Positions 1 through 64,000 of a stretch of 64,000 bases of DNA are shown in pieces. The first letter of the stretch is position 1. Every line of letters begins with the position of its first letter. The position numbers and the translations under genes were made by a program. The notes below the pieces were generated by a model. That model did not search any database. It was not told the DNA's origin and saw only the letters and a program-made list of their open reading frames with translations. This stretch comes from Candidatus Fibrimonadaceae bacterium (GTDB taxonomy: Bacteria; Fibrobacterota; Fibrobacteria; Fibrobacterales; Fibrobacteraceae): contig JAITFN010000076.1 in the NCBI GenBank assembly GCA_031281345.1, forward strand, positions 5,725 to 69,724. Reading direction: 5' to 3'.

Positions 1-143
1 CGGAAATCAATAAGCTTGATGCCCATGCTAGGTACATATACAACGACTTTGAAAAAGTATATTACAACGAAGGCGATAAGATAGGCATGTATAGTGTCCG
101 CTGCCTGCAAGACCCCGCCCCACCCAAAGGAGAAGCAAAATGA
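1..143 (+). CDS. FISUMP-domain protein, C-terminal end only (5' part lies left of the window)
   Basis: Frame 3 reads ...GMYSVRCLQDPAPPKGEAK with stop TGA at 141-143. It has the same SVRCLQD end and PAPPKGEAK tail as 8220-8837. The stop overlaps the next start codon (ATGA). Confidence 0.8.
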   Translation, partial: EINKLDAHARYIYNDFEKVYYNEGDKIGMYSVRCLQDPAPPKGEAK

Positions 144-1309
144 ATAGAACCATCTTTTGCATTATAATCTGCTGCTTTTGCATATTCACGTGCAAATCCA
201 AGGAGACAGAGAAGCCCAAGGAGCCAGAGAAGCCCAAAGAAGAAATAAAAAAGATAGGCAACATAGACAAGCCTTTGAATTTGTCTTTGCACTTTAGCGG
301 ACCAGGGATAGCAATTTCTTCTAAAACTATTGACGGCAATATAATTGATACTTTGAACTATCCATATTCCATTCATATAGATAACGATAGCATAATGATT
401 TTCACTGTCTGGGCAGAAGAAAGGGTAGCAAAAGATAAGGAATATAGAGGCAAACTAACAGATGAGCAACATTTGAAAATTAAAACTATGGTTTCTGCTT
501 TAAACCAGGAATATGAAAAGAGTAAAGTCGTTATATTTGATGCCATGACTTGTATATTAAAAATTGATAATAAAGTTCATTATGAACAGAAAGCCTGTGA
601 GGATAATCCTGAATTTTCAATTGACCGTTTTCCACCAATGCCAAAAGAAATATTGCTTTTATTTCAATATATTGTAGATTTACCTCCCGTCAGAATAATG
701 AGACACCGTCAATATACCCCTCCCACCATTGCGCATCAAAAAGGTACCTTCACTGATACACGAGATGGCAAAGTCTATAAAACCACAAAAATCGGCGAGC
801 AGGTTTGGATGGCGGAGAATTTGAATTATGAGGCGAGTGGTTCAAGGTGCTATAATGATAGCACAGCATATTGCGATAAGTATGGGAAGTTATATAATTT
901 GGAAACGGCTATTAAGGCTTGTCCAAATGGTTGGCATTTGCCGAGCAGGGATGAGTGGGAGGTATTGACGAAAACGATTGGCGAGAGAACAGCATGCAAG
1001 TATCTTAAATCTACTAGCGGTTGGGACAAAAGTTACGGCGAAGATTCTGGCAATGGCGATGATAAGTACGGCTTTTCCGCCCTGCCTGGCGGCTATCGCT
1101 GGTTGAATGGCAGTTTCAGCAAGGTCGGCCGCTTCGGTGGCTGGTGGAGTGCCACCAAGTCCAGAAATCCTGAATATCCAGGCAACGTGGTCATCAGGAT
1201 TGAGGAATACATGAACGGTGCCACCAGCGACTACCCATACGAGAAGGACTTTTTGTTCAGTGTTCGTTGTGTGCAGGGTTCCGCCCCACCCAAAGGAGAG
1301 GCAAAATGA
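140..1309 (+). CDS. Lipoprotein: MNRT-type N-terminal domain (family B) plus C-terminal FISUMP domain
   Basis: 389-aa ORF with lipobox signal peptide MNRTIFCIIICCFCIFTC. The N-domain (DKPLNLSLHF, YPYSI, LTDEQ-LKIK-MVSALNQEYE) is shared with 5908, 8834 and the middle of 19946. The C-terminus reads GTFTDTRDGKVYKTTKIGEQVWMAENLNY...GWHLPS...FSALPGG...FSVRCVQG. AGGAG lies 7 nt upstream, inside the preceding ORF. Confidence 0.85.
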   Translation: MNRTIFCIIICCFCIFTCKSKETEKPKEPEKPKEEIKKIGNIDKPLNLSLHFSGPGIAISSKTIDGNIIDTLNYPYSIHIDNDSIMIFTVWAEERVAKDKEYRGKLTDEQHLKIKTMVSALNQEYEKSKVVIFDAMTCILKIDNKVHYEQKACEDNPEFSIDRFPPMPKEILLLFQYIVDLPPVRIMRHRQYTPPTIAHQKGTFTDTRDGKVYKTTKIGEQVWMAENLNYEASGSRCYNDSTAYCDKYGKLYNLETAIKACPNGWHLPSRDEWEVLTKTIGERTACKYLKSTSGWDKSYGEDSGNGDDKYGFSALPGGYRWLNGSFSKVGRFGGWWSATKSRNPEYPGNVVIRIEEYMNGATSDYPYEKDFLFSVRCVQGSAPPKGEAK

Positions 1310-1322
1310 CAAGCTACGGCGT

Positions 1323-2423
1323 TCAAAGTTTGGCAGGATTTTTCCTCATTTTCGCAATAATATCTTCCATAATTTTTTCAAATTCCTTTACATTCGGTAG
1401 TTTTCCTGATTTTATGGAAATTTCATCGTAAGCTCTACTATCTTCACCGTAAAAGATATAGAACATTCCACTTGTGCCGTAACCCACACCACCATCATCC
1501 AGTCGTTTTGGGACTCGTTCCCATTTATCAAGACAACAGGTGTATAAAGCCCTTATAAAATCCAGCCATTCCTCTATATTCAATTTAACGTTAATATTCT
1601 CTTTATCTAGCCCCTTCTCCTTTGGCTCTTTTCCGTGATACTCTGCTAGTGCGCCGTATAACGTTCTGTTTATTTCTAAATCATCTTTATTTTTAAATTC
1701 ATCTCCGTTCCAAAAAAAAGTTATCTTTTTAATTTTAATCTCAAAATCGCTCATCGGTTCTCCAAATCTTTTTTCGTATTTCGTTTTCAATTTAGTTAGA
1801 AACTCCGATTTATCTCCTTTTTCAATTTCAAATCTATGTTCTAAAAGATCCAAACTTCTTTGATTAAAATATATAAGTAATTTCCTCAAGCCGCCATCTG
1901 TATCTAAATTGTTATCTGATATTGTTTTTAACTGTTTTTTCAAGCCTCTGTTTAGATATTCCTTATAGTCTATACTTGTTTCTTTGATAAGTTTTCCTTT
2001 TTCAAAATGGAGAACAGAATAATATTTGTGCAAACTGTATCTGCCGTCTCTTTTATCTAAAGGCTCACCTTTACTTATGACTATTGAATCGGTGAACCAG
2101 CTCAATTTGAATATTGAATCTTTTGCAGCAAAGGTGGATAGAAATCCTTTCAATAGACTTTCAGAGCAGTTTCCAATATCTTTCAATATCAATTCATTAC
2201 CAACTATTTCAAATCCTGCATAGTATCCCTTCGCTAATGCTGTACAAAATCCTTCCCCTTTCCATTCCCATTTATTCGCTTTGTCCAGATAAGAATATAA
2301 AATAACATCATCTAATGAATATCCCTTGCCCTTGTATATAAGATAATCTGGAATTTGCTCGGTTGCATAAGACTTAACTGGTGCAAAAAACGCAAAGATG
2401 ATTATTAGGCAGAGGGAGCGCAT
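1323..2423 (-). CDS. Secreted protein of unknown function, paralog family C
   Basis: ORF 1323-2453. The internal ATG at 2423 gives signal peptide MRSLCLIIIFAFFAPVKSYA. Full-length paralogs are at 3378-4412 and 22454-23548 (YATEQIPDY-IYKGK, HFEKGKL-KET, GDKSEFLTKLKTKYEK-FG, TCCLDKWE). No catalytic family recognised. Confidence 0.75.
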   Translation of the reverse strand: MRSLCLIIIFAFFAPVKSYATEQIPDYLIYKGKGYSLDDVILYSYLDKANKWEWKGEGFCTALAKGYYAGFEIVGNELILKDIGNCSESLLKGFLSTFAAKDSIFKLSWFTDSIVISKGEPLDKRDGRYSLHKYYSVLHFEKGKLIKETSIDYKEYLNRGLKKQLKTISDNNLDTDGGLRKLLIYFNQRSLDLLEHRFEIEKGDKSEFLTKLKTKYEKRFGEPMSDFEIKIKKITFFWNGDEFKNKDDLEINRTLYGALAEYHGKEPKEKGLDKENINVKLNIEEWLDFIRALYTCCLDKWERVPKRLDDGGVGYGTSGMFYIFYGEDSRAYDEISIKSGKLPNVKEFEKIMEDIIAKMRKNPAKL

Positions 2424-2443
2424 TGTAGAAAATATATAAAATT

Positions 2444-2489
2444 CTGCCTGCAAGACACCCCCACCCCACCCAAAGGAGAGGCAAAATGA
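2444..2489 (+). pseudogene. Orphan 3' tail of a FISUMP gene (CLQDTPPPHPKGEAK, stop) including the SD-ATGA junction
   Basis: ctgcctgcaagacacccccaccccacccaaaggagaggcaaaATGA matches the last ~45 nt of 8220-8837 and 140-1309. No FISUMP body precedes it; it abuts the promoter spacer of 1323-2423. Confidence 0.55.
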
Positions 2490-2524
2490 TAAAATGTTGC
2501 ATAATTTCCTATATTAACAAATAT

Positions 2525-3304
2525 ATGCAATTTATTAGAGCCGTGCTGATTTTACTTATGCTGTGGTCGCTATGCTTCTCAGAAGCCCCAGGTCTCAACC
2601 ACTCTCCAACAAATTTTCCCGAAATAACATTCAAAATACAAGAAGTTATTGGTTCTTATTCAGAGAAAAAAATTGAGGCTATTGTGGATTCTAATATGTT
2701 AGGTTTACGCAGCGTTTACTATAAATATATAGATAGAGGGCAGGACATTGAAGGTGATATTTTGTTAAAATTTACAATCACTGCAAACGGCAAAGCATCC
2801 AATATTGACATATTATCCAGCACAACAGGAAATGCTGAATTTGATGAAGCCATTAAGAACAAAGCAGCCATTTGGAAATGGGAAACCACAAGGGGCGACA
2901 AACCTACATCAGTAACTCTTCTTTTTAGGTTCGTAATCCTTCATTCAAGCAGTCTATATTTTATTTTAAGTAGCCCATACCCACCTGAAAAGGTTCATTG
3001 GATTATGAATACTGGTTTTAATATGAATACTCGTATCCTTGCTTACTTGTGGAATGTTTACGTTGCTTTTCATAAATCAAAACCAGATCTTAAAGGCAAG
3101 ATAATTCTTAAATATACAATCTCAGATAGCGGAGAAGTTATTAAAGTTGATATAGTGGCTAGCACAACGGAATGGCCTCCATTTGACGAAGCCATTAAGA
3201 ACAAATTCGCCTCTAGCAAAAAATGGAAATTAAAAGACGAAAAAGAAAATTATAAAAGCGGCAATACTACGTTTATGAGGGAGTTTACTTATAAATGGGA
3301 ATGA
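2525..3304 (+). CDS. Secreted protein with two TonB C-terminal-like modules (paralog family D)
   Basis: ORF 2486-3304. The ATG at 2525 gives signal peptide MQFIRAVLILLMLWSLCFS. There are two modules of the type EGDILLKFTITANGKASNIDILSSTTGNAEFDEAIKNKAAIWKWE, which resembles the TonB_C pattern (G-V-V-F-I---G-V--V-V--S-G---D-AA--AV--W-F). Paralog at 19158-19949. Confidence 0.55.
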   Translation: MQFIRAVLILLMLWSLCFSEAPGLNHSPTNFPEITFKIQEVIGSYSEKKIEAIVDSNMLGLRSVYYKYIDRGQDIEGDILLKFTITANGKASNIDILSSTTGNAEFDEAIKNKAAIWKWETTRGDKPTSVTLLFRFVILHSSSLYFILSSPYPPEKVHWIMNTGFNMNTRILAYLWNVYVAFHKSKPDLKGKIILKYTISDSGEVIKVDIVASTTEWPPFDEAIKNKFASSKKWKLKDEKENYKSGNTTFMREFTYKWE

Positions 3305-3381
3305 TCCTCCTTATCCTCTGCACCGCTCTCTTTGCCCAGCAAAAAAGCACATTTACCGATACGCAAAGCTACGGCGTTTAA
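3301..3381 (+). pseudogene. Truncated 5' head of a FISUMP gene (signal peptide plus QQKSTFTDT only)
   Basis: The ATG overlaps the stop of 2525-3304 (ATGA). It encodes MILLILCTALFAQQKSTFTDTQSYGV, then stops. FISUMP homology ends at gatacgc and is replaced by AAGCTACGGCGTT, the 3' flank of family C gene 3378-4412. Confidence 0.6.
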
Positions 3382-4412
3382 GGCTTGGCAGAATTTTTCC
3401 CAATTTTCGCAATAATATCTTCCCAAACTTTTTCAAATTCATTTACATTCGGTAGCTGCCCTGATTTGATGGGAAATTCATAATGTTCATCGTAAGGGCG
3501 ATTTTTGCTGGAAGAATAAATATAGAACATTCCACCAAGTTCACTAGGATAACGACCTACCTGTTCTGCTACTAATTCCCATTTATCAAGACAACAGGTT
3601 GATAAAGCCCTTATAATATCCAGCCATTCTTCCATGCTCAACTTAGTTACAGTTCCAATTTTACTAAAATCAACTACTCGCGCACCGTATAGAGTTCTGG
3701 TTATTTCAAAGCTATATTCGTTCCCCAAACGTATCCTTTGAATTTTAAGTTCAAAATCGCTTATCGGTCTCCCAAATTTTTTTTCGTATTTCGTTTTCAA
3801 TTTAGTTAGAAACTCCGATTTATCACCTTTTTGTGTTTCCAGATAATGTTCTATTATTTCTAAATCAGCTTGATACTGATTTTCAGATAATTTTCTAAGG
3901 AGTTCTATTGAAGATATTTTTAAATGCCATTTCAATCTGTTGCTTAAATATTCCTTATAACTCATACGGGTTTCTTTAACGAGTTTTCCTTTTTCAAAAT
4001 GAAGAATGGAATAATATTCGTGTACGTCATCATACAAATATCTACCTTCTGCTATGACTATTGAATCTGTGAACCAGTCAAACTTGAATATTGAATCTTT
4101 TGCCGCAAAAGTGGATAGAAACTCTTTCAATAAGCTCTTAGAGCAGTTTCTAACATCTTTTAATCTCAACTCATTACCAACTATTTCATATGTCGCATAG
4201 TAATCTCTCGCTAGAGCTGTACACCAAAATCCATTTTTTCCTCCTGCCCATTCCCATTTATTCGCTTCTTTCAGATAAGGGTATAAAGGGCTATATTCCA
4301 ATGCATATTGTTTACCTTTATATATAAAATAATCTGGAATTTGCTCGGTTGCATAAGACTTAATCTGTGCAAAAAACGCAAAGAGGATTATTATTAGGGA
4401 GAGGTAGCGCAT
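3378..4412 (-). CDS. Secreted protein of unknown function, paralog family C
   Basis: ORF 3378-4484. The internal ATG at 4412 gives signal peptide MRYLSLIIILFAFFAQIKSYA. Collinear with 1323-2423 and 22454-23548. Confidence 0.75.
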   Translation of the reverse strand: MRYLSLIIILFAFFAQIKSYATEQIPDYFIYKGKQYALEYSPLYPYLKEANKWEWAGGKNGFWCTALARDYYATYEIVGNELRLKDVRNCSKSLLKEFLSTFAAKDSIFKFDWFTDSIVIAEGRYLYDDVHEYYSILHFEKGKLVKETRMSYKEYLSNRLKWHLKISSIELLRKLSENQYQADLEIIEHYLETQKGDKSEFLTKLKTKYEKKFGRPISDFELKIQRIRLGNEYSFEITRTLYGARVVDFSKIGTVTKLSMEEWLDIIRALSTCCLDKWELVAEQVGRYPSELGGMFYIYSSSKNRPYDEHYEFPIKSGQLPNVNEFEKVWEDIIAKIGKNSAKP

Positions 4413-4447
4413 TGTAGAAAATGTAGAAATTCCTATATTAAAAGAAG
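4413..4447. promoter_or_regulatory. 35-bp divergent spacer carrying conserved TAGAAA / TTCCTATATTA boxes (putative bidirectional promoter)
   Basis: tgtagaaaatgtagaaattcctatattaaaagaag lies between two divergent ATGs. Near-identical spacers occur at 17463-17498 and 23549-23582, with a partial copy at 2424-2443. Confidence 0.4.
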
Positions 4448-5911
4448 ATGAACAAAACCGCCACACTCCTTCTTGCCTGCACACTGCTCTGCGTTATTGC
4501 TTGCGGACAGAAAAATGAACAGGAAAAAGGCACCTTCACCGACACGAGAGACGGTAAAGAATACAAAACCGTAAAAATCGGCGAGCAGGTTTGGATGGCG
4601 GAGAATTTGAATTACGAGGTTGAAAATGGTCTATGCTATGGAGAAAATGGAAAGGTTGAGAAACATATAATTATAGGCGAGACTACGTTATCAGATAAAG
4701 AAATTCAGGATAACTGCAATGAATATGGGCGGCTTTACGATTGGGAAACTGCTATGGAAGTTTGTCCAGATGGTTGGCATTTGCCAAGCGATGAAGAGTG
4801 GATTAATTTATATAGCTATGTGGGTGGTGGCGAAACAGCGGGTAAATACTTGAAGTCAAAGAGTGGCTGGATTAACGAGTTTATACTTTATCCTTTCAAA
4901 TCCATAATGACTATATTACTGGCTCCACTACTAGCAGACAGTTTCAGAGAAATTCTTGATTTTTTTAAAGTCATTTTTAGTGAGTTTTTGAAATTCAGTA
5001 ATGGCAAGGATACTTTCAGTTTTAATGCATTGCCAAGTGGCTACGCTAGCGATAGTGGTTTTGGTTACTATAGATTTAACGGTGTTTACAGAAGTGCGTA
5101 TTGGTGGACTAGTTCTTTGAAGAATGTTGAGGATGGAGAGGATGCCTACTATCACAGAATGTATAGCAACGAAGAAGATGCTAGCAATAGCTATACTGGT
5201 AAAGGTTATTTCTATTCTGTCCGTTGCTTGCAGGGCACATCCACCGGAACAAAGGAACCTCCAAATGACCCTATGTGCGCGAATATACGGGCAGACTTTG
5301 CCCAGCAAAAAGGCACATTCACCGATACACGAGACAGCAAGGAATATGGAATAGTAAAAATTGGCGAACAGGTTTGGATGGCAGAGAATTTGAATTACAA
5401 GGTGAAAGGTAGTAAATGCTATAGCAACAAATCTGCCAACTGTTGCGAATATGGCAGGTTATATAATTGGAAAACGGCTATGACAGTTTGCCCGAGTGGT
5501 TGGCATTTGCCTAGCAATGCGGAGTGGGATATTTTATACCGCCACGTGGAAGATGGCAAAAGCGGTAAGAACACTCCTTATGCAAATTATAGCGAAACGG
5601 CAGGCAAGTTTTTAAAAGCTACGAGTGGCTGGAAAGATTACGAAGAAAAATCTGGCAACGGCAATGATAAGTTCGGATTTTCCGCTCTGCCAGGCGGCTA
5701 CGGTCATTCAGATAGCAAATTTCGCGATGTTGGCTACGAAGGTGGTTGGTGGAGTTCTAGTGAGGATGAGCGAGAGAATTACTTCGCCTACTGCCATGTT
5801 ATATACTACAATGGTGGGAAAGCCAACTCCGCTAAGATGTTTAAAAACATCTTGTACAGTGTCCGTTGCATACAAGACACCCCCGCCCCACCCAAAGGAA
5901 CAGCCAAATGA
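4448..5911 (+). CDS. Lipoprotein with two FISUMP domains
   Basis: 487 aa with lipobox MNKTATLLLACTLLCVIAC. There are two complete GTFTDTRD...SVRC(L/I)Q(G/D) units. The first carries a 43-aa hydrophobic in-frame insertion (4871-4999). The tail TPAPPKGTAK overlaps the next ATG. Confidence 0.85.
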   Translation: MNKTATLLLACTLLCVIACGQKNEQEKGTFTDTRDGKEYKTVKIGEQVWMAENLNYEVENGLCYGENGKVEKHIIIGETTLSDKEIQDNCNEYGRLYDWETAMEVCPDGWHLPSDEEWINLYSYVGGGETAGKYLKSKSGWINEFILYPFKSIMTILLAPLLADSFREILDFFKVIFSEFLKFSNGKDTFSFNALPSGYASDSGFGYYRFNGVYRSAYWWTSSLKNVEDGEDAYYHRMYSNEEDASNSYTGKGYFYSVRCLQGTSTGTKEPPNDPMCANIRADFAQQKGTFTDTRDSKEYGIVKIGEQVWMAENLNYKVKGSKCYSNKSANCCEYGRLYNWKTAMTVCPSGWHLPSNAEWDILYRHVEDGKSGKNTPYANYSETAGKFLKATSGWKDYEEKSGNGNDKFGFSALPGGYGHSDSKFRDVGYEGGWWSSSEDERENYFAYCHVIYYNGGKANSAKMFKNILYSVRCIQDTPAPPKGTAK

Positions 5912-7014
5912 ATAGAACTATCTTTTGCATTGTAATCTGCTGCTTTTGCATATTCACGTGCAAATCCAAAGAGACGGAGAAGCCCAAAGAAGAAATAGAC
6001 AACATAGACAAGCCTTTGAATTTGTCTTTGCACTTTAACGGACCAGGGGTATCAGTGTCTTATGACACTATTGACGGTAATGTAATTAAGACTTTAAATA
6101 GTCCATATTCCATTAATATTGTTAACGATAGCATAATGATTTTAGTTGGATGGATAGATGGAGATGAGGAATACAGAGATAAACTAACAGATGAGCAATA
6201 TTTGAAAATTAAAAATATGGTTTCTGCTTTAAATCAGGAATATGAATCTCTCTATAAGCGGAGATATCCGTATGACTACCGGACTTGTGTATTAAAAATT
6301 GATAATCAAGTTCGTTATGAACATGGGGGCTGTGCGAGTAATCCTGAATTTACAATTCCCAATTTTTCACCCATGCCAAAAGAAATATTGCTTTTATTTC
6401 GGTATATTGTAGATTTATCTTCCATTAGAATAATGAAACCCATTACAACCATCGCACATCAAAAAGGCACATTCAACGATAAGCGAGACGGTAAAACATA
6501 CAAAACCACAAAAATAGGCGAACAAGTTTGGCTGGCGGAAAATTTGAATTATGAAATGAAAAGTTTCTTTGGACTTTTCACTATAGGCAACAAATGCTAT
6601 GACAACAAACCTGCCAACTGCAATAAATACGGGAGATTATATAATTGGAAAACGGCAATGAAGGCTTGTCCAGAGGGTTGGCATTTGCCTAGCAGGGCAG
6701 AGTGGGAAGTATTGACGAAAGCGATTGGCGGCATAGAAATAGCAGGCAAGTACCTTAAATCTACTAGCGGTTGGGATTATTACGAAGGAAAATCTGGCAA
6801 TGGCGAGGATAAGTATGATTTTTCCGCCCTACCTAGCGGCTTTGGCAAATCTAATGGCGATTTCGGCAGTGGTGGCAGCAACGGCAGTTGGTGGAGTACT
6901 ACCGAGTACAGTGATGGCCACGCTGGTCTCTGGATTGTAGAATACATGGAGATTGCCAACTACCTACCATACGATAAGGACTTTTGGATCAGTGTTCGTT
7001 GCCTGCAAGACTAA
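5908..7014 (+). CDS. Lipoprotein: family B N-domain plus FISUMP domain
   Basis: ORF 5866-7014. The ATG at 5908 (ATGA overlap with the upstream stop) gives MNRTIFCIVICCFCIFTC. Collinear with 140-1309. Ends ISVRCLQD without the PPKGEAK tail. Confidence 0.85.
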   Translation: MNRTIFCIVICCFCIFTCKSKETEKPKEEIDNIDKPLNLSLHFNGPGVSVSYDTIDGNVIKTLNSPYSINIVNDSIMILVGWIDGDEEYRDKLTDEQYLKIKNMVSALNQEYESLYKRRYPYDYRTCVLKIDNQVRYEHGGCASNPEFTIPNFSPMPKEILLLFRYIVDLSSIRIMKPITTIAHQKGTFNDKRDGKTYKTTKIGEQVWLAENLNYEMKSFFGLFTIGNKCYDNKPANCNKYGRLYNWKTAMKACPEGWHLPSRAEWEVLTKAIGGIEIAGKYLKSTSGWDYYEGKSGNGEDKYDFSALPSGFGKSNGDFGSGGSNGSWWSTTEYSDGHAGLWIVEYMEIANYLPYDKDFWISVRCLQD

Positions 7015-7045
7015 CACACGTGCAAAATTTTCTATATTCAAAGAA

Positions 7046-7258
7046 ATGAGCTTTATAGGAACCATAGTGATAAAAGAAGAGGAAGACTGGTTTGTAGCCA
7101 CTTGCTTGGAAAATGATATTGCTTCACAGGGGAAAACAATAAACGAAGCAATAGACAACTTAAAAGAAACAATAGCTTTGTATTATGAAGACGAAGAAGA
7201 TGTTAGCATAGCTAAAAGCAAGCAAGTTTATGTAACCACTTTGGAAATGGCTATATAA
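7046..7258 (+). CDS. hicB: HicB-like antitoxin (UPF0150 fold)
   Basis: 70 aa: MSFIGTIVIKEEEDWFVATCLENDIASQGKTINEAIDNLKETIALYYEDEE. This is the typical HicB N-domain pattern (W-A-CPEL-G--SQG-T-EEA--N-KEAI-L). TTCTATATT box lies 7 nt upstream of the ATG. Confidence 0.7.
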   Translation: MSFIGTIVIKEEEDWFVATCLENDIASQGKTINEAIDNLKETIALYYEDEEDVSIAKSKQVYVTTLEMAI

Positions 7259-7407
7259 TGGGTGATAAAAAAGGTAGTCACGCGAAATATTCAAATGGCA
7301 TTAGAATTGTGATTATTCCTATACATAGTACTATTGCAAAAGGAACATTGAAAAGCATTTTAATTCAAGCAGGAATAGAATTAAATGAATTTTTAGGTTT
7401 GCTGTAA
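7258..7407 (+). CDS. HicA-like toxin, N-terminally truncated (49 aa)
   Basis: The ORF is below the track cutoff: MGDKKGSHAKYSNGIRIVIIPIHSTIAKGTLKSILIQAGIELNEFLGLL. The KGSH...IP-H...I-KGTLKSIL-QAGI core of HicA is present, but the ~20 N-terminal residues normally preceding KGSH are absent. An in-frame stop lies at 7213-7215. The start overlaps the hicB stop (TAATG) and the stop overlaps the next ATG. Confidence 0.55.
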   Translation: MGDKKGSHAKYSNGIRIVIIPIHSTIAKGTLKSILIQAGIELNEFLGLL

Positions 7408-7886
7408 TGCCCACGCCCAAATTCACCGCCGCCCTAGCCTGCACATTGCTCTGCACCGCCATCTTTGCACAGCAAAAAGCATCCTATGAAGCTACGTGGC
7501 TATTGATTGAAAAGGCAGGCAATGGCTATGTGGTGTACAATTATCCGAGTCGGTGGAACGATGGAGAAACGAAAAGCCCAGAAATTTTTAGAGTTAGAGG
7601 TGACAGTTTAATATGGATAAACTTTGCAGATGATCCGGCGGGGTTGGTGTATAAATTGAGTGATGTTGTAAAATTAAACGATAACTCGTATAAATTTGAT
7701 TTTAAACGTGGTACTAATTTTAGGTTTGATTATGTAGATAAAGCCAAACATATCGCTCAATGGAGAATATATCACAGCGATGGCAGACTTTATGGAGATG
7801 ATCTATATATTGACAGTTTGTACAATACTTTTCCTATTGTTGACTATGAATGGAAAGAAGGACCGATAGATGGCGAAGCGGATTAA
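7407..7886 (+). CDS. Secreted protein of unknown function, paralog family G
   Basis: 159 aa with signal peptide MPTPKFTAALACTLLCTAIFAQQ. Paralog at 21567-22055 (YEATWLLI-KAGN-YVVYNYPS-WNDG, LYIDSLYNTFPIVDYEWKE-PID-EAD). Confidence 0.7.
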   Translation: MPTPKFTAALACTLLCTAIFAQQKASYEATWLLIEKAGNGYVVYNYPSRWNDGETKSPEIFRVRGDSLIWINFADDPAGLVYKLSDVVKLNDNSYKFDFKRGTNFRFDYVDKAKHIAQWRIYHSDGRLYGDDLYIDSLYNTFPIVDYEWKEGPIDGEAD

Positions 7887-8196
7887 ATTATTAAAAATCA
7901 CTAAAATTATTTGGGGAATTATCTGTATATTTTACGTGTGGCTAATGTCTGATGATTTCTATACGGTTCTTAAAACACCTGAAATATATCATTTGGGTGG
8001 TGAAGAACTTATAGCAGACGGTTGGTTGTATGAACCTCAAAAATTATATCTTACTGACTGTGCTATTTCAATTATTTGGTTTCTTATCGGTTTAATGCTT
8101 TGCCTGTTTCAGCATAAGAGGGAAAAATTAAAATATGGATTTATAGTACATATAATTACAACTTTCATATATGTTATTGTTGTCAATATGAGATAA
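7870..8196 (+). CDS. Small integral membrane protein
   Basis: 108 aa with three hydrophobic helices. Overlaps 7407-7886 by 17 nt. Only its last ~32 nt survive in the duplicated locus at 22060-22095. Confidence 0.55.
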   Translation: MAKRIKLLKITKIIWGIICIFYVWLMSDDFYTVLKTPEIYHLGGEELIADGWLYEPQKLYLTDCAISIIWFLIGLMLCLFQHKREKLKYGFIVHIITTFIYVIVVNMR

Positions 8197-8219
8197 ATTT
8201 TTTTGCTATCTTACAATAA

Positions 8220-8837
8220 ATGAGCAAATTCGCAACACTCCTCTTTCTCTGCACCTCCCTCTTTGCCCAGCAAAAAGGCACCCTCACCGATACACGAGAT
8301 GGCAAAATATACAAAACCACAAAAATCGGCGAGCAAGTTTGGATGGCGGAGAATTTGAATTATGAGGCGGAAGGTTCAAAGTGCTATTATAACAAACCTG
8401 CTAACTGCGATAAGTACGGGAGATTATATAATTGGGAAACTGCTATGAAGGCTTGTCCGAGTGGTTGGCATTTGCCTGCAAATGAGGAATGGAAAGTATT
8501 AACGAAAGCGACAGGTGGTGGTACAGCTGGCAAGTATCTTAAAGCTACTAACGGGTGGAACGAAAATGGCAACGGCGAGGATAAGTATGGATTTTCTGCT
8601 TTGCCGGGCGGTCTCCGAGGTTCTATTGGCGGTTTCGGTGATGTTGGCTACCTAGGATATTGGTGGAGTTTTAGCGAATACAATAGCAAATACGGAAACA
8701 GTAGTGACCTCGCCTATAATAAACGCATGTTCTACAACCTTGAGAGCGTGCCCTACAGTAGCAGCGGTAAGGACGCCTTATTCAGTGTCCGCTGTTTGCA
8801 AGACACCCCCGCCCCACCCAAAGGAGAGGCAAAATGA
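8220..8837 (+). CDS. Single-domain FISUMP protein (secreted)
   Basis: 205 aa with signal peptide MSKFATLLFLCTSLFAQQ followed directly by KGTLTDTRDGKIYKTTKIGEQVWMAENLNY. Ends FSVRCLQDTPAPPKGEAK. The stop overlaps the next ATG. Confidence 0.85.
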   Translation: MSKFATLLFLCTSLFAQQKGTLTDTRDGKIYKTTKIGEQVWMAENLNYEAEGSKCYYNKPANCDKYGRLYNWETAMKACPSGWHLPANEEWKVLTKATGGGTAGKYLKATNGWNENGNGEDKYGFSALPGGLRGSIGGFGDVGYLGYWWSFSEYNSKYGNSSDLAYNKRMFYNLESVPYSSSGKDALFSVRCLQDTPAPPKGEAK

Positions 8838-10018
8838 ATAGAACAATCTTTTGCATTATAATCTGTTGCCTTTGCATATTCACGTGCAAACCCAAAAAGA
8901 TAGGCAACATAGACAAGCCTTTGAATTTGTCTTTGCTCTTTCGTCCTGAAAAATACTGGGAAGATGGATATTTTGACATTATTGACGAGACTGTTTTTTT
9001 CCCATATTCCATTAATATAGTGAACGATAGCATAATATTCACTGCTCGAAAAGAAAAGAGGATTGCGGATGAGAATAATATAGGCAAGTATATAGGTAAG
9101 AAGTATATAGATAAGGAGTATAGAGTGGGGCTTACAGACGAGCAACAGTTGAAAATTAAAGATATGGTTTCTGCTTTAAACCAGAAATATAAAATTCCAG
9201 ACTCTGATCGAATAGGTGCGCCTAATGTCAGTTGGCTTTGTATATTAACGATTGATAATCAAGTTCATTATGTACATGGAACCTGTGCGAATACTCCTGA
9301 TTTTAGAGTTGGTGATTATTTTCCTCAAATGCCAAAAGAAATGTGGATTTTATTTAGGTATATTGTAGATTTATCTCCCATTGAAATAATGAAATCAGGC
9401 CTTAGAATCGCAAGGAAAAATAATCCGCCTCCAATCCTCACATATCAAAAAGGCACATTCACCGATACGCGAGACGGCAAAATATACAAAACCACAAAAA
9501 TAGGCGAGCAGGTTTGGATGGCGGAGAATTTGAACTATGAGGCAAAAGGTTCAAAATGTTACAATGATAGTACTGCTTACTGCAATAAATATGGCAGGTT
9601 GTATAATTGGGAAACGGCTATGAAGGCTTGTCCAAATGGCTGGCATTTGCCTAGCTATGATGAGTGGAATGTATTGATGGTAGCGGTTGGCGGTGAGGAA
9701 ACAGCAGGCAAGTACCTTAAAGCTACTAGCGGTTGGAATGATTACAAAGGGAAGTCGGGTAATGGCACAGATGCTTACGGTTTTACCGCCCTGCCGTGTG
9801 GCTACGGATTTCCGGATAGCGTTTTCCACTATGTCGGAATCGGTACCTGGTGGAGTTCCTGCGAAAACTATAACTTTGAACGTAATGAATTCGCTTACAT
9901 CAAGAAAATGAGTTACTCCTATGAGGATATCCGCATATTCGAATACGACTATAAGGACTTCTTCTACAGTGTCCGTTGCTTGCAGGACCCCGCCCCACCA
10001 AAAGAAGAGACCAAATGA
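8834..10018 (+). CDS. Lipoprotein: family B N-domain plus FISUMP domain
   Basis: 394 aa starting MNRTIFCIIICCLCIFTC. AGGAG at 8822-8826 lies 7 nt upstream. Collinear with 140-1309 and 5908-7014. Confidence 0.85.
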   Translation: MNRTIFCIIICCLCIFTCKPKKIGNIDKPLNLSLLFRPEKYWEDGYFDIIDETVFFPYSINIVNDSIIFTARKEKRIADENNIGKYIGKKYIDKEYRVGLTDEQQLKIKDMVSALNQKYKIPDSDRIGAPNVSWLCILTIDNQVHYVHGTCANTPDFRVGDYFPQMPKEMWILFRYIVDLSPIEIMKSGLRIARKNNPPPILTYQKGTFTDTRDGKIYKTTKIGEQVWMAENLNYEAKGSKCYNDSTAYCNKYGRLYNWETAMKACPNGWHLPSYDEWNVLMVAVGGEETAGKYLKATSGWNDYKGKSGNGTDAYGFTALPCGYGFPDSVFHYVGIGTWWSSCENYNFERNEFAYIKKMSYSYEDIRIFEYDYKDFFYSVRCLQDPAPPKEETK

Positions 10019-10095
10019 ACAAAACAGCCACACTCCTTCTGCTCTGCACCGCCCTCTTACCAGCAAAATGTGCTGATGTTGCATATAAACGATGA
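10015..10095 (+). pseudogene. Truncated FISUMP-type signal-peptide ORF (26 aa)
   Basis: ATGA overlap with 8834-10018. It encodes MNKTATLLLLCTALLPAKCADVAYKR, then stops, with no mature domain. The upstream SD is degenerate here (aaaagaagagacc). Confidence 0.5.
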
Positions 10096-10225
10096 AAAAC
10101 CAGGTTCTGCATTTTGCTTGGAATGCGATCATCAGAAAGAACCTGAATGTGCGCCAATAGAAAATGTTAAAAGGAGGGGTGCAAGATATGAATGCTCCGC
10201 TGGAAAAACTACCAGAAAAAAAATA

Positions 10226-10579
10226 ATGTTGAAAAAGCCTAAGATAGAATTGGAAAAAGTTATACAATTTATTGATGAATATGTGCCTGAAAACCAGAGA
10301 GAGAGAAAAGTATTGGAAAGCAAAATAAACAGCAATTTTCTGAAAGACTTTAATAAGATGAAATTAGCTACTAAACATAAATTTTTTCGTTCTTGTTATA
10401 ACATAAATATATATGACCATGACGTATTGATAGCAACTTTTGAAACAAATGGAAATAACTTCTATGATAGAAAAAATAAATTGATATATGAATTATATAT
10501 TAAAGACAGCATATATAATCCAGAAGAAAATTTTTTGCGTAAATATTGGGGTATTTTTGAAGAAAATCGCTGTCGGTAA
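10226..10579 (+). CDS. Hypothetical cytoplasmic protein
   Basis: ORF 10070-10579. The internal ATG at 10226 (MLKKPKIELEKVIQFIDEY) is the more plausible start. No signal peptide and no recognised family. Confidence 0.35.
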   Translation: MLKKPKIELEKVIQFIDEYVPENQRERKVLESKINSNFLKDFNKMKLATKHKFFRSCYNINIYDHDVLIATFETNGNNFYDRKNKLIYELYIKDSIYNPEENFLRKYWGIFEENRCR

Positions 10580-10588
10580 ATAAGGCAC

Positions 10589-11737
10589 TCACCTGTGGTT
10601 TAGGGAAGACAAATACGGGTACCCCCCATTCACCTTGCCGTCAATTTCCCAAGTCCTGTCAAAATCCCAGCCTTCAAAAGTTTCCTTTTTTCTCATCTCC
10701 GCCGTGGTTTTGCCTTCGCCCTTGCCTTTGTCGCTTTGCCCGCTCGTTTCCTTGCTGTAATAGCTGTTGGTTACTTTACCTTCATCATAACGAACATTTC
10801 CAACCAGACCGCCGACTTTGCTTCTGCCTGTCACGGCTCCTATGGAATAGCTGTTGGTTATTTGAGTATGATTGATACATCCAACAAGACCGCCAACATA
10901 GGAGTCACCTGTTATCGTACCGCTGGAATAACTGCTGATTATATAACTACCTATTCCAACCAACCCACCCACATATTCTTTTCCTGTTACCGTAGCACTG
11001 GAATAGCTGTTGATTATCTCGCCACTGCCCATTCCTACCAGTCCACCAATAATCTTCCTTCCCGTTACCGTGCCAGTGGAATAACTGCTGACAATCCTGC
11101 TGTCATAGCCATTTACTTCTCCTGCCAACCCACCTACAGAGAACTCTCTTCCTATCACCAAAGCATTTGAATGGCAGTTGATTATCTTGCTATCACGAAT
11201 AAAACCCACAAGACCGCCTACCTGACTGCCTCCGCTGATGTAAGACGCCGTTACACCAAGGTTCTTTATCACTCCGTATTGGACATTCCCGAACAAACCT
11301 ATGTATGTGCCATCGGGTTCGTTTACATAAACGCCGCTGACGGCAAAACCGCCGCCATCAAATGTGCCATTGAAATAGTTATCAATCAGATCTGATAACA
11401 TTAAATGTCCGATGTGCCCATAGGATGTATATTTATGAAACCCTATCGGTTTCCACTTGTTCTTTGGCTTTTTCTTTTCCCAGTTCTGCCAGCCAACCGT
11501 GTCGTTGAGCATGATGTTCGCACCGAGCTTGACTGTTTTGCCTTTAAAATCATTCCCCTTATTAACCAGCTTGGCAAGCCCGGCAAGCTGCTCGGGCGTT
11601 GTTATTGTGAACTCGGTTTTCGAATTGCTATACCACTTAATGTCCGTTTTGCCGTTCCAAATGGCTGAGTTTCCCTTAGCCCAAGCCTCATCGCCTGCGA
11701 TGAATAACAGAAATAGCAAGAATAGAATTTTTTTCAT
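10589..11737 (-). CDS. GLUG-motif repeat protein (secreted)
   Basis: 382 aa with signal peptide MKKILFLLFLLFIAGDEAWA. The N-module reads TITTPEQLAGLAKLVNKGNDFKGKTVKLGANIMLND. About 8 repeats of GGLVG-x6-I-NSYS-G-V-G follow (GLUG motif as in PF07581). The C-module reads KTTAEMRKKETFEGWDFDRTWEIDGKVNGGYPYL. Confidence 0.8.
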   Translation of the reverse strand: MKKILFLLFLLFIAGDEAWAKGNSAIWNGKTDIKWYSNSKTEFTITTPEQLAGLAKLVNKGNDFKGKTVKLGANIMLNDTVGWQNWEKKKPKNKWKPIGFHKYTSYGHIGHLMLSDLIDNYFNGTFDGGGFAVSGVYVNEPDGTYIGLFGNVQYGVIKNLGVTASYISGGSQVGGLVGFIRDSKIINCHSNALVIGREFSVGGLAGEVNGYDSRIVSSYSTGTVTGRKIIGGLVGMGSGEIINSYSSATVTGKEYVGGLVGIGSYIISSYSSGTITGDSYVGGLVGCINHTQITNSYSIGAVTGRSKVGGLVGNVRYDEGKVTNSYYSKETSGQSDKGKGEGKTTAEMRKKETFEGWDFDRTWEIDGKVNGGYPYLSSLNHR

Positions 11738-11826
11738 AGTAAATCCGCTTTAAGCGAGGGATATTTTTTTGCCAGTCTTTTAAATTGTCTTTCAAATACG
11801 GAAACAGTTTTTACTTCATATTGCAT
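11734..11826 (-). pseudogene. RelE/ParE-type toxin, N-terminal 30 codons only
   Basis: The minus strand reads MQYEVKTVSVFERQFKRLAKKYPSLKADLL, then stops. This is a typical RelE/ParE N-terminus (F-R-FKRL-KKY). The ATG lies 8 nt before the stop of the antitoxin-like ORF. The premature stop overlaps the ATG of GLUG gene 10589-11737. Confidence 0.55.
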
Positions 11827-12022
11827 TCAAAAATTCTCTTGCATTGCGGGCTGTTTTCTTTTTTCTTTTTATCTCATTCATCTCCTTAACGGACTCTTTT
11901 ATCTCCTGCATAAGAAGAAACTTCTCATCAGTCAGCGGAATTACCTTCAAATAAGAAATGCTCCGCAAAACATCCAAAGTAGATGCAACTTTTTTCTCTG
12001 GAATATCTATTATAGCTTTCAT
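11816..12022 (-). CDS. Small antitoxin-like protein (partner of the truncated RelE/ParE fragment)
   Basis: ORF 11816-12127. The ATG at 12022 gives a 68-aa protein: MKAIIDIPEKKVASTLDVLRSISYLKVIPLTDEK...EMNEIKRKKKTARNAREFLNAI. Its size, position and overlap with the toxin start fit a type II antitoxin. Confidence 0.5.
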   Translation of the reverse strand: MKAIIDIPEKKVASTLDVLRSISYLKVIPLTDEKFLLMQEIKESVKEMNEIKRKKKTARNAREFLNAI

Positions 12023-12047
12023 AACAATAATATATGAAAATATTTTT

Positions 12048-12110
12048 GCCACCAAACTGACCGCCACCCTAGTCTGTACCCTACTCTGCACCACCCTCTT
12101 TGCCCTGCAA
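12048..12110 (+). pseudogene. Orphan signal-peptide fragment (family G/FISUMP type)
   Basis: It encodes ATKLTATLVCTLLCTTLFALQ, compared with MLTPKLTAALACTLLCTALFAQQ at 21567. It has no start codon or mature part. It is fused head-on to the 3' end of the GLUG pseudogene at the shared GCAAA. Confidence 0.4.
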
Positions 12111-13045
12111 ATACGGGTACCCCCCATTCACCGCGCTATCCATTCCCCAAGTTTTATCAAAATCCCAGCCTTCAAAAGTTTCCTTTTTCTTCATCTCTGC
12201 TGTAGTTTTACCTTCGCCTTTGCCTATGTCGCTTTGCCCGCTCGTTTCCGTGTTGTAGTAGCTATTTTTTACTGATATTTCATATTTGGTTCTTCATTGC
12301 TTCCCACCAGCCCGCCAACGTAGCCATTGCCCGACACCAAAGCGGTGGAATAACTGCCCCTTATAATGTCAGCCACTCCTGCCAGCCCGCCAACACTTAT
12401 TCCTGCTCTCACCACAACAAAGGAATAACAGTTCACTATACTGCTACTAGTTCCCACGAGGCCGCCTACAACATTGCCGCCTTTTATATAAGAAGCACGA
12501 ACCCCAAGATTTCTTAACTCTCCATCAACATACCCAAATAAGCCTTGGTAAACTTTCAGATTATTGTTGATATACATCCCGCTGATAACAAAGCCGCAGC
12601 CATCAAAGGTTCCCTTGAAACTTAAATCCGTGGACTCCATCCTCAATGCCTTCTGAATGAATTCAGGTACAAACCAATATATCAAATAATCTCCAATAGG
12701 ATTTTGAAGGAATCTAGGCGTTCTTTCGTCAATTTCGTAAATATAAGTTCCTATTGGCTCCCACTTGTTTTTGGGCAGCTTGTTTGCCCAGTTCTGCCAG
12801 CCAGCCGTGTCGTTGAGCATGATGTTAGCACCGAGCTTGATTGTTTTGCCTTCAAAACGATTCCCCTTATTAACCAGCTTGGCAAGCCCAGCAAGCTGCT
12901 CGGGCGTTGTTATTGTGAACTCGGTTTTCGAATCGCTATACCACTTAATGTCCGTTTTGCCGTTCCAAATGGCTGAGTTTCCCTCAGCCCAAGCATCATC
13001 GCTTATGGTGAATAACAGGAGTAGCAAGAATAGAATTTTTTTCAT
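12108..13045 (-). pseudogene. GLUG-motif protein, frameshifted and shortened copy
   Basis: ORF 12269-13045 (258 aa) is collinear with the N-terminal half of 10589-11737 but stops at 12269. The conserved C-module (NSYYNTETSGQSDIGKGEGKTTAEMKKKETFEGWDFDKTWGMDSAVNGGYPYL) continues in another frame at 12108-12262. It has fewer GLUG repeats. Confidence 0.6.
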
Positions 13046-13092
13046 AGTAAATCCTTATGGTGAATTTACAAAAATTTGTTATTTTACTATAA

Positions 13093-14049
13093 ATGAACAA
13101 AATCGCAACAATCGCCGCAATCACTCTATTAGCTCTGCTTTTGCTGATAGGGTGCGGTAATCGAAGCAATGCAACAAAAAATGCAGATTTGTCCGTATTG
13201 GAACAAAACAACGATATTTGGATTGCATTTAGAGATGACTCGCTTGATTTAATTGGCTATAAAGACAAAAATGGAACAATAAAAATCAAGCCAACGTTTA
13301 GTGATGTTTCTTCGGATAAGTTTGACAGGATTATTGTCGTTACAGCAAAATATGATGGAAAGTGGACTAATTACTTTCTCACAAAAGAAGGGAGAATATT
13401 TGGCATAGATAGCGTATATTTTTTCGATAACTATATTCACCGCCAATGTGAAGGTTTCCTTAATTTTATTGACCGCAAAACAGACAATATAGGAATGTTT
13501 GATAGGAATGGAAATGTAGTTATTCCTGCCGATTATAACTATTTGGAAAAAGTGAGAAACGGAATGTTAGCGGCACGCAAAGGTGCAAAAAAAGAGTGTT
13601 TGGATAAATATTGTGAACATAGTAAATTTGTTGGCGGAAAAGTAATGCTCCTTGACACGTTGAACAATGTTTTGATAGAAAATTTCACCACTTGGGACGG
13701 TGATACCACCTTTCTGGGAAATCTCGATTTTTTTTCAGTTGAAAAGAGCAAAGTTCCACATTCAGATACAACTAGAATATCTTATTTAGCGAAAGATGGA
13801 AGTTATTATTCATTTACTGTCATTGAAAGAGAATTTAGACAATTGTTATTCAATGGGATGTTAGATATGAAAAAAGAATTATCATCAATATTAAATTCGG
13901 AAAGTGAATATTATATTTATGTTTCACACTCAGTTGCCGATTGCGATAATCACAAAATTGAACTATGTATTTCTCATAAAGTTAGCGGAGAACAAAATTG
14001 TTTTAAATTTTTACGAACCAAGAACGAGTACAAATTAATTGAGTGGTAA
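13093..14049 (+). CDS. Lipoprotein, WG-repeat-like (paralog family F)
   Basis: 318 aa with lipobox MNKIATIAAITLLALLLLIGC. Segments IGYKDKNGTIKIKPTF...DGKW-NYFLTKEGRIFG and GMFDRNGNVVIPADYNYLEKVRNGMLAARKG resemble WG/KWG repeats. Paralog at 17499-18572. Confidence 0.6.
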   Translation: MNKIATIAAITLLALLLLIGCGNRSNATKNADLSVLEQNNDIWIAFRDDSLDLIGYKDKNGTIKIKPTFSDVSSDKFDRIIVVTAKYDGKWTNYFLTKEGRIFGIDSVYFFDNYIHRQCEGFLNFIDRKTDNIGMFDRNGNVVIPADYNYLEKVRNGMLAARKGAKKECLDKYCEHSKFVGGKVMLLDTLNNVLIENFTTWDGDTTFLGNLDFFSVEKSKVPHSDTTRISYLAKDGSYYSFTVIEREFRQLLFNGMLDMKKELSSILNSESEYYIYVSHSVADCDNHKIELCISHKVSGEQNCFKFLRTKNEYKLIEW

Positions 14050-14053
14050 TCTA

Positions 14054-14635
14054 ATGAACAAAACCGCCACACTCCTGCTCCTCTGCACCACCCTCTTTGC
14101 CCAGCAAAAAGGCACTTTCACCGATATGCGAGACGGCAAAATATACAAAACCACAAAAATCGGCAAGCAAATTTGGATGGCGGAGAATTTGAATTATGAG
14201 ATGAAAGGCAGCAAATGTTATGATAATGAACCTGTAAACTGCCAAATATATGGAAGGCTTTATGACTGGAATATGGCTATAAAAGCTTGCCCAAAAGGTT
14301 GGCATTTACCCACAGAAGCAAATTTTAAAGCATTGATGGAAACTGTTAACAAGTCTCCCAAATTTCTTAAAGCGGCTAGCGGATGGAATGATTTTAAAGA
14401 AAGCGAAGAACCGGGCAACGGCATAGATATTTACGGTTTTTCAGCTCTGCCGGGCGGCAGTGGCTGGTCAGATGGCAATTTCTACGATGGCGGCAGAGAA
14501 GGCTATTGGTGGCATGCCTCTTCGCACGGTGGAGTTGCTTTTTACCTCCATATAAAAAACAACGATGAGTACACTCTTAATAGTGGCAACAGTAAGAATA
14601 GCAGTTTTTATAGTGTTCGTTGCATTCAAAACTGA
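14054..14635 (+). CDS. Single-domain FISUMP protein (secreted)
   Basis: ORF 14039-14635. The ATG at 14054 gives MNKTATLLLLCTTLFAQQKGTFTDMRDGKIYKTTKIGKQIWMAENLNY. Ends YSVRCIQN. Confidence 0.85.
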   Translation: MNKTATLLLLCTTLFAQQKGTFTDMRDGKIYKTTKIGKQIWMAENLNYEMKGSKCYDNEPVNCQIYGRLYDWNMAIKACPKGWHLPTEANFKALMETVNKSPKFLKAASGWNDFKESEEPGNGIDIYGFSALPGGSGWSDGNFYDGGREGYWWHASSHGGVAFYLHIKNNDEYTLNSGNSKNSSFYSVRCIQN

Positions 14636-17073
14636 GGGCTACCTAGCAAATACGGATAGCCATTGTTTATTGTGTCGTTTATAGCCCAAGTACTTTCAAA
14701 ATCCCAATCGGAAAAAGTTGCCTTTTGTTTCATCTCCGCTGTGATTTTGCCCATACCCGTATAGCCGTCTGGCACATTCGTCTTTATTATATCATAATAA
14801 TTTCTTAATCTCGAAGCAACCTGTTCACCCTGTTTGAATCCAACCAGCCCACCTGTGAAATCTTTAATTCCTATAACCTCGCTAGCAGAATAATTATGGT
14901 ATATAGAACTATTACCATCAAGAAATCCAACCAGCCCACCTGTGGAACCGCCGCTTCCCTTTACTATTCCAGCAGAGTAGCTATCGGCTATACTTTCGTT
15001 CTTACCGCTACCCACCAATCCACCTACATTAGATGCCCCCGTCACTAAGCTTATAGAATAGCTACGGTCAATATCATTTTTGAAAGTGGATCCTGCAATC
15101 CCTCCCACATTGTTAGATCCATTTATTATGCCCGCAGAATAGCTATTTCTTATATACGATACACTTTCTCCTGCAATCCCACCCACATCGTTAATTCCCA
15201 CTGCCATGCCAGTGAAATAACAGTTGTATATCTTGCCCAAATTAATCCCTGCAATTCCACCGACCTTATATTCTCCTTTAATGTAAGAAGCAACTACCCC
15301 AAGATTTTTTACCTCTCCTTTTATATCTATAGCACCAAACAAACCTTGTTCATTCTTTGAATTATTTACGTAAATTCCGCCTATGGTAAAACCATTTCCA
15401 TTAAAAGTTCCGTGGAATCTATTTTCTCTGGTTCCTATAGGTATCCATTTGTTTTTTGGTGGACTGCTCTCCCAGTTTTTCCAATTCGCCGTATCGTTGA
15501 GCATAATATTTGCACCGAGCACAACAGTTTTGTTCAGAAAATTATTACCATTACTTACCGCTCTTGCAAAATCTGCCAATTCTTTGGCAGTAGTTATTAC
15601 CATTGATTCCACGGGGCAAGTATTTTCTCTGAAAATTCTTGAATGGTCTAATTTCATAACATTTCTTATATGCTCGTAATTTTCTATATAATCGGAACCG
15701 AGCAAATACGGATAGCCATTGTTTATTTTGTCGTTTATAGCCCAAATTTTTTCAAAATTCCAGCCGGCAAAAGTTGCCTTTTTTTTCATCTCCGCTGAGG
15801 TTTTGCCCGCATATTTGCATTTGTCGCTTTGCTTGCTCGTTTGCTTATCGTAATAACTTCTGGCTATAACACTTTCATACGGAATTCCGTGAGATCCATA
15901 TATTTCTCTTTTGTTAAAACCAATCATACCGCCAACTCCGTTTTTTCCTCCGGTCACCAAGCCATTGGAATAGCTGTTGATAACCGAACCTGGCCCACCT
16001 ATATATCCAACAAGCCCTCCTGTGCGGTATATTCCTTTTACATTGCCAGAAGAATAACTATTGCTCACAATGCCATCTAAAATCATACCAACAAGCCCGC
16101 CAATGCTTCCTTCTCCTTTCACAGAAGCTGTGGAATAGCTGTTGATTATCGCTTCGGCATTGAAATACCCAACTAACCCGCCTATGTCAACTGCTCCAAT
16201 AACCGTGCCGCTTGAATAGCTGTTGACTATTACTCTGCTAGAATGTCGCCCCACAAGCCCGCCAACATCATAAACTCCCGTAACTATGCTGGAGGAATAG
16301 CAGTTGTTTATTGTGCCATCATTAACACCCACCAGCCCTCCTATATAGCCATCTCCTTTCACAGTACCTGCGGAATGGCTGTTGACTATCAAACCGTAGT
16401 TTAATCCCACAAGCCCACCAATATTTCCTCTTTCTCCTATTACCGTGCCTCTGAAGTAACTGTTGCTTATATTGCGGCCAGACCTTATAATAGAGTCACT
16501 CTTAATAGAGTTATTCTGATTCAGATCGCCATATACTCCTGCAAGCCCACCTATCCCATAAGTGCCCTTAATATAAGAAGCAACTATGCCGAGATTTTTT
16601 ACTTCTGCGTTGGGATCTAAATACCCAAAGAAGCCCTGGTCTTCGTTTTTGGAATTTATGTAAATACCGCTAATCACATAGCCACTGCCTTCAAAAATTC
16701 CGTTGAATCTTTTTTCTTTATTCCCTATTGGCACCCAACTATCAGCAGGCGGTTTTTTATCCCAATTTTTCCAATTCACCGTATCGTTGAGCATAATGTT
16801 TGCTTCTAGTTTAACTACTTGGTTCCTAAAATCATTCCCTTCGTTAACCAGCCGAGAAAAATTTTCTAAATGCTCTTTTGTGCTTATTATATATGGCTCT
16901 TTGACTAGCTCTTTTTGTTGCACAGCAATTCCTGCCTGCTGCGTGGCTATTTCTTGTTGTTGTTCGGCAATAACCTGTGCTTGTTCTGTGGCTGGAATTT
17001 TATTAGCTTTGTAGCACCCTATTAACAATGCCAGCAAGGTTAGCGAAATAACGATTTGGTTTATGGGTTTCAT
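14626..17073 (-). CDS. GLUG-motif protein with two complete head-to-tail modules
   Basis: 815 aa with lipobox-like LLIGC. The module (N-domain LVNEGNDFRNQVVKLEANIMLND, then GLUG repeats, then KTSAEMKKKATFAGWNFEKIWAINDKINNGYPYLLG) is followed by a second full module (AVSNGNNFLNKTVVLGANIMLND ... ITAEMKQKATFSDWDFESTWAINDTINNGYPYLLG). Confidence 0.85.
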   Translation of the reverse strand: MKPINQIVISLTLLALLIGCYKANKIPATEQAQVIAEQQQEIATQQAGIAVQQKELVKEPYIISTKEHLENFSRLVNEGNDFRNQVVKLEANIMLNDTVNWKNWDKKPPADSWVPIGNKEKRFNGIFEGSGYVISGIYINSKNEDQGFFGYLDPNAEVKNLGIVASYIKGTYGIGGLAGVYGDLNQNNSIKSDSIIRSGRNISNSYFRGTVIGERGNIGGLVGLNYGLIVNSHSAGTVKGDGYIGGLVGVNDGTINNCYSSSIVTGVYDVGGLVGRHSSRVIVNSYSSGTVIGAVDIGGLVGYFNAEAIINSYSTASVKGEGSIGGLVGMILDGIVSNSYSSGNVKGIYRTGGLVGYIGGPGSVINSYSNGLVTGGKNGVGGMIGFNKREIYGSHGIPYESVIARSYYDKQTSKQSDKCKYAGKTSAEMKKKATFAGWNFEKIWAINDKINNGYPYLLGSDYIENYEHIRNVMKLDHSRIFRENTCPVESMVITTAKELADFARAVSNGNNFLNKTVVLGANIMLNDTANWKNWESSPPKNKWIPIGTRENRFHGTFNGNGFTIGGIYVNNSKNEQGLFGAIDIKGEVKNLGVVASYIKGEYKVGGIAGINLGKIYNCYFTGMAVGINDVGGIAGESVSYIRNSYSAGIINGSNNVGGIAGSTFKNDIDRSYSISLVTGASNVGGLVGSGKNESIADSYSAGIVKGSGGSTGGLVGFLDGNSSIYHNYSASEVIGIKDFTGGLVGFKQGEQVASRLRNYYDIIKTNVPDGYTGMGKITAEMKQKATFSDWDFESTWAINDTINNGYPYLLGSPQF

Positions 17074-17075
17074 AA

Positions 17076-17462
17076 CTAATCTAAATCCTCCAACTCATCT
17101 GAAGGATTTGTATTGCTACTGGTAGAGCAACCACTTTTTTGTCCGGGACAAGGCAGAGGATCATTAATACACGCAAACTTAGAGCTAATAAGCGCACAAT
17201 AGAGTATATGTCCATAAGGTCTAGATATCCCTTCTTGAAATTCTTTCCAATGTTTATCTTTATCATCGTCTTCCCAATAATATCTACTATCGGCGTTAAG
17301 AACCTGCCACAAGATATTCTCACAATCCGTACCTTTAATAAACTCTGCCGTGAATTTGCCACAACAACATTTAGTATGATTTTTAGCAAATACTTGCATT
17401 GGGCTTTGCCCATATACAGCAAATGTTAGGAATAATAAAAATAGAGGGATTTTAGAATACAT
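17076..17462 (-). CDS. Small cysteine-rich secreted protein
   Basis: 128 aa with signal peptide MYSKIPLFLLFLTFAVYGQ and 10 Cys in the mature part (CCCG, C-N, C-L, C-ND, LPCPG, GC). Lies 2 nt upstream of the 14626-17073 start, so probably the same operon. Confidence 0.6.
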   Translation of the reverse strand: MYSKIPLFLLFLTFAVYGQSPMQVFAKNHTKCCCGKFTAEFIKGTDCENILWQVLNADSRYYWEDDDKDKHWKEFQEGISRPYGHILYCALISSKFACINDPLPCPGQKSGCSTSSNTNPSDELEDLD

Positions 17463-17498
17463 AAAGAAAAATATAGAATTTTCCTATATTAAAAGAAA
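17463..17498. promoter_or_regulatory. 36-bp divergent spacer with TTCCTATATTA box
   Basis: aaagaaaaatatagaattttcctatattaaaagaaa lies between divergent ATGs. Homologous to 4413-4447 and 23549-23582. Confidence 0.35.
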
Positions 17499-18572
17499 AT
17501 GAACAAAATCGCAATAATTGCTACAATCACTCTATTAGCCTTGCTTTTGCTGATAGGGTGCGCTAATCGAAGCAATGCAACAAAAAATGCAGATTTACCC
17601 GTATCGGAGCAAGACAATGATATTTGGACTGCGTTTTATGGTGATAGTAATTTAATTAATTTAATTGGCTATAAAGACAAAAAGGGAAATATAAAAATCG
17701 AGCTAAAGTTTTTACGTACTTCTTCGGATGAGTTTGACAAGATTATTGCCGTTGAAGAATATGATGGAGAGAGGAAGAATTACTTTCTCACAAAGGAAGG
17801 GAGAGTATTTGGCATAGACAGCGTATATTTTTTCGATAACGTTATTCACCACCAATGTGAAGGTTTCTTTAATTTTATTGACCGCAAAACATACTTTATA
17901 GGAATGTTTGATAGGAATGGAAATGTAGTTATTCCTGCTGATTATAACTATTTGGATATTGTGAAAAACGGAATGTTATTGGCACTCAAAGGTGCAAAAA
18001 AAGAGTGTTTGGATGAATATTGTGAACATAATGAATTTGTTGGCGGAAAAGTAATGCTTATTGACACATTGAACAACGTTTTGATAGAAAATTTCAGTGA
18101 GCGGGACGACAGCGGTAAATATCTGGGAGATCTCGATTTTTTCTCAGTTGAAAAGAGCAAAGTGCCCCATTCAGATACAACTAGAGTATCTTATTTAGCG
18201 AAAGATGGGAGTTATTATTCATTTACTATCTTTGAAAGAGAATTTAAACAATGGTTGCTCAATGATTTGCTTGCAAACTTAACTCTCGAAAAACTTATAG
18301 ATGCCTCAAATGATACTATTAAGCAATTTATAACTGACAATTTTGAACTCTTGAAAAAAGAATTATCATTGATATTAAATTCAGACACCAAATATTCTAT
18401 TTTTGTTGAATATCCATTTAACCCTTGCGGTAATATTTCTCCCAACATAAAACTACGGATTTCTCATAAAGATAGCGGAGAACAGAATTACTTTGAATTT
18501 TCACGAATCAATAGCAGGTACAAATTAACTGATGTAGGAATCAGAACTGCTCCTTATCTGAAGTTAGAATGA
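17499..18572 (+). CDS. Lipoprotein, WG-repeat-like (paralog family F)
   Basis: 357 aa starting MNKIAIIATITLLALLLLIGC. Collinear with 13093-14049 and near-identical over GMFDRNGNVVIPADYNYL and FFSVEKSKVPHSDTTR-SYLAKDGSYYSFT. Confidence 0.6.
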   Translation: MNKIAIIATITLLALLLLIGCANRSNATKNADLPVSEQDNDIWTAFYGDSNLINLIGYKDKKGNIKIELKFLRTSSDEFDKIIAVEEYDGERKNYFLTKEGRVFGIDSVYFFDNVIHHQCEGFFNFIDRKTYFIGMFDRNGNVVIPADYNYLDIVKNGMLLALKGAKKECLDEYCEHNEFVGGKVMLIDTLNNVLIENFSERDDSGKYLGDLDFFSVEKSKVPHSDTTRVSYLAKDGSYYSFTIFEREFKQWLLNDLLANLTLEKLIDASNDTIKQFITDNFELLKKELSLILNSDTKYSIFVEYPFNPCGNISPNIKLRISHKDSGEQNYFEFSRINSRYKLTDVGIRTAPYLKLE

Positions 18573-18593
18573 AGAAAATTCTATATTACAATA

Positions 18594-19133
18594 ATGAATA
18601 TTGTTAAGGCTATACTATTTTTTTTATTGGTTTCCCATAAATTATATGCGGCAGGCAAAGATTCTGTTTTTGTGTCAGTGAAAGAAACAGATTCTTCGTA
18701 TATATATACTTTGTATCATCGAACAAATAATTCTTTGAAAAAAATATACGAAATCAATGCGGAAGATGAAAGTTCAATTGATTACGAATATCATTACAAA
18801 GATAGCGTTCTTGATTATGATTGTTTTTCTTTGTACAATAACGCTTGTGCTTGCAATCAATATATATTTTTTGATAGACGAACAAAAATTTTTTACATTA
18901 CAAAAAATTTCTTTGAAGGATTTCACATAGAAAAACAAAGTGTAAATTTTAAAGATAAAACGTTGATTTTATATAGTAATGAAAATGCAAAAAATATAAT
19001 CAATGTTTCTTCTTTAGGTGGAGACATTTTTCAAGATTATGCTTCTATTGGAAAGAGAGTGCTGGAAAAAATTTTTATATTTCCCATAGGACAAAAAAGG
19101 TCAGAAAGTATTTTCATTCATCAAAAAGAATAA
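18594..19133 (+). CDS. Secreted hypothetical protein
   Basis: 179 aa with signal peptide MNIVKAILFFLLVSHKLYA. TTCTATATT box lies 6 nt upstream of the ATG. No paralog in the window. Confidence 0.5.
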   Translation: MNIVKAILFFLLVSHKLYAAGKDSVFVSVKETDSSYIYTLYHRTNNSLKKIYEINAEDESSIDYEYHYKDSVLDYDCFSLYNNACACNQYIFFDRRTKIFYITKNFFEGFHIEKQSVNFKDKTLILYSNENAKNIINVSSLGGDIFQDYASIGKRVLEKIFIFPIGQKRSESIFIHQKE

Positions 19134-19157
19134 ATTTAAATTCTATATTAAAAGAAG

Positions 19158-19949
19158 ATGAACAAAACCGCAATAATCGCCGCAATTTTGCTTATACTGC
19201 CTTCGTTATGTTTTTCAACGATGGGTAGTCATTTTAAGGATTATGAACTAAGAGTATTTCCTAAAACAACATTTGAAATACAAGAAGCGACAAGTTCTTA
19301 TTCAAAAAAAGAAATTGAGGCTATTGTAGATAGTGGTATGTTAGGTTTAAGAAGCATTTACCTTAAACATTTGATGAATTTGAATTTTGAAGGCAATGTT
19401 TTACTTAAAGTCACAATCGCAAAAAGTGGCAAGGTTATTGATGTTGATATAATGAGTAGTTCAACAGAAAATACCAAATTTGATGAAGCGGTTAAGAATA
19501 AAGTAGCTGCTTGGAAATGGAATGTTAAAAATGATAGTGCCACAGTGACAATTCTCTATAAATTCGCAACCATTCCTCCAACAAATAAAGCAGGAACAAG
19601 AGCGTTTCTTATAAATGGAGTACGACCGTTCAATGATATTTTCTCAAATTTAAATCGTCACTCATCAGGATTAGCAAAAATTCAAAATAAGTATTTAAAG
19701 CTAAAACCTGATTTAGATGATAGGATTATTGTTATATTCAAATTTGAAGTTGCCAAAAGTGGTTACGTGACTGATGTTGATATAGTTGCCAGCACAGCAG
19801 AATATGCCGAATTTGAAGAAGCAATTAAGAGCTTCGTAGCCACTTGGAAATTTAAACCTATTGAAAATGGCAATACCACGGTTTCAATTTTTCTCACATT
19901 TTATAAGCCAGAGCCAAATTCTAGTTCGAGCGGTGGTCAAACAGAATGA
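19158..19949 (+). CDS. Secreted protein with two TonB C-terminal-like modules (paralog family D)
   Basis: 263 aa starting MNKTAIIAAILLILPSLCFS. Modules read EGNVLLKVTIAKSGKVIDVDIMSSSTENTKFDEAVKNKVAAWKW and IIVIFKFEVAKSGYVTDVDIVASTAEYAEFEEAIKSFVATWKFKP. The stop overlaps the next ATG (ATGA). Confidence 0.55.
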   Translation: MNKTAIIAAILLILPSLCFSTMGSHFKDYELRVFPKTTFEIQEATSSYSKKEIEAIVDSGMLGLRSIYLKHLMNLNFEGNVLLKVTIAKSGKVIDVDIMSSSTENTKFDEAVKNKVAAWKWNVKNDSATVTILYKFATIPPTNKAGTRAFLINGVRPFNDIFSNLNRHSSGLAKIQNKYLKLKPDLDDRIIVIFKFEVAKSGYVTDVDIVASTAEYAEFEEAIKSFVATWKFKPIENGNTTVSIFLTFYKPEPNSSSSGGQTE

Positions 19950-21562
19950 GCAAAATCGCAACATTCCTTCTCCTCTGCACATTGCTCTGCGTTGTTGCTT
20001 GCGAACCGAAATACGAACCGCAAATAGGCACATTCACCGACCAACGCGATAACAAAACCTACAAAACCGTAAAAATCGGCGAGCAGGTTTGGATGGCAGA
20101 GAATTTGAATTATGAGGCGGAAGGCAGCAGATGTTACAACGATAGTACAGCCTACTGCGATAAATACGGTAGGTTGTATGCCTGGGAAACTGCTATGAAG
20201 GCTTGTCCGGATGGTTGGCATTTGCCGAGCGATGCTGAGTGGAAAATATTGATTGCAACGGTTGGCAATGCAGAAACAGCTGGCAAGTCTCTTAAAGCGG
20301 TTAACGGGTGGAAAGAAAATGGCAACGGCAAGGATAAGTTCGGCTTTTCGGCTCTGCCTGGCGGCAGCGGTTCCGATGGCGGTTTCGACTCTGTTGGCTA
20401 CTACGGCTACTGGTGGAGTACTATTGAGTACTCTAGCTACTTCGCCTACTACCGAGATATGGTTTACTACTTCAATTACCACGATCAGAACTACCTATAT
20501 AGTGTCCGCTGCATACAAGACAAGCCTTTTAATATTTCTTTGCTCTTTCGCGATCCAGCAGGGATAAGAGTGTCTTTAGACACTATTAATGGCAATGTAA
20601 TTGAGACTTTACTGTATCCATATTCCATTGATATAGTTAACGATAGCATAATATTCACTGCTCGAAAATGGCGTGGGAATAAGGAATATAGGGGCAAGCT
20701 TACAGACGAGCAACAGTTGAAAATTAAAAATATGGTTTCTGCATTAAATCAGGAATATGAATTTCCCTCATTGGATGATGATGATGGACCGGGGTTAGGT
20801 CCTTGGGCTTGCATATTAGAAATTGATAATCAGGTTCGTTATATACGGGGAGGCTGTGAGGATAATCCTGAATTTACACATATTCGTTTTAAGGAAAAAA
20901 TGCCAGAAGAAATACGGGTTTTATTTAGGTATATTATAGATTTATCTCCCATTGTTCCAATGGGATTCCAAAACAGCCGAAAGAGAAAAGACTCTGGCAC
21001 AACCATCGCACATCAAAAAGACACATTCACCGACAAGCGAGACGGCAAAACATACAAAACCACAAAAATAGGCAAGCTGGTTTGGATGGCGGAGAATTTG
21101 AATTATGAGCTTGGCGGTTCTAAATGCTACGCGGAAGAACCTAAAAACTGCAAAAAATACGGGAGATTATATAATTGGAAAACGGCAAAGGAGGCTTGTC
21201 CAGAGGGTTGGCATTTGCCTAGCAAGGAAGAGTGGCAGAAATTAATTAAAGCGGTTGGCGATGAAAAAACAGCAGGCAAGTATCTTAAAGCTAAGAGTGG
21301 CTGGGATGATGTTTACGAAGGAAAGTTTGGCAACGGCGATGATAAGTATGGCTTTTCCGCCCTGCCGGGCGGCTTTGGCTCGTCTGATGATAATTTCTCC
21401 GTTTTCGCCGGTTATGGCAACAACGGCAGTTGGTGGACTGCCACAGAACACAAGGCTTCATACGCCTACTTACGAAACATTTACAACGACAGCGACTATG
21501 TGAACAGCAAATACAAAGATAAGACGTTCCTATTATCCGTGCGTTGTGTGCAGGACGATTAG
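19946..21562 (+). CDS. Fusion lipoprotein: FISUMP domain, family B N-domain, FISUMP domain
   Basis: 538 aa with lipobox MSKIATFLLLCTLLCVVAC. The first FISUMP domain ends YSVRCIQD and runs directly into KPFNISLLFRDPAGIRVSLDTINGNVIETLLYPYSIDIVNDSIIFT. That is the family B domain minus its own signal peptide and minus the PPKGEAK/ATGA junction. A second FISUMP domain follows. Confidence 0.85.
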   Translation: MSKIATFLLLCTLLCVVACEPKYEPQIGTFTDQRDNKTYKTVKIGEQVWMAENLNYEAEGSRCYNDSTAYCDKYGRLYAWETAMKACPDGWHLPSDAEWKILIATVGNAETAGKSLKAVNGWKENGNGKDKFGFSALPGGSGSDGGFDSVGYYGYWWSTIEYSSYFAYYRDMVYYFNYHDQNYLYSVRCIQDKPFNISLLFRDPAGIRVSLDTINGNVIETLLYPYSIDIVNDSIIFTARKWRGNKEYRGKLTDEQQLKIKNMVSALNQEYEFPSLDDDDGPGLGPWACILEIDNQVRYIRGGCEDNPEFTHIRFKEKMPEEIRVLFRYIIDLSPIVPMGFQNSRKRKDSGTTIAHQKDTFTDKRDGKTYKTTKIGKLVWMAENLNYELGGSKCYAEEPKNCKKYGRLYNWKTAKEACPEGWHLPSKEEWQKLIKAVGDEKTAGKYLKAKSGWDDVYEGKFGNGDDKYGFSALPGGFGSSDDNFSVFAGYGNNGSWWTATEHKASYAYLRNIYNDSDYVNSKYKDKTFLLSVRCVQDD

Positions 21563-21566
21563 CGAA

Positions 21567-22055
21567 ATGCTCACACCCAAACTCACCGCCGCCCTTGCTT
21601 GCACACTGCTCTGCACCGCCCTCTTTGCCCAGCAAAAAGCACCTTACGAAGCTACGTGGTTACTGATTCAAAAAGCAGGCAATAGCTATGTGGTATACAA
21701 TTATCCAAGTCTGTGGAACGATGGAAAAACAAAAAAACCTGTAACGATGAAGATACAAAGAAATCAAATGACTAGGATAACATATAGTGATGATATTAAT
21801 GTTATGACTCTTTCGTCTGATAAAATAGAGAAAAAAGATAATGACGTTTATTTTTTTCGAGTAGGAAATTGTTTTTCATTCAAATTAATAGATGAAAAAA
21901 AGCATATTGCCGAATGGACAAACTATTTTGGATGCAAAAATGCACTCTCTGGCAAATTATATATCGGCGAACTATATATTGACAGTTTGTACAATACTTT
22001 TCCTATTGTTGACTATGAATGGAAAGAAGAACCGATAGATAGCGAAGCGGATTAA
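21567..22055 (+). CDS. Secreted protein of unknown function, paralog family G
   Basis: ORF 21546-22055. The ATG at 21567 gives MLTPKLTAALACTLLCTALFAQQ. Paralog of 7407-7886. Confidence 0.7.
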   Translation: MLTPKLTAALACTLLCTALFAQQKAPYEATWLLIQKAGNSYVVYNYPSLWNDGKTKKPVTMKIQRNQMTRITYSDDINVMTLSSDKIEKKDNDVYFFRVGNCFSFKLIDEKKHIAEWTNYFGCKNALSGKLYIGELYIDSLYNTFPIVDYEWKEEPIDSEAD

Positions 22056-22059
22056 TGCT

Positions 22060-22095
22060 TCATATATGTTATTGTTGTCAATATGAGACAGATTT
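22060..22095 (+). pseudogene. Remnant (last ~32 nt plus flank) of the small membrane-protein gene
   Basis: tcatatatgttattgttgtcaatatgagacagatt matches 8165-8199, the end of 7870-8196. The rest of that gene is absent here. Confidence 0.5.
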
Positions 22096-22111
22096 TTCTA
22101 CCTTGCAATAA

Positions 22112-22477
22112 ATGAACAAAACCGCAACAATCGCCGCAATTATTCTGCTTATGCTGCCGCTCTTGTGTTACGGTAAGGACAACAAAATTAATTTAGAAAC
22201 TAGTGATTCTTCTTATAATGAACTGGTAAAGAAATTTAAAGCAAAAATGAAAGCAAAACCAGAGCCTTTGTTTTGGAAGGAAGATGCTGAACTTAAAGCA
22301 ATGTATGAAACTGTTGATGAGGCAGAAAGAAAAAAACTGGATGATGCATATAATAAAGCGGTATCTGAAATTGCCAGAGAAAGATATAAAGAAGAACTTG
22401 AAACAAAATATGAGAAAAAAGGCACCTACCGACACGCGAGACGGCAAAGAAAATTAAGGTATGACTATGTCAAATGA
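22112..22477 (+). CDS. Secreted charged/coiled-coil protein whose 3' end reads into an out-of-frame FISUMP 5' fragment
   Basis: 121 aa starting MNKTATIAAIILLMLPLLCYG, with a K/E-rich mature part. Nucleotides 22415-22451 (aaaaaaggcacctaccgacacgcgagacggcaaagaa) match the KGTFTDTRDGKE motif with a 2-nt deletion. Confidence 0.5.
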   Translation: MNKTATIAAIILLMLPLLCYGKDNKINLETSDSSYNELVKKFKAKMKAKPEPLFWKEDAELKAMYETVDEAERKKLDDAYNKAVSEIARERYKEELETKYEKKGTYRHARRQRKLRYDYVK

Positions 22478-23548
22478 CCTACTCTTTTGAATTAGAATCA
22501 AATCGTCAGTGGAGTCCACTTTCTCAATAATATTTTCCATAACTTTTTCAAATTTCTTCAAATTCGATAATTGTCCTGATTTGATGGGAAATTCATAACG
22601 TTCATCGTAAGCACTGCCTTTGCTGGAAGAATAAATATAGAACACTCCACCCACTTCACTAGGGGAATAACGACCTATCTGTCTTGGTACTCGTTCCCAT
22701 TTATCAAGACAACAAATAGATAAAGCCCTTATAAAATCCAGCCATTCTTCTATATTCAATCTAACTTCAACCAGGGAGTTTTGATTTTCGATAAACTTTG
22801 TTCGCGCACCGTATAGCGTTCTTGTTATTTCAAGTTCATATCCGTCTTTAAATTTTATCCTTTGAATTTTAAATTCAAAATCGCTCATAGGTTTCCCAAA
22901 TTTCTTTTTGTATTTCGTTTTCAATTCAGTTAGAAACTCAGATTTATCTCCTTTTTTTGTTTCCAGATAATGTTCTATGATTTCTAAACTAGTTTCATAA
23001 TCATTTTCAGATATATTTCCGAAGAACATTCCTGAATAATCATCCTCGCTTGACGAAATTTTTAACCAAGCCCGTTTATCCAATCTGATATTTAGATGTT
23101 CCTTGTAATCCATACGGGTTTCTTTTATAAATTTCCCTTTTTCAAAATGAAGAATGGAATAATATTCGTGTACATAACCATACAAGGGTTTACCCTCAGC
23201 TATGACTATTGAGTCTGTGAACAAGTCCAATTTGAATATTGAATCTTTTACATCAAAAGCAGATAGAAATTCTTTCAATAAGCTCTTAGAGCAGTTTCTA
23301 ACATCTTTTAATCTCAACTCATTACCAACTATTTCAAATTTTGCATAGTATCCTCCCGCTAATGCTGAACACCAATCATTTGTATCTCTCCATTCCTTTT
23401 TTGCTTTTTTTAGATAAGGATATAAAAGGTTACCCAATGGATATTGTTTGCCATTGTATATAAGATAACTTGGAATTTGCTCGGTTGCATAAGACTTAAT
23501 CTGTGCAAAAAACGCAAAGAGGATTATCACCAAGCAGAAGGAACGCAT
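22454..23548 (-). CDS. Secreted protein of unknown function, paralog family C
   Basis: 364 aa with signal peptide MRSFCLVIILFAFFAQIKSYA. Collinear with 1323-2423 and 3378-4412, but its C-terminal ~25 aa differ. Confidence 0.75.
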   Translation of the reverse strand: MRSFCLVIILFAFFAQIKSYATEQIPSYLIYNGKQYPLGNLLYPYLKKAKKEWRDTNDWCSALAGGYYAKFEIVGNELRLKDVRNCSKSLLKEFLSAFDVKDSIFKLDLFTDSIVIAEGKPLYGYVHEYYSILHFEKGKFIKETRMDYKEHLNIRLDKRAWLKISSSEDDYSGMFFGNISENDYETSLEIIEHYLETKKGDKSEFLTELKTKYKKKFGKPMSDFEFKIQRIKFKDGYELEITRTLYGARTKFIENQNSLVEVRLNIEEWLDFIRALSICCLDKWERVPRQIGRYSPSEVGGVFYIYSSSKGSAYDERYEFPIKSGQLSNLKKFEKVMENIIEKVDSTDDLILIQKSRSFDIVIP

Positions 23549-23582
23549 GGTAGAAATTTAGAAAATTCTATATTAAAAGAAA
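23549..23582. promoter_or_regulatory. 34-bp divergent spacer with TAGAAA / TTCTATATTA boxes
   Basis: ggtagaaatttagaaaattctatattaaaagaaa lies between divergent ATGs. Confidence 0.35.
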
Positions 23583-24167
23583 ATGAACAAAACCGCAACA
23601 TTCCTTCTCCTCTGCACAACCCTCTTTGCCCAGCAAAAAGGCACCTTCACCGATACACGAGATGGCAAAATATACAAAACCGTAAAAATCGGCGAACAGG
23701 TTTGGATGGCGGAGAATTTGAATTATGAGACGAGTGGTTCAAAATGTTATGACAACAAACCTGCCAACTGCAAAAAGTACGGACGGTTGTATAATTGGAA
23801 TACGGCTATGAAGGTTTGCTCAAATGGTTGGCATTTGCCGAGCAATGCTGAATGGGAAGTATTGATGGAAACGACTGGCGGTTATAAAACAGCAGGCAAG
23901 TTCCTTAAAGCGGTTAGTGGGTGGAAGGATTACGAAGGAAAATCTGGCAACGGCGAGGATAAGTTCGGTTTTTACGCCCTGCCTGGCGGCGACTGCAATC
24001 AGAATGATTATTTCAACCATATCGGCAATTTCGGCTACTGGTGGAGTTCCAGCGAAAGCAACAGCAACGATGCCTACTTCAGGAGTATGGGCGACATCGA
24101 CGATCGCGTATACTGCATCATCAGTGATAAGGGCGACTTATTCAGTGTCCGCTGCCTGCAAGATTAA
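23583..24167 (+). CDS. Single-domain FISUMP protein (secreted)
   Basis: 194 aa starting MNKTATFLLLCTTLFAQQKGTFTDTRDGKIYKTVKIGEQVWMAENLNY. Ends FSVRCLQD. Confidence 0.85.
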   Translation: MNKTATFLLLCTTLFAQQKGTFTDTRDGKIYKTVKIGEQVWMAENLNYETSGSKCYDNKPANCKKYGRLYNWNTAMKVCSNGWHLPSNAEWEVLMETTGGYKTAGKFLKAVSGWKDYEGKSGNGEDKFGFYALPGGDCNQNDYFNHIGNFGYWWSSSESNSNDAYFRSMGDIDDRVYCIISDKGDLFSVRCLQD

Positions 24168-24492
24168 ATTCAGACAAAAGAAAGATTGTCGCTTTGAAAC
24201 TTTGCTATCACAGTGTCTAATGTCCACACATTTTTAAACTAGGACATATATATATATTACGCTTTTACACAAGGAGAAATATCTATGACAATCAATATTG
24301 CGATATGCAATTATCTCACTACATACAAACAGAGGCAGATATTAACTGCTTTGCATCCTAGGAATAGGATTAGGATTTTTGTGAATGAAGGATAACAGTA
24401 GATTATCATTCATTAATGTGACTAAGACAGAACAGGCATTAAGCCCTAAAAACTTTAATGCCTATGCTTTGCACTCGCTAATTGCAACAAAA

Positions 24493-25338
24493 TCAACGTA
24501 CAGCATAATTCCTAGAAATCCCAAGCCTTCGTTTAGCCTCCGTCAGAGGAATACCTTTTTCCCATAGGGCAAGCAGCTTTTTCATGCCTCTAGCTTCGCC
24601 TTTGGCCATGCCCTTAGCCTCGCCTTCCTCTCTGGCAACGGCGATGGCATCTTTCAATTTGAACTCTGTAGTCATCATATTCACTACCTCCGATGAATTT
24701 TGTCTCAAATAATCACGCAATATTCCTTTGTCTATACAGTAAACAACAGCTTTCTCTATCGCTTCCTTCAAAGGATTGCCACTGGATTGAAATTCCCTGA
24801 CCTTTGCTACAAAGGCTGAGTAATCTGCCAAGTTCTTGCTCCTATGCTCCAGCTTTGGATTATGACCCTTGTTTATGTTCAACATACGGACTGACAATTC
24901 CAGCTCAGGAGCTTTCTTTATGACGATTTGCTCGAATGCGTCTGAAAGCTTCAATATCTTTTCTTTCGGGTATTTGTCCACGCCGTTGTATAGGACTATG
25001 AATTCGGGCCTTGGGATTTTTATCAAACTCTGTTTGTAAATGCCTTTGGGGTCTATTATCTTTTCATATACCTTAGACACATATATCAGAAAACGCAAAG
25101 GCATATTTTCATTTACGCTAGATTGATGCTCTATGAGCACAACCAATTTGCCACCTATAGTGAAAGATATATCGTTCTGCCTGTTTGCGAACAGAACGCC
25201 TTCCAATGTGTTGATGTTTATTATATTGGGGTCTTTGTAGGAAGTTCCCTCTATTGCATTGTACAATTCCAGCAGCCGCTTCTTGTCTTTGAACAAGGAA
25301 GTGAAAACCGAATCTTTGTATTTGCGTTTAGCTGGCAT
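24493..25338 (-). CDS. Rpn-family recombination-promoting nuclease / putative transposase (PD-(D/E)XK, YhgA-like)
   Basis: 281 aa. The N-terminus YKDSVFTSLFKDKKRLLELYNAIEGTSYKDPNIININTLEGVLF...NDISFTIGGKLVVLIEHQSSVNENMPLRFLIYVSKVYEKI is the pattern I recall for Rpn/Transposase_31 proteins. Confidence 0.7.
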   Translation of the reverse strand: MPAKRKYKDSVFTSLFKDKKRLLELYNAIEGTSYKDPNIININTLEGVLFANRQNDISFTIGGKLVVLIEHQSSVNENMPLRFLIYVSKVYEKIIDPKGIYKQSLIKIPRPEFIVLYNGVDKYPKEKILKLSDAFEQIVIKKAPELELSVRMLNINKGHNPKLEHRSKNLADYSAFVAKVREFQSSGNPLKEAIEKAVVYCIDKGILRDYLRQNSSEVVNMMTTEFKLKDAIAVAREEGEAKGMAKGEARGMKKLLALWEKGIPLTEAKRRLGISRNYAVR

Positions 25339-25621
25339 AAAGGCAATATAGAAAATCTCTCTTCAATACATTCGACTTTTCTCGGAATTGCCTATCTCTA
25401 TCATTTTCTCCGCATACTCGACAGCCAACGCTTTAATAGCTTTTCAAATTCCTCGCACTCATTGCAGGTTCTCTTTTTGTGTAAAATCCTTCCCGCATAG
25501 GCGTTTTGAGTCCGCTCAAAGAAAGGTTGTAGGCTGTATTGTATTCTAACGTAAATGCTGATTAAGTCATTGTTTTTTTGTTAGAAATAAATTATATTTC
25601 TATATATGGAAAAAATACTTA

Positions 25622-25885
25622 CCTTTTCGGATTTGGAAACACAAAACAAGAAGAAGCGGATCCGTCGTTCCGTGGTCGAATATAGTTTCGCTTATCAAGC
25701 CTTACTATTATTCCAACCGTACGGTTGAATATGTGTTCCATGTGCTGAAGGATATTTTCAGGTTCAGGAAATTGCCATACAAAGGCATTGCCAAGAATGC
25801 GGAACGGCTTATGGCTGCTTACGCCAATGTCAACCTCTATATGCTTGCGATAGCCGGACGGCGGTTCTGCCCGCTGCTGGGCTGA
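25622..25885 (+). mobile_element. IS5-family (DDE) transposase, C-terminal fragment only
   Basis: The plus frame ending at TGA 25883-25885 reads NRTVEYVFHVLKDIFRFRKLPYKGIAKNAERLMAAYANVNLYMLAIAGRR. This matches the IS5-group C-terminus (R-VEHVFG-LK--FGF-KVRYRGL-KN---L----AL-NLYM). No N-terminal or DDE core lies upstream. A second RRSVVEYSFAYQ-like stretch occurs in another frame at 25660-25700. Confidence 0.6.
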
Positions 25886-26002
25886 CGGGGCATATTGCGC
25901 CCGACTGCCCGAGAGGGTGGGAAAATAAACGCAAGAGAATTTATACCAATATGACGAAGCTATGTCCCCGTTCAATGTTTTCTTATTTACATTATGAAAA
26001 AC

Positions 26003-26102
26003 ATTAAAATGTGAATATGTCAGATATTTCGCTAAATTAATGTTTTTTTATGTACAAAAAAATGTAAACTGAAATGTGAAAATTAATGTGAAAATTAATG
26101 TT
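26003..26102. repeat. Cluster of short direct repeats (core AATGTGAA / TTAATGT), including 2.4 tandem copies of ATGTGAAAATTA
   Basis: The tandem unit occurs at 26074-26085 and 26086-26097, with a partial copy at 26098-26102. Related cores start at 26008, 26035 and 26061. The cluster lies in the 153-nt gap between the integrase stop and the IS5 fragment. Confidence 0.6.
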
Positions 26103-26128
26103 GGCATTTTAGGTAAATTTTTAGAAAT

Positions 26129-27337
26129 TTATTCACCAAAATACCCATTCTCCAGCCACTCAACCAATTCCTTCCGCTCCTTTATAGCTTCCTCAAACCC
26201 TGCCTTGAAATGCTCGGGAACAAATTTTCCGTAAAGGTTCGCTGTTAGGCTTATGTCGCTATGCCCAAGCTGATAGCTCACCATTTGCAGGTCGGCTGTT
26301 TTGGAAAGCAGTTTGTTAACCGCGAATGAATGCCTTAACCTATGCGCATGGATTCCATTGAATTTCTTCCTGAACCAACTGCTTTGAATCGTCTTTCTTA
26401 TTTTTCCTGCGGTAAAAATATGCCCCCTTTCAAAAATTTTGGCAACGCTTGGGCAGACAGGCAATGTCCTTGCCGCAGACGCACTTTTGCCACTTAAAGG
26501 CTTCGCGTTGCCAACAGCTTCACCGTGCAAAGTAATTGCGTTGCTACGCAAGCTTTCAGGGGACAGATTTTCAAGCTCGCCGACTCTCATGCCTGTCAGT
26601 AGCAAAAGAAGAACCGAATCATGAAGCCCTGCCTTCATTCCTCTTAGTTCCTCCAGAAGGCTTTTTTGCAAATCAACGGTCAGGGGTTCAACTACTTTGG
26701 CATTGACTCCAGCTATGCTCTTGACCTTCACATCGTCCCAAATGCTCTGGTTTGTAATCCATCCGTTGCGAGACGCTATTTTTGCCATCTGACGGAGTAT
26801 CTGCAAATTAAGTCTAAGAACGCTTGCGCTTGTTGTCTGCCCGCTATTATTGCCGTAATTCATTTTGCTACGCCATGCCAAAAACTTATGAGCGGTGTCT
26901 GGTTTTAAATCTGACACCTCTTTCATTCCTGTATGATCAAAAAAGTCCAAGAAAACCTGTTTTAGCTGCAGTGCAATTCTCTTGTTTGTTTCCGTTGCTC
27001 CCTGCGCCACTCTTTGTTCGTACCATGTGTTAGCAAGCTCTTCAAGCGTTATGGACTTCGTTTCATTCTTCAAGCCATAGCCGGACAGGGCGATTTTCTT
27101 GATGAGTTCTTTCTTTCCCGCGTCGTCCATAGCCACGTATGCAAGCACGGCTGATTTAGCCTCTCTCGGCGTAATGCTTTCACGAGCCTGGGGTGTAAGC
27201 ACGTCCATAATAGTTTCGTGTGCTTTGAGGCAAGCCTGCAAGTATTTTTTAGATTTATCCCCAACGCAATAGTGCATAGGCTTGTAGCCCACAGTCCTAT
27301 CCTTTATCTGCCCAAATCTGGCATCTATAGTAGCCAT
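26129..27337 (-). CDS. Tyrosine site-specific recombinase (phage-type integrase)
   Basis: 402 aa. The catalytic-domain signature reads LLLLTGMRVGEL ... HRLRHSFAVNKLL ... LGHSDISLTANLYGKF (R, H-x-x-R, H/W, Y). Visibly higher G+C than neighbouring DNA. Confidence 0.85.
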   Translation of the reverse strand: MATIDARFGQIKDRTVGYKPMHYCVGDKSKKYLQACLKAHETIMDVLTPQARESITPREAKSAVLAYVAMDDAGKKELIKKIALSGYGLKNETKSITLEELANTWYEQRVAQGATETNKRIALQLKQVFLDFFDHTGMKEVSDLKPDTAHKFLAWRSKMNYGNNSGQTTSASVLRLNLQILRQMAKIASRNGWITNQSIWDDVKVKSIAGVNAKVVEPLTVDLQKSLLEELRGMKAGLHDSVLLLLLTGMRVGELENLSPESLRSNAITLHGEAVGNAKPLSGKSASAARTLPVCPSVAKIFERGHIFTAGKIRKTIQSSWFRKKFNGIHAHRLRHSFAVNKLLSKTADLQMVSYQLGHSDISLTANLYGKFVPEHFKAGFEEAIKERKELVEWLENGYFGE

Positions 27338-27562
27338 AAAAACCCCCTATTTTACACGACATCCTCACGACACTAAATATACAAATTTCATGTATTTCTC
27401 GTACACTGAAAAATCCCGTTTTATTCACTTTTTATTTTTGGCGATGCTAATCAAGCCCGTAAATGTGCGGCTTGGTTGAAGAAAGTCTAACGATAGCAGA
27501 GAGTTATGCAAAATGGCCATTTTTTTACGCGCAAAATATAGAATTTTCTAAATTCGGTTGAA

Positions 27563-28963
27563 ATGCCTTCCGTTTATACTCTAGCTTCGCAGCCCAATCA
27601 CTGGAACAATACCCAGCTTCTGAAAGAATGTGGACTAATCCCCTTTATGCTACACAAGAATTTTGGCTATAAAGCGGTTATGGTTGGAGAAAATACCGGA
27701 GATTATCCATATTTGGAGCTTTTGCCCGGGCTTGAAATGGATTTTATTCCTAGTTCAAATGGCAATATAGAAGTCTTTGTTTTTAATTCCGTAAATTATG
27801 TGAACAAAAATTACCAAAAGATAGATATTCTTATAATGAGAGGATTATATCCCACAACTTGTGTGTTTATACAAGAATACAAGCAAAAACGTCCAGATGG
27901 AAAAGTTTATCTTTACCTAGACGCAAACAAGTATTGGATGGACAATATTAGGTGGGAAGACCCATTGTTTTTTAATACGCTGGCTTCATGCGATGTTATT
28001 TCTACTTCCTGTTATAAAATGACAGAATATTTGAATAAAAAATGGCCTCCTTTTATTGTTGAGCACATTCCCAACGGATTTTTTAACGCAAGCGGCGAAC
28101 AAATTATAAAATACGTAAAGGAAAATATAATTTTAACCGTAGGCCGCATTGGCACAGATCAAAAAGCAAACCACATTCTTTTGCTAGCCTTTGCAATGGT
28201 AGCAAACAATCTTCCAAATTGGAAAGTTCACCTTGCTGGACCGGTAGAAGCCAAGTTCAGCGAATTTACAGACCAATATTTCAAGAATTTTCCGCAATTA
28301 AAAAAGCGAGTGAAATTTCTAGGCAACATAACAGATAAGAAAAAACTCTATGCGGAATATGCTAAAGCTAAAATTTTTGCCCTTACTTCCGTTGTGGAAG
28401 GCGGTGCACCAAATGTAACCGCAGAGGCTCTGTTTCACGGCTGCTATACAATAACCAGCGATATAGATGCTGCGGTTGATATAACAGATAGCGAAAAGTG
28501 CGGACGTATTTTTAGCATAAACGACCATAATGCACTTTATAAAATTCTATTGAAAGTTTGTACAAACAAAAAACTTCTGCAAGATGCACCGCAAAAATCC
28601 ACTGAATTTGCTAAAAGCCATTACGACTGGGATTTGATTATAAACAGAATAAACCATCTTTTGAACAATGTGCCAACAGACAACGATGTTGGAGAATTAA
28701 ATGTTCTTTGGCAACAAACAACGGAAAAACTCATAAATATTGAAACATCCTCAAAAGAGGAATTGAGCCAAATTATAAGGGATTTGAGCATTTTGGAAAA
28801 ACTTGCGGTAAAATTATTCAACGAAATTGAAGATGCAGATTTGAAATACAAGTTAAATCGGATTAAGGAAAAAGTTTTGAATATTCTCTATTCTTCCCCA
28901 GCTCCACAAATAAAGCGTGATATTCTTGAAATAACGGCACAGATAACTCTAGATTCTCCATAA
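27563..28963 (+). CDS. Glycosyltransferase, GT4/group 1 type, with C-terminal helical extension
   Basis: 466 aa. Motifs ILTVGRIGTDQKANHILLLAF ... VKFLGNITDKKKLYAEYAKAKIFALTSVVEGGAPNVTAEALFHGC (E-x7-E motif). Confidence 0.7.
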   Translation: MPSVYTLASQPNHWNNTQLLKECGLIPFMLHKNFGYKAVMVGENTGDYPYLELLPGLEMDFIPSSNGNIEVFVFNSVNYVNKNYQKIDILIMRGLYPTTCVFIQEYKQKRPDGKVYLYLDANKYWMDNIRWEDPLFFNTLASCDVISTSCYKMTEYLNKKWPPFIVEHIPNGFFNASGEQIIKYVKENIILTVGRIGTDQKANHILLLAFAMVANNLPNWKVHLAGPVEAKFSEFTDQYFKNFPQLKKRVKFLGNITDKKKLYAEYAKAKIFALTSVVEGGAPNVTAEALFHGCYTITSDIDAAVDITDSEKCGRIFSINDHNALYKILLKVCTNKKLLQDAPQKSTEFAKSHYDWDLIINRINHLLNNVPTDNDVGELNVLWQQTTEKLINIETSSKEELSQIIRDLSILEKLAVKLFNEIEDADLKYKLNRIKEKVLNILYSSPAPQIKRDILEITAQITLDSP

Positions 28964-29498
28964 ACCACAAGCGTAGCGTTTCGTAGGGAGTTTTTTCGTC
29001 AAAGATTTTCAAAGCGGCAAGAGTTCTTTTTGTGTATGTGTCTATGACAAAAGTTGGCAAATGAAAAGCGTAAAGCAAAATTGAATCTGCGGTTTCTCTG
29101 CCAACGCCCTTTACTTGGAGCAAGTTATCGCGACTGGGTTCCTTTCGATAGTTATCTATAAACCATTGCGCTATGTTTTTTAAATATTTGGTTTTTTGGT
29201 TTCGATAGCCGGCTGGGCTTATCAGGGTAGCAATTGTTTCATTATCTGTTTTGAGGATTTTTTCTGGGGTGTTTATTTTTGCATTAAAGAGGTTTGTAAG
29301 GGCTTTTTCCACTTGAGTCCAAGCTGTGTTTTGTGTTAAAATTGCGCCCATGCAAACCTCAAATTTGCCTTTTCTTGTTTTTGGCAAGCCAAATACATTA
29401 GGATGATAACCCCTGCCCTTGAATTCGCTACGCACAGGCCACCACCCTTGGGCACCGTAGAGAGAAAAGAGCTTTTTGTAGAGTTTAACTGGACTCAT
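28863..29498 (-). CDS. Endonuclease III-related HhH-GPD protein
   Basis: 211 aa. Motifs GAQGWWPV, AILTQNTAWTQVEKAL, LISPAGYRNQKTKYLKNI, LLQVKGVGRETADSILLYAF (helix-hairpin-helix/GPD), VIDTYTKR. Confidence 0.7.
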   Translation of the reverse strand: MSPVKLYKKLFSLYGAQGWWPVRSEFKGRGYHPNVFGLPKTRKGKFEVCMGAILTQNTAWTQVEKALTNLFNAKINTPEKILKTDNETIATLISPAGYRNQKTKYLKNIAQWFIDNYRKEPSRDNLLQVKGVGRETADSILLYAFHLPTFVIDTYTKRTLAALKIFDEKTPYETLRLWFMENLELSVPLFQEYHALFVELGKNREYSKLFP

Positions 29499-29526
29499 AC
29501 ATTTGAATTTACTAATTTTTTAATCC

Positions 29527-31788
29527 GTGCAATTTATACTTTTTATTCTGTTATTCCTCATAGCATCTTCGTATGCCACCCCTGTTAGGGGCGTGGTGGT
29601 AGAAGAATCTGCCGATAATGTTATTCCTTATGCGTATATTTCATACGTCTCTGGAAAAACTCTGGGGCAAAGCGATGATAAAGGTAGGTTTGAATTTGAA
29701 CTGGATAGCAGAAATGCAATTTTGATTTTCAAAAAAAATGGTTTCGACAGCACAATAGTAGAAATGCAAGACTACGGGGATTTGCTAGACGTTGTTGTTA
29801 GTATGCGTTCAAATGCAAAGCATTTGGGAAGCGCAACAGTTGTAGGAGGAAGAGGAGCGTGGCAAAATCCGCGTGTTGCTTCTGTGCAAAAGCTAGAAGA
29901 TGCGGCTGGGCTTCGCTTTGACTTAACTGAACATTTGAGCCAAATGCCGGGAATATCTGGGCAAATGGATTTTTCTAGCAATTTGTTTTATGATGGAAGC
30001 CGCTCCGAAGAAATTGCCTACCACCTTGGGGAATTTAGAGTACCAAATATGCGGCACTTAGATATTGGCTTCCCAGGCAATTTATCGGTGATAAACCCAC
30101 ACGCTATAGAAAACATAAACATAAGTGAACATTACGGAGAAAATCCATTTAATCAAGGGCTTGCAGGCTCAATTCAATTTGAACAGAGAAATTCAAGCGA
30201 TTTTAAAACTGATATTTCGCTGGGAACAACCTTGCGTGAAATTTATATGGAAGGGCCTTGGCTCTTTTGGGATGGCTTTACTTTTAGCGCAAGATATTTA
30301 GAACCATCAATGCTAAAAAATATGGGTGAAAAATTTTTCACCGAGTTTAAAAGAACAAATGAAAGTTGCGATGGATGCTCCAAAGACCGCAATTCTCTTT
30401 CCCTTTTCTCCACAGATTTATACGGAAGATTTTTTGGCAGAGATTCCTCGCACAATTCTTGGGCAATAACAGGGTTGTACTCAAACGATGAATATTCCAT
30501 TCGTCAAGATACCACCATCATAATACAAGGATCTCAGTTTTATGGCTTGACTTTTGCGGAATACAAAACCTTAGGCGGAACAAATTTTTACGCTGGAGTT
30601 ATTTCAAAACAAACCTCAGATTCTCTAAGAGATACTTCTGCTTTTAGAAAATTTGAACAAGAATCCAATAGTCCTTTAAATTATTGCGATATAATAGATT
30701 GTAAATTCATAGATGGCTACGAAAAATCGTATTTAACCGCTAGTGCTGGAATTTCTTGGGAACAAACCTCTGATTTGGGATTTGCCTTTTTATATGACTA
30801 TCACAGTGTTTCAAAAAAATGGCATTTCATAGGAAACGAAGATGTTTTAAACGACAATGTGTTTCAGGCAAATGCTCATTACACAATTACAAACGGAAAT
30901 AATACAAGCGTATTTGGAGCAGGTGGCATATTTTCACTTTCTTCAAAACAAGTTGTTCCACTCGCCTCTTTTGATATAGAAAAAGGAGCTGGCAAAGATA
31001 TTGCTATTTTTGGAAATGTTGCATGGCGTAGCGACTGGGACGAGAAATTGAGCAGTGGCGGAGTGGTTAAGGCGGGAGCAAGGTATTCTTTGGGTGCTTT
31101 GAAAATTTCTGCGCATGGGTTTGGGCGCTATTATCCAGCCCCTGTTTTGCCAATTCCGCGAGCTTATGAATATTACAAAGAGCTTCAAAAGGTTGATTTT
31201 GGGTGGGTGGGCGGAAGCCAAGTAACTCTTGATTTTCACACTTTGCACACACTCGCATTCCAAAGCAATATATCGCATGTTCAAGGCAAATACGAGCTTC
31301 CAGACGGTTCTCTACCTTGGCAGGCAAATTCGCGCCTAGATATGGTTTCGCATTTGAGAATTTACCCCAGAAGCGACTCCCTTTTATCCTTCATAATTAG
31401 CCACCGTGCAGCCTTAGACAGACCTCTTTATGAATGGGAGATAATTCCAGAACAAAGGGAAAGGCAAATATGCTCAGACGAAACAAAATGCGCAGACGAA
31501 ACAACTTCTCTTTTTCGCACGGATATTCGCCTTAACCTAGATTTAAAATCAAAAACAAGAATTATTTTCCTTGAAAATGTGCGTTTTTTTATTGAAGCAG
31601 ATAATATATTCGCTCCGCTGGATATAAAAGCTTTGCGCTTTTTGGGTGGAGAAAATGCAAGAGAGCGTTCTGTTGTTGTACGCGATGCAGACGGAGATTC
31701 TAGAAATGGTTTTGATATTGTTCCATTTATGGCAAAGGGAATGGGATTTTATTTGCAATTTGGAATAGAAGGGAATTTTGGTATCTAA
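29527..31788 (+). CDS. Outer-membrane beta-barrel protein with N-terminal carboxypeptidase-regulatory-like domain (TonB-dependent-receptor-like)
   Basis: 753 aa with a GTG start and a signal peptide. The segment VRGVVVEESADNVIPYAYISYVSGKTLGQSDDKGRFEFELDSRNAILIFKKNGFDS resembles CarboxypepD_reg. The C-terminus ends in aromatic residues (GIEGNFGI). Confidence 0.5.
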   Translation: MQFILFILLFLIASSYATPVRGVVVEESADNVIPYAYISYVSGKTLGQSDDKGRFEFELDSRNAILIFKKNGFDSTIVEMQDYGDLLDVVVSMRSNAKHLGSATVVGGRGAWQNPRVASVQKLEDAAGLRFDLTEHLSQMPGISGQMDFSSNLFYDGSRSEEIAYHLGEFRVPNMRHLDIGFPGNLSVINPHAIENINISEHYGENPFNQGLAGSIQFEQRNSSDFKTDISLGTTLREIYMEGPWLFWDGFTFSARYLEPSMLKNMGEKFFTEFKRTNESCDGCSKDRNSLSLFSTDLYGRFFGRDSSHNSWAITGLYSNDEYSIRQDTTIIIQGSQFYGLTFAEYKTLGGTNFYAGVISKQTSDSLRDTSAFRKFEQESNSPLNYCDIIDCKFIDGYEKSYLTASAGISWEQTSDLGFAFLYDYHSVSKKWHFIGNEDVLNDNVFQANAHYTITNGNNTSVFGAGGIFSLSSKQVVPLASFDIEKGAGKDIAIFGNVAWRSDWDEKLSSGGVVKAGARYSLGALKISAHGFGRYYPAPVLPIPRAYEYYKELQKVDFGWVGGSQVTLDFHTLHTLAFQSNISHVQGKYELPDGSLPWQANSRLDMVSHLRIYPRSDSLLSFIISHRAALDRPLYEWEIIPEQRERQICSDETKCADETTSLFRTDIRLNLDLKSKTRIIFLENVRFFIEADNIFAPLDIKALRFLGGENARERSVVVRDADGDSRNGFDIVPFMAKGMGFYLQFGIEGNFGI

Positions 31789-31789
31789 T

Positions 31790-32569
31790 ATGAACGCTCA
31801 CCCGCTGCATACATATCTCATGGCTCAAGGCGAACTGGGCGGTTTTGAGGTGATATTACCGTCTGAACCCCGATTCGCCCAATTACCAGAAAAGCAAGAA
31901 CGACCATCTACAGATGCTTTACCAAATGTCTGTTATACTTATTTTACCGATTCGCCCGATTTAGAAAAACCAGTTTTGGAGGTTAAGCCAAAACCTGTTT
32001 TGGAGGTTGTGCAGAAGCCCATTTTGGAAGTTGCAAAGCAAAATGATGATTCTTTGTGGAAACAAACAAGTAATCTTAATGATTTTTATGAGGCTTTGAA
32101 GGGACATTCTGTATATACTAAGGGTATGCGTCTATTAAGTTTTTGTGTTCCTGAAATAAAAACAGATGTGCCTTATTTTTTGGTTTTTAATTCGCCACTG
32201 GAATTAACGGCAGAGGCAAAGGATATTTTGGGGAGGTTGTTCAAGAAACTTGAAATAGATTTGAATAAATGCTCCGTATCTTTCTTTTTAAAATGCGAAG
32301 ATACTGCTTTGCCAAGGGAAAAAAATGTTTTAAAAGAAATGCTCTGCAAAGAAATAGAATTGGTGAATCCAGAGAAAATAATTTTCTTTAGAGAAGCACC
32401 CAAGCCAGAAAAAATTGAAACTCCCCCGCCAATAAATGGAAACGTCATAACATTTGCTGGCAAACCCGCCATAACACTATATTCTCTTTTGGAAATTCTC
32501 CCCGGAAAACCAAATGTCAAGGAAAAAATGAGCGAGGTTTTGAGTATAAGCCAAGCTTTTATTCCATAA
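31790..32569 (+). CDS. Hypothetical protein
   Basis: ORF 31778-32569 (TTG). The ATG at 31790 follows the upstream stop by 1 nt. Internal repeat KPVLEVKPKPVLEVVQKPILEV. No confident family. Confidence 0.45.
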   Translation: MNAHPLHTYLMAQGELGGFEVILPSEPRFAQLPEKQERPSTDALPNVCYTYFTDSPDLEKPVLEVKPKPVLEVVQKPILEVAKQNDDSLWKQTSNLNDFYEALKGHSVYTKGMRLLSFCVPEIKTDVPYFLVFNSPLELTAEAKDILGRLFKKLEIDLNKCSVSFFLKCEDTALPREKNVLKEMLCKEIELVNPEKIIFFREAPKPEKIETPPPINGNVITFAGKPAITLYSLLEILPGKPNVKEKMSEVLSISQAFIP

Positions 32570-34592
32570 CGCAGCTAAAATCTCCGCAGTCCATCACGCA
32601 ACGAACAGAGAGTCCCATTGACTTGGAATATTCGGAATGATATATGCCATCTAGGTCTGAACTCATATATTTGTATTTGCCATAAGGACCACTCACATCA
32701 CTTGTCCACCAATATCCTTTTTCTCCGCTTTCTGCAAAACCCTGGGATTTGGTAAAACCACCCGGCAATGCAGAAAAACCATAACTATCTTCCCCATTCC
32801 ACTGTTTTGATTTAAGTTTTTTAGCCGCAAAAACGTTGCCCGAACTCTCTATCAAATTCACCCAATCATTGTGGCTAGATAAACGCCAAGGAGAGGGACA
32901 CGCTGTTTGAGCTATATCCCAATCGTAAAGCCTCCCGTATTTATTGCAATTTTCTGGTTTATTTTCATAACAAAAACTGCCTTTCGCATTGTAACTTAAA
33001 TTCTCTGTCATCCACATTATGTTGCCAACTTTAATCACGTTGTACTGTTTGTTATTGCGAGTATCTGTGAATATTTTGCTGATTTTTTTAACTGGAGGGT
33101 TTTGTATGCAAAGAACCGATAGACCCGCAGATCTATCTTTCAATGTACTGGAAAAACCTCCCGAAGGCGATAAAGTCCGAGCCTGAGCAGAGCCTGTAGC
33201 TTCAAATATTGTGGATGTCCACCACAAACCATTTTCTTCTAAATTGAGCCAGCGACCTATTTTTTCACCTCTTCTCTGCTGCTCCAAAGTATATTCGTGC
33301 GCATCGTTGTCGCGAAAACCTCCTTTCAAAGCAGAAACAGCAGCAGCAGCAAGGCCTTTACCCGCCGATTTTTCCAATTCATTCCACTCCCAGTCGCTAG
33401 GCAAATGCCAACCGTTAGGGCATACTTTAGACGCAGTGTTCCAGTCGTATAAACGCCCATATTTTTTGCAATAAAAATCATCATCTTCAAAACACCAAGA
33501 ATTACCTATGCTTGTTTTGTAATTCATATTTTCTGCCATCCAAACTTTATTGCCTATTTTGGCTGTTTTGTATTGACTTACATCGTTTGTTTTGCCTGTT
33601 TTAGGGATATTCTGAACACAGCGAACCGAATAGCCAATGGATTTATTTGTGATTTTTTCGTCTATGTTATTTTCGTTTGCCTTAATATGCCAAGTATATG
33701 CATCGTTAATCCCATACTCTGCTATGCCCCACCAATTTCCAGATTTTTCTTTATCCAAGAATTTGTATTCATCTGCAGACACCGCATGGCTATATTCACC
33801 GCTTAAACTTCCTCCGAGCATAGCGGAAAACTCCTCCATTGATACCTCGCTCCATTCGCGCCGCGTGGGTAAATGCCAACCGCTGGGGCACGCTTTAATT
33901 GCGGTGTTCCAGTCGTATAAACGCCCATACATATTGCAATTGTAATCATCATTTTCGTAGCACCAAGATTTTCCGGTTTTATAGTTTAAATTTTCTGCCA
34001 TCCATAACCCAGAGCCTATTTTAACGGTATTGTAGAATCTTATATCATTTTTCTTTTCACTTGGTTTAGCTTTGATATTCTGAATGCAACGAACAGCTAA
34101 ATTAGCGGAGTTAACATCATTTAATTTATTTATGCCTCCAAAACCGGAATTTACAACCACATAGTAAATCACAGAGTCTGGACTGCTACTGGTGACCGCC
34201 CACCATTTGCCTTGAGTGCCCAATCCGATTCTCGCTTTGAGTTTGGGATCCATTTCGCTTAATTCTTTTTTTAAATCTTCCCAAGCGCTTTTGCTAGGCA
34301 AACGCCAACCAGCTGGGCAAGCCTTTTGCACGGAATCAAAATTGAAAAGTCTGTTCTTTTTGTAATTTAAATCCTCTGCCATCCAAACCCGCCCGCCTAA
34401 TTTTAGGGTTTTATATTTCTTTTTTTCGCGGAAATCTGTGAATGTGCCTTTAATATCGTTTAGGTTAATTTGAATCTCTTTAGCGCTTTTAGCATTTTTA
34501 TCATCTTTAGCTGGTTTAATATTTTTTGGTGCATTCTTTTGAGCAAATGCAAGGCAGACAAAGAACAAGAATAAAAAGGTAATTTTTTTCAT
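32559..34592 (-). CDS. Secreted protein with four FISUMP domains
   Basis: ORF 32559-34613. The ATG at 34592 gives MKKITFLFLFFVCLAFAQ. There are four W-MAENLNY...YGRLYDW..A...CP.GW.LPS...SV.C.Q units. Confidence 0.85.
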   Translation of the reverse strand: MKKITFLFLFFVCLAFAQKNAPKNIKPAKDDKNAKSAKEIQINLNDIKGTFTDFREKKKYKTLKLGGRVWMAEDLNYKKNRLFNFDSVQKACPAGWRLPSKSAWEDLKKELSEMDPKLKARIGLGTQGKWWAVTSSSPDSVIYYVVVNSGFGGINKLNDVNSANLAVRCIQNIKAKPSEKKNDIRFYNTVKIGSGLWMAENLNYKTGKSWCYENDDYNCNMYGRLYDWNTAIKACPSGWHLPTRREWSEVSMEEFSAMLGGSLSGEYSHAVSADEYKFLDKEKSGNWWGIAEYGINDAYTWHIKANENNIDEKITNKSIGYSVRCVQNIPKTGKTNDVSQYKTAKIGNKVWMAENMNYKTSIGNSWCFEDDDFYCKKYGRLYDWNTASKVCPNGWHLPSDWEWNELEKSAGKGLAAAAVSALKGGFRDNDAHEYTLEQQRRGEKIGRWLNLEENGLWWTSTIFEATGSAQARTLSPSGGFSSTLKDRSAGLSVLCIQNPPVKKISKIFTDTRNNKQYNVIKVGNIMWMTENLSYNAKGSFCYENKPENCNKYGRLYDWDIAQTACPSPWRLSSHNDWVNLIESSGNVFAAKKLKSKQWNGEDSYGFSALPGGFTKSQGFAESGEKGYWWTSDVSGPYGKYKYMSSDLDGIYHSEYSKSMGLSVRCVMDCGDFSCVME

Positions 34593-34600
34593 TTTAGTGG

Positions 34601-34894
34601 CTAGGGTGTCCATTTATCCCTTGATGTATGCCAAAAAGCATCTATCATTACTACATCTTCATTTCCTAAATTCTCTATGTGATAAAATATCCTATATCGC
34701 TTATGTACAACAAGAGTTCTATATTCTGGAACATCCTCGTAAATACGACCTAGCAATGGCTGTTTACTTAAAATATCTATATATTTCAATATTTTTTCTT
34801 CCATTTTCGCCGCACTGTTTGGAGAAATAGCAGCAATATATCCCAAACCCTCTATAAATTCAGAAACTGCTCCATTGGTCCACTGGATTTTCAA
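34601..34894 (-). CDS. ParE/RelE-family type II toxin
   Basis: 97 aa with a TTG start. The sequence IQWTNGAVSEFIEGLGYIAAISPNSAAKMEEKILKYIDILSKQPLLGRIYEDVPEYRTLVVHKRYRIFYHIEN...VVMIDAFWHTSRD fits the ParE pattern. Confidence 0.7.
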   Translation of the reverse strand: MKIQWTNGAVSEFIEGLGYIAAISPNSAAKMEEKILKYIDILSKQPLLGRIYEDVPEYRTLVVHKRYRIFYHIENLGNEDVVMIDAFWHTSRDKWTP

Positions 34895-35067
34895 ATAATA
34901 CCTCTCATACGCTTTAAATTTTCGTGACTCAATAGTTTTCCTTCTGAAATTTCTCGTTCAGCAATGGATAATCTTTTACGAATTGTTAATCGTTCTATTT
35001 CAGAATCTACAGAATGCAAAGCAACTCTTTTATTTTTAGCTTTCTCTAAAACAACTGTTTTTAACAT
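34891..35067 (-). CDS. Putative cognate antitoxin (58 aa)
   Basis: The ORF is below the track cutoff: MLKTVVLEKAKNKRVALHSVDSEIERLTIRKRLSIAEREISEGKLLSHENLKRMRGII. Its stop overlaps the toxin start. Confidence 0.5.
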   Translation of the reverse strand: MLKTVVLEKAKNKRVALHSVDSEIERLTIRKRLSIAEREISEGKLLSHENLKRMRGII

Positions 35068-35111
35068 AACACACCTCTCATATAAATATACAAAAAACTC
35101 CCCTCACCCCT

Positions 35112-35138
35112 CTAAAACAAAAACCCCCTTGCGGGGGC
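35112..35138 (-). terminator. Rho-independent terminator (bidirectional appearance)
   Basis: Stem CCCCC (35124-35128), loop TTGC, stem GGGGG (35133-35137). A-run 35114-35123 gives a T-run on the minus strand, 21 nt after the stop of 35159-36634. The plus side is also T-rich. Confidence 0.55.
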
Positions 35139-35158
35139 TATTTTATCTTTTTTATTTT

Positions 35159-36634
35159 TTAATATGAAATTTTACAAGTCACGTCTGCCGTAGTTATATT
35201 AAAGGTACCAGTACCAGAACCTGATGTAATACCTAAAGAAATAGGCTCGGTTTGAGTTTGCCACCCTCCTATTATTATATTAGTAGCAGAGCCACCAGAT
35301 GGCGTATAAGTTCCAATATTTCTATCACCAGCCTGACCGGGTTTTATATAGCATCTGAAAGTGGTTGCCCCACTTACAGTGAAACTTACTTGATAACTAC
35401 CCACAGGAAAAGGTGTTTCCGTAGTATTTATGGTAGTTGGATTACCACTAGCACTTGAACTGCTCGGTGCAACAGAGCTACTGCTCGGAATAGAACTGCT
35501 GCTCGGCACAACAGAGCTGCTGCTCGGTGCAACAGAACTGCTGCTCGGCGTAGCTGGTGCTGGAATGGTTATATTGCTGCAACTAATGCTGCTACCGCTA
35601 ACACCTGTAGCGGTTCCGCAAGTTGCACCTGTCACTGACACGGTAATACCTGTGTAACTCCCTGCAGACGCCCACGCATTGCTGGCAATAGGTGCTCTCG
35701 GAGTTCCACTCCACGTAACAGTTCCTGCTGTAGGAGCAGTATTATTATTGCTACATCTCAAATACGCTCTACCATTATTGGCAGCCGCGGTTCCAGTTGT
35801 AGGTATTGGGCTTGGCCATACGCAAGTGAGCGTTACCGCTACAGAACTGCTGCTCGCTGCCGCACTAGAGCTACTTGCCCTGCTTGAACTACTTACTGCC
35901 GCACTAGAGCTACTTGCCCTGCTTGAACTGCTTACTGCCGCACTAGAACTGCTCACTGCCGCGCTAGAGCTACTTGCCCTACTTGAACTGCTTACTGCCG
36001 CACTAGAGCTGCTCACTGCCGCAACAACTGTAAGAGTGCCGCAATCAGCTTTTAATCCTTGACACGCATTTGCATTTTCATCTACTTCAACTTGAATGGA
36101 ATATGCTCCCACTGCCGGACTCCGCTCATCAAGCTTAGGTTCAGTGGACCAAGTAAAATCATCATCAGCATCTAAAGGAATATCAACGTTTGGGCTGCTT
36201 TTTGCTACACATTTTACCTTAGTTATCTTAGATATATCAAGCCGCACTTTTTCAGTTCCCGTACCAGTAATTTCGCAAGTGAGATTGTATAAAGATGCAC
36301 CACCAGAAGAACTACCTTGGTTAGCACCCGAGGAGTTGCCGCCTACATTTGAGCTAGAAGAACCACTTGCGTTTCCACTGCTTGAACCGCCTTTTGCGCT
36401 AGAAGAACTTACAGGTTTGGATGAACTAGATCGAACCATTGTTACTGAAGACATAAAGTCTTCATTTTTCATATTATTCTTTAGGAATGTTTTGGAACTC
36501 TCTATGGTATTATGATTATCAAAGTCTCCAATATCGTCTGGAATGCCTTTGCCACAAGCAATTATTATAACAACTGTCGCTAGTGCCGTTAAAGCAAGCG
36601 ACATTAAATTAATGAGTTTAAACTTTTTCATCAT
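35159..36634 (-). CDS. Serine-rich surface lipoprotein with three Cys-containing beta-type domains
   Basis: ORF 35159-36670. The likely start MMKKFKLINLMSLALTALATVVIIIAC has a lipobox. Three ~90-aa domains are separated by S-rich linkers (AAVSSSSRASSSS repeats, VAPSSSS repeats). Confidence 0.7.
   Translation of the reverse strand: MMKKFKLINLMSLALTALATVVIIIACGKGIPDDIGDFDNHNTIESSKTFLKNNMKNEDFMSSVTMVRSSSSKPVSSSSAKGGSSSGNASGSSSSNVGGNSSGANQGSSSGGASLYNLTCEITGTGTEKVRLDISKITKVKCVAKSSPNVDIPLDADDDFTWSTEPKLDERSPAVGAYSIQVEVDENANACQGLKADCGTLTVVAAVSSSSAAVSSSSRASSSSAAVSSSSAAVSSSSRASSSSAAVSSSSRASSSSAAASSSSVAVTLTCVWPSPIPTTGTAAANNGRAYLRCSNNNTAPTAGTVTWSGTPRAPIASNAWASAGSYTGITVSVTGATCGTATGVSGSSISCSNITIPAPATPSSSSVAPSSSSVVPSSSSIPSSSSVAPSSSSASGNPTTINTTETPFPVGSYQVSFTVSGATTFRCYIKPGQAGDRNIGTYTPSGGSATNIIIGGWQTQTEPISLGITSGSGTGTFNITTADVTCKISY
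35452..35550. repeat. Coding tandem repeat (about 24-nt period; (V/I)(A/V)PSSSS linker)
   Basis: gaactgctgctcgg(t/c)(g/a)caacaga-type units repeat about 4 times on the plus strand. Confidence 0.65.
35843..36024. repeat. Coding tandem repeat (AAVSSSSRASSSS linker)
   Basis: gctacttgccctgcttgaact(a/g)cttactgccgcactagag units are reiterated about 3.5 times. Confidence 0.7.
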
Positions 36635-36673
36635 AATAATAATATACATTTTTTTACAAATAAATGACATTCC

Positions 36674-38734
36674 CTAATCAAAAAAACCGCTTTGCAAACT
36701 CAAAAAAATGCGATTTTCGCCTTTTTTAGTGATATTTGCGTGATTCCCAAGAGAGTATATCTGGTTGTATCCAAGCACAAAATCAAAAGTCTGCATTTTA
36801 AGCCTGATTTTTGGCTCTGCAAAAAGCCTTTTTGTTCCCATTTCGCTCCACGGATTTGGTTCTCCGTCTTTTGCAAAACCACCTACCAAAAATATGCCGC
36901 TCCCCTGCCATTGCAAAGAAAGACCCGCATGCACAAGCCCGTATAAATGCGAAGAATTATTTGGGGTTTGCCACTCTTCCATATAACTGCCCATTCCCAT
37001 AGCAAAGCGGTAGCGATTCCCTAGGGCAGGGTCTGGGTGAAAGTAACTAAGCCCGTAAAGTTTGTTTGGCATAACAATTTTTCCTTTATCTGTTCTGCGG
37101 AAATTCGCACCGAATTCCGTTCCTGTGCTTATGGATATGTATTCGCTCAGCAGCCCTGTAATTGAGAGAATGCCTTGGCTAGAAACATAAAGCGGAGCCT
37201 CTTGGTCAATGCTATGCACAGAAACAGCCTTGAAACCACCCATTAGCTGCGCCATAAAACCCTCTTTTGCAAACCATCTGTTATACCCTTCACTTTGCCA
37301 AAGCCATTTAGCATAAGGGAACATAGAACTCACACTTACAGGCTCGTACTCAAAACCTATTGGCTTAGGCTCCTCGTCATCATCTTCAAAAGCATCTTTA
37401 TCGTAAATAGGACGGCCCGAAGCACCGCTTGTTATATCTCTGCGTTCAAGTTCAACAGCAATTTGCAAACGGTCTTTTTCAATGCCAAGAACTATTCTGC
37501 TTCCGTTTTCTTTTAGCAACCTCATATCTATATAATCAATTTGCTTTTGAAAAAAAGAAGTTGGTTCGTACTCATAAAATTTCGCCTTTGCAAAAAAATC
37601 ACCACTCTCCATAAAAAATCGCTCAAAGCGCAAATTTGGCTCAATGCCTTTAACTCCCTGCCCGTAAAAAGCTGTGAAATTCAAATTGTAGCCAAATTGG
37701 TTCACAAAACGAAAATTGGCATTTGCCGCAACATTTGTACCAAAAAGCGTTCCGCCAAAACCTATAAGCGATAGCGATAAATGCGGGCTGCTCTCCGAAT
37801 TTATTTGCAACAAAGAACCTGTATCCAAAACTAAATTCACTCCCCTATAAGAACCATCTTCTTGCAAATTTCTCAAAAAATTACGAACCCCAAGAATGCC
37901 TGTATCGCTAGGGTTCCAAAAACTTTTCAAATGCTCCTGAATTTCGGCAGGAATGCTGTCAAAAACGGGAAAGTAAAGAAAGCGTGGCGGTGGAGGCGAG
38001 AGTTGATAGTTAAGAGCCCAAAGCCCAGAGCTTTGGGTGATTTGAGCTAGGCGGGAGCGGCGAGCTTGAACAGCTTGAACTCCAGTTTCAAAAAGGGAAT
38101 CGGGATTTGGTTTTGAGTGGGGGCGAAAAATTATCAACGTGGAATCTTCGCGCCACAATTTTTGCTGGTAGCGTTCCTCTGCCGAGCCATTTGTATCTCT
38201 TAGGGCTATAGAAGTGGAGAAAATTCTAACAGGTGCATCTTGTTCTCTACGAACCACCGGAGGAAAAGGATAGTTCTCTGTGCTATCTATTTTGCGAAAG
38301 GGTACTTTGGAACCTATATCAGAACGCCAAAGGCTTTCTTGAACTCTCAAATCAAAAAAAACTTGCCCGAAATACGGTTTTCTTTCGTCAAGTTCAACTA
38401 AAAAAGGAGAGCCGTCTTCTTTGTGCTTTATAAGCCATTCTTTATGCCACAAAGCAACTTTTTTAGGTTGTTCTGCCTTTGGTAGAGAGTCCCAAGATTT
38501 AATTAACTCCCTTATTTGCGCCGAACTCCAGCCCGCACTCCACAAAGCCCCCGTGAAAGCACCCCAATCACTACCTACAACTGTATCTATTGGTATTTGA
38601 AATCTCTCTATTTCGCTCAAAACCCCCAAATGATATTCAATAGAGGAATAATCTCCATTCATATATATAACCGCAGCATTTGTATGAAAAAACAAAACAG
38701 CGGTGAATAAAATGATACGAGGTATTTTAAGCAT
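36674..38734 (-). CDS. Patatin-like domain (degenerate catalytic motifs) fused to a large beta-barrel-like C-terminal region
   Basis: ORF 36674-38749. The ATG at 38734 gives signal peptide MLKIPRIILFTAVLFFHTNA. The N-terminus IYMNGDYSSIEYHLGVLSEIERFQIPIDTVVGSDWGAFTGALWSAGWSSAQIRE aligns by eye with patatin [40 protein letters not shown]. Confidence 0.55.
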   Translation of the reverse strand: MLKIPRIILFTAVLFFHTNAAVIYMNGDYSSIEYHLGVLSEIERFQIPIDTVVGSDWGAFTGALWSAGWSSAQIRELIKSWDSLPKAEQPKKVALWHKEWLIKHKEDGSPFLVELDERKPYFGQVFFDLRVQESLWRSDIGSKVPFRKIDSTENYPFPPVVRREQDAPVRIFSTSIALRDTNGSAEERYQQKLWREDSTLIIFRPHSKPNPDSLFETGVQAVQARRSRLAQITQSSGLWALNYQLSPPPPRFLYFPVFDSIPAEIQEHLKSFWNPSDTGILGVRNFLRNLQEDGSYRGVNLVLDTGSLLQINSESSPHLSLSLIGFGGTLFGTNVAANANFRFVNQFGYNLNFTAFYGQGVKGIEPNLRFERFFMESGDFFAKAKFYEYEPTSFFQKQIDYIDMRLLKENGSRIVLGIEKDRLQIAVELERRDITSGASGRPIYDKDAFEDDDEEPKPIGFEYEPVSVSSMFPYAKWLWQSEGYNRWFAKEGFMAQLMGGFKAVSVHSIDQEAPLYVSSQGILSITGLLSEYISISTGTEFGANFRRTDKGKIVMPNKLYGLSYFHPDPALGNRYRFAMGMGSYMEEWQTPNNSSHLYGLVHAGLSLQWQGSGIFLVGGFAKDGEPNPWSEMGTKRLFAEPKIRLKMQTFDFVLGYNQIYSLGNHANITKKGENRIFLSLQSGFFD

Positions 38735-38736
38735 AT

Positions 38737-39600
38737 TTAAAAGATACAAATTTCTGGTTCAAGCACAATGCCGTGTTTTTTTTTCACCTCCTGAACTATT
38801 TTCTCCATAAGTGCTTTTACATCGCTTGCTGTTGCATTTCCCCTATTTACAATAAAATTCGCATGAAGCTCAGAAACCTCTGCATCTCCTACCCTGCACC
38901 CTTTAAGTCCACAAGAATCTATCAAATAGCCCGCAGATAGATTGCTACCAGAGAGTGGCAAATTGCTGGTTGGATTTTTGAATACGGAACCAGCGTTTGG
39001 ATATTTCAAAGGTTGCTTTTCGCGCCGCCAAGTCAAAACTTCCTTTCTGTTACTTTTTATAGCTTCTTTTGGCATTGGAGTAAAATCAAATTCAGCAGAG
39101 ACGATAATTTCGTCTAACATTCTGAATGCGCTGTTTCTATAAGAAAATTTACATTCTTCATTTGTTCTTGTAACTATTTCACCATAAGTTGTAACAGAAA
39201 CAACGCTTTTTATGCAATCAGAAATTTGCTGCCCGTGTGCACCGGCATTCATAAAAATAGCACCGCCAATGGTTCCGGGTATGCCTTCAAGTTTTTCTAT
39301 TCCGCCTAAGCCTTTGTTTGCGGCAGCTTGAATAACATCGTGCAGGGATTTTCCTGCTTCCAAATTTTTCCCTATTTTAATAACCAAACCGTCATAACCA
39401 TTGTCGCTAAAAAGGACATTGCTTCCATTGCCCAAAATGAAAAATTTTTCGTTATTTTTTTTGCAAAACATCAACAACTCCCTAATTTCAGCGATTGATT
39501 TAGGTTCAGCAAAAAACTTTGCAGGGCCGCCAATTTTAAAGGTGCTGTATTTTTTTAATGAGACATTTTGAGAAATCAATGCAAACCTCCGGCAAACCAT
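38737..39600 (-). CDS. murB: UDP-N-acetylenolpyruvoylglucosamine reductase
   Basis: Motifs SLKKYSTFKIGGPAKFFAEP, ILGNGSNVLFSDNGYDGLVIKIG, GIPGTIGGAIFMNAGAHG, GSVFKNP. The start is uncertain (39600 or 39633). Either start overlaps the coaE 3' end. Confidence 0.8.
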   Translation of the reverse strand: MVCRRFALISQNVSLKKYSTFKIGGPAKFFAEPKSIAEIRELLMFCKKNNEKFFILGNGSNVLFSDNGYDGLVIKIGKNLEAGKSLHDVIQAAANKGLGGIEKLEGIPGTIGGAIFMNAGAHGQQISDCIKSVVSVTTYGEIVTRTNEECKFSYRNSAFRMLDEIIVSAEFDFTPMPKEAIKSNRKEVLTWRREKQPLKYPNAGSVFKNPTSNLPLSGSNLSAGYLIDSCGLKGCRVGDAEVSELHANFIVNRGNATASDVKALMEKIVQEVKKKHGIVLEPEICIF

Positions 39601-40093
39601 TATTATCAATATAAACCATATCCCATGTCCCATGTCCCATATCTTTTTGCATCTTCATTCTCCTTTCAATATCGCTCTGGCTCATTCCTTTTTTCAATAG
39701 GCGTTCTCTTCTTATGTTTTCAGCCGCCTCTACTACCCAAACTTCTCGCATTTTTTTTGCAAAATCTTGCCATTTATATAAAACGGCAGCTTCTATAAAG
39801 GGCGGGTTTCTCTTTTCAATTTCACGCTGCAAAAGTGGGTGAACAATACTCTCCAAAAGACAAAGTTTTTGCTCATCATTAAAAACAATTTGCGAAATAT
39901 AAGAGCGATTCACTCCATTTTCCAGAATAGCCTCATCTCCAAACTCCTCTGCAATTTTTTTTCGCAAATCCGCATTTTCCCTGTAAAGCTCATGGGCAAG
40001 GGAATCGGCATCCAAAACCTCAAACCCCGCCTCCCTAACAACAGATGCCACAAGAGATTTCCCAGAACCTATTAAACCTGTGATGGCTAGCAT
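39536..40093 (-). CDS. coaE: Dephospho-CoA kinase
   Basis: MLAITGLIGSGKSLVASVVREAGFEVLDADSLAHELY (P-loop at the N-terminus). The ORF extends to 40126, but the ATG at 40093 gives the canonical start. Confidence 0.8.
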   Translation of the reverse strand: MLAITGLIGSGKSLVASVVREAGFEVLDADSLAHELYRENADLRKKIAEEFGDEAILENGVNRSYISQIVFNDEQKLCLLESIVHPLLQREIEKRNPPFIEAAVLYKWQDFAKKMREVWVVEAAENIRRERLLKKGMSQSDIERRMKMQKDMGHGTWDMVYIDNNGLPEVCIDFSKCLIKKIQHL

Positions 40094-40441
40094 TGAAGGG
40101 AATTTAGAAATTTCTACATTATACATCTAATATGGCTTCCATATCTAAACCTTATCCCTCAGGGTCGCAGTGACGTTGCAGTTAGCAACGTCGTTTCTTA
40201 ATCTCATAAATAAATATATAATTTTACAAAACAGAGATCGAATTTTTTGGAATTCTAAAAATTTTCCCGAAAAAACAAAAGAACGCCCATATTATAAAAG
40301 CTTTACCAAGTCTTCGGGCATACTTATTCGCAATTTTTATTGTCTGACCCAGACGCCCATTCGCTACTTACTCGCTGGCGAACAGCCAAAGGCTGGTTAT
40401 TTTCAGAATTTCAATTTTCAACCCTTAAAACGGAGGTACCA

Positions 40442-42220
40442 ATGAGAATACAATTCTCTAAAACCGCATTTGTGGTAAGCTTTGGGCTTGCCTTGGCTTT
40501 TACATTTGGCTGTTCTAGCGATTCGCCTTCTGGTCCAAGCGGTGGCGAACCAAGCCCAAAACCGAGTTCTGCTTCTGCTCCGCCACAACCGAGTAGTTCT
40601 AGCTCTGTAGTTGTTGGAACGCAATATTATGATGTTATACTTGGTAATTGGAATGCTTCTTGTCCTAATTTGAACGATTATCCTGAATTGCTGAATAATG
40701 TAATATCAATAACCGATGATTCTAGAAGTTTTATGCAGACTTGTTTGATAAATCCTGAATACTATACACAGAGCACTGGTTCTCAAGTTGCAAATTTTTT
40801 AGCAACAAATGGATTATCGGGGTATGCTAACGAATTTGATTTAAGAATTGCTACGTCATCATATAATGCAGCATATTTAATTTACATAAATACCAATAAT
40901 TATTACCGTGTTTTGATAATCAGTTATAGCAGTACAAATTTACAATCTTCTAGTAGTGGGCAGAGTAGTAACGCAAGTACTTTCATAGATACTCGCGATG
41001 GAGAAACCTATAGAATAGAAACTTTCAATTCATATACTTGGATGATTGAAGATTTAAGATTTGGATCTGGTATATATAATAAGAATGAAGCTTCTACTGC
41101 TTGCCCGAATGGTTGGCATTTGCCAGATAATCTAGAAGTAATTGCTTTACAATATATTTTACAATACAATTACATAAATATCTTCGATTTTATTTCTACC
41201 GATTATTGGTGGGGATCCGAGGGAGTTTGGTATGTGGATAATGGTAAAACACACACTGTTAAATGTGGTAAAGATTATAGTTCTACTTCTCCTTGCAGTT
41301 CGGCAGGTATGGGAAATAGTGCTTCTTGTGCGAGAACGGATCCATGCTTAATCTCATATCAGGGCTCTATTAATATTCCTGATAAAAAATATAGAATTCG
41401 TTGCGTGAAGGATCAATCCGTTGCACAAAGTTCCAGCTCTGCGGTGGTACATTCGTCAAGCTCAAAGCCGAGTAGTAGTTCTAGTGCACCGCCGAGCAGT
41501 TCGTCTCTTGCTCAGAGTTCTAGCTCTACGGTGGTGCCTTCATCAAGCAGTTCTTCCATTGTGCCAAGTTCAAGCTCCGTGATGGTGTCTTCGTCAAGCG
41601 TGGTTGTTTCGAGTAGTTCTTCTGTGGTTGTGGGGTTGTGCGATGGTTTTGTAGATGGTACACCAAGAGAGCATTACGGAAAAAGTAAAGCCCAGTTTTG
41701 TGATTCTCGCGATGGCAAAAAATATGTGTACGTGACCATAAGTACACGAACTTGGATGGCGGAGAATTTGAACTATCGCGGAACTGAACCAGATACATTG
41801 GGCAGATGCTACAACAATGATCCTACCCACTGCGACGAGTATGGTAGATTGTATAACTGGGAAGCGGCTACGAAATCTTGTCCAAAAGGGTGGCATTTGC
41901 CTGGCAATGCTGAATGGGATATGCTGTATCGTTATGTAGATGGTACAAGTGGCACGACAAGTCCTTACGGAAGTTCTACGGCAGGTACGTATTTAAAGGC
42001 GACTGGTCAGGACACGTATGGTTTTTCAGCTCTACAGGCTGGCTGCTACGGTGCTCAAGCTAACGGTGCCGATGCCTATGGAGGTTGGTGGACTGCTTCG
42101 GCATTGGATGGCAGTTACGCCTACTACCGTGGTGTAAGGACATCCGACCAAGCAGCCTATTATGGTGCTTATGGTGTTAAAAACACGTACTTGCTTAGTG
42201 TTCGTTGTGTGCGAGACTAA
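40442..42220 (+). CDS. Lipoprotein with S/P-rich linkers, one degenerate and one canonical FISUMP domain
   Basis: ORF 40340-42220. The ATG at 40442 is preceded by GGAGGT and gives MRIQFSKTAFVVSFGLALAFTFGCSS. The degenerate unit reads STFIDTRDGETYRIE...CPNGWHLPD...YRIRCVKD. A ~70-aa Ser-rich linker precedes a canonical unit ending LSVRCVRD. Confidence 0.8.
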   Translation: MRIQFSKTAFVVSFGLALAFTFGCSSDSPSGPSGGEPSPKPSSASAPPQPSSSSSVVVGTQYYDVILGNWNASCPNLNDYPELLNNVISITDDSRSFMQTCLINPEYYTQSTGSQVANFLATNGLSGYANEFDLRIATSSYNAAYLIYINTNNYYRVLIISYSSTNLQSSSSGQSSNASTFIDTRDGETYRIETFNSYTWMIEDLRFGSGIYNKNEASTACPNGWHLPDNLEVIALQYILQYNYINIFDFISTDYWWGSEGVWYVDNGKTHTVKCGKDYSSTSPCSSAGMGNSASCARTDPCLISYQGSINIPDKKYRIRCVKDQSVAQSSSSAVVHSSSSKPSSSSSAPPSSSSLAQSSSSTVVPSSSSSSIVPSSSSVMVSSSSVVVSSSSSVVVGLCDGFVDGTPREHYGKSKAQFCDSRDGKKYVYVTISTRTWMAENLNYRGTEPDTLGRCYNNDPTHCDEYGRLYNWEAATKSCPKGWHLPGNAEWDMLYRYVDGTSGTTSPYGSSTAGTYLKATGQDTYGFSALQAGCYGAQANGADAYGGWWTASALDGSYAYYRGVRTSDQAAYYGAYGVKNTYLLSVRCVRD

Positions 42221-42303
42221 TTTGTACCAATGGTGGTATAAACTTCGTCAAATCTTGTGTTCCCAAGGGTTTGACAATGGTGGAAAACATAGGAGAGTTG
42301 AAT

Positions 42304-42918
42304 ATGCGTGAAATAGATGAAGAAGAATATAAATCTCATTTTAAGACAGGCTTAACTAGCTGTCCAAAAGATATTCACAAAGAAGCCTATAAAATAGCCA
42401 ATGAAAATCGCAAATTTGAAATAGATAATTATTGGAAAAGAGCAAATTACTATTGGTTGTTTCAAATATCTGTTTATACAGGATATTTCTATTCCATTAC
42501 GGTACAAAATGATAAATATATTTGCAAACACCCTGGATTTATAATAGTTGGAATAACTTGCCTCGGATTTTTAACCGCTCTTGCGTGGTTTTTTTCTAAT
42601 AGAGGAAGCAAAAAGTGGCAGGAAAATTGGGAAAGCCATGTAGATAGTTTGGAAAACGAAATAACTGGACCTTTATATAAAACTACAAGTTGCAAAGAAA
42701 CTTGGTCTGTTTCCAGAATAAATGAAATAGTGAGCGGTTTTTCTATTGTAGTGTGGGTACTTTTAGGTATAGAAACTGTTTGCAGTTTTTTTAGTTGTAC
42801 TTTGCTCATAATATATTTAGTGGCAATGTGTGCAATCGCAGGTTCTTTCTATTTCTATGGAAAAGGTTTGAAAGATAGAGATAAAGAAATTCATTGGTTC
42901 AAAGTAGGAGAAGACTAA
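42304..42918 (+). CDS. Four-TM membrane protein (possibly RipA-family-like)
   Basis: ORF 42205-42918. The ATG at 42304 is preceded by AGGAGAG with a 5-nt spacer. Motifs NRKFEIDNYWKRANYYWLFQISVYTGYF and FSNRGSKKWQENWESHVDSLENEITGPLYK. Two further C-terminal TM helices. Confidence 0.6.
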   Translation: MREIDEEEYKSHFKTGLTSCPKDIHKEAYKIANENRKFEIDNYWKRANYYWLFQISVYTGYFYSITVQNDKYICKHPGFIIVGITCLGFLTALAWFFSNRGSKKWQENWESHVDSLENEITGPLYKTTSCKETWSVSRINEIVSGFSIVVWVLLGIETVCSFFSCTLLIIYLVAMCAIAGSFYFYGKGLKDRDKEIHWFKVGED

Positions 42919-42919
42919 A

Positions 42920-43210
42920 ATGAGTGAATATGAAAGTAAGGATTTAGATGATATTCTTTTAGATACGGTTAAAGAATTAAACGGTATCGTAAAAGAACGG
43001 GTAAAAAAGCTAAAAGAAATTGAATTAAACGAGGGAAAGAAATTTGATGAAGATTTTTCAGATACAGTTAAGAAATTAAACCAAATCGTGAAGATACACG
43101 AACAAATCAAAATATCAAAATTCAATACTTGCTACAAATATCTTATAATTCCGATAATATTACTCGCTTTATGTGTAGTAATTTTTCTTTGTTGGGCGGG
43201 ATGTAGATGA
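42920..43210 (+). CDS. Small tail-anchored coiled-coil protein
   Basis: 96 aa starting 1 nt after the upstream stop, with an AGGAG upstream. Internal duplication DTVKELNGIVKE / DTVKKLNQIVKI. C-terminal TM YLIIPIILLALCVVIFLCWAGC. Confidence 0.55.
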   Translation: MSEYESKDLDDILLDTVKELNGIVKERVKKLKEIELNEGKKFDEDFSDTVKKLNQIVKIHEQIKISKFNTCYKYLIIPIILLALCVVIFLCWAGCR

Positions 43211-43232
43211 ATAGGTTGTTGGGAGGTAGAAA

Positions 43233-43757
43233 ATGGAAAAAGATAAAATTATCTCAACTATACTAAAAAATATATTACCGGAAATAAAAGAGTATTTTCC
43301 GTATCTTATATTTATTCTATGGGCTTCATCTCTAATATGTGTATTCCTTCCAGAATGCTACTTAGAAAAATTATACTTAAAAGAATTTAGAGAAGAAAGA
43401 AAAGAATGGTTTGGAATGTCATTCATAGTATTATCTGCATCTATTTTTGTTATAGTATCATTTGATAGATGGGAACTATTTAAAATCAATAAAACTATAA
43501 AAAATATGGATTTTCCCGAATTGAATATATTGTATCAATATTTTTACAAAACAAATATAAATACTATGTCGCTTAGTAAAAATACTCCAACTGTTAGTTG
43601 TTTAGAATATAGGGGGATTATATTAAAGATATTAACTGGAACTGATAAAGCGTATTATTCTATAAATCCCTATTATAAAAAAGCATTGTTCAAACGTTTG
43701 AAAAAAGAAGCAAATAATATAGAGAATATGAATGTTCTTGCATCTAAGGAGGAATAA
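43233..43757 (+). CDS. Superinfection-exclusion protein B (SieB)-like 2-TM protein
   Basis: 174 aa with GGGAGG upstream. The N-terminal hairpin reads PYLIFILWASSLICVFLPECYLEKLYLKEFREERKEWFGMSFIVLSASIFVIV. The C-terminal part LNILYQYFYKTNINTMSLSKNTPTVSCLEYRGIILKI fits my recollection of PF14163 members (LFLP---L-KL-L-EF---Y---IG; L---E--IL--F------L-L-----V--L---GII). Confidence 0.5.
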   Translation: MEKDKIISTILKNILPEIKEYFPYLIFILWASSLICVFLPECYLEKLYLKEFREERKEWFGMSFIVLSASIFVIVSFDRWELFKINKTIKNMDFPELNILYQYFYKTNINTMSLSKNTPTVSCLEYRGIILKILTGTDKAYYSINPYYKKALFKRLKKEANNIENMNVLASKEE

Positions 43758-43758
43758 A

Positions 43759-44919
43759 ATGGAAATAGGGATTATTTTTGTTGTTATTATTGGTATTGGG
43801 CTTGTTTCATTTATAATACTTAAAATAAAAAATCATTCTAATAATTTGAACGAGTTAAAAGAAGAATTGCAAGAAAATAAGCACGATATTAACCGTACCA
43901 TCGCAGACTATACCGAAGTTCTCAAAATATATCCTAATGATTATGAGATACTGAAACTTCGTGGCAATGCGTACTGGAACGAAGGCTATATTGACCGTGC
44001 CATTGCGGACTATACCGAAGCTCTCAAAATAAAGCCTGATGATTATGATGTACTGAAACTTCGTGGCAATGCGTACTGGAACATAGGCGATATTGACCGT
44101 GCCGTTGCGGACTATACCGAAGTTCACAAAATAAAGCCTGATGATTATGAGATACTGAAACTTCGTGGTATTATGTACGAGGACAATGCCGATTTTGACC
44201 GTGCCATTACGGACTATACTGAAACTCTCAAAATAAAGCCTAAAGACTACGATGTCCTATACTTGCGTGGCAGAGTGTATGACGACCACAAAGGCAATTT
44301 TGACCGTGCCATCGCAGATTATACTGAACTACTTAGAATAAGTCCTGATAATAGAGAGATACTGAAACTTCGTCATGATGCGTATTGTAAAAAGGGCGAT
44401 TTTGACCGTGCCATTGCAAATTATAATGAATTACTCAGAATAGATACTGATGATGCCGACACTCTAATATTGCGTAGCGATGCGTATCGTAAAAAGGGCG
44501 ATTTTGACCGTGCCATCTCAGATTGTAACGAAGCTCTTAAAATAATAATAATAAAGGAAGCTCTTGAAATATCAGACCTAACTCGAATGCTTTATAACTT
44601 TTGGAAATGCGATATTTTGGAGCACCGTGGCATGGCGTATGCCGACAAAGGTGATTTTGACCAAGCTATTATGGACTATACCAAAGCTCTCAAAATAATA
44701 AAGATTTATATTTATGGTAAGGATAAGATACTGAAACTTCGTAGCAATGCGTATTACTTAAAAGGTAGCTATAACCAGGCCATTAAGGATTTGAAAGCAG
44801 TATTAAAAATTAATCCGTATGATGTTGACGCTATAAAAAGTCTCAAAGAAATTCGTCAAAAGAATGGTTGGAAAATAAGAAAATTGATATGGAATATCAA
44901 AAATTTGAGATTCAAATGA
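43759..44919 (+). CDS. Membrane-anchored TPR-repeat protein
   Basis: ORF 43732-44919. The ATG at 43759 is preceded by AAGGAGGA and follows the upstream stop by 1 nt. An N-terminal TM (MEIGIIFVVIIGIGLVSFIIL) is followed by about ten 34-aa units (DRAIADYTEALKIKPDDYDVLKLRGNAYWN-G). Confidence 0.8.
   Translation: MEIGIIFVVIIGIGLVSFIILKIKNHSNNLNELKEELQENKHDINRTIADYTEVLKIYPNDYEILKLRGNAYWNEGYIDRAIADYTEALKIKPDDYDVLKLRGNAYWNIGDIDRAVADYTEVHKIKPDDYEILKLRGIMYEDNADFDRAITDYTETLKIKPKDYDVLYLRGRVYDDHKGNFDRAIADYTELLRISPDNREILKLRHDAYCKKGDFDRAIANYNELLRIDTDDADTLILRSDAYRKKGDFDRAISDCNEALKIIIIKEALEISDLTRMLYNFWKCDILEHRGMAYADKGDFDQAIMDYTKALKIIKIYIYGKDKILKLRSNAYYLKGSYNQAIKDLKAVLKINPYDVDAIKSLKEIRQKNGWKIRKLIWNIKNLRFK
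43891..44530. repeat. 102-bp coding tandem repeats (TPR units), first three near-identical
   Basis: For example, 43993-44094 versus 44095-44196 share gaccgtgcc(a/g)ttgcggactataccgaag(c/t)tc(t/a)caaaataaagcctgatgattatga. Units degenerate further downstream. Confidence 0.7.
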
Positions 44920-45069
44920 AAAAAGATACTCTTATTTATCATTATTGCAGCTTGACAAAGACAAGGTTAAAGAATTGCTTTACCCTAAAAAATTTTCCCA
45001 AATGGGGTAGCGAACCACTAAAAACCGCAATATGTCCAAAAGTGGTTGGCATATGCACGTTGGTTTCGG

Positions 45070-45486
45070 CTACGTTTCCTCAAGTATTTCCATAAATTTT
45101 GAAAACGAAACTATTTCTGTTTGCTCGTATTTTCCAAGTGCCAATAAATCTTTATCCCCTGTAAGCAAAAAATTTGCTCCAACTGCGGCAGACAATGCAA
45201 GCAAATACAAATCATCCTGATCTTTAAACTCTGGCATAACAACATCATCAACTGGATCAGCAACGCAGTATTTTTTAATAATATCAAATACAATAAGAAT
45301 ACTTTCTTCGTCTTGAATATATTTTTTTACTTTTGCTCGCGAACTTACATCTAGATATTCTTCTACGATTTTATGACTGCTAACAATAACGACATTTTTG
45401 TTTAGGCATAAATCCTTTATTTTTTTTAATCTTTTGCTTATAAGAAGAGAAACCCATAAATTTGTGTCTATAACTATTTTATACAT
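45070..45486 (-). CDS. PIN-domain toxin (PIN_3 / TIGR00305-like)
   Basis: 138 aa. Motifs MYKIVIDTNLWVSLLIS ... DQDDLYLLALSAAVGANFLLTGDKDLLALGKY. Confidence 0.75.
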   Translation of the reverse strand: MYKIVIDTNLWVSLLISKRLKKIKDLCLNKNVVIVSSHKIVEEYLDVSSRAKVKKYIQDEESILIVFDIIKKYCVADPVDDVVMPEFKDQDDLYLLALSAAVGANFLLTGDKDLLALGKYEQTEIVSFSKFMEILEET

Positions 45487-45734
45487 AAGCGTTTTGATAT
45501 GGATTTCCTCATTTTTTCAGTTTTCTTTAAATCTTCTTCCCAATTCCTATTAAGTTTGCCGTACTTATTCCCATATCTAACCATATTAACCTCTTCCTGA
45601 ATTTCTTCGTCTGTAAGAGAAACATTTTTTGAACATATTTTTTCAAGTTTTTCAAAAAGATAGCTACACTGCCCAGCTAATTCTGAATAATTAGCTTCTG
45701 TTGTCAAAGTTTTTTTAGCGGTCATTGTAGTCAT
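45474..45734 (-). CDS. Putative cognate antitoxin of the PIN toxin
   Basis: 86 aa. Overlaps the PIN start by 13 nt. No family recognised. Confidence 0.45.
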   Translation of the reverse strand: MTTMTAKKTLTTEANYSELAGQCSYLFEKLEKICSKNVSLTDEEIQEEVNMVRYGNKYGKLNRNWEEDLKKTEKMRKSISKRLCIK

Positions 45735-45788
45735 TTTTTACCTCTAAAGAGAATATAGAAAATATTCGTGTCTATGAAATAACGCATT

Positions 45789-45920
45789 TTACCTCATAAC
45801 TGCACGCATATCGTGGATAATTAAAGGTTCGCCATTTGGATGTTTTAAACGCCACAAAGCATATTTTGACAATTTTTTAGGTTTTGCCTTAACTTGTTTT
45901 TTTTCTGCTATCTTCATCAT
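45789..45920 (-). CDS. Small basic ORF (43 aa), function unknown
   Basis: MMKIAEKKQVKAKPKKLSKYALWRLKHPNGEPLIIHDMRAVMR, with AGGAG 5 nt upstream. Lies 54 nt upstream of 45474-45734 on the same strand. Confidence 0.3.
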   Translation of the reverse strand: MMKIAEKKQVKAKPKKLSKYALWRLKHPNGEPLIIHDMRAVMR

Positions 45921-46074
45921 AATGTCTCCTATTAAGTTAATTTACTATACAAATATAACAAAATTTCTGTCAATATAGCCAAAAAAAGTGAAAGGTTGTG
46001 CATTTGGCATACAACTGTTGCCAAATTCGCGGCTTTTGCAATGGCATTTTATAATATTTAGAAATTTCTACATT

Positions 46075-47697
46075 ATGGCTATGCCTAATATAAATGTCTC
46101 AGAAATTTGGAAACAAATACAAGTCCCGGATTTTAACCCAGAACGTGATGCGGCACTTGTGGAACAGGTAAAGCAAGCGGCAATTAGTTCAACTGAGCCT
46201 GCTGTTGTGAGTTTTGGCACAAGCGGTTGGCGCGGTGAAATAGGTTCTGAATTCACGCTTAAAAATATTCAGGTTGTGGCAAAAGCCATTTTGCAAGTTT
46301 ACAGAGATGCAGATGCAACCACTTTTGAAGCACTAGGCGTAAATTCTTTTGAAGAATTGCAAACAAAAGGTTTGGTGCTTGGACACGATAACCGCTTGCT
46401 CGGCAAAGAATTCTGCGAAGTTGTGGCAGACCAATTCATAAAAGCTGGCATAAAGGTTTATTATGGCGGCGAAATGCCAACACCGGAATTCAGTGCAGCC
46501 ATAGAGCTTTTGGGTGCGGCTTGCTCGGTGAATATGACACCTTCCCATAATCCAAATCATTACAATGGAATAAAATTCAATCCGGCAGACGGAGGCCCAG
46601 CAGGTCCAGAAATCACGGATAAAATAACCGCTAATTCAAACAACCTAATGAAAACCCACGTCCTAGAAGAAATGGGTAGCATAAATTGGGAAATAATAGA
46701 CCCAATTAAAATCTATAAGTTATTCTCAGAAAAACAGGGAACAATAAAATACGGAAGAATTCAATCCTTGCTCTCAAAAGAAAGCATAGACTTGGTGTGC
46801 GACCACGTTCACGGCTCAACAAGAGGCAGGCCTGCCGCATTTTTGAACAACCCTCAGTGCCTAACCAGCCTAAGAACCGAAACAGACCCCTTGTTTGGCG
46901 GCATTGCTCCAGAACCATCTTCTAAAAACCTAGCTGGCGTAAAGCGTATTTTAGATGAAAGCAAAAGCCGCTTTCGCATAGGTGCAATTTTTGACCCAGA
47001 CGGCGATCGCATTCGCTTTTACGATGGCACAAGAGAAATAGATATGAACAGTTTTGGCGCGCTGGCTTTTCACTATATGGTGACTTGGCGCAAAGAAGAA
47101 GGCGTTTTAGCAAAATCTGTTGCAACATCCAATTTTGCAAATATCATAGCAACAAAACTAGGCATACCTGTTATGGAAACCCCTGTTGGCTTTAAAAACT
47201 TTCGCCCTTGGTTAAAGAGAAACGCAAATCCAAAAGCCTTGATAGCCTTTGAGGAATCCGATGGCATAACAGGACTGAACAATACCTTGGAAAAAGACGC
47301 TTGTTTTGGGCTTTTGCTTGCACTTGAAATTATGGCTGTAACAGGCAAAAACCTAGGCGAATACTTAGACCTTTTATACGCAGAATATGGCCGTCTATAC
47401 CCCGAACGCTCTGGCTTTGAGGTGGACAAATCTTTGGTTGGCGCTCCCCTATTGGATAAGGTTCAAAAAATAGCAGAGTCTGCGCAACCTGGCACGCAAA
47501 TTTCTGTGGGCAGCAAAAACAAAAGTGTCAAAGAACTGATAACCATAGACGGCGTTAAAATAATATTCACAGATGATTCTTGGATGCTAATCCGCCCAAG
47601 CGGAACAGAACCAAAAGTTCGCATTTACGCCGAATGCCGCGACCTAGAAGAAAAAGAAGATATGTTTAAAACAGCACAAAAATTATTTTTTAGCTGA
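46075..47697 (+). CDS. Alpha-D-phosphohexomutase family protein (phosphoglucomutase/phosphomannomutase)
   Basis: ORF 45988-47697. The likely start is MAMPNINVSE. Motifs FGTSGWRGE, active-site loop MTPSHNPNHYNGIKF, FDPDGDRIRF, GFEESDG-like FEESDGITG, IRPSGTEPKVRIY. Confidence 0.8.
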   Translation: MAMPNINVSEIWKQIQVPDFNPERDAALVEQVKQAAISSTEPAVVSFGTSGWRGEIGSEFTLKNIQVVAKAILQVYRDADATTFEALGVNSFEELQTKGLVLGHDNRLLGKEFCEVVADQFIKAGIKVYYGGEMPTPEFSAAIELLGAACSVNMTPSHNPNHYNGIKFNPADGGPAGPEITDKITANSNNLMKTHVLEEMGSINWEIIDPIKIYKLFSEKQGTIKYGRIQSLLSKESIDLVCDHVHGSTRGRPAAFLNNPQCLTSLRTETDPLFGGIAPEPSSKNLAGVKRILDESKSRFRIGAIFDPDGDRIRFYDGTREIDMNSFGALAFHYMVTWRKEEGVLAKSVATSNFANIIATKLGIPVMETPVGFKNFRPWLKRNANPKALIAFEESDGITGLNNTLEKDACFGLLLALEIMAVTGKNLGEYLDLLYAEYGRLYPERSGFEVDKSLVGAPLLDKVQKIAESAQPGTQISVGSKNKSVKELITIDGVKIIFTDDSWMLIRPSGTEPKVRIYAECRDLEEKEDMFKTAQKLFFS

Positions 47698-47706
47698 AAA
47701 TCCATA

Positions 47707-49296
47707 GTGCTTCACACTCTAATACTAGCTGCAGGACTAGGAACAAGGCTCCGCCCCTTAACCGAGCGAATAGCAAAACCCCTTATTCCCATAGCGGATA
47801 ACTGCCCCCTTGGGCGGCAAGCATTGCTTGCAAAAAAAATAGGTTCCAAAAAAATTCACGCAAACGCTCACCATTTGGCAGAGCAAGTACAAAACGCAGC
47901 CACAGAACTCGGTATTGACAAGGTTTGGTATGAGAGAGAAATTTTGGGAACAGGTGGCCCAATTCAAAGAATGTATAATGAAGGTGAGAGAGGCGAGCTA
48001 CTTGTTTTGAATGGAGACTGCGAACACAATTTGGATATAGAAACATTTTTGGAACAAGCGAGAAATTCAGGAGCTACTTGCGCACTTCTCGCAATAGACA
48101 ACCCAGAAGTAAATACGCTCTGCATTAAAGACGGACATTTGGTTGGCATAGAAAATAGATTTGGTGAAAAAGGAACTGAAAACGCAACATTCACAGGCAT
48201 ATCTTGGTATTCAGAAAAAGCTTGGGAACAAGTTGCAGAAAAAGATATAAGAGATTTTTGGGCAAAACTGATAAAAAAAGGCGAAAATCCTTTTGTGCAA
48301 ATAGCAGATAAAAATTCACTTTGGATAGATATTGGCTCCCCAGAAGGCTTGATGAAAGCAGTGTCTAACAAAAACCCAGATTCTTTTGCTACCGCTGGTT
48401 CCGCTGGTTCTGGAAGAAAATATTACAGAATGGAATGTGCTGGGTATTCTCTGATTTTGCAGCAGTCTTACGAAGGAGACCAAGATTTTGAGCGTTTTGT
48501 CCGTTACGGAAAATTGTTCAACACGTTGGAACTCCCAACACCGGAAATTTACGCCGTTGACGAAAAAGAAAAGCGTGTTGTTATGCAAGATTTGGGTTCT
48601 GTTAGGCTCTGCGATGCCACGCAACCAATGCTCCACTACGGAGCCGTTTTGGAAAAGCTGATTGTTTGGCAAGAGGCGAGCGAGCGAGCCTTTTCCCTTG
48701 ACAATGAACTCGCAAACAGAATTTTTGACGAAAACTATTATCTTTGGGAAACATCTTACTTTGCAGAAAACTATTTGCAAGCACATTTAGGATACACCGA
48801 AATCCCAGCGGATTTATCCGCATTTCTCAAAGACTTGGCAAAGAAAGCAATAGCACAGCCAAAAGTTTTGATGCACAGAGATTTTCAGTCGCAAAACATA
48901 ATGATTTATGGCGAAAATAAAATTGCCTTCATAGATTTTCAAGGTGCAAGGAACGGTTCAATTTACTATGACGTAGCTTCTCTGTTGTGGGATCCGTATA
49001 TGATGATTCCAGCAGAAACTGTTAAACATTTGTTTGAACTTTGGTTTAGTGCAAATCCTCTTTTGAAAAGCGTTTCGTTTGAAAATGCTTGGGAAGATTT
49101 TTTAGTAGCAAGCACTCAGAGAATTATGCAAGCTCTCGGAGCTTATTGTTTTTTGAGCAAGAAAAAAGGGATAAAATCTTTTGAGCAGTATATAGAGCCT
49201 GGGGCTAAAAGATTGGGGGAGATTTTAATTAAATCTGAGCATCACGGCCATTTCAAAGGAAAGGGTTTGGCGGGTATGGGCTTCGCCACCTTGTAG
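47707..49296 (+). CDS. Bifunctional sugar-1-phosphate nucleotidyltransferase / sugar kinase (MurU-like plus AmgK-like fusion)
   Basis: 529 aa with a GTG start. The N-terminus reads LILAAGLGTRLRPLTERIAKPLIPI (NTP-transferase). The C-terminus reads LMHRDFQSQNIMI ... FIDFQGARNGSIYYDVASLLWDPY (APH-type kinase as in AmgK). Confidence 0.6.
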   Translation: MLHTLILAAGLGTRLRPLTERIAKPLIPIADNCPLGRQALLAKKIGSKKIHANAHHLAEQVQNAATELGIDKVWYEREILGTGGPIQRMYNEGERGELLVLNGDCEHNLDIETFLEQARNSGATCALLAIDNPEVNTLCIKDGHLVGIENRFGEKGTENATFTGISWYSEKAWEQVAEKDIRDFWAKLIKKGENPFVQIADKNSLWIDIGSPEGLMKAVSNKNPDSFATAGSAGSGRKYYRMECAGYSLILQQSYEGDQDFERFVRYGKLFNTLELPTPEIYAVDEKEKRVVMQDLGSVRLCDATQPMLHYGAVLEKLIVWQEASERAFSLDNELANRIFDENYYLWETSYFAENYLQAHLGYTEIPADLSAFLKDLAKKAIAQPKVLMHRDFQSQNIMIYGENKIAFIDFQGARNGSIYYDVASLLWDPYMMIPAETVKHLFELWFSANPLLKSVSFENAWEDFLVASTQRIMQALGAYCFLSKKKGIKSFEQYIEPGAKRLGEILIKSEHHGHFKGKGLAGMGFATL

Positions 49297-52200
49297 CTGT
49301 TCTCTTAAACGCCGATATTCTATATAGGCACTTGCGCTGGCAAGTTTGTTAAAAGAATAACCTGCACTTGGACGTAGATACCATTCGTGCGAGCGATTTG
49401 TAACATTGTAGCCTACTCTTTTAAGTTCGGGGGTATAGCTTGTTCGCTCACCACCACCAGGCATTTGCACCTCAGCGTGTACCCCAGAAGCTGTCCCACT
49501 TGCAGGGGTGTAAGGGTTAAAACCCTCAAATGGAACATAGTCTTCTTTAATAAGCTTCTTATAACTATAACCGCTTGCAAGTTTCAAGTCTATATCGTTG
49601 TCTAGCTTTATATACCAACGCCAGAACTGAAAACCTCTTTTGGCTTTAAGAGCATAAGCTATTGAAAGTTCGTCTCCAGCGGCATAGCCTCTATCCACGG
49701 TTTTGTCTATATATAGCCAAGGAATTTTTAAGTAATAATCTTCATCAATTTCTTTCCAGCCTTCGGTATCAGGTAATTCCATTTTTGCTCGCCTCACCTG
49801 CTCTTCCGTTTTAAATCTAACGCTGTTATCTATGCGAATATTTCCCTGCGTTAATGCGCTTATGCGAATGAGCGGGTTAAAATCTATTGTGGTTTGCCAT
49901 TCATCTTCTGCGCTCTGATAGGGACGAACAGTGTAACGTTCCTGATAGTCAAAACGGTGCGAAGTTGAAAGGCTGCGAAGTTTACCATTGAAAAACTCAA
50001 AACGATGCGCAAAATTTGGGACATTCACCCCAATTCCAAGTCTTGGCCAAGTTGTTGTTGTGTCTATATACAAAGGATTTTCTCTTGTTTGCCTGAATGT
50101 TTCATTCCAAGTTAAATCGCCTTTAACGCCAATATCCCACCAAGGCAAAGTGAGCGAGGTACTGTTTGTTAAATTGCGCCTAATGCTATGTTCAAAACGC
50201 CCCTGATAAACAATGGTATCTGTGTTCTTGTTTCTGTACTGCGCAAAACCTTCGTAATCTTCTCTTGTTTTTAGCCCCATATCGCCGCTCATTAGATTCC
50301 AAAAACCTCTGTTGCTATAGCCATCGCCAATACCAAGGCCAAACAGATAATACTGAAGGGGATCCACGCCTTGCTCCTCGTATAATTGCCAAAGAGTAAA
50401 ATCTTCGCCATTTGTTTGCAAATCCACGCTCCAAGTGCTACGAATTTCTTGCCACTTTAATTTTTCAAAAAAACTGCTAACAGGATTTTTTCCAGCTATG
50501 CCAGCAAGTTCTTGCAATCTTAAACTCGGAGAAAATTCAAAGCGGTTGTTTTGCTGAATTGTCCAAAAATTCTTTGAAAGTGTTTCGTTGTCATAAAAAT
50601 TAAAATCTTTCGGAATGGATTTACTCTGAGTAAAGCCGCTGTTAAAAGAAAATCTCATCGGTAAAAATGGAATCCAGTCTGCAGATAAATTTGCTCTAAA
50701 ATCTTGCCTGCGATTTCGTTCGTTGCGCAAAATTCCATAAGCTCTGCCATATTCCCTTGAACCAACGCTGTCTATTTCGTACGAATAAGCAGTTTGGTAT
50801 ATGGTATCTTGTGCCCCTGTGCTATCGTTGGTGATAATTTGCAAGGGATATTCGTAAGAAACTTCTCTAACATACATTCTTCTATCGGTGTGGTCGTAGT
50901 CAAAAATAAAGTTTCTGGCAAATAAACCACCCTCACCGCTTGGGCTAAAAAAATCTTCCTTCACAAAAGCCTGCCTATCGCCACCTGCATACATATCGCG
51001 GTTTACATTTAGAGTGTAATTGAGGTTAAAGAATGGCAAAATGTTCCAACGAATATCTGCTTTATGAGTTAAATCCGTTGTGAAATTCGTTATTTTTTCC
51101 ACCTGAGGATCCATAAAATTCGGGTCTCTCTCTTGATTTTCTGTTCTGCTATAAGACAAATCCATCACAGTTAAATCAAAAGTTCCTGGCCACAGTTCAA
51201 CGGGTAAGTTTTTATTGCCAAACAGATAGGTGCTGCTTCGTTCAAAAGGCCCTAGTTTATATTCCAAAACCGTGTTGTACTGATAAAGGCTATCTGCGAT
51301 TTTTGCTGAACGCCGCTCGGTTTCCCTATAAGAATAATTCAAAGCAGGACGTTCCAAAAACACTTGCCCGAAAATTTCTTGAAAAATATTATCACTTTTT
51401 CTGTAATCTTTGCTAAAACCAATAGATAAAGTTCTTGAACGAGAAAAACTCTGATACCCTTTGGACAGAGAAGCATCTCTTAAAGAATGTTCTTCACTTG
51501 TATCTTTAACTTCCAAACCAAATGTTGCAAAATCTCCAAACATATCAAAAGCGTTATCTTGGCTAAGAGCAATGTCATCGTCTGGTTTCAAATAAGGGCG
51601 AAGCGTTGTGGAACTGTAGCTAATTCCAAAAGGCAAACGCAAACCGTAATCATCTTTGAAAAATTTGTTTATGTTTAGGCTTGCAGTTCCATTTACATCC
51701 AAGCGGGTATTCGCTTCGCTGAGTGTTGGTTTTGGGCTTTTTCCTTCTGATTTAAGAGTTGCAAAATTCCCGTCTTGATAGCGCAACTCGCCAGAAATGG
51801 AAAACACATCGGAAAAATCTAATTGCCCGTGCATTCTTGTGGCATAACCCCAAGCATTGTTTATTCCAGAAAGCCGCAAATCGTTAATCCAAAAAGTTCC
51901 CTCCAAGTCTTCCAAAGATGCATCGTTATCTGCTATAATAACAAAGCGTATCCAGTTTATGCTGCTGTTAGAGGGATTTCCCACCACTTTTATCACTTCT
52001 TTTCTGTTATCTTTTGTTAAAGTGTCTGTTACCGTATTAAAAAATTCCCTGCCTACTTTTAACTCCGAAAACTTGGAAAGCGGAAGTGAAAAAGCATTTG
52101 CTCTCCAATTATTTTCGTGGCAATCCTGAATTCTCTCTCTATCGCTACATTCAAGTTTTTCTGGTTTAAAAGACCATTCGTAATAATCTTGGCTGCCATC

Positions 52201-55200
52201 CAACCCACCTCGGCCAAATTGCAAGGCAAATCTCACGGGAGTTTTTGTCGCTTTGGTTTCGTAATGTATTTCCATTTGAATATCGTTGTAAGAAGTAAAA
52301 TCTTTAACTTCGTTTTCAAAAAATTTAGTAGCACTAACAGCCTGCCCAGGGTGCAAACCACCGTATTCCAAAAGCAAACTCTGTTCCTTTAAGGGAGCAC
52401 CTGTATTTTGGTCTCTCTCTAGAGGTGTATTTGGTGATCTGAAATAAGAACCTAAATTATCGCGGTTATTTATCACCTGAACCCTTAAATAATTGCTATC
52501 TGGAACAACCACTGCACCCGGAGCATTAATTTCTGCATTTATTTCTCCTGTCACATTTTCAGTAACAGGATTAGATATTATTCCAAACTCATTGCTTCCA
52601 GAATTTTCTATCCATTCGTTCCCCACAATTTTAAAATCAGCTATTTGCACTCTACCCTCTGCAATGCCCTGCCCTAAATTTCCATACCAAAGCCTTGTGG
52701 AAACAGCTTCTGACAAAATATTTGCCACAGAAACACCAGTACCAGATACTATTGTATCAATTTTATCGAGTGGTATGCGAAACCTACGCCAGCCGTTTTG
52801 CAGTTTTTCAAACTGGGTTGCATCTTCTGTGCTTAAATCTATTCTATATCGCACAAAGCGAACTTCGGTATCTAACTGCCCGTTGCGATTTATGTCTTCG
52901 CTATCAAAAGTTCTCTCTCCTGCATTGCCTTTTGTGCCGTTAATCTGTGGTGGCGGGTCGCTCAAGTCTAGCAGATTGGAATTGAATTTATCCCTTGCAA
53001 TATCTGTGTTTCCACCTACAACATCTTCTGCTTTTAAAGTATCGGAGCGACACGGAGCATAACGGCAATCCCAAGTAACCAATCTTTCATTCATTCCTCT
53101 GATTGATGTGTATGCGTGTCCCAAGCCCAAATCATTAAGAGGTTGCGTTGTGCCAGGCAGAGCTTCGGAGTATAAAACATTATTATCGGGTTCATAACCA
53201 TTTATGCTTATGGCTTCGCTAATCAAACCCAAATCGACATACAAAGAACCAACATTTCCCCTAACTACCATTTCTATATATCTCTTTTGCGATAGATCCT
53301 GATAATAGCTACCATTAGGCCGCATAACCCCGCCCCAGCTTTTGCCACTCAAATTATCGTTTGGTCTTAACCTAAAACTCAAAATAGTTATTTCCCTGCT
53401 ATCAACATCAGAATTGCCAATTGGAGTGTAAATACTTCTGTAACGCATAGAAGTGTTGCTGTGCCACACAAATTCCCCAGCGTATTTGTAATCCAAATGT
53501 TCTATATATGTGGACTGGTCGTCTTCAGTTCCACCCGGAGGGCTTGACTTGAACCACATAAGCCTAGAAAGCGGATATTGCAAGCTGAGAGAGCTTCCCT
53601 CAAAATCATCTATCAAAGCAGATTTTCTAGCACTTGTATTTGAGTTATGGTAGCTTGCCGCTAGTTCTCCTTCAAAACTCCATCTGGATTTTTCTTTAGA
53701 ATCTATGAAAGGAACAGCATTTATCATTTTATCCATTACCCGCGAACTATCCCTTAAACGTATATTTGTTCCAAACAAAATCCCAGAAAAAGGCTCTCCG
53801 CCAAGACGCGGATTTTCCGTGCTGACGTTTTGATTTTTGTAAAGAGCGGTTAAACCAAAAACAGAACCCTCTGCAAATTTCTTTAGCGGATATTCGGCTC
53901 TTGCCCCCAAAAGCAGTTTGCTCTGAAGTTCAAAAAGAGGTTCGCATTCAAAATTAACCGTTATCTCCTTGTTCGGGTCTAATGCACGTTCGCTTATAAG
54001 CTCAATTTGCCCAAGCTCATAATTCACCTGATAATCCACATCTCTAACTAAAACTTCCGAACCAGCCTTTAATTTTTCTGAATTCGGGGCAATATCCAAA
54101 CAACCGCCACCACCAACCGAATAACTGCTGTTTGGGTCTCTAACGCTTATGCTCGTGCGCCTGCGTTTTCCAACAGATTCAAAATAATAAAGTGGCTGGT
54201 AAAGATTCAAATTGCGAACAGGCATTGTGTAAAGCGAAGCCATTGTAGCAGAAGAATCCACATTTCTCAAAGGTTCAAGGCAACGTTCTCTGGCGACGGT
54301 AGCTGCATTTGCATAAGAAAGACCTCTATTATTTACATACCAATTTATGTCCCTGCAAGGCAGTTGCATATCTCCCGTATATTCACCGCCTTCTTTGAGA
54401 AATATATAAACATCGCTTGTTAAAATGGTTCCACTTGAAGTATCGGCAACACCGAGTGTTTTCAAAAAATCAACGGCGGTTCTTGAGCGGTCTTTCATTT
54501 TCAAAATAAAATTACTCGCATTCTCAGAAGAAATCCCAACATTGTAAGTATTTCTGAGCATCAGTTTTTCTATATCTGTTAAATCAGAAGATGCAACATC
54601 GTATTGAACAAGCAAAACTTCGTCACCGCTCCTAACCGCAGATGTTGAGCGGCCAGTTGGATCGCCAGCCCACGAGACTGCCACAAGCATATTCTGGTTG
54701 CCGGCTTTAAGCCGCAGAATTCCGGTGTTTGCATCAAAAACATAATCCGTTCCGCTTTGCATTTCTGTAAGTGGGAGCCCCGTTTTTCTCACAGGAGTAC
54801 TGCTACCCGGCGGAAAATAAACACCTACCACATTTTCTATAGTTGTATTTTTGTTGTTTAAAGCACTTCTTTTGTAAACCTTTAAACCGTCTAATTTAAG
54901 CCGCGGTGGATTACCTCCATTTATTTTTGCATTTATATAAGCATCCCTCATACTCTGAGTTAAAAAATAATATTTATAAGCACTGAATTGTTTGTCGGGA
55001 ATTTGGAATTCTGTGCTTTCGTCTTTGCCCCTTATGGAATAACTCTCTTGGCTACCTGCATCTTGAGAGGCTATTGTGGTCAAGCGCCAGTTGCCAAATT
55101 TCATATCTGCTTTTATTCCAAACAAACCCTGATGCTGCTCTGCATAACCTGTTAGTTCCGTGCCTGCTAAACTTAAAGACGTGTTACCCGCTTCTAGCCT

Positions 55201-55938
55201 TTGCAAAACATAGTCTTCAAATTCGCCGGGTGTAGCTTCTTCATAAACAATACGAACCCTATTTCTCACGCCAAGTCCACCCTCGGTGTTATTCAATTCA
55301 ACCGTAATATTCCTGCCAATTTTACCCTGCACAATAAAACTCGGAACATAAGAAAGGCTTGGACTTGGCCAAAGGCTATTTTCGCGGCTACCTGGGGCAT
55401 CATCTAAAATTCCCGCACCGTGAAAGCGAATATCCATTGTGCCTTGCAATAAAAGCTGAGGGCGGTCAAAGCCATAATCTTTCATCCAAGCTGGTATTTT
55501 CATCGGAAGCGATATATTAAAGAGAGAACCTTCTTCGTCATCGCTTGCTCCCCCATTATTTTGTCCTATGAACGAATTTAGCCAAAGCCTATTGAACCCT
55601 ATATCGTACATATCCATTGAATAATCCGCAAGTTCGGGGTAATAAGCCTCCCAAAGAGGCAAAGTGTCTTTGCTCACTCCATTTAACACTCCGGCCTGCA
55701 CAACGCTTGTTCTGCTTTCAAAATCTATCCCGTGCTCATACACCACCGTTGGCTTGGAAGATTTGAGCGGTGCCCCGCTAGAAATTCCCTTTATTGGAAG
55801 CAATCCATTGAGCGGCTCTGACTGAGGCGGCAGAGGAATGAGTTGCATATTGCTTTTTGCAACGGAATCGCTAGGACCGGCAAAACAAAAGCCTGCCCAC
55901 AGCAAAAATACTGCTACGATTACCGTTTTGGGAAACAT
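49225..55938 (-). CDS. sprA: SprA-like giant outer-membrane protein (type IX secretion translocon)
   Basis: 2237 aa with a signal peptide. Its size and motifs ALIDDFEGSSLSL, EDINRNGQLDTE and FWINDLRLSG are comparable to those I recall in Flavobacterium SprA (VDDFEGS, EDINRDN, WFNELRL). The terminal beta-strand ends MLRFN. Confidence 0.65.
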   Translation of the reverse strand: MFPKTVIVAVFLLWAGFCFAGPSDSVAKSNMQLIPLPPQSEPLNGLLPIKGISSGAPLKSSKPTVVYEHGIDFESRTSVVQAGVLNGVSKDTLPLWEAYYPELADYSMDMYDIGFNRLWLNSFIGQNNGGASDDEEGSLFNISLPMKIPAWMKDYGFDRPQLLLQGTMDIRFHGAGILDDAPGSRENSLWPSPSLSYVPSFIVQGKIGRNITVELNNTEGGLGVRNRVRIVYEEATPGEFEDYVLQRLEAGNTSLSLAGTELTGYAEQHQGLFGIKADMKFGNWRLTTIASQDAGSQESYSIRGKDESTEFQIPDKQFSAYKYYFLTQSMRDAYINAKINGGNPPRLKLDGLKVYKRSALNNKNTTIENVVGVYFPPGSSTPVRKTGLPLTEMQSGTDYVFDANTGILRLKAGNQNMLVAVSWAGDPTGRSTSAVRSGDEVLLVQYDVASSDLTDIEKLMLRNTYNVGISSENASNFILKMKDRSRTAVDFLKTLGVADTSSGTILTSDVYIFLKEGGEYTGDMQLPCRDINWYVNNRGLSYANAATVARERCLEPLRNVDSSATMASLYTMPVRNLNLYQPLYYFESVGKRRRTSISVRDPNSSYSVGGGGCLDIAPNSEKLKAGSEVLVRDVDYQVNYELGQIELISERALDPNKEITVNFECEPLFELQSKLLLGARAEYPLKKFAEGSVFGLTALYKNQNVSTENPRLGGEPFSGILFGTNIRLRDSSRVMDKMINAVPFIDSKEKSRWSFEGELAASYHNSNTSARKSALIDDFEGSSLSLQYPLSRLMWFKSSPPGGTEDDQSTYIEHLDYKYAGEFVWHSNTSMRYRSIYTPIGNSDVDSREITILSFRLRPNDNLSGKSWGGVMRPNGSYYQDLSQKRYIEMVVRGNVGSLYVDLGLISEAISINGYEPDNNVLYSEALPGTTQPLNDLGLGHAYTSIRGMNERLVTWDCRYAPCRSDTLKAEDVVGGNTDIARDKFNSNLLDLSDPPPQINGTKGNAGERTFDSEDINRNGQLDTEVRFVRYRIDLSTEDATQFEKLQNGWRRFRIPLDKIDTIVSGTGVSVANILSEAVSTRLWYGNLGQGIAEGRVQIADFKIVGNEWIENSGSNEFGIISNPVTENVTGEINAEINAPGAVVVPDSNYLRVQVINNRDNLGSYFRSPNTPLERDQNTGAPLKEQSLLLEYGGLHPGQAVSATKFFENEVKDFTSYNDIQMEIHYETKATKTPVRFALQFGRGGLDGSQDYYEWSFKPEKLECSDRERIQDCHENNWRANAFSLPLSKFSELKVGREFFNTVTDTLTKDNRKEVIKVVGNPSNSSINWIRFVIIADNDASLEDLEGTFWINDLRLSGINNAWGYATRMHGQLDFSDVFSISGELRYQDGNFATLKSEGKSPKPTLSEANTRLDVNGTASLNINKFFKDDYGLRLPFGISYSSTTLRPYLKPDDDIALSQDNAFDMFGDFATFGLEVKDTSEEHSLRDASLSKGYQSFSRSRTLSIGFSKDYRKSDNIFQEIFGQVFLERPALNYSYRETERRSAKIADSLYQYNTVLEYKLGPFERSSTYLFGNKNLPVELWPGTFDLTVMDLSYSRTENQERDPNFMDPQVEKITNFTTDLTHKADIRWNILPFFNLNYTLNVNRDMYAGGDRQAFVKEDFFSPSGEGGLFARNFIFDYDHTDRRMYVREVSYEYPLQIITNDSTGAQDTIYQTAYSYEIDSVGSREYGRAYGILRNERNRRQDFRANLSADWIPFLPMRFSFNSGFTQSKSIPKDFNFYDNETLSKNFWTIQQNNRFEFSPSLRLQELAGIAGKNPVSSFFEKLKWQEIRSTWSVDLQTNGEDFTLWQLYEEQGVDPLQYYLFGLGIGDGYSNRGFWNLMSGDMGLKTREDYEGFAQYRNKNTDTIVYQGRFEHSIRRNLTNSTSLTLPWWDIGVKGDLTWNETFRQTRENPLYIDTTTTWPRLGIGVNVPNFAHRFEFFNGKLRSLSTSHRFDYQERYTVRPYQSAEDEWQTTIDFNPLIRISALTQGNIRIDNSVRFKTEEQVRRAKMELPDTEGWKEIDEDYYLKIPWLYIDKTVDRGYAAGDELSIAYALKAKRGFQFWRWYIKLDNDIDLKLASGYSYKKLIKEDYVPFEGFNPYTPASGTASGVHAEVQMPGGGERTSYTPELKRVGYNVTNRSHEWYLRPSAGYSFNKLASASAYIEYRRLREQLQGGEAHTRQTLSFEMAVMLRFN

Positions 55939-55954
55939 TGTCGCCTAAATTTAG

Positions 55955-55978
55955 AAAAAAAAGACCAGCCTACGGCTG
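55955..55978 (-). terminator. Weak rho-independent terminator after the FISUMP gene 56084-56695
   Basis: On the minus strand: CAGCC-GTA-GGCTG followed by GTCTTTTTTTT (plus-strand A8 at 55955-62). The stem is only 5 bp. Confidence 0.35.
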
Positions 55979-56083
55979 TTCGCCAGCGAAATGCAAATCC
56001 CTACCCACGAAGTGAAGCTGGCAGGGTGAGTAAAATTCCTTTAGGATTAGGCTGCCCTGAATGTGAAATGATTTTGCTACGCC

Positions 56084-56695
56084 TCAGTCCTTTACGCAAC
56101 GAATACTAAACAAGTAGATGTCCTTATCGCTGCTGAGTTTGAGGACTTCATCGTACATATAGGCCATGCCCCAGCGGTAGGCGCTGGGGCTGTAGTCAGG
56201 GTTCTCAGTAGCACTCCACCAGTTGCCGCTGTTGCCAACATTTTTGAAAGAGCCATCTGAACCGCCGTAGCCGCCCGGCAGAGCCGCAAATTCGTAATCA
56301 TCAGTGCCATTACCACCTTCGTTCCAGTCACTACTGGTTGCTTTCAATTTTTTTCCCGCTGTTGAGGCACCGCCAGCCGCTGCAACCAACGCTTCCCATT
56401 CGTCAGCTATAGGCAAATGCCAACCGCCAGAACAGACTTTATTTGCCGCTTCCCAAGTGTAAAGACGGCCATATTTGGTGCAGTTGCTTTCCTTTTTTTC
56501 ATAGCACTCACTGCCAGCAACTTTGCAATTCAAATTCTCCGTCATCCAGGTTTTGCCGCCTGGCATTTTTTTGTTCTTGTAACTGCTTATATCGCAAGAA
56601 CCGCCACCGCTTGGGTCATCGCCCGATGAGCAGGAAAATGTGAATGTCAAGGCTATAGAAATAGCCAACCTGAGAATAGACTTTGTTTTATTCAT
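56084..56695 (-). CDS. Single-domain FISUMP lipoprotein
   Basis: ORF 56084-56830. The ATG at 56695 is preceded by AAGGAG with a 7-nt spacer and gives MNKTKSILRLAISIALTFTFSCSS. Motifs TWMTENLN, YGRLYTWEAANKVCSGGWHLP, FAALPGG, FSIRCVKD. Confidence 0.85.
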   Translation of the reverse strand: MNKTKSILRLAISIALTFTFSCSSGDDPSGGGSCDISSYKNKKMPGGKTWMTENLNCKVAGSECYEKKESNCTKYGRLYTWEAANKVCSGGWHLPIADEWEALVAAAGGASTAGKKLKATSSDWNEGGNGTDDYEFAALPGGYGGSDGSFKNVGNSGNWWSATENPDYSPSAYRWGMAYMYDEVLKLSSDKDIYLFSIRCVKD

Positions 56696-56734
56696 ATTGA
56701 ACTCCTTTGTTGAATTGTTGAAAGGAAACTTATA

Positions 56735-56750
56735 GGGGGGGGGGGGGGGG
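56735..56750. repeat. Homopolymeric G16 tract (C16 on the coding strand) 39 nt upstream of the FISUMP start codon
   Basis: Read directly from tataGGGGGGGGGGGGGGGGcag. Cross-checked by the spurious upstream ORF translation CPPPPPY (TGC plus five CCC codons). Confidence 0.95.
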
Positions 56751-56834
56751 CAGAAAGACACGTAGGTCTGCCCGTACGGAACCTGTGTGCGAGGCTCGGT
56801 TAGGGTGGTAGTTTTTAAGCTGTGGGTCATCCTA

Positions 56835-56972
56835 TCACACCTTCAAGCTGTGTTTGCTCATATAGGCTTGAAACTTCTCAAATGACATATCACTTATGTC
56901 CTTTGATATTTTATCTTTAATTTTCCTAAAAACCTTGACCGTATCAAAGCTTTTCTGTTTTCCGTTAATCAT
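56835..56972 (-). CDS. Small ORF (45 aa) translationally coupled downstream of the PIN gene
   Basis: MINGKQKSFDTVKVFRKIKDKISKDISDMSFEKFQAYMSKHSLKV. Its ATG overlaps the PIN stop (TATGATTAA). Confidence 0.35.
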   Translation of the reverse strand: MINGKQKSFDTVKVFRKIKDKISKDISDMSFEKFQAYMSKHSLKV

Positions 56973-57423
56973 AAATTACCTCCTTTGGCGACCTTATATC
57001 CAATGATTTATATCCATTCTGCATATTCACAGAATTGTAATTCTTAATACGAAAGATATTTACTATATGCTTAAAATTCCAGCTTATTAAAAAATCCGCA
57101 TTGCATATAGTGGCAGTTGCAATATGAACGCAGTCGTCAAAACTTGATTTACCAACAACTTTCGCTGCCACATATTTATGAGCCAATTCATAGGCATCAC
57201 TTTGAATTTCAACAAACTCTAAATTCTCCTTTGGCAAATTCGCAAAGAAAGTTTTTACATTATTAGGTGCAGTCTCCAGTTCCGTTAAACACAACCTTGA
57301 ATAAATACATACAAACTTACCAGCCTTTATCTTATCAAAAAGCATAGTAGAAGCTTCTTTAAACTCATTATCATAGACACCGCCAAATACGGAAGTATCT
57401 AAATATAGCCTGAGTTTTTTCAT
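56965..57423 (-). CDS. PIN-domain protein (VapC-like toxin)
   Basis: ORF 56965-57492. The ATG at 57423 gives MKKLRLYLDTSVFGGVYD ... DCVHIATATICNADFLISWNFKHI. The acidic PIN residues are in the expected order. Confidence 0.7.
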   Translation of the reverse strand: MKKLRLYLDTSVFGGVYDNEFKEASTMLFDKIKAGKFVCIYSRLCLTELETAPNNVKTFFANLPKENLEFVEIQSDAYELAHKYVAAKVVGKSSFDDCVHIATATICNADFLISWNFKHIVNIFRIKNYNSVNMQNGYKSLDIRSPKEVIYD

Positions 57424-57595
57424 ACGCTTAATATAGAAATTTATATCTCGGTTGCATATTGTATTATTCTGGAAAATATGTATAACAGACATTTGGTAAT
57501 GGTTTTGTATATGGGCGTTCTTATTATTCTGTTTAATACTGTAAATTCTGCTAATTCTGGTTCAGACAATGAAAAAAAATTCTACATTTACCACT

Positions 57596-59857
57596 ATGCT
57601 TTTCAATCTGAATTTAATACACGAGTTTTATGCGAAAATCCCATACAGGGTTTTGGCAGCCAGACGGGTTTTAGGCAGACCTATCACTTTAACAGAAAAA
57701 ATTCTCTATGCTCACTTGGTAGAGGGCCGTGAAAACGAGGCTTATACACGTGGCAAGGATTTTGCCGAATTCAACCCAGACAGGGTGGCAATGCAAGATG
57801 CCACTGCTCAAATGGCGCTTTTGCAATTTTCAACGGCTGGCAGAGCAAGCTCTGCCGTTCCAGTTTCCGTGCACTCTGACCACTTAATTCAGGCTCGCAA
57901 AAATGCATCATCTGATTTGTCAAAGGCAAAAGATGAAAACAAAGAAGTTTACGCGTTTTTGGAAAGCGTTTGCAAAAAATACGGATTAGATTTTTGGGAA
58001 CCAGGGGCTGGCATAATTCACCAAGTTGTGCTGGAAAATTACGCTTTCCCCGGTGGTTTGATAATAGGGACAGATAGCCACACAGTTAATGCTGGAGGCC
58101 TTGGAATGCTCGCCGTTGGCGTTGGCGGTGCAGATGCTGTGGATGCAATGGTGAGTTTGCCCTGGGAGTTGAAATATCCACGCATAATAGGTGTTAAATT
58201 GCGCGGCTCTTTGAGCGGTTTTGCAAGCCCCAAAGACGTTATTTTGAAATTGGCAGGAATTTTAAAAGTTTCTGGCGGTACAGATTCCATAATAGAATAT
58301 TTTGGCGAAGGAGCAAAAACACTTTCTGCAACGGGAAAAGGAACTATATGCAATATGGGCGCAGAAATTGGTGCTACTTGCAGCATTTTTGGTTTTGATT
58401 CCTCTATGGAAAGATATTTGCGCGCAACAGACAGGGCAGAAATTGCAGATGCCGCTAAAAAAATAATTTCTTATTTGCGATGCGATGCAGAGGTTGAAGT
58501 TGAACCGGAAAAATATTTTGACAAAGTTATAGAAATTGATTTAAGCGCATTAAAACCGCACTACAACGGACCTTTTAGCCCAGACCGTTCGTTTGCAATC
58601 GGTGAAATGGAAAAATCACTGGAAGAATTTGAAAGCCCCTCGGAGATAAGTGCAGCTTTAATAGGCAGTTGCACAAATTCAAGCTACGAAGACCTAGCAA
58701 GAGCCGCTTCCATAATTAAAGACGCACAGGCAAAGGGCATAAAGCCAAAAGTTCCGCTCTACATAAACCCAGGTTCCGAGGCGGTAAGGGCAACAGCAGA
58801 AAGAGATGGAATTTTGCGTACATTCACAGATTTTGGCGCAACGGTATTTGCCAACGCCTGCGGCCCCTGCATTGGAATGTGGGCAAGAAACGATATAAAA
58901 AAGGGTCAAAAAAACAGCATTGTTCACTCATTCAACCGCAATTTCACCGGCAGGGCCGATGGCAACGAACAAACCCACGCATTTGTTGCAAGCCCAGAAA
59001 TGGCGGTTATAGCATCGCTTTCTGGCTCTTTGCTTTTTAACCCAGAAACAGATACCATAACAAATAAAACTTCGGAAAAACATAAATTGGCTTGGCCTTG
59101 GGGTGAAGAATTACCCGAGAAAAATTTTGTCTCTAACCCCGGAGTTGTAAAAATTTCTGTGGGCGATAGCTCTGTGAAAATTGCAATAGACCACAGCAGC
59201 AACAGGCTTCAAAAGCTAGAACCCTTTGCCCCTTGGAATAGCAAAGATATTTCAAACGCAAGAGTTTTGATTAAGGTAAAGGGAAAATGCACCACCGACC
59301 ACATTTCACAGGCTGGCGAATGGCTAAAATTCAGAGGACATTTGGAAAATATTTCCGGTAATCTTTTGATAGGTGCACTCAATGCATTTAACGAAGAAAA
59401 AAACAAGGTACGTTTTCAACCTAGCAATGCCGAGATGACCGTGCCAAATGCAGCAAAGGCTTATAAAGCTGCAAAAGTTCCGAGCATAATTATAGGAGAC
59501 GAAAATTACGGAGAAGGCTCAAGCCGCGAACACGCAGCTATGGAACCGCGTTTTTTGGGTGTTGTAGCGGTTATAGCAAAAAGCTTTGCCCGCATTCACG
59601 AAACAAATTTGAAAAAGCAGGGAATGCTTGCACTTTGCTTTGCCGATAAAAGCGACTACGATAAAATTTTGGAAAACGATACATTAGAAATTTCAGGGCT
59701 TTGCGAATTTAGTCCGGGCTGTCAATTCACGCTTATTTTGCACCACACCGATGGAACAAATGAAAAAATCCTCTTGAATCAGTCTTACAACGAAAGCCAG
59801 TGGGAATGGTTCAAAGCTGGTAGTGCGCTAAATGCCTTATGCAAAACTTCTCATTGA
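57596..59857 (+). CDS. Aconitate hydratase (about 750-aa type)
   Basis: ORF from 57569. The ATG at 57596 lies 7 nt after a TTCTACATT box. Motifs RVAMQDATAQMALLQF, GTDSHT, IGSCTNSS, CGPCIGMW, NRNFTGR, GEGSSREHAA. Confidence 0.85.
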   Translation: MLFNLNLIHEFYAKIPYRVLAARRVLGRPITLTEKILYAHLVEGRENEAYTRGKDFAEFNPDRVAMQDATAQMALLQFSTAGRASSAVPVSVHSDHLIQARKNASSDLSKAKDENKEVYAFLESVCKKYGLDFWEPGAGIIHQVVLENYAFPGGLIIGTDSHTVNAGGLGMLAVGVGGADAVDAMVSLPWELKYPRIIGVKLRGSLSGFASPKDVILKLAGILKVSGGTDSIIEYFGEGAKTLSATGKGTICNMGAEIGATCSIFGFDSSMERYLRATDRAEIADAAKKIISYLRCDAEVEVEPEKYFDKVIEIDLSALKPHYNGPFSPDRSFAIGEMEKSLEEFESPSEISAALIGSCTNSSYEDLARAASIIKDAQAKGIKPKVPLYINPGSEAVRATAERDGILRTFTDFGATVFANACGPCIGMWARNDIKKGQKNSIVHSFNRNFTGRADGNEQTHAFVASPEMAVIASLSGSLLFNPETDTITNKTSEKHKLAWPWGEELPEKNFVSNPGVVKISVGDSSVKIAIDHSSNRLQKLEPFAPWNSKDISNARVLIKVKGKCTTDHISQAGEWLKFRGHLENISGNLLIGALNAFNEEKNKVRFQPSNAEMTVPNAAKAYKAAKVPSIIIGDENYGEGSSREHAAMEPRFLGVVAVIAKSFARIHETNLKKQGMLALCFADKSDYDKILENDTLEISGLCEFSPGCQFTLILHHTDGTNEKILLNQSYNESQWEWFKAGSALNALCKTSH

Positions 59858-60594
59858 AGGCCGCAAAATACGATTTGGTTTCCAAGCCCCAAGAAGAACT
59901 TGCGGAGGGCTTGTTTGAACTTTCCCTAGATTACTTGCCAGATACTCCACCTGCCTTGTTGGATATCGGCTGTGGAACAGGGCATTTGAGCCTTGACTTG
60001 GCAAGCCTTTTCCCAAAAAGTTTGGATTGCTTGGATATTTCCAAAGAAATGCTTTCTATTTGCAAAGAAAAATTGCAAGCAAATTTTCCAAATATAAAAT
60101 GGCAGCTTTTTGAAAACGATGCAGAAAATTTTGAACCAAACGAAAAATACGATGCAATTTATTGCAGTGCGACAATTCAATGGTTCGACAATCTCCCTGC
60201 ATTTTTGGCAAGAGCAAAAAAATGGATGAATCAAAACGGTATTTTAGCAGTTGGCGCATTTGGCGAAAAAACTCTCTGCGAACTGCACAAGGCATATCTT
60301 GAAGCAACAGGCAGGCAGTTGGAGACAAAAGCCAAATTTTACTCATTGGATAAATTAAAATCCATTTTTAAAAAATCCGGTTTTGAGCTTGAAGAATCTG
60401 CGGAGTGCATATATACGCAATCTTTTGAAAGCCCTATTGCAGCACTTAAAACGCTTGGAAATATGGGTGTGACAGGTGTTTCTAAAAAACCTTTAAACCG
60501 AGAAGAGGCAAAAAAATTAAAAGAATCTTTGGGTACAAATTTTTCTTGGGAATTGCTCGCTATGATATTTCGGGGGAAGGAAAGTTCCCTCTAA
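59839..60594 (+). CDS. Class I SAM-dependent methyltransferase, BioC-like
   Basis: 251 aa. Motifs AAKYDLVSKPQEELA ... LLDIGCGTGHLSLDLA ... YDAIYCSATIQW. Confidence 0.55.
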   Translation: MQNFSLKAAKYDLVSKPQEELAEGLFELSLDYLPDTPPALLDIGCGTGHLSLDLASLFPKSLDCLDISKEMLSICKEKLQANFPNIKWQLFENDAENFEPNEKYDAIYCSATIQWFDNLPAFLARAKKWMNQNGILAVGAFGEKTLCELHKAYLEATGRQLETKAKFYSLDKLKSIFKKSGFELEESAECIYTQSFESPIAALKTLGNMGVTGVSKKPLNREEAKKLKESLGTNFSWELLAMIFRGKESSL

Positions 60595-61168
60595 TAACAT
60601 TGATTTCATTATCCAACAAACTTATTATGCTAGTTGGGCAAAGAGGAACCTCGCCCATATCCGCAAAAATATCAACTCTATTTTTGAACACAGTCATTAA
60701 CTCTTTTGGTTTTGTGAAAGCTTGATGTTCCTCTATTTTTGCAGCGGTGTTAAGCAAAGGGTGTTCAAAATTCTCAAAAAGCGTTTTGATAAAAACACCT
60801 GCTGAAATTCTAATTCCTATCTCTTGACGGCTAACATCTAATTTTCGGGCTATTTGCGGATCTGCTGGTAAAATAAATGTATAGGGACCTGGAGTATAGT
60901 TTTTCAAAATTTGAAAGACAAAATTATTGACCTTGGCATACTCTGTAGCCATTGAAATATCTGGCAAAAGCAATGCCATAAATGCTTTTTTCATGGGCTT
61001 TTTCAAAGCGTAGAGCTTGTTTATAGCTTTTTGGCTCACAGCAGAGCAAGCAATGGCATAACCTGAATCCGATGGATACAGCAACAAAGCATCGCTACGA
61101 AGCATATCTGCTATTGTTTTGATATGCCTCGCCTGAGGTGTTTGAGGATGTATTTCCAAATGGAGCAT
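60560..61168 (-). CDS. tsaC: L-threonylcarbamoyladenylate synthase (YrdC/TsaC type)
   Basis: 202 aa. Motifs LLLYPSDSGYAIACSAVSQKAINKLYALKKP, TPGPYTFILPA, IGIRIS. No Sua5 C-domain. Confidence 0.7.
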   Translation of the reverse strand: MLHLEIHPQTPQARHIKTIADMLRSDALLLYPSDSGYAIACSAVSQKAINKLYALKKPMKKAFMALLLPDISMATEYAKVNNFVFQILKNYTPGPYTFILPADPQIARKLDVSRQEIGIRISAGVFIKTLFENFEHPLLNTAAKIEEHQAFTKPKELMTVFKNRVDIFADMGEVPLCPTSIISLLDNEINVIRGNFPSPEIS

Positions 61169-61208
61169 TTAGAAAATATAGTAAGTGTTTGATTTCTATA
61201 TTCCCCTT

Positions 61209-62615
61209 GTGCTAATTAACGATAAGCTAAGCGAAGAGTGTGCCGTTTTTGGTGTTAATTTAACAACCGATGAGGCAGTTGGTGTTACATATAACGGATT
61301 GCTTTCGCTTCAGCATCGTGGGCAAGAAGGAGCTGGCATTGCTGTAGTGGAAGATGGGAGAATTTTTTGCCACAAAAACATAGGGCTTGTTAGCGAGGTA
61401 TTCTCTGCCAAAAATCTTGAGACCTTGCCCAAAGGAAATGTTGCTGTTGGACATAACCGCTATTCCACAACAGGCGGCAATATAAAAGAAAATGTGGGAC
61501 CTTTTGTAACAGAATACCTCACCGGAAGGCTTGCCACCGCCCATAACGGCAATATAACAAATGCAAAAGAAATTCGCAAAAAATTGAAAAGTTTTGGCGT
61601 TCGCTTTGATGCCACCAGCGATAGCGAGGTTGTATCTGCTTTGATAGCATACTGCATAACCAAAACTCAAAGCGCAATACTCGGTGTAGTCAAAGCCACT
61701 GATTTATTAGAGGGTGCTTTTTCTCTTGTGATTGCAAGCGGCAAGCACAAGCTCATTGCTGTTCGCGACCCAAATGGATTTCGCCCTCTTTGCATTGGAG
61801 AAAATGAAATCGGATGTGCTGTTGCATCTGAAAGCTGTGCCCTTGATACCTGCGGTTTTAAGTTTGTGAGAGATGTGCAACCAGGCGAAGTTGTTGTTAT
61901 TGAAAATGGAAAAATAGCCTATCAAGGAAAACTCGCAGAAAAAGAAAAAACAGGCGGGCTATGTATTTTTGAATATGTTTACTTTGCAAGACCAGATTCC
62001 ATTATAGATTCTTTGAGCGTGTATGAGGCTCGCTACAATATGGGTTATAGGCTCGCAGAGGAATATCCTGTTGATGCCGATGTTGTGTGCGGAGTGCCAG
62101 ATTCCGGCTTGGATGCCGCTAGTGGATATAGTGCAAAAAGCGGAATACCTTTGGCAGCAGGCTTTGTGAAAAGCCGCTATGTAGGCAGAAGTTTTATTTA
62201 TCCAACACAAGCTCAACGAGTTAGTGCTGTAAGTCTCAAACTCAATCCCTTGGCTGTGAACATTCGCGGCAAGCGAGTTGTGCTTGTTGACGATTCCATT
62301 GTGCGCGGCACAACAATTGAAAAAATTGTGCAAAGACTTAAAAATGTAGGAGCACGTGAAATTCACATACGAATATCCTCCCCACCATTTCGCTATACCT
62401 GCCACTACGGAACCGATATAGACAACGAAGAAAATTTGATAGCCAACAAAATGAGTTTAGACGAAATATGCAAAAAAATCGGCGCCGATAGCCTTGGCTA
62501 CATAAGCCTTGAAGGATTGAAAAAATCTTGCGGAAAATGCGCTTTGCCATTTTGCACTGCTTGCTTCACAGGGAACAATGATTGTTCTAGAACAAAGAAA
62601 GACGATTTGGAATAG
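61209..62615 (+). CDS. purF: Amidophosphoribosyltransferase (propeptide / 4Fe-4S type)
   Basis: The track ORF starts at 61185 (GTG). The GTG at 61209, 7 nt after a TTCTATATT box, would give a 10-aa propeptide before ECAVFGV, as in Bacillus-type PurF. Motifs LQHRGQEGAGIAV, DDSIVRGTT, C-terminal Cys cluster. Confidence 0.85.
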   Translation: MLINDKLSEECAVFGVNLTTDEAVGVTYNGLLSLQHRGQEGAGIAVVEDGRIFCHKNIGLVSEVFSAKNLETLPKGNVAVGHNRYSTTGGNIKENVGPFVTEYLTGRLATAHNGNITNAKEIRKKLKSFGVRFDATSDSEVVSALIAYCITKTQSAILGVVKATDLLEGAFSLVIASGKHKLIAVRDPNGFRPLCIGENEIGCAVASESCALDTCGFKFVRDVQPGEVVVIENGKIAYQGKLAEKEKTGGLCIFEYVYFARPDSIIDSLSVYEARYNMGYRLAEEYPVDADVVCGVPDSGLDAASGYSAKSGIPLAAGFVKSRYVGRSFIYPTQAQRVSAVSLKLNPLAVNIRGKRVVLVDDSIVRGTTIEKIVQRLKNVGAREIHIRISSPPFRYTCHYGTDIDNEENLIANKMSLDEICKKIGADSLGYISLEGLKKSCGKCALPFCTACFTGNNDCSRTKKDDLE

Positions 62616-62620
62616 ATGTC

Positions 62621-64000
62621 TCACACATCCAACTTATCCAACACCTTGTAGGCATTCTCCTCAATAAACTTGCGGCGAGGCTCAACTTCGTCTCCCATGA
62701 GCATTGAGAAAATTTGGTCTGCCATAATTGCGTCTTCAACGCAGCATTGCTTTAGCACTCTGGTTTCTGGTGCCATTGTAGTAACTGCAAGCTGGTCTGG
62801 ATTCATTTCGCCAAGACCTTTGTAACGTTGCAAGTCGGCTTTTTTTCCGCTGGCTTTTATGGAACGCATTGCTTCGTCTTTGTCTTCGTCTGAAAAGTGA
62901 TAGGTTTCTTGCTTGCCCATTTTTATGCGGTAAAGCGGAGGCATTGCCAAATAAACATAACCGCCATCTACAAGCGGGCGCATATAGCGGTAAAAGAAAG
63001 TAAGCAATAATGTTTGAATATGAGAACCATCAACATCGGCATCGGTCATTATTATTATTTTGTGATAGCGGAGTTTCTCCATTTTAAAATCGTCTCTTAT
63101 GCCTGTGCCAATGGATTGAATCATCGTTTTGATTTCATCGTTGCTGAAAATTTGAACATCATTTGCTTTTTCCACATTCAAAATTTTTCCCTTTAAAGCG
63201 AGAATAGCCTGATATTCCCTTGTGCGACCCTGCTTTGCAGAACCGCCTGCGGAATCACCCTCAACCAAAAAGAGTTCGCATTTTGATGGGTCTCTGCTTG
63301 AACAGTCCGAGAGTTTGCCTGGGAGTCCTCCGCCCTCTAAAATCCCTTTTCTGCTGACAGCCGCTTTTGCTTTGTGTGCCGCTACCCTACCCTCTGCGGT
63401 GTTATAAACTTTTTCCGCTATTATCTTTGTTATCCCAGGATTTTCTATAAAAAATTCGTCTAAGGCTTTGAATATAGCCGCTTCCACGCCGCCTTTTGCC
63501 TCGGAATTTCCAAGTTTTCTTTTTGTTTGCCCCTCAAACTGAGGCTGAGGAATTTTAATCGCAATAACAGCGGTCAAGCCTTCCAAAACATCTGCACCGG
63601 TTATTTCCACATCTTTTTTTGGCTTGGAAACTTTGCCAGCAGCGTGTTTCACAATTATCCTTGTAAGACCTGTTTTGAAACCAGTTATGTGAGTTCCGCC
63701 ATCGTAGGTATTTACGTTATTCACAAAACTGAAAAGATTATCGGTATAGCTTTCTGTGTAGCGGAGTGCAATTTCCAAAGGATAGGCACCCGCTTCTGTT
63801 GAAATGACTATTGGTTTTTCAAAGAGAGGTTTGCGGTTTTGGTCTATGTATTCAACAAAAGAACCAAGCCCACCGGGGTAATAAAATTCCTCTTTTTTCA
63901 CAGCACAGCCTTCCGGCTCGCTGGATATTGGTCTCTCATCACTTACAACCAAGGTTAATCCCTTGTTCAAAAACGCAAATTCCCTAGCTCTTGTGGTTAT
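62621..64000 (-). CDS. gyrB: DNA gyrase subunit B, C-terminal about 460 aa (5' part beyond the window)
   Basis: Motifs FLVEGDSAGGSAKQGR, ILALKGKILNVEKA, IIIMTDADVDGSHIQTLLLTFFYRYM, RYKGLGEMNP. The reading frame stays open to position 64000 (..TTRAREFAFLNKG). Confidence 0.9.
   Translation of the reverse strand: MTTRAREFAFLNKGLTLVVSDERPISSEPEGCAVKKEEFYYPGGLGSFVEYIDQNRKPLFEKPIVISTEAGAYPLEIALRYTESYTDNLFSFVNNVNTYDGGTHITGFKTGLTRIIVKHAAGKVSKPKKDVEITGADVLEGLTAVIAIKIPQPQFEGQTKRKLGNSEAKGGVEAAIFKALDEFFIENPGITKIIAEKVYNTAEGRVAAHKAKAAVSRKGILEGGGLPGKLSDCSSRDPSKCELFLVEGDSAGGSAKQGRTREYQAILALKGKILNVEKANDVQIFSNDEIKTMIQSIGTGIRDDFKMEKLRYHKIIIMTDADVDGSHIQTLLLTFFYRYMRPLVDGGYVYLAMPPLYRIKMGKQETYHFSDEDKDEAMRSIKASGKKADLQRYKGLGEMNPDQLAVTTMAPETRVLKQCCVEDAIMADQIFSMLMGDEVEPRRKFIEENAYKVLDKLDV

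Follow-up and report, generated by a model that had tools for sequence, protein, structure and literature searches.

The analysed window is a stretch of 64,000 nucleotides from the metagenome-assembled genome (MAG) of a member of the Fibromonadaceae (Fibrobacterota) from a termite gut. The window begins within a genuine, dynamic array of repeated paralogous genes for exported "binding-module" proteins, which spans at least 27 kb and ends on the right at approximately position 27,535, past an Rpn-like nuclease gene and a tyrosine integrase gene (Table 1). Domains were assigned using Pfam and NCBIfam profile searches and tblastn, and signal peptides and lipoboxes were called by eye on the translations. 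The full copies are complete genes that each have a start codon and a signal sequence of their own. Copies within each family share a direct orientation, the array as a whole uses both strands, and the gaps between its genes range from -24 to 92 nt, with few larger.

Table 1. Features of the array, its right border, and a FISUMP gene outside the array (positions in the window; aa, amino acid; nt, nucleotide).
Position	Strand	Feature	Evidence
1..143	+	3' end of FISUMP gene, cut by window edge; PAPPKGEAK tail and SD-ATGA connector	tblastn; connector motif
140..1309	+	Lipoprotein, family-B N-domain and FISUMP	PF09603, TIGR02145; family-B alignment
1323..2432	-	Family C, secreted; cassette 94% nt identical to other species (L009), pS 0.12
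2445..2489	+	Orphan FISUMP tail stub (CLQDTPTPPKGEAK-stop) with connector, 5' of gene D
2486..3304	+	Family D, secreted, two TonB_C-like domains; likely start codon 2525	PF03544; paralog at 19158
3301..3381	+	FISUMP 5' stub, 26 codons, ATGA-coupled
3378..4421	-	Family C, divergent partner of FISUMP gene 4448
4422..4447	.	C/FISUMP divergent intergenic region, 26 nt, palindromic TAGAAATTTCTA-type motif; kept in paralogs and other species	Alignment; motif statistics
4448..5911	+	Lipoprotein, two FISUMP domains
5908..7014	+	Family B and FISUMP, ATGA-coupled to gene 4448
7052..7258	+	DUF7387 small protein, antitoxin-like by our own reading; no partner gene seen
7407..7886	+	Family G, secreted; 93% nt identity to L010
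7870..8196	+	Hydrophobic, 108 aa, presumably a membrane protein; overlaps end of G
8220..8837	+	FISUMP, single domain
8834..10018	+	Family B and FISUMP, ATGA-coupled
10015..10095	+	FISUMP 5' stub, 26 codons, ATGA-coupled
10589..11737	-	GLUG-repeat secreted protein; first ~400 nt a recent conversion tract shared with copy 12269
11740..11826	-	RelE toxin stub, 29 of 112 codons
11816..12022	-	68-aa antitoxin-like gene; 97% aa identity to L007 copy, which adjoins intact RelE
12054..12110	+	Family-G 5' (signal-peptide) stub
12096..13045	-	GLUG pseudogene: N-terminal 258 codons (12269-13045), out-of-frame C-terminal piece (12096-12320)
13093..14049	+	WG-repeat lipoprotein
14054..14635	+	FISUMP, single domain
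14626..17073	-	Lipoprotein, two GLUG modules
17076..17462	-	128-aa secreted protein, singleton
17499..18572	+	WG-repeat lipoprotein; central ~300 nt 92% identical to copy 13093
18594..19133	+	Secreted singleton of 179 aa; 92% identical (nt) to L001/L005
19158..19949	+	Family D, two TonB_C / AgmX-PglI C-terminal-like domains
19946..21562	+	FISUMP-B-FISUMP in-frame fusion; tail, stop codon, and B signal peptide gone
21567..22055	+	Family G
22059..22088	+	Stub, last 10 codons of 108-aa membrane-protein gene, 100% identical
22112..22477	+	Truncated gene, first 103 aa of 322-aa protein present in L007 (98% nt identity)
22454..23548	-	Family C, last 20 aa aberrant; divergent partner of FISUMP gene 23583
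23583..24167	+	FISUMP, single domain
24493..25338	-	Rpn/YhgA-like PD-(D/E)XK nuclease ("putative transposase"); match under NCBIfam cut-off
26129..27337	-	Fibromonadales-specific tyrosine integrase, right end of variable segment
27535..27550	.	Junction: sister-species backbone (L015) homology from 27535; L032 integrase-segment homology until 27550
32559..34613	-	FISUMP gene with four domains, outside array; syntenic in sister species at 84% aa identity (stable contrast copy)

The anatomy and paralogy of the array are demonstrated, and the family counts that an earlier sequence-only reading gave for the first 24 kb hold throughout. FISUMP domains number 11 in nine genes. Ten domains in eight genes are detected by PF09603/TIGR02145 (ORFs 140, 4448 with two domains, 5866/5908, 8220, 8834, 14039/14054, 19946 with two domains, and 23583), and the ninth gene is represented by its C-terminal end at 3-143, cut by the window edge and found using tblastn. 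They are accompanied by four family-B N-domains (140, 5908, 8834, and within 19946), three family-C genes with 56-68% amino acid identity (1323, 3378, and 22454), two family-D genes with two TonB_C-like domains apiece (2486/2525 and 19158), three GLUG genes carrying four modules (10589, 14626 with two modules, and the frameshifted 12096-13045), two lipoproteins with WG_beta_rep matches (13093 and 17499), and two family-G genes (7407 and 21567). Families B, C, and G are restricted to Fibrobacterota, and no Pfam or NCBIfam model matched them among the array ORFs. AlphaFold models of family C (pLDDT 75) and family B (pLDDT 70) matched no solved fold; distant relatives of family C carry fused FISUMP or FGE-sulfatase domains. 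Further FISUMP genes are located beyond the 24 kb, at 32559-34613, 40340-42220, and 56084-56830. Fibrobacteres genomes contain 17-119 FISUMP copies each, and those of Fibromonadaceae 70-119 (PMC4704652). The approximately 116 copies per 3.2 Mb in related genomes (PMC4704652) correspond to about one FISUMP gene expected per 24 kb; nine were observed, a density about tenfold over the genome average.

The FISUMP paralogs are most divergent in the WWS...SVRC segment, with 21% amino acid identity and a pN/pS of 0.65, versus 75% and 0.29 in the N-terminal half. Fib_succ_major/DUF1566 domains are CLec2 targets of diversity-generating retroelements (DGRs), with a C-terminal variable region (PMC5758913), and extracytoplasmic substrate binding has been proposed for FISUMP (PMC3625147). 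Since the maximum divergence falls in the segment mutagenised by DGRs in the related CLec2 domains, the array most likely supplies a germline-encoded repertoire of many extracytoplasmic ligand-binding specificities. The array genes are presumably all expressed, and their products exported, located at the cell surface, and engaged in ligand binding. Binding of plant fibre or glycans is the customary guess for Fibrobacterota.

The array is composed of two-gene modules, the conservation of which across species is directly observed. As the earlier reading described, a reverse-strand family-C gene diverges twice from a forward-strand FISUMP gene, with intergenic gaps of just 26 and 34 nt, and family D is followed twice by an ATGA-coupled FISUMP, one of which is the 26-codon stub 3301-3381. 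The succession of a short FISUMP gene and an ATGA-coupled B + FISUMP gene does occur three times, but the FISUMP gene at 4448, with two domains, is not short. Same-strand modules are joined by a 24-nt connector consisting of a PPKGEAK tail, a Shine-Dalgarno sequence, and ATGA, which is present six times in the window against zero expected, and also in seven related loci. The C/FISUMP divergent pair, with its conserved intergenic region, stands amid housekeeping genes in L001-L005 and L009, and L010, L011, and L018 also have TonB_C ahead of FISUMP, FISUMP ahead of B, and GLUG on the reverse strand. There is one promoter-like motif for each gene pair, and the array genes and housekeeping genes have the same promoter-like palindrome.

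Recombination scars are evident along the array. At least six orphan fragments had been proposed, and at least eight stubs were found, seven fragments (2445-2489, 3301-3381, 10015-10095, 11740-11826, 12054-12110, 12096-12320, and 22059-22088) and the truncated gene 22112-22477. The single fusion (FISUMP-B-FISUMP at 19946) and the single frameshifted copy, GLUG 12096-13045 with its C-terminal piece in another reading frame, were also recovered; the latter counts as a pseudogene, provided that the frameshift does not stem from a sequencing error.

From position 27535 on, the window is collinear with the sister species (L015) at approximately 86% nucleotide identity. Upstream of GT1, L015 has SurA, acyltransferase, and FAS-like genes; the integrase, the Rpn-like gene, and the array are absent from this syntenic site. 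In L032, a 98.3% identical copy of the integrase segment (25743-27550) is found next to a RecD2-like helicase. As the putative island is not set off by a tRNA gene, a flanking direct repeat, or a deviating GC content, and its left end lies beyond the window, the border could also be a rearrangement breakpoint instead of an insertion site. Structural polymorphism is demonstrated in the homologous array of a related population, in which a 99.8-99.9% identical core has three alternative continuations, one of them present in four independent samples; these variants are short-read metagenome contigs, and the other two come from one sample each, where chimeric joins are possible.

As a whole, the locus is probably best explained as a lineage-variable island with an array of modules remodelled by ordinary recombination. 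Positions 1 to approximately 27,535 would form the right-hand part of the island, with a dense array of genes for exported proteins as its cargo, put together from a small set of binding-type modules: FISUMP (C-type-lectin-like), GLUG, WG, double TonB_C-like, and families B, C, and G. The array would have grown by the copying of small modules that are also found alone in other genomes, namely the C/FISUMP divergent pair with its 26-35-nt palindromic control region, FISUMP before B(+FISUMP), D before FISUMP, and G before the small membrane protein, and the connector would couple two same-strand genes translationally. Recombination among the repeats would remodel the array by stub-leaving deletions, in-frame fusion, partial gene conversion, formation of mosaic FISUMPs, and replacement of single cassettes from other lineages. 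The array was presumably acquired as an island, possibly with a part played by the integrase or the Rpn-like protein.

Foremost among the alternatives, though improbable, is that the array is passenger cargo of a mobile integrative element, either a genomic island or the remnant of an ICE, moving as a block among Fibromonadaceae, the paralogy having arisen elsewhere and the local structure saying little about recombination in place. The integrase at the border, the flush backbone junction, the integrase segment in another context in L032, and the toxin-antitoxin (TA) stubs within the array agree with such an element, as do the integrase homologs, which form 74 clusters with every source-named one from Fibromonadales or Fibrobacteria. 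However, domain scans of ORFs in 1-27.5 kb detected no conjugation, replication, or phage genes, and the closest phage integrases are merely about 25% identical. The array also has the GC content of the backbone, shares the promoter-like palindrome with housekeeping genes, and has its left end outside the window. Its genes differ from L007 by pS values from 0.05 to 0.19, varying gene by gene, and such unequal divergence from one foreign genome points to a piecemeal rather than a block history.

Next in rank, and unlikely, is a static ancient cluster, in which old duplications were stably inherited and the mosaicism reflects uneven selective constraint. The paralogs are mostly old (pS 0.2-0.6), which means that the turnover rate may be low, and for many array genes the nearest relative is found in another genome and not inside the array; the cross-species modules and the syntenic FISUMP gene at 32559 fit the same view. 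Against stability, synonymous divergence is about tenfold lower in the 5' tract of GLUG10589 and GLUG12269, with pS 0.04-0.07 in the first ~120 codons and 0.5-0.9 beyond, and in a longest-identical-run permutation test the GLUG and family-G pairs and both family-C pairs reached P<=0.001. Conserved 5' ends could alternatively result from embedded promoters or signal-peptide constraint instead of gene conversion; the low pS of the GLUG tract argues against this for the GLUG10589/12269 pair alone. The N-half of the o140 FISUMP is closest to o8834 (86% vs 75%) and its C-part to o5908 (74% vs 62%), and the nearest neighbour differs between domain halves in nine of ten FISUMP domains. The C1323 gene differs from the L009 C gene by a pS of 0.12, whereas four backbone genes compared between these two genomes give 0.32-0.39, which makes the C1323 cassette about three times younger than the backbone. 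The stubs, fusion, and frameshift, the absence of the array from the sister species, a gene order scrambled relative to L010, and the three variants of the homologous array are also at odds with a static cluster.

Improbable as well, and ranking below these two, is programmed variation, in which the integrase, the Rpn-like nuclease, or both shuffle, invert, or exchange cassettes at the connectors or 5' ends, in the manner of an integron, shufflon, or silent-cassette system, and so switch the surface proteins made. Both genes lie right at the array border, variant II of the homologous array (L011) has an Rpn fragment just beyond its breakpoint, and integrase homologs in L033 adjoin a GLUG gene and Abi/TA genes; the standardised connector, conserved in other genomes, and the strong conservation of 5' ends also fit this reading. 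However, the integrase scores 29 bits with the integron-integrase model (cut-off 265), the narrow intergenic gaps leave no space for attC-like sites, and the copies of one family are all direct despite the use of both strands. No inverted-repeat switch was detected near the integrase, and no notable inverted repeats among the array genes. The full copies are complete, the stubs of at most 30 codons are too short as donor cassettes, and the paralog identities, mostly 55-80% at the nucleotide level, are low for frequent homologous conversion.

That a chimeric, collapsed, or expanded metagenomic repeat produced the array, with stubs, fusion, and frameshift as errors, is very improbable even for a MAG contig with repeated families that assemble poorly and a GLUG frameshift that may be a sequencing error: with at most 92% identity over 300 nt, the paralogs differ too much for a collapse of k-mers, the families, modules, connectors, and stubs are found again in independent assemblies (other samples, assemblers), and the two sides of the integrase/GT1 junction are supported independently by L032 and L015, which have a 16-nt motif alone in common.

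The lineage-variable island remodelled by ordinary recombination thus remains our preferred explanation. The claim that the array is an "actively recombining" repertoire stands in that the locus is not static, as indicated by the conversion tracts, mosaics, stubs, fusion, frameshift, young C cassette, sister-species absence, and homologous-array variants. It does not extend to a programmed or currently active system, given the old paralogs, complete genes, and direct orientation, and no integron, DGR, shufflon, or silent-cassette machinery was found in the window. Searches turned up no strain-level variant of the locus itself, and continuing change there would thus be an extrapolation from the scars and from the homologous array in the other population. 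The array is of a kind to be expected in Fibrobacterota and involves no new mechanism.

The array FISUMPs have the same domain as the major paralogous family of Fibrobacter succinogenes and other Fibrobacteres, with scores far over the TIGR02145 and PF09603 cut-offs, and similarly carry N-terminal signal or lipoprotein sequences and conserved cysteines. They differ in being mixed, in conserved modules of two genes, with six partner families that were amplified along with them, in their recombination scars, and in their roughly tenfold local concentration. Published FISUMP work gives copy numbers, and no account of local organisation was found in the literature searched. The DGR-diversified CLec2 proteins (Legionella LdtA; DUF1566/Fib_succ_major) belong to the same superfamily, are lipoproteins or exported, and are likewise most diverse in the C-terminal segment, but their diversity is generated in one gene, whereas that of the array resides in many germline paralogs. 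No reverse transcriptase was detected among the ORFs scanned against Pfam, and the window has no near-identical template/variable repeat (TR/VR) pair and no adenine-directed mutation pattern.

Chromosomal integrons such as the Vibrio superintegron resemble the array in having a tyrosine recombinase at one end of a long series of small genes that have no known function and are often paralogous, with many signal peptides, interspersed toxin-antitoxin remnants, and content variable between strains. The integrase studied here fails the integron model and is positioned 3' of the array rather than divergently, and the array uses both strands, has ATGA overlaps, and lacks attC sites. Bacteroides-type shufflons and multiple-inversion loci of outer-membrane or lipoprotein genes, also from the FCB group, share the adjacent tyrosine recombinase, exported paralogs, and conserved 5' ends; the array differs in its direct family copies and a promoter-like motif per gene pair, and no inverted-repeat crossover sites were detected in it. 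The Mycoplasma vsp/vlp clusters and Borrelia lipoprotein families are tandem multigene families of surface proteins shaped by duplication and gene conversion. The array resembles them in its clustered paralogs, the signal-peptide/5' regions of which are highly conserved and the mature parts divergent, and in its conversion tracts, fragments, and pseudogenes. It bears no sign of on/off phase switches (homopolymer tracts, invertible promoters), amplifies several unrelated families together as modules, and belongs to a fibre-degrading insect-gut symbiont rather than to a pathogen under adaptive immunity.

The array is composed of reiterated genes for exported proteins, including those of the FISUMP family, which is the most expanded gene family of the Fibrobacterota and is very abundant in the guts of wood-feeding termites. 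The inventory, based on ORF listing and translation, Pfam and NCBIfam scans, and all-against-window tblastn, contains 11 FISUMP domains in nine genes, counting the gene cut by the window edge. The FISUMP domains score 87–216 bits against PF09603 (cut-off 33.9) and 175 bits against TIGR02145 (cut-off 41.65), and the N-termini read from the translations show signal or lipoprotein sequences, such as MNKTATLLLLCTTLFAQQK and ...VIAC|G. The N-domain of family B, a lipoprotein with an MNRTIF... signal, is present in four copies. One of them is located inside gene 19946, an in-frame FISUMP–B–FISUMP fusion in which the tail, the stop codon, and the B signal peptide are gone. The three genes of family C are accompanied by two of family D, each encoding two TonB_C or AgmX/PglI-like domains (TonB_C, PF03544, 40 and 54 bits, cut-off 24.6; AgmX/PglI C-terminal domain, NF033768, 92 bits, cut-off 40). 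The family D genes and their neighbours are located in the stretches of the array with the lowest GC content, 0.31 at 18001–20000 and 0.35 at 2001–4000, compared to approximately 0.40. Three GLUG genes carry four modules (PF07581, 63 and 66 bits, cut-off 20.5); the copy at 12096–13045 has its C-terminal part in a different reading frame, and the GLUG pseudogene scores 23 bits. Two WG-repeat lipoproteins (WG_beta_rep, PF14903, 35.6 and 26.4 bits, cut-off 25.6) and two genes of family G complete the set. Families B, C, and G matched no Pfam or NCBIfam model. The HMM scans and tblastn thus bear out, almost item by item, the family counts of the sequence-only reading. The packing of the genes is extreme, with intergenic gaps of −24 to 92 nt, save a few larger ones, and many ATGA overlaps.

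Features of the array and of the remainder of the window
Feature	Position (range or start)	Strand	Remarks
FISUMP gene, partial	1–143		3′ end only, cut by window edge
FISUMP gene	140 (start)		PF09603/TIGR02145
FISUMP gene	4448 (start)		PF09603/TIGR02145; two domains
FISUMP gene	5908 (start)		PF09603/TIGR02145
FISUMP gene	8220 (start)		PF09603/TIGR02145
FISUMP gene	8834 (start)		PF09603/TIGR02145
FISUMP gene	14054 (start)		PF09603/TIGR02145
FISUMP gene	19946 (start)		PF09603/TIGR02145; two domains
FISUMP gene	23583 (start)		PF09603/TIGR02145
FISUMP gene	32559–34613		beyond 1–24167; four domains
FISUMP gene	40340–42220		beyond 1–24167
FISUMP gene	56084–56830		beyond 1–24167
Family C gene	1323 (start)	−	
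Family C gene	3378 (start)	−	
Family C gene	22454 (start)	−	
FISUMP tail stub	2445–2489		
FISUMP 5′ stub	3301–3381		26 codons, ATGA-coupled
FISUMP 5′ stub	10015–10095		26 codons, ATGA-coupled
RelE stub	11740–11826		29 of 112 codons; beside conserved 68-aa antitoxin-like gene
Family G 5′ stub	12054–12110		
GLUG C-terminal piece	12096–12320		out of frame
Membrane-protein gene stub	22059–22088		last ten codons of 108-aa gene; intact copy follows G7407
Truncated gene	22112–22477		first 103 aa of 322-aa L007 protein
Rpn/YhgA-like PD-(D/E)XK gene	24493–25338		
Tyrosine integrase	26129–27337		
8xMP membrane protein	42205–42918		low-GC block
SieB-like superinfection-exclusion protein	43233–43757		low-GC block
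TPR protein	43732–44919		low-GC block; internal 102-nt tandem repeats
PIN toxin	45070–45486		low-GC block
SprA-like protein	49225–55938	−	type IX secretion translocon; 2,237 aa
Palindromic motif	4420–4439		
Palindromic motif	17470–17485		
Palindromic motif	18572–18587		
Palindromic motif	23555–23574		
Palindromic motif	27535–27554		
Palindromic motif	40101–40120		
Palindromic motif	46055–46074		
Palindromic motif	57430–57445		
Palindromic motif	57573–57588		

The differences among the FISUMP paralogs are concentrated in one segment. In the alignment of ten domains from the array, the N-terminal half (KGTFTD...GWHLPS) has a mean amino acid identity of 75% and a pN/pS of 0.29, and the final SVRCLQD strand 83% and 0.20, compared to 21% and 0.65 for the WWS..SVRC segment. 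The cysteines of the CY and SVRC motifs are invariant, and those of xC..YG and aCP.GWHLP are retained in nearly all ten domains, which suggests that the domains form extracytoplasmic disulfides. A search by sequence retrieved no solved FISUMP structure. Fib_succ_major/DUF1566 domains constitute the CLec2 class of variable proteins of diversity-generating retroelements (DGRs) and have a C-type-lectin-like fold, the variable region of which is C-terminal and, in LdtA, exposed at the cell surface (PMC5758913). The FISUMP paralogs therefore differ where homologous proteins bind their ligands, and this analogy points to the array as a germline-encoded repertoire of binding specificities.

When family C was used as a profile query, 1,806 representative clusters were returned, and the family was resolved into two separable domains, at profile positions ~1–195 and 195–346. 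The domains occur alone, in two to four tandem copies, or fused to FISUMP (P0155, P0156), FGE-sulfatase (P0188), or MORN repeats (P0210). The fusions to FISUMP and FGE-sulfatase, both of which have the lectin fold, are found in distant relatives. No Pfam model covered the C domains in the scanned set of family C-related proteins (P0117–P0259). As judged from sequence, family C represents a domain superfamily that has not been described before and is associated with lectin-fold proteins, and its fusions support a functional partnership of C and FISUMP. Family C and the B N-domain were modelled with AlphaFold2 (pLDDT 75 and 70, respectively), and neither model resembled a PDB fold meaningfully in Foldseek searches (E > 0.02, TM ~0.1). 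Sequence and profile matches in the PDB were spurious: caspase-6 was hit at E ~0.7, and polyubiquitin matched a low-complexity K/E linker. An hhalign comparison showed no relationship between the B N-domain and family C.

To the right of the integrase, the window continues with housekeeping genes encoding GT1, endonuclease III, MurB, CoaE, PGM, aconitase, and GyrB. A scan of species-representative genomes for GT1 identified four loci. One of them, the sister-species locus L015 (GCA_031281275.1), has a backbone collinear with window positions 27535–34593 at ~86% nucleotide identity. Upstream of GT1 it contains SurA-like, acyltransferase, and fatty-acid-synthase-like genes, and the integrase, the Rpn-like gene, and the array are all absent from there. 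In another related locus, L032, a segment 98.3% identical to window positions 25743–27550 abuts a gene for a RecD2-like helicase and not GT1. Thus, the segment to the left of ~27,535 is lineage-variable, and the integrase end occurs in varied contexts. The segment has two marks of a genomic island: an integrase lies at its border (junction at 27535), and L015 lacks it at the syntenic site. Its left end falls outside the window. Its GC content of 0.35–0.42 is like that of the backbone, no tRNA gene is present in the window, and the Rfam search of the window gave no matches. The integrase family comprises 74 clusters, and every one with a named source belongs to Fibromonadales or Fibrobacteria. 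The 16 nt at 27535–27550, common to the window, L015, and L032, were considered as an att core and rejected, since they correspond to a promoter-like palindrome that is widespread upstream of genes. L015 also contains an extra two-domain FISUMP gene at 14848–16062, between orf263 and the four-domain FISUMP gene, which is absent from the window (~32570). FISUMP genes are therefore gained or lost also within an otherwise collinear backbone.

The word-indexed search of 5.8 billion proteins identified 24 homologs of family C and 18 of family B; the named ones belong to Fibromonadaceae or Fibromonadales metagenome-assembled genomes, and the others come from metagenome assemblies. One of the hits is the gene of the window itself, and the window is accordingly assigned to a Fibromonadaceae metagenome-assembled genome from termite gut. 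The divergent pair of a family C gene and a FISUMP gene forms a lone unit amid housekeeping genes in two other lineages (L001–L005; L009), and its 26–50-nt intergenic region is kept across paralogs and species. The same mix of families is arrayed in locus L007 and in the L010 group: FISUMP, B, C, TonB_C followed by FISUMP, opposite-strand GLUG, a G-like gene, toxin–antitoxin genes, and Rpn fragments, together with many FISUMP 5′ stubs. The gene order of these arrays is not collinear with the window. Exact-protein look-ups of the window genes and a search of metagenomes for the WG protein found no copy of this locus. In the few foreign loci sampled, ten or more of the window genes have a relative closer than their array paralogs. 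The family C gene C1323 is 94% identical to its closest foreign relative and 71% to its closest paralog in the array, the FISUMP gene FIS23583 87% and 80%, respectively, and the foreign relative of the family G gene G7407 is 93% identical. Most duplications are therefore older than the split of these lineages.

Gene fragments were identified by gap-restricted low-stringency tblastn, by inspection of the junctions, and from their intact counterparts in related loci. The truncated gene 22112 and family C gene C22454 are convergent and overlap by 24 nt (window 22420–22510), and the last 20 residues of C22454 are aberrant. In the intact 322-aa protein of L007 (L007 11905–12873), a family C domain forms the C-terminus. 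The overlap may be what remains of an inversion or deletion that involved family C domains in inverted orientation.

Tracts of unequal divergence, read as gene conversion, are found within several pairs of paralogs. In windowed comparisons, the synonymous divergence of GLUG10589 and GLUG12269 is 0.04–0.07 over the first ~120 codons and then 0.5–0.9, and that of the WG pair is 0.05–0.07 in a central tract compared to 0.25–0.36 elsewhere. The longest-identical-run permutation test gave P ≤ 0.001 for GLUG, both C pairs, and the G pair. The FISUMP domains are mosaic, and the nearest neighbour switches between the two halves in nine of the ten: the N-half of the domain from gene 140 is nearest to that from 8834 (86%, compared to 75% to 5908), and its C-terminal part to that from 5908 (74%, compared to 62% to 8834). 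Between genomes, pS of C1323 and its L009 counterpart is 0.12, compared to 0.32–0.39 for four backbone genes from the same genome pair, and the tract of high identity stops exactly at the cassette borders. We read this low divergence as probable exchange between lineages.

A homologous array provides a view of variation among samples. It encodes an identical B+FISUMP protein in six samples, with a surrounding core that is 99.8–99.9% identical. Its right-hand continuation is of type I in four independent samples and of types II and III in one each; the variants come from short-read assemblies, and the single-sample types II and III are provisional. The left flank of one contig differs as well. 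Each breakpoint is located at or inside a FISUMP gene or at the end of a gene. A 42-nt in-frame indel in a FISUMP gene (241 or 255 aa; L010 12698–12787 compared to L018 8219–8266), in contigs otherwise 99.9–100% identical, is a small-scale repeat variation within a population. Rpn-family (recombination-promoting nuclease-like) genes or fragments border the array of the window (24493–25338) and are found just past a variant breakpoint in the homologous array (L011 9906–10271). These positions could be a coincidence or reflect a mechanistic link.

Two short elements recur in the window. The 24-nt connector CCNCCNAAAGGAGNNNCNAAATGA occurs six times in the window, where none is expected, and is also found in seven related loci. 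It encodes a PPKGEAK tail, holds a Shine-Dalgarno sequence, and terminates in an ATGA stop/start overlap. A Campbell-type event placing the C1323 cassette between two connector copies was considered, and an internal deletion of the FISUMP partner is the more economical explanation. The palindrome AATATAGAATTTTCTA, with the core TAGAAATTTCTA, has 20 hits at up to three mismatches compared to 2.9 expected. It is positioned mostly 10–30 nt 5′ of start codons, at array and housekeeping genes alike, and often between divergent genes. Its probable role is that of a bidirectional promoter or operator specific to the lineage. A scan of the window for consensus promoters and terminators gave the same counts as shuffled sequence.

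The block at 42000–46000 has a low GC content of 0.32–0.34 and is possibly another small islet, either variable or related to defence. The SprA-like protein encoded in the window indicates that the lineage has a type IX secretion system, and the array proteins have no obvious C-terminal domain for this system.

In summary, conserved two-gene modules make up the array, an integrase-bordered, lineage-variable cluster of genes for exported binding modules. The observations favour ordinary processes acting over evolutionary time, namely duplication, deletion, conversion, and lateral replacement, rather than dedicated switching. The sequence-only reading had proposed an actively recombining surface-protein repertoire. 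That proposal is partly supported: its dynamic part holds, as there are recombination scars, lineage variability, conversion, and exchange. A programmed or currently active variation system in the manner of integrons, DGRs, shufflons, or silent cassettes is not supported. An alternative is that the connector and the palindromic divergent-promoter unit are the standardised joints of an undescribed cassette-exchange system, with the integrase and/or the Rpn-like nuclease as the mover; we regard this as very improbable. If it were true, one- or two-gene “lectin cassettes” would be moved within and between genomes by a system functionally like an integron, whose cassettes would be coupled in translation and lack attC, and the termite-gut Fibrobacterota would thereby gain a repertoire of binding proteins that is combinatorial and shared horizontally. 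Under the favoured history of ordinary duplication, deletion, conversion, and replacement, the locus reveals no new molecular mechanism. It shows that FISUMP copies reside in conserved two-gene modules with dedicated partners and that the modules are shuffled and exchanged between lineages, and it offers targets for binding assays and for study of the surface or periplasmic binding repertoire of a fibre-degrading symbiont.

Among known systems, DGRs are similar in their CLec-fold target with a C-terminal variable region, which corresponds to the hypervariable WWS..SVRC segment of FISUMP. This is a resemblance and not membership: no reverse-transcriptase family was found among the window ORFs scanned against Pfam, and there is no near-identical template/variable repeat pair of 100–150 nt. 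Integrons carry cassettes mostly in one orientation downstream of attI/Pc, with attC sites between them, whereas the array genes lie on both strands with gaps that leave no room for attC. The integrase scores 29.3 bits against TIGR02249 (cut-off 265) and 17 bits against NF011946 (cut-off 435), and no structured repeats were found between the array genes. A shufflon, multiple-inversion system, or invertible promoter would have a recombinase available, but the copies of each family are all direct, and the inverted repeats are weak and short. Silent cassettes of the vls or pilS type are not represented, as the full copies all have start codons and signal peptides in the translations, the stubs are at most 30 codons long, and paralog identity is mostly 55–80% at the nucleotide level. 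A phage origin is contradicted by the closest phage integrases being 25% identical and by the absence of family C from the phage collection. An assembly artefact is unlikely, given that the divergence of the paralogs is too high for collapse and that independent assemblies show the same features. High FISUMP paralogy in the phylum is already known, with 17–119 copies of TIGR02145 per genome in Fibrobacteres and 70–119 in Fibromonadaceae (PMC4704652), and FISUMP has been proposed to function in substrate binding or as a “cohesin analogue” (PMC4704652; PMC3625147). New here are the organisation in modules, the families that accompany FISUMP as partners, and the focusing of diversity on the segment equivalent to that varied by DGRs.

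Follow-up and report, generated by a model that had tools for sequence, protein, structure and literature searches.

Two separable pairs of membrane-protein genes, related to the RipA/8xMP and SieB families, in a 6.5-kb insertion of a Fibromonadaceae chromosome

Gene block and insertion

The stretch of DNA analysed here (the window, 64,000 nucleotides from a Fibromonadaceae MAG) contains a block of four co-directional genes, g1 to g4, separated by gaps of 1, 22, and 1 nt (Table 1). This arrangement, described in an earlier note on the same DNA, was confirmed by the ORF coordinates, and TM helices were predicted by hydropathy in all four products, again as claimed there. The start codons of g1 to g4 were backed by the lengths and N-termini of their homologues, and since each gene has conserved homologues elsewhere, the four were accepted as real genes and not chance ORFs.

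Table 1. Positions in the window of the g1-g4 block and the features around it
Feature	Position	Strand	Description
ParE toxin gene	34601-34894	-	Confirmed; 7.4 kb upstream of the block
Insertion	39592-46055		Strain-specific, 6,464 bp; between murB and the phosphomannomutase gene (pgm); from alignment with L104
coaE	39536-40126	-	Dephospho-CoA kinase; Pfam CoaE, E 7e-28; in DNA missing from the closest relative at this site
Direct repeat, left copy	40102-40122	+	21 nt, perfect, ATTTAGAAATTTCTACATTAT
g0	40442-42220	+	FISUMP lipoprotein gene; Pfam Fib_succ_major, E 1.4e-27; directly 5' of g1
g1	42304-42918	+	204 aa; RipA/8xMP-family four-helix inner-membrane protein; cassette A, putative effector
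g2	42920-43210	+	96 aa; tail-anchored coiled coil, clade-specific partner of g1; cassette A
g3	43233-43757	+	174 aa; SieB family; cassette B, putative effector
g4	43759-44919	+	386 aa; N-terminally membrane-anchored TPR protein; cassette B, putative sensor/regulator
Tandem DNA repeat	43884-44564	+	102 bp (34 aa), the TPR array of g4; TRF period 102, about 77% matches
PIN-domain toxin	45070-45486	-	Cassette C; PF13470 PIN_3, E 1e-14; TIGR00305, E 2e-19
PIN partner	45474-45734	-	86 aa; presumed antitoxin; 13-nt overlap with the PIN gene
Direct repeat, right copy	46056-46076	+	21 nt; exactly at the right boundary of the insertion

An SD of the AGGAG/GGAGG type was found 5' of the true start of each of the four genes, whereas most other genes in the window lack an SD and have a TTCTAYATT motif instead; this contrast, also drawn previously, may stem from an operon-internal position 3' of the FISUMP gene and not from foreign origin alone. 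In the host genome, first genes bear a start signal of the TTCTAYATT type. The block is more A+T-rich than its surroundings, as had been stated (GC 0.25-0.33 across positions 42250-44000 vs 0.40-0.48 in the flanks), with a sharp fall in GC at the transition from g0 to g1. No terminator-like site was found inside the block or in the 83-nt spacer between g0 and g1. The single host-type TTCTAYATT signal on the plus strand 5' of the block precedes g0, which suggests that g0 to g4 are co-transcribed, g0 probably coming first in the transcription unit. A same-strand FISUMP gene was also found directly upstream in 9 of 11 related Fibromonadaceae 8xMP/SieB loci, and in L004 the succession FISUMP gene, small ORF, 8xMP gene, and g2 is repeated; the background of FISUMP genes is high, with 12 in the 64-kb window, or about one gene in five.

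The insertion, which was delimited by alignment with the closest relative (L104), contains coaE, g0, g1 to g4, and the PIN pair. Its left flank (window 36633-39591) corresponds to L104 7005-9955 at 81% and its right flank (window 46056-47701) to L104 9976-11621 at 87%. In L104, murB and pgm (the latter 92% identical) are adjacent, the flanks lie 20 nt apart, and the DNA of the insertion is absent. The g1-g4 block is accessory DNA. The two copies of the 21-nt direct repeat are the only exact ones in the window, other related copies having three mismatches, and they bracket 5,954 bp with g0, g1 to g4, and the PIN pair; because the host TTCTAYATT motif lies inside it, the left copy may double as a promoter-type signal for g0 to g4. 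Phage genes, integrase, and tRNA were not found within the insertion.

The PIN toxin-antitoxin locus reported 3' of the block was recovered as to its toxin (PIN_3/TIGR00305), and the 86-aa partner had no match among the family HMMs. Encoded on the opposite strand with a TTCTATATT signal of its own (45752-45760), the pair was regarded as a separate cassette outside g1 to g4. A toxin gene was also confirmed for the ParE locus that had been placed 7 kb upstream. No recognised defence system other than TA pairs was found in the island of the window, and none of the PADLOC-DB v2 models was significantly matched by g1 to g4 (best match, g2 with NsnA, E 0.014), which agrees with the earlier statement that no described defence system of this composition is known.

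Properties and relatives of the four proteins

The g1 product matched PF24838 (8xMP) with E 5.8e-37 and 127 bits (Pfam cut-off, 30), and its tentative designation as RipA-like was thereby upheld; the link to Francisella RipA rests on the UniRef name given to members of the family, 'RipA family octameric membrane protein'. Three hydropathy segments exceeded the threshold, and the AF2 model (pLDDT 78) has four long helices. This model had no fold match in PDB or BFVD, and no solved relative was detected by sequence or fold. Three motifs are invariant, namely FEI-NYWKR (F38, E39, Y43, W44, and R46), GSK-WQ-NWE (G101, S102, W105, and W109), and GPLYK (G122, P123, L124, and Y125), and all of them would face the cytoplasm in the predicted topology. 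Homologous clusters numbered more than 1,100, with 379 relatives in a one-genome-per-species collection, three 8xMP paralogues in a single Fibrobacteria genome, and no relatives in 50,697 curated phage genomes.

No family HMM matched the g2 product, which has a predicted C-terminal TM helix (75-93, hydropathy). The duplicated DTVK-LN-IVK helix and the C-terminal anchor noted previously are both real, the duplication being kept in some homologues only. In related Fibromonadaceae DNA, homologues of g2 (36-90% identity) always lie immediately 3' of g1 homologues, as in L001, L004 (twice), L086, and L095, where the junction is in all five cases a 1-nt gap or an overlap, and an architectural analogue of g2 follows the 8xMP gene in L009.

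The PF14163 search suggested for g3 gave a SieB match (E 5e-12, 46.1 bits, cut-off 26, profile positions 3-119 of 147), as expected from its earlier description as SieB-like, and the SieB HMM was matched by all 60 members of the extended g3 family. TM segments were predicted at 21-39 and 59-77 by hydropathy, and the AF2 model (pLDDT 95.5) consists of a TM hairpin, an alpha/beta winged-helix-like cytoplasmic domain, and a C-terminal helix, for which the top Foldseek matches were the wHTH domains of CodY, MarR/SarA, and TubR, all weak (E about 0.01-0.1). A faint SLATT_1 match (NCBIfam; E 0.21, 11.6 bits vs a cut-off of 41, residues 44-114) was obtained among the proteins of the block, and Pfam SLATT matched none of them. 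The g3 clade is narrow, with 8 clusters from termite-gut Fibromonadaceae, and had no relatives at BLAST level in 50,697 phage genomes and IMG/VR. At a few loci, g3 relatives adjoin an AbiH-like fragment and a DUF2971-like gene, and one relative, in L005, is next to Bro-N and ParA genes.

For g4, an N-terminal TM helix (3-21, hydropathy) and TPR stretches were found as claimed, but the estimate of about ten TPR units was slightly generous, since the HMM gave 8 stretches and the underlying DNA repeat family (D2) has 7 copies. TM-TPR genes directly 3' of g3 homologues were found in L100 (about 68% identity), L090 (N-terminus), and L094, and were counted as g4 homologues or analogues; the g3-g4 junction is conserved in all three. 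The g3-g4 pairing occurs in only 4 of the 8 g3 lineages.

Separability of the pairs and neighbourhoods of 8xMP genes

The earlier note had proposed g1 to g4 as a single four-gene system, and for this proposal the co-occurrence check essentially failed. Besides the five g1-g2 loci given above, which are without g3 and g4, there are three lineages with g3 and g4 and without g1 and g2 (L090, L094, and L100), and two loci with g3 alone (L005 and L099). The sole other juxtaposition of g1, g2, and g3 (L098) is decayed, with a chimeric ORF, a g2 remnant, and a frameshifted g3. In the related Fibromonadaceae DNA, the complete set was found in the window only, where the widest gap (22 nt) coincides exactly with the boundary between the g1-g2 and g3-g4 modules. 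The genes immediately 5' of 8xMP in L086 and of SieB in L090 share 87.5% identity, which shows that cassettes are shuffled.

Neighbourhoods of 8xMP genes were sampled in 80 genomes of many phyla (128 same-strand neighbours, raw tally). The neighbours included R-M components, Abi_alpha, Shedu SduA_C, TIR/ThsB, KAP NTPase, NERD, RES, and integrases, together with SIR2 (with HerA; 4-5 loci), FRG (4 loci), and PADLOC PDC-S15 (4 loci), and no partner was constant across phyla in this sample. The family, which is absent from PADLOC, was carried by 51 IMG/VR contigs; in about five P2-like prophages the 8xMP gene has tail S and baseplate V/W genes around it, and other IMG/VR copies adjoin OLD/AbiEii-type ATPases and R-M genes. 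Plasmid copies had IS elements, a TA pair, and Pif-type genes as neighbours. In other phyla, the 8xMP family shows a strong association with defence islands and with prophage cargo sites. No lpx genes were seen beside g1 or among the sampled 8xMP neighbours.

Interpretation and comparison with known systems

On balance it seems probable that the block consists of stacked, independently mobile two-gene cassettes in the 6.5-kb insertion, probably co-transcribed with the FISUMP gene and serving as membrane exclusion modules. The site is best read as a small hotspot holding three cassettes, 8xMP with g2 (A), SieB with TPR (B), and the PIN toxin-antitoxin pair (C). Cassettes A and B would act on the cytoplasmic side of the inner membrane, probably in phage exclusion or abortive infection. 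In cassette A, an 8xMP oligomer (an octamer, to judge by the family name) may be a membrane-perturbing or membrane-gating effector that the cytoplasmic coiled-coil partner g2 restrains or triggers. In cassette B, the SieB-like g3 would be the effector, answering a phage cue with a shutdown of macromolecular synthesis as P22 SieB does, and g4 would be the protein-binding sensor or restraint. A bolder version, which is put forward tentatively, is that 8xMP proteins are widespread but unrecognised membrane anti-phage effectors, occurring as single genes in the defence islands and prophage cargo of many phyla and with a dedicated tail-anchored partner in Fibromonadaceae, and that the SieB-like and TPR proteins make up a new two-component version of abortive infection of the SieB type, in which a winged-helix-bearing membrane effector is under the control of a TPR sensor.

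A single integrated defence system, with the TPR protein as infection sensor and the 8xMP protein, the coiled coil, and the SieB-like protein as joint effectors under its control, would agree with the tight spacing on one strand, the four SDs, and the lack of an internal terminator-like site, and the order 8xMP, g2 remnant, SieB-like recurs in L098. That locus, however, is decayed, 8xMP has no constant partner across phyla, the widest gap lies at the g2/g3 boundary, and above all the two pairs are separable, so the integrated model is already largely refuted and we consider it very improbable. A four-part machine was ruled against by the existence of g1 with g2 and of g3 with g4, each without the other, and for the same reason the earlier coupling logic, with a TPR sensor and pore effectors, applies at most to g3 and g4. 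Somewhat less remote, though still improbable, is the explanation that the genes are envelope accessories linked to FISUMP proteins (for anchoring, export, quality control, or immunity) with no role against phages. The FISUMP genes upstream of most related loci, the series in L004, and the signal before g0 with the co-transcription it suggests would all fit, but FISUMP genes are so frequent here that such neighbours carry a high background, there is a sharp fall in GC from g0 to g1, and 8xMP genes occur in hundreds of genomes, in phyla with no FISUMP gene seen at the locus, and in defence islands, prophages, and plasmids. Interchangeable cassettes 3' of FISUMP genes (8xMP, SieB, and others) fit a shared site of expression or recombination better than an exclusive partnership.

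The cassettes could also be selfish or physiological, either as addiction pairs with g1 and g3 as toxins and g2 and g4 as antidotes, or with g1 as a horizontally acquired RipA-like regulator of lipid A. This is unlikely in our judgement, yet it deserves more weight than the two preceding explanations. TA loci flank the block and adjoin other 8xMP loci, in each cassette a small membrane protein is accompanied by a partner, and Francisella RipA co-precipitates with LpxA and influences its stability (PMC4322802). On the other hand, most 8xMP genes across phyla have no conserved partner, unlike TA pairs, and they adjoin mainly bona fide defence genes and not genes of envelope synthesis. A core envelope function of g1 is also opposed by its absence from the closest relative, and for SieB an exclusion phenotype is described, in which macromolecular synthesis is halted midway through the lytic cycle of the superinfecting phage (PMC10883804).

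If the preferred reading of separate exclusion cassettes is true, 8xMP/RipA, a Pfam family of unknown role, gains a testable function in phage exclusion, and the reading of the Francisella RipA phenotype could change. For SieB, a winged-helix domain tethered to the membrane would offer a structural hypothesis, and the TPR-partnered variant could help to find its trigger. Termite-gut Fibrobacterota would be seen to shuffle small membrane cassettes into sites 3' of FISUMP genes, and these sites would be a practical handle for the mining of further accessory genes in a phylum for which genetic tools are lacking. Even if the functional inference fails, the 'four-gene system' should not enter defence catalogues as one unit.

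Francisella RipA, the one studied protein after which the family is named and a cytoplasmic-membrane protein with two essential cytoplasm-accessible domains that was studied as a virulence factor, is tied to LpxA and lipid A homeostasis and not to phages, and RipA-like proteins were reported in an 'eclectic group of organisms' (PMC4322802). The topology predicted for g1, with two conserved segments in the cytoplasm, would agree with the two domains of F. tularensis RipA. In contrast to the latter, g1 is accessory, multi-copy in relatives, and paired with a tail-anchored coiled coil, and its relatives lie in defence islands and prophage cargo sites.

SieB, one of the oldest exclusion genes known, is encoded by (pro)phages and expressed from the lysogen, and aborts the lytic growth of a superinfecting phage, with self-immunity conferred by the phage's own Esc product; to our knowledge, it is still without a mechanism. 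Like SieB of P22 and lambda, g3 scores above the family cut-off, falls in the size class of about 170-200 aa, and is predicted to have an N-terminal two-TM hairpin followed by a cytoplasmic domain, and by analogy it may be expected to be a membrane-located abortive-infection effector. It differs in that identity to the broader SieB family is only 19-28%, that no recognisable prophage surrounds it, and that it is often paired with a membrane-tethered TPR protein, a pairing that is not known from the sieB loci of P22 or lambda.

The PIN pair, which is convergent with g1 to g4, resembles type II PIN TA pairs (TIGR00305/PF13470) in that the PIN_3 toxin gene overlaps a small upstream gene, and differs in that its antitoxin has no family match. 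The P2/P4 hotspots are examples of defence/accessory hotspots on mobile elements and chromosomes (PMC9122126, PMC13586616). The present locus shares with them a short site of variable content flanked by conserved genes and interchangeable small cassettes, which are swapped, sometimes fused to chimeras (L098), and common to different contexts. Unlike those hotspots, however, it is a chromosomal murB-pgm site in a Fibromonadaceae MAG, without integrase, tRNA, or phage genes, and its cassettes tend to sit 3' of FISUMP lipoprotein genes.

Gene content and the insertion

The four co-directional reading frames g1 to g4 were recovered with gaps of 1, 22 and 1 nt, as the earlier note had given them, and their coordinates are listed with those of the other features in the table. 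Transmembrane segments were seen by hydropathy in each product, AGGAG or GGAGG precedes all four true starts as a Shine-Dalgarno (SD) sequence, and the GC content over g1-g3 (0.25-0.33) lies below that of the flanks (0.40-0.48). The family assignments of that note were also sound. Members of PF24838, the family of g1, are named 'RipA family octameric membrane protein' in UniRef, and its tentative association of g1 with RipA was therefore correct. The likeness of g3 to superinfection-exclusion protein SieB was borne out by a PF14163 match above the cut-off; among 1.8 billion representatives, profile searching gave 72 relatives of typical SieB length, all of those aligned (60/60) matched SieB, and a metagenome scan with the g3 alignment gave at least one locus. 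TPR matches (HMM) and an N-terminal membrane anchor were found in g4, whose TPR array is encoded by a 102-bp tandem DNA repeat. None of g1-g4 matched a PADLOC model, and g1 matched the SLATT families only faintly. The neighbouring toxin loci were found as well, namely a PIN_3 toxin with a small partner (HMM; cassette C) and the upstream ParE toxin gene. The source MAG (Fibromonadaceae) comes from termite gut, as judged by a protein identical to g1 (P0001) whose name derives from a MAG of this kind.

Positions of features in the window and, where a locus is named, in related loci
Feature	Position	Remark
g1	42304-42918	PF24838 '8xMP', 127 bits, cut-off 30
g2	42920-43210	no family match in any library
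g3	43233-43757	PF14163 SieB, 46 bits, curated cut-off 26
g4	43759-44919	N-terminal anchor and TPR array
PIN pair	45070-45734(-)	
ParE toxin gene	34601-34894	
DNA between murB and pgm flanks	39592-46055	6,464 bp
21-nt direct repeat (perfect)	40102-40122, 46056-46076	brackets 5,954 bp
coaE	39536-40126(-)	housekeeping
Large ORF	49225-55938(-)	2,237 aa
FISUMP-domain matches	95-1306, 4442-5908, 5845-7011, 8220-8834, 8771-10015, 14039-14632, 19925-21559, 23577-24164, 32562-34613(-), 40298-42217, 56087-56842(-)	
FISUMP-family genes with shared leader	140, 2486, 5908, 8834	starts
Direct repeats in g0	41417-41599	45 nt, imperfect, 3 copies
Small unannotated ORFs, examples	7407-7886, 10076-10579, 21567-22055	after FISUMP genes
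TTCTAYATT, examples	17470-17478, 18579-18587, 19141-19149, 23566-23574, 46066-46074	
Two 8xMP+g2 cassettes	L004:3817-12175	genome R8-3-H12
Bro-N genes	L005:5397-5930, L007:7679-8581	antirepressor-like
ORF after 8xMP	L098:227-556	
SieB-like gene	L098:559-1168	frameshifted

In the closest relative found (L104-L106), whose phosphomannomutase gene pgm is 92% identical, murB adjoins pgm; by alignment, the interval between the two flanks is 20 nt in that relative and 6,464 bp in the window. The extra DNA comprises coaE, g0 (a FISUMP lipoprotein gene), g1-g4 and the PIN pair. On this comparison, the g1-g4 block is accessory DNA. A perfect 21-nt direct repeat brackets g0, g1-g4 and the PIN pair, and its right copy lies exactly at the right insertion boundary relative to L104. 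The repeat belongs to the host signals of TTCTAYATT type, whose other copies in the window all differ from it at three or more positions, and it is suggestive of a probable recombination or insertion junction. A prophage remnant was ruled out as the source of the block, because no tRNA, integrase or phage genes were found in the 6,464-bp insertion; a housekeeping envelope operon was likewise ruled out, since the closest relative lacks the block, which has several copies and a patchy distribution elsewhere.

The coaE gene lies inside the DNA that is missing between murB and pgm in the closest relative; either it is located elsewhere in that genome or more than one rearrangement has taken place at this intergenic site. 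The neighbourhood is different again in L107, which is more distant. Downstream of the right flank of the island, a very large ORF was observed.

Separability of the two pairs

The earlier note had proposed a single four-gene, all-membrane phage-exclusion or abortive system. Its families and its accessory, defence-like context stood, and the four-gene system did not, as the pairs g1+g2 (cassette A) and g3+g4 (cassette B) are separable in related Fibromonadaceae loci. A g2 homologue (36-90% identity) lies directly 3′ of a g1 homologue in five further loci of this family; the g1-g2 junctions in L001, L004 (two copies), L086 and L095 consist of a 1-nt gap or an overlap, and no SieB-like or TM-TPR gene follows at any of them. 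At L009, 8xMP is followed by a sequence-divergent protein of the g2 architecture (coiled coil and C-terminal TM). Homologues of g3 were in turn found without g1 or g2. A g4 homologue (about 68% identity) starts 10 nt past g3 at L100, a TM-TPR gene lies 1 nt downstream of the g3 homologue at L094, and the gene 3′ of g3 at L090 overlaps it by 4 nt and has the N-terminus MKIGIIFVVIIGIGVVSFIMFKIKNH, for comparison with MEIGIIFVVIIGIGLVSFIILKIKNH of g4 in the window. With neither partner, g3 occurs at L099 and also at L005, where Bro-N and ParA genes lie beside it.

Sequences of g1, g2 and g3 come together at just one other locus, L098, and there the junction has decayed: the ORF that follows 8xMP is a chimera, with 18 g2-like residues fused to an AbiH-like C-terminus, and the SieB-like gene next to it is frameshifted. 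The locus shows two cassettes with a decaying junction between them, which is direct evidence of recombination at such sites. The 106-aa gene 5′ of 8xMP in L086 and the 104-aa gene 5′ of SieB in L090 are 87.5% identical, and the cassettes have therefore been reshuffled among these sites. From the occurrence of the pairs apart and the shared upstream gene, it follows that two separable cassettes of two genes each adjoin in the window. In one, a SieB-family protein has a TPR protein as its new partner; in the other, the new partner of a RipA/8xMP-family protein is tail-anchored. The 22-nt gap, slightly wider than the other two, coincides exactly with the g2/g3 cassette boundary.

Nearly identical Bro-N genes were observed near the SieB-like gene in L005 and near the 8xMP gene in L007, a hint that a single kind of mobile element carries both cassettes or lies next to them.

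Start signals and FISUMP genes

Most of the approximately 50 other genes in the window have no SD and carry TTCTAYATT just upstream of the start codon instead (usually by 0-12 nt); 20 exact copies were counted in the window, where 2.4 were expected, and the motif is probably a promoter or leaderless-start signal of this lineage. The SD-bearing genes of the window are mostly operon-internal. In 9/11 related loci, the gene immediately 5′ on the same strand is a FISUMP gene, and at L004 the series FISUMP, small ORF, 8xMP, g2 occurs twice in succession. In the window, the sole plus-strand TTCTAYATT signal ahead of the block is at 40112, 5′ of g0, and no terminator-like site was found between g0 and g1 by a promoter/terminator scan that is uninformative for this phylum. 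We think that the g1-g4 cassettes borrow transcription from FISUMP genes, which would account for their SDs in a genome where first genes mostly have none.

Adjacency to FISUMP genes is not good evidence of a functional partnership with the cassettes, and its standing as strong functional evidence was downgraded. The density of such genes is extreme in the window, at 12 in 64 kb or about one-fifth of the genes; 8xMP thrives in phyla and elements without FISUMP, and the cassettes 3′ of FISUMP genes are interchangeable.

In genome R8-3-H12 (Fibrobacteria), the two 8xMP+g2 cassettes at L004 are separated by 2.4 kb; a small ORF precedes each of them, as does a FISUMP gene or fragment, and a third 8xMP paralogue lies on a separate contig. 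Small unannotated ORFs also follow several FISUMP genes of the window and may be further cassettes. Several FISUMP-family genes share a near-identical leader, CCACCCAAAGGAG(A/G)GGCAAA, directly 5′ of ATG, a 5′ element conserved within this paralogous family. The Ser-rich linkers of the g0 protein derive from imperfect direct repeats.

The 8xMP family, predicted structures and possible function

A scan of one genome per species gave 379 relatives of 8xMP in Bacteroidota, Proteobacteria, Chlorobiota, Acidobacteriota, Spirochaetota, Bacillota and other phyla, with neighbour genes that vary from locus to locus. Among 128 closely spaced same-strand neighbours (raw family counts), the recurrent ones were parts of type I, II and III restriction-modification systems, Abi_alpha, Shedu SduA_C, SIR2 (4-5 loci) with HerA, FRG (4), TIR/ThsB, KAP NTPase, NERD, RES, DUF4145, the PADLOC candidate PDC-S15 (4), integrases and transposases. 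The family was found in none of 50,697 curated phage genomes, on only 6 plasmids (among IS elements, a TA pair and Pif-type genes) and on 51 IMG/VR contigs. About five of the latter are P2-like prophages with 8xMP among tail S and baseplate V/W genes; on others, it lies beside OLD/AbiEii-type ATPases, BsobI R-M genes or FRG. The position in the P2-like prophages is moron-type, and such prophages have known accessory and defence hotspots, also within tail genes (PMC13586616, PMC9122126). This context is characteristic of an accessory gene that stands alone and resides where defence genes do. No paper was found giving the 8xMP/PF24838/RipA family a defence role or documenting the octamer, and the family is not included in the defence catalogues queried; its broad association with defence islands and prophages is the more interesting lead.

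In the P2-like prophages L111, L113, L115 and L118, 8xMP (around 4001-4600) was observed to be inserted in opposite orientation, flanked by W/V-like baseplate genes with products of about 116 and 220 aa and by S/R-like tail genes with products of about 149 and 170 aa.

The AlphaFold model of g3 (pLDDT 95.5) comprises a 2-TM hairpin, a compact helix-strand domain and a long C-terminal helix. All top PDB matches of its soluble part by Foldseek were winged-helix proteins (CodY C-terminal domain, MarR/SarA, TubR), with E values of only about 0.01-0.1 and Foldseek probabilities of up to 1.0. The cytoplasmic domain (residues about 94-145) may thus be a membrane-tethered winged helix-turn-helix; no mention of a winged helix in SieB was found in the literature searched. 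The g1 model consists of four long helices at moderate confidence (pLDDT 78), and the conserved motifs FEI-NYWKR, GSK-WQENWE-HVD-LE and ITGPLYK lie in helix extensions predicted to face the cytoplasm by the positive-inside rule. Foldseek gave no match to the g1 model below E 0.3 among solved structures (PDB) or viral predicted structures (BFVD), and sequence and profile searches of the PDB with g1 and g3 gave nothing meaningful (best, gp41-like, E about 0.1). By the same charge rule, the g2 coiled coil and the g4 TPR array are also predicted to be cytoplasmic, so that the soluble parts of g1-g4 would meet at the inner membrane face.

From family membership and genomic context only, we infer the functional steps of both pairs, including a putative anti-phage role. 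The simplest reading of each pair would be a membrane effector with a cytoplasmic-side partner. In cassette A, an 8xMP oligomer would be the effector and the g2 coiled coil a lineage-specific regulator; in cassette B, g3 would be the effector, with the TPR protein g4 as a plausible protein-binding sensor or restraint. A scan of the viral collection with the close g3 alignment gave no match. The precedent for cassette B is SieB itself, which halts macromolecular synthesis midway in the lytic cycle of superinfecting phages (PMC10883804). For g1, the predicted location of the motifs agrees with Francisella RipA, which is described as having two cytoplasm-accessible essential domains (PMC4322802).
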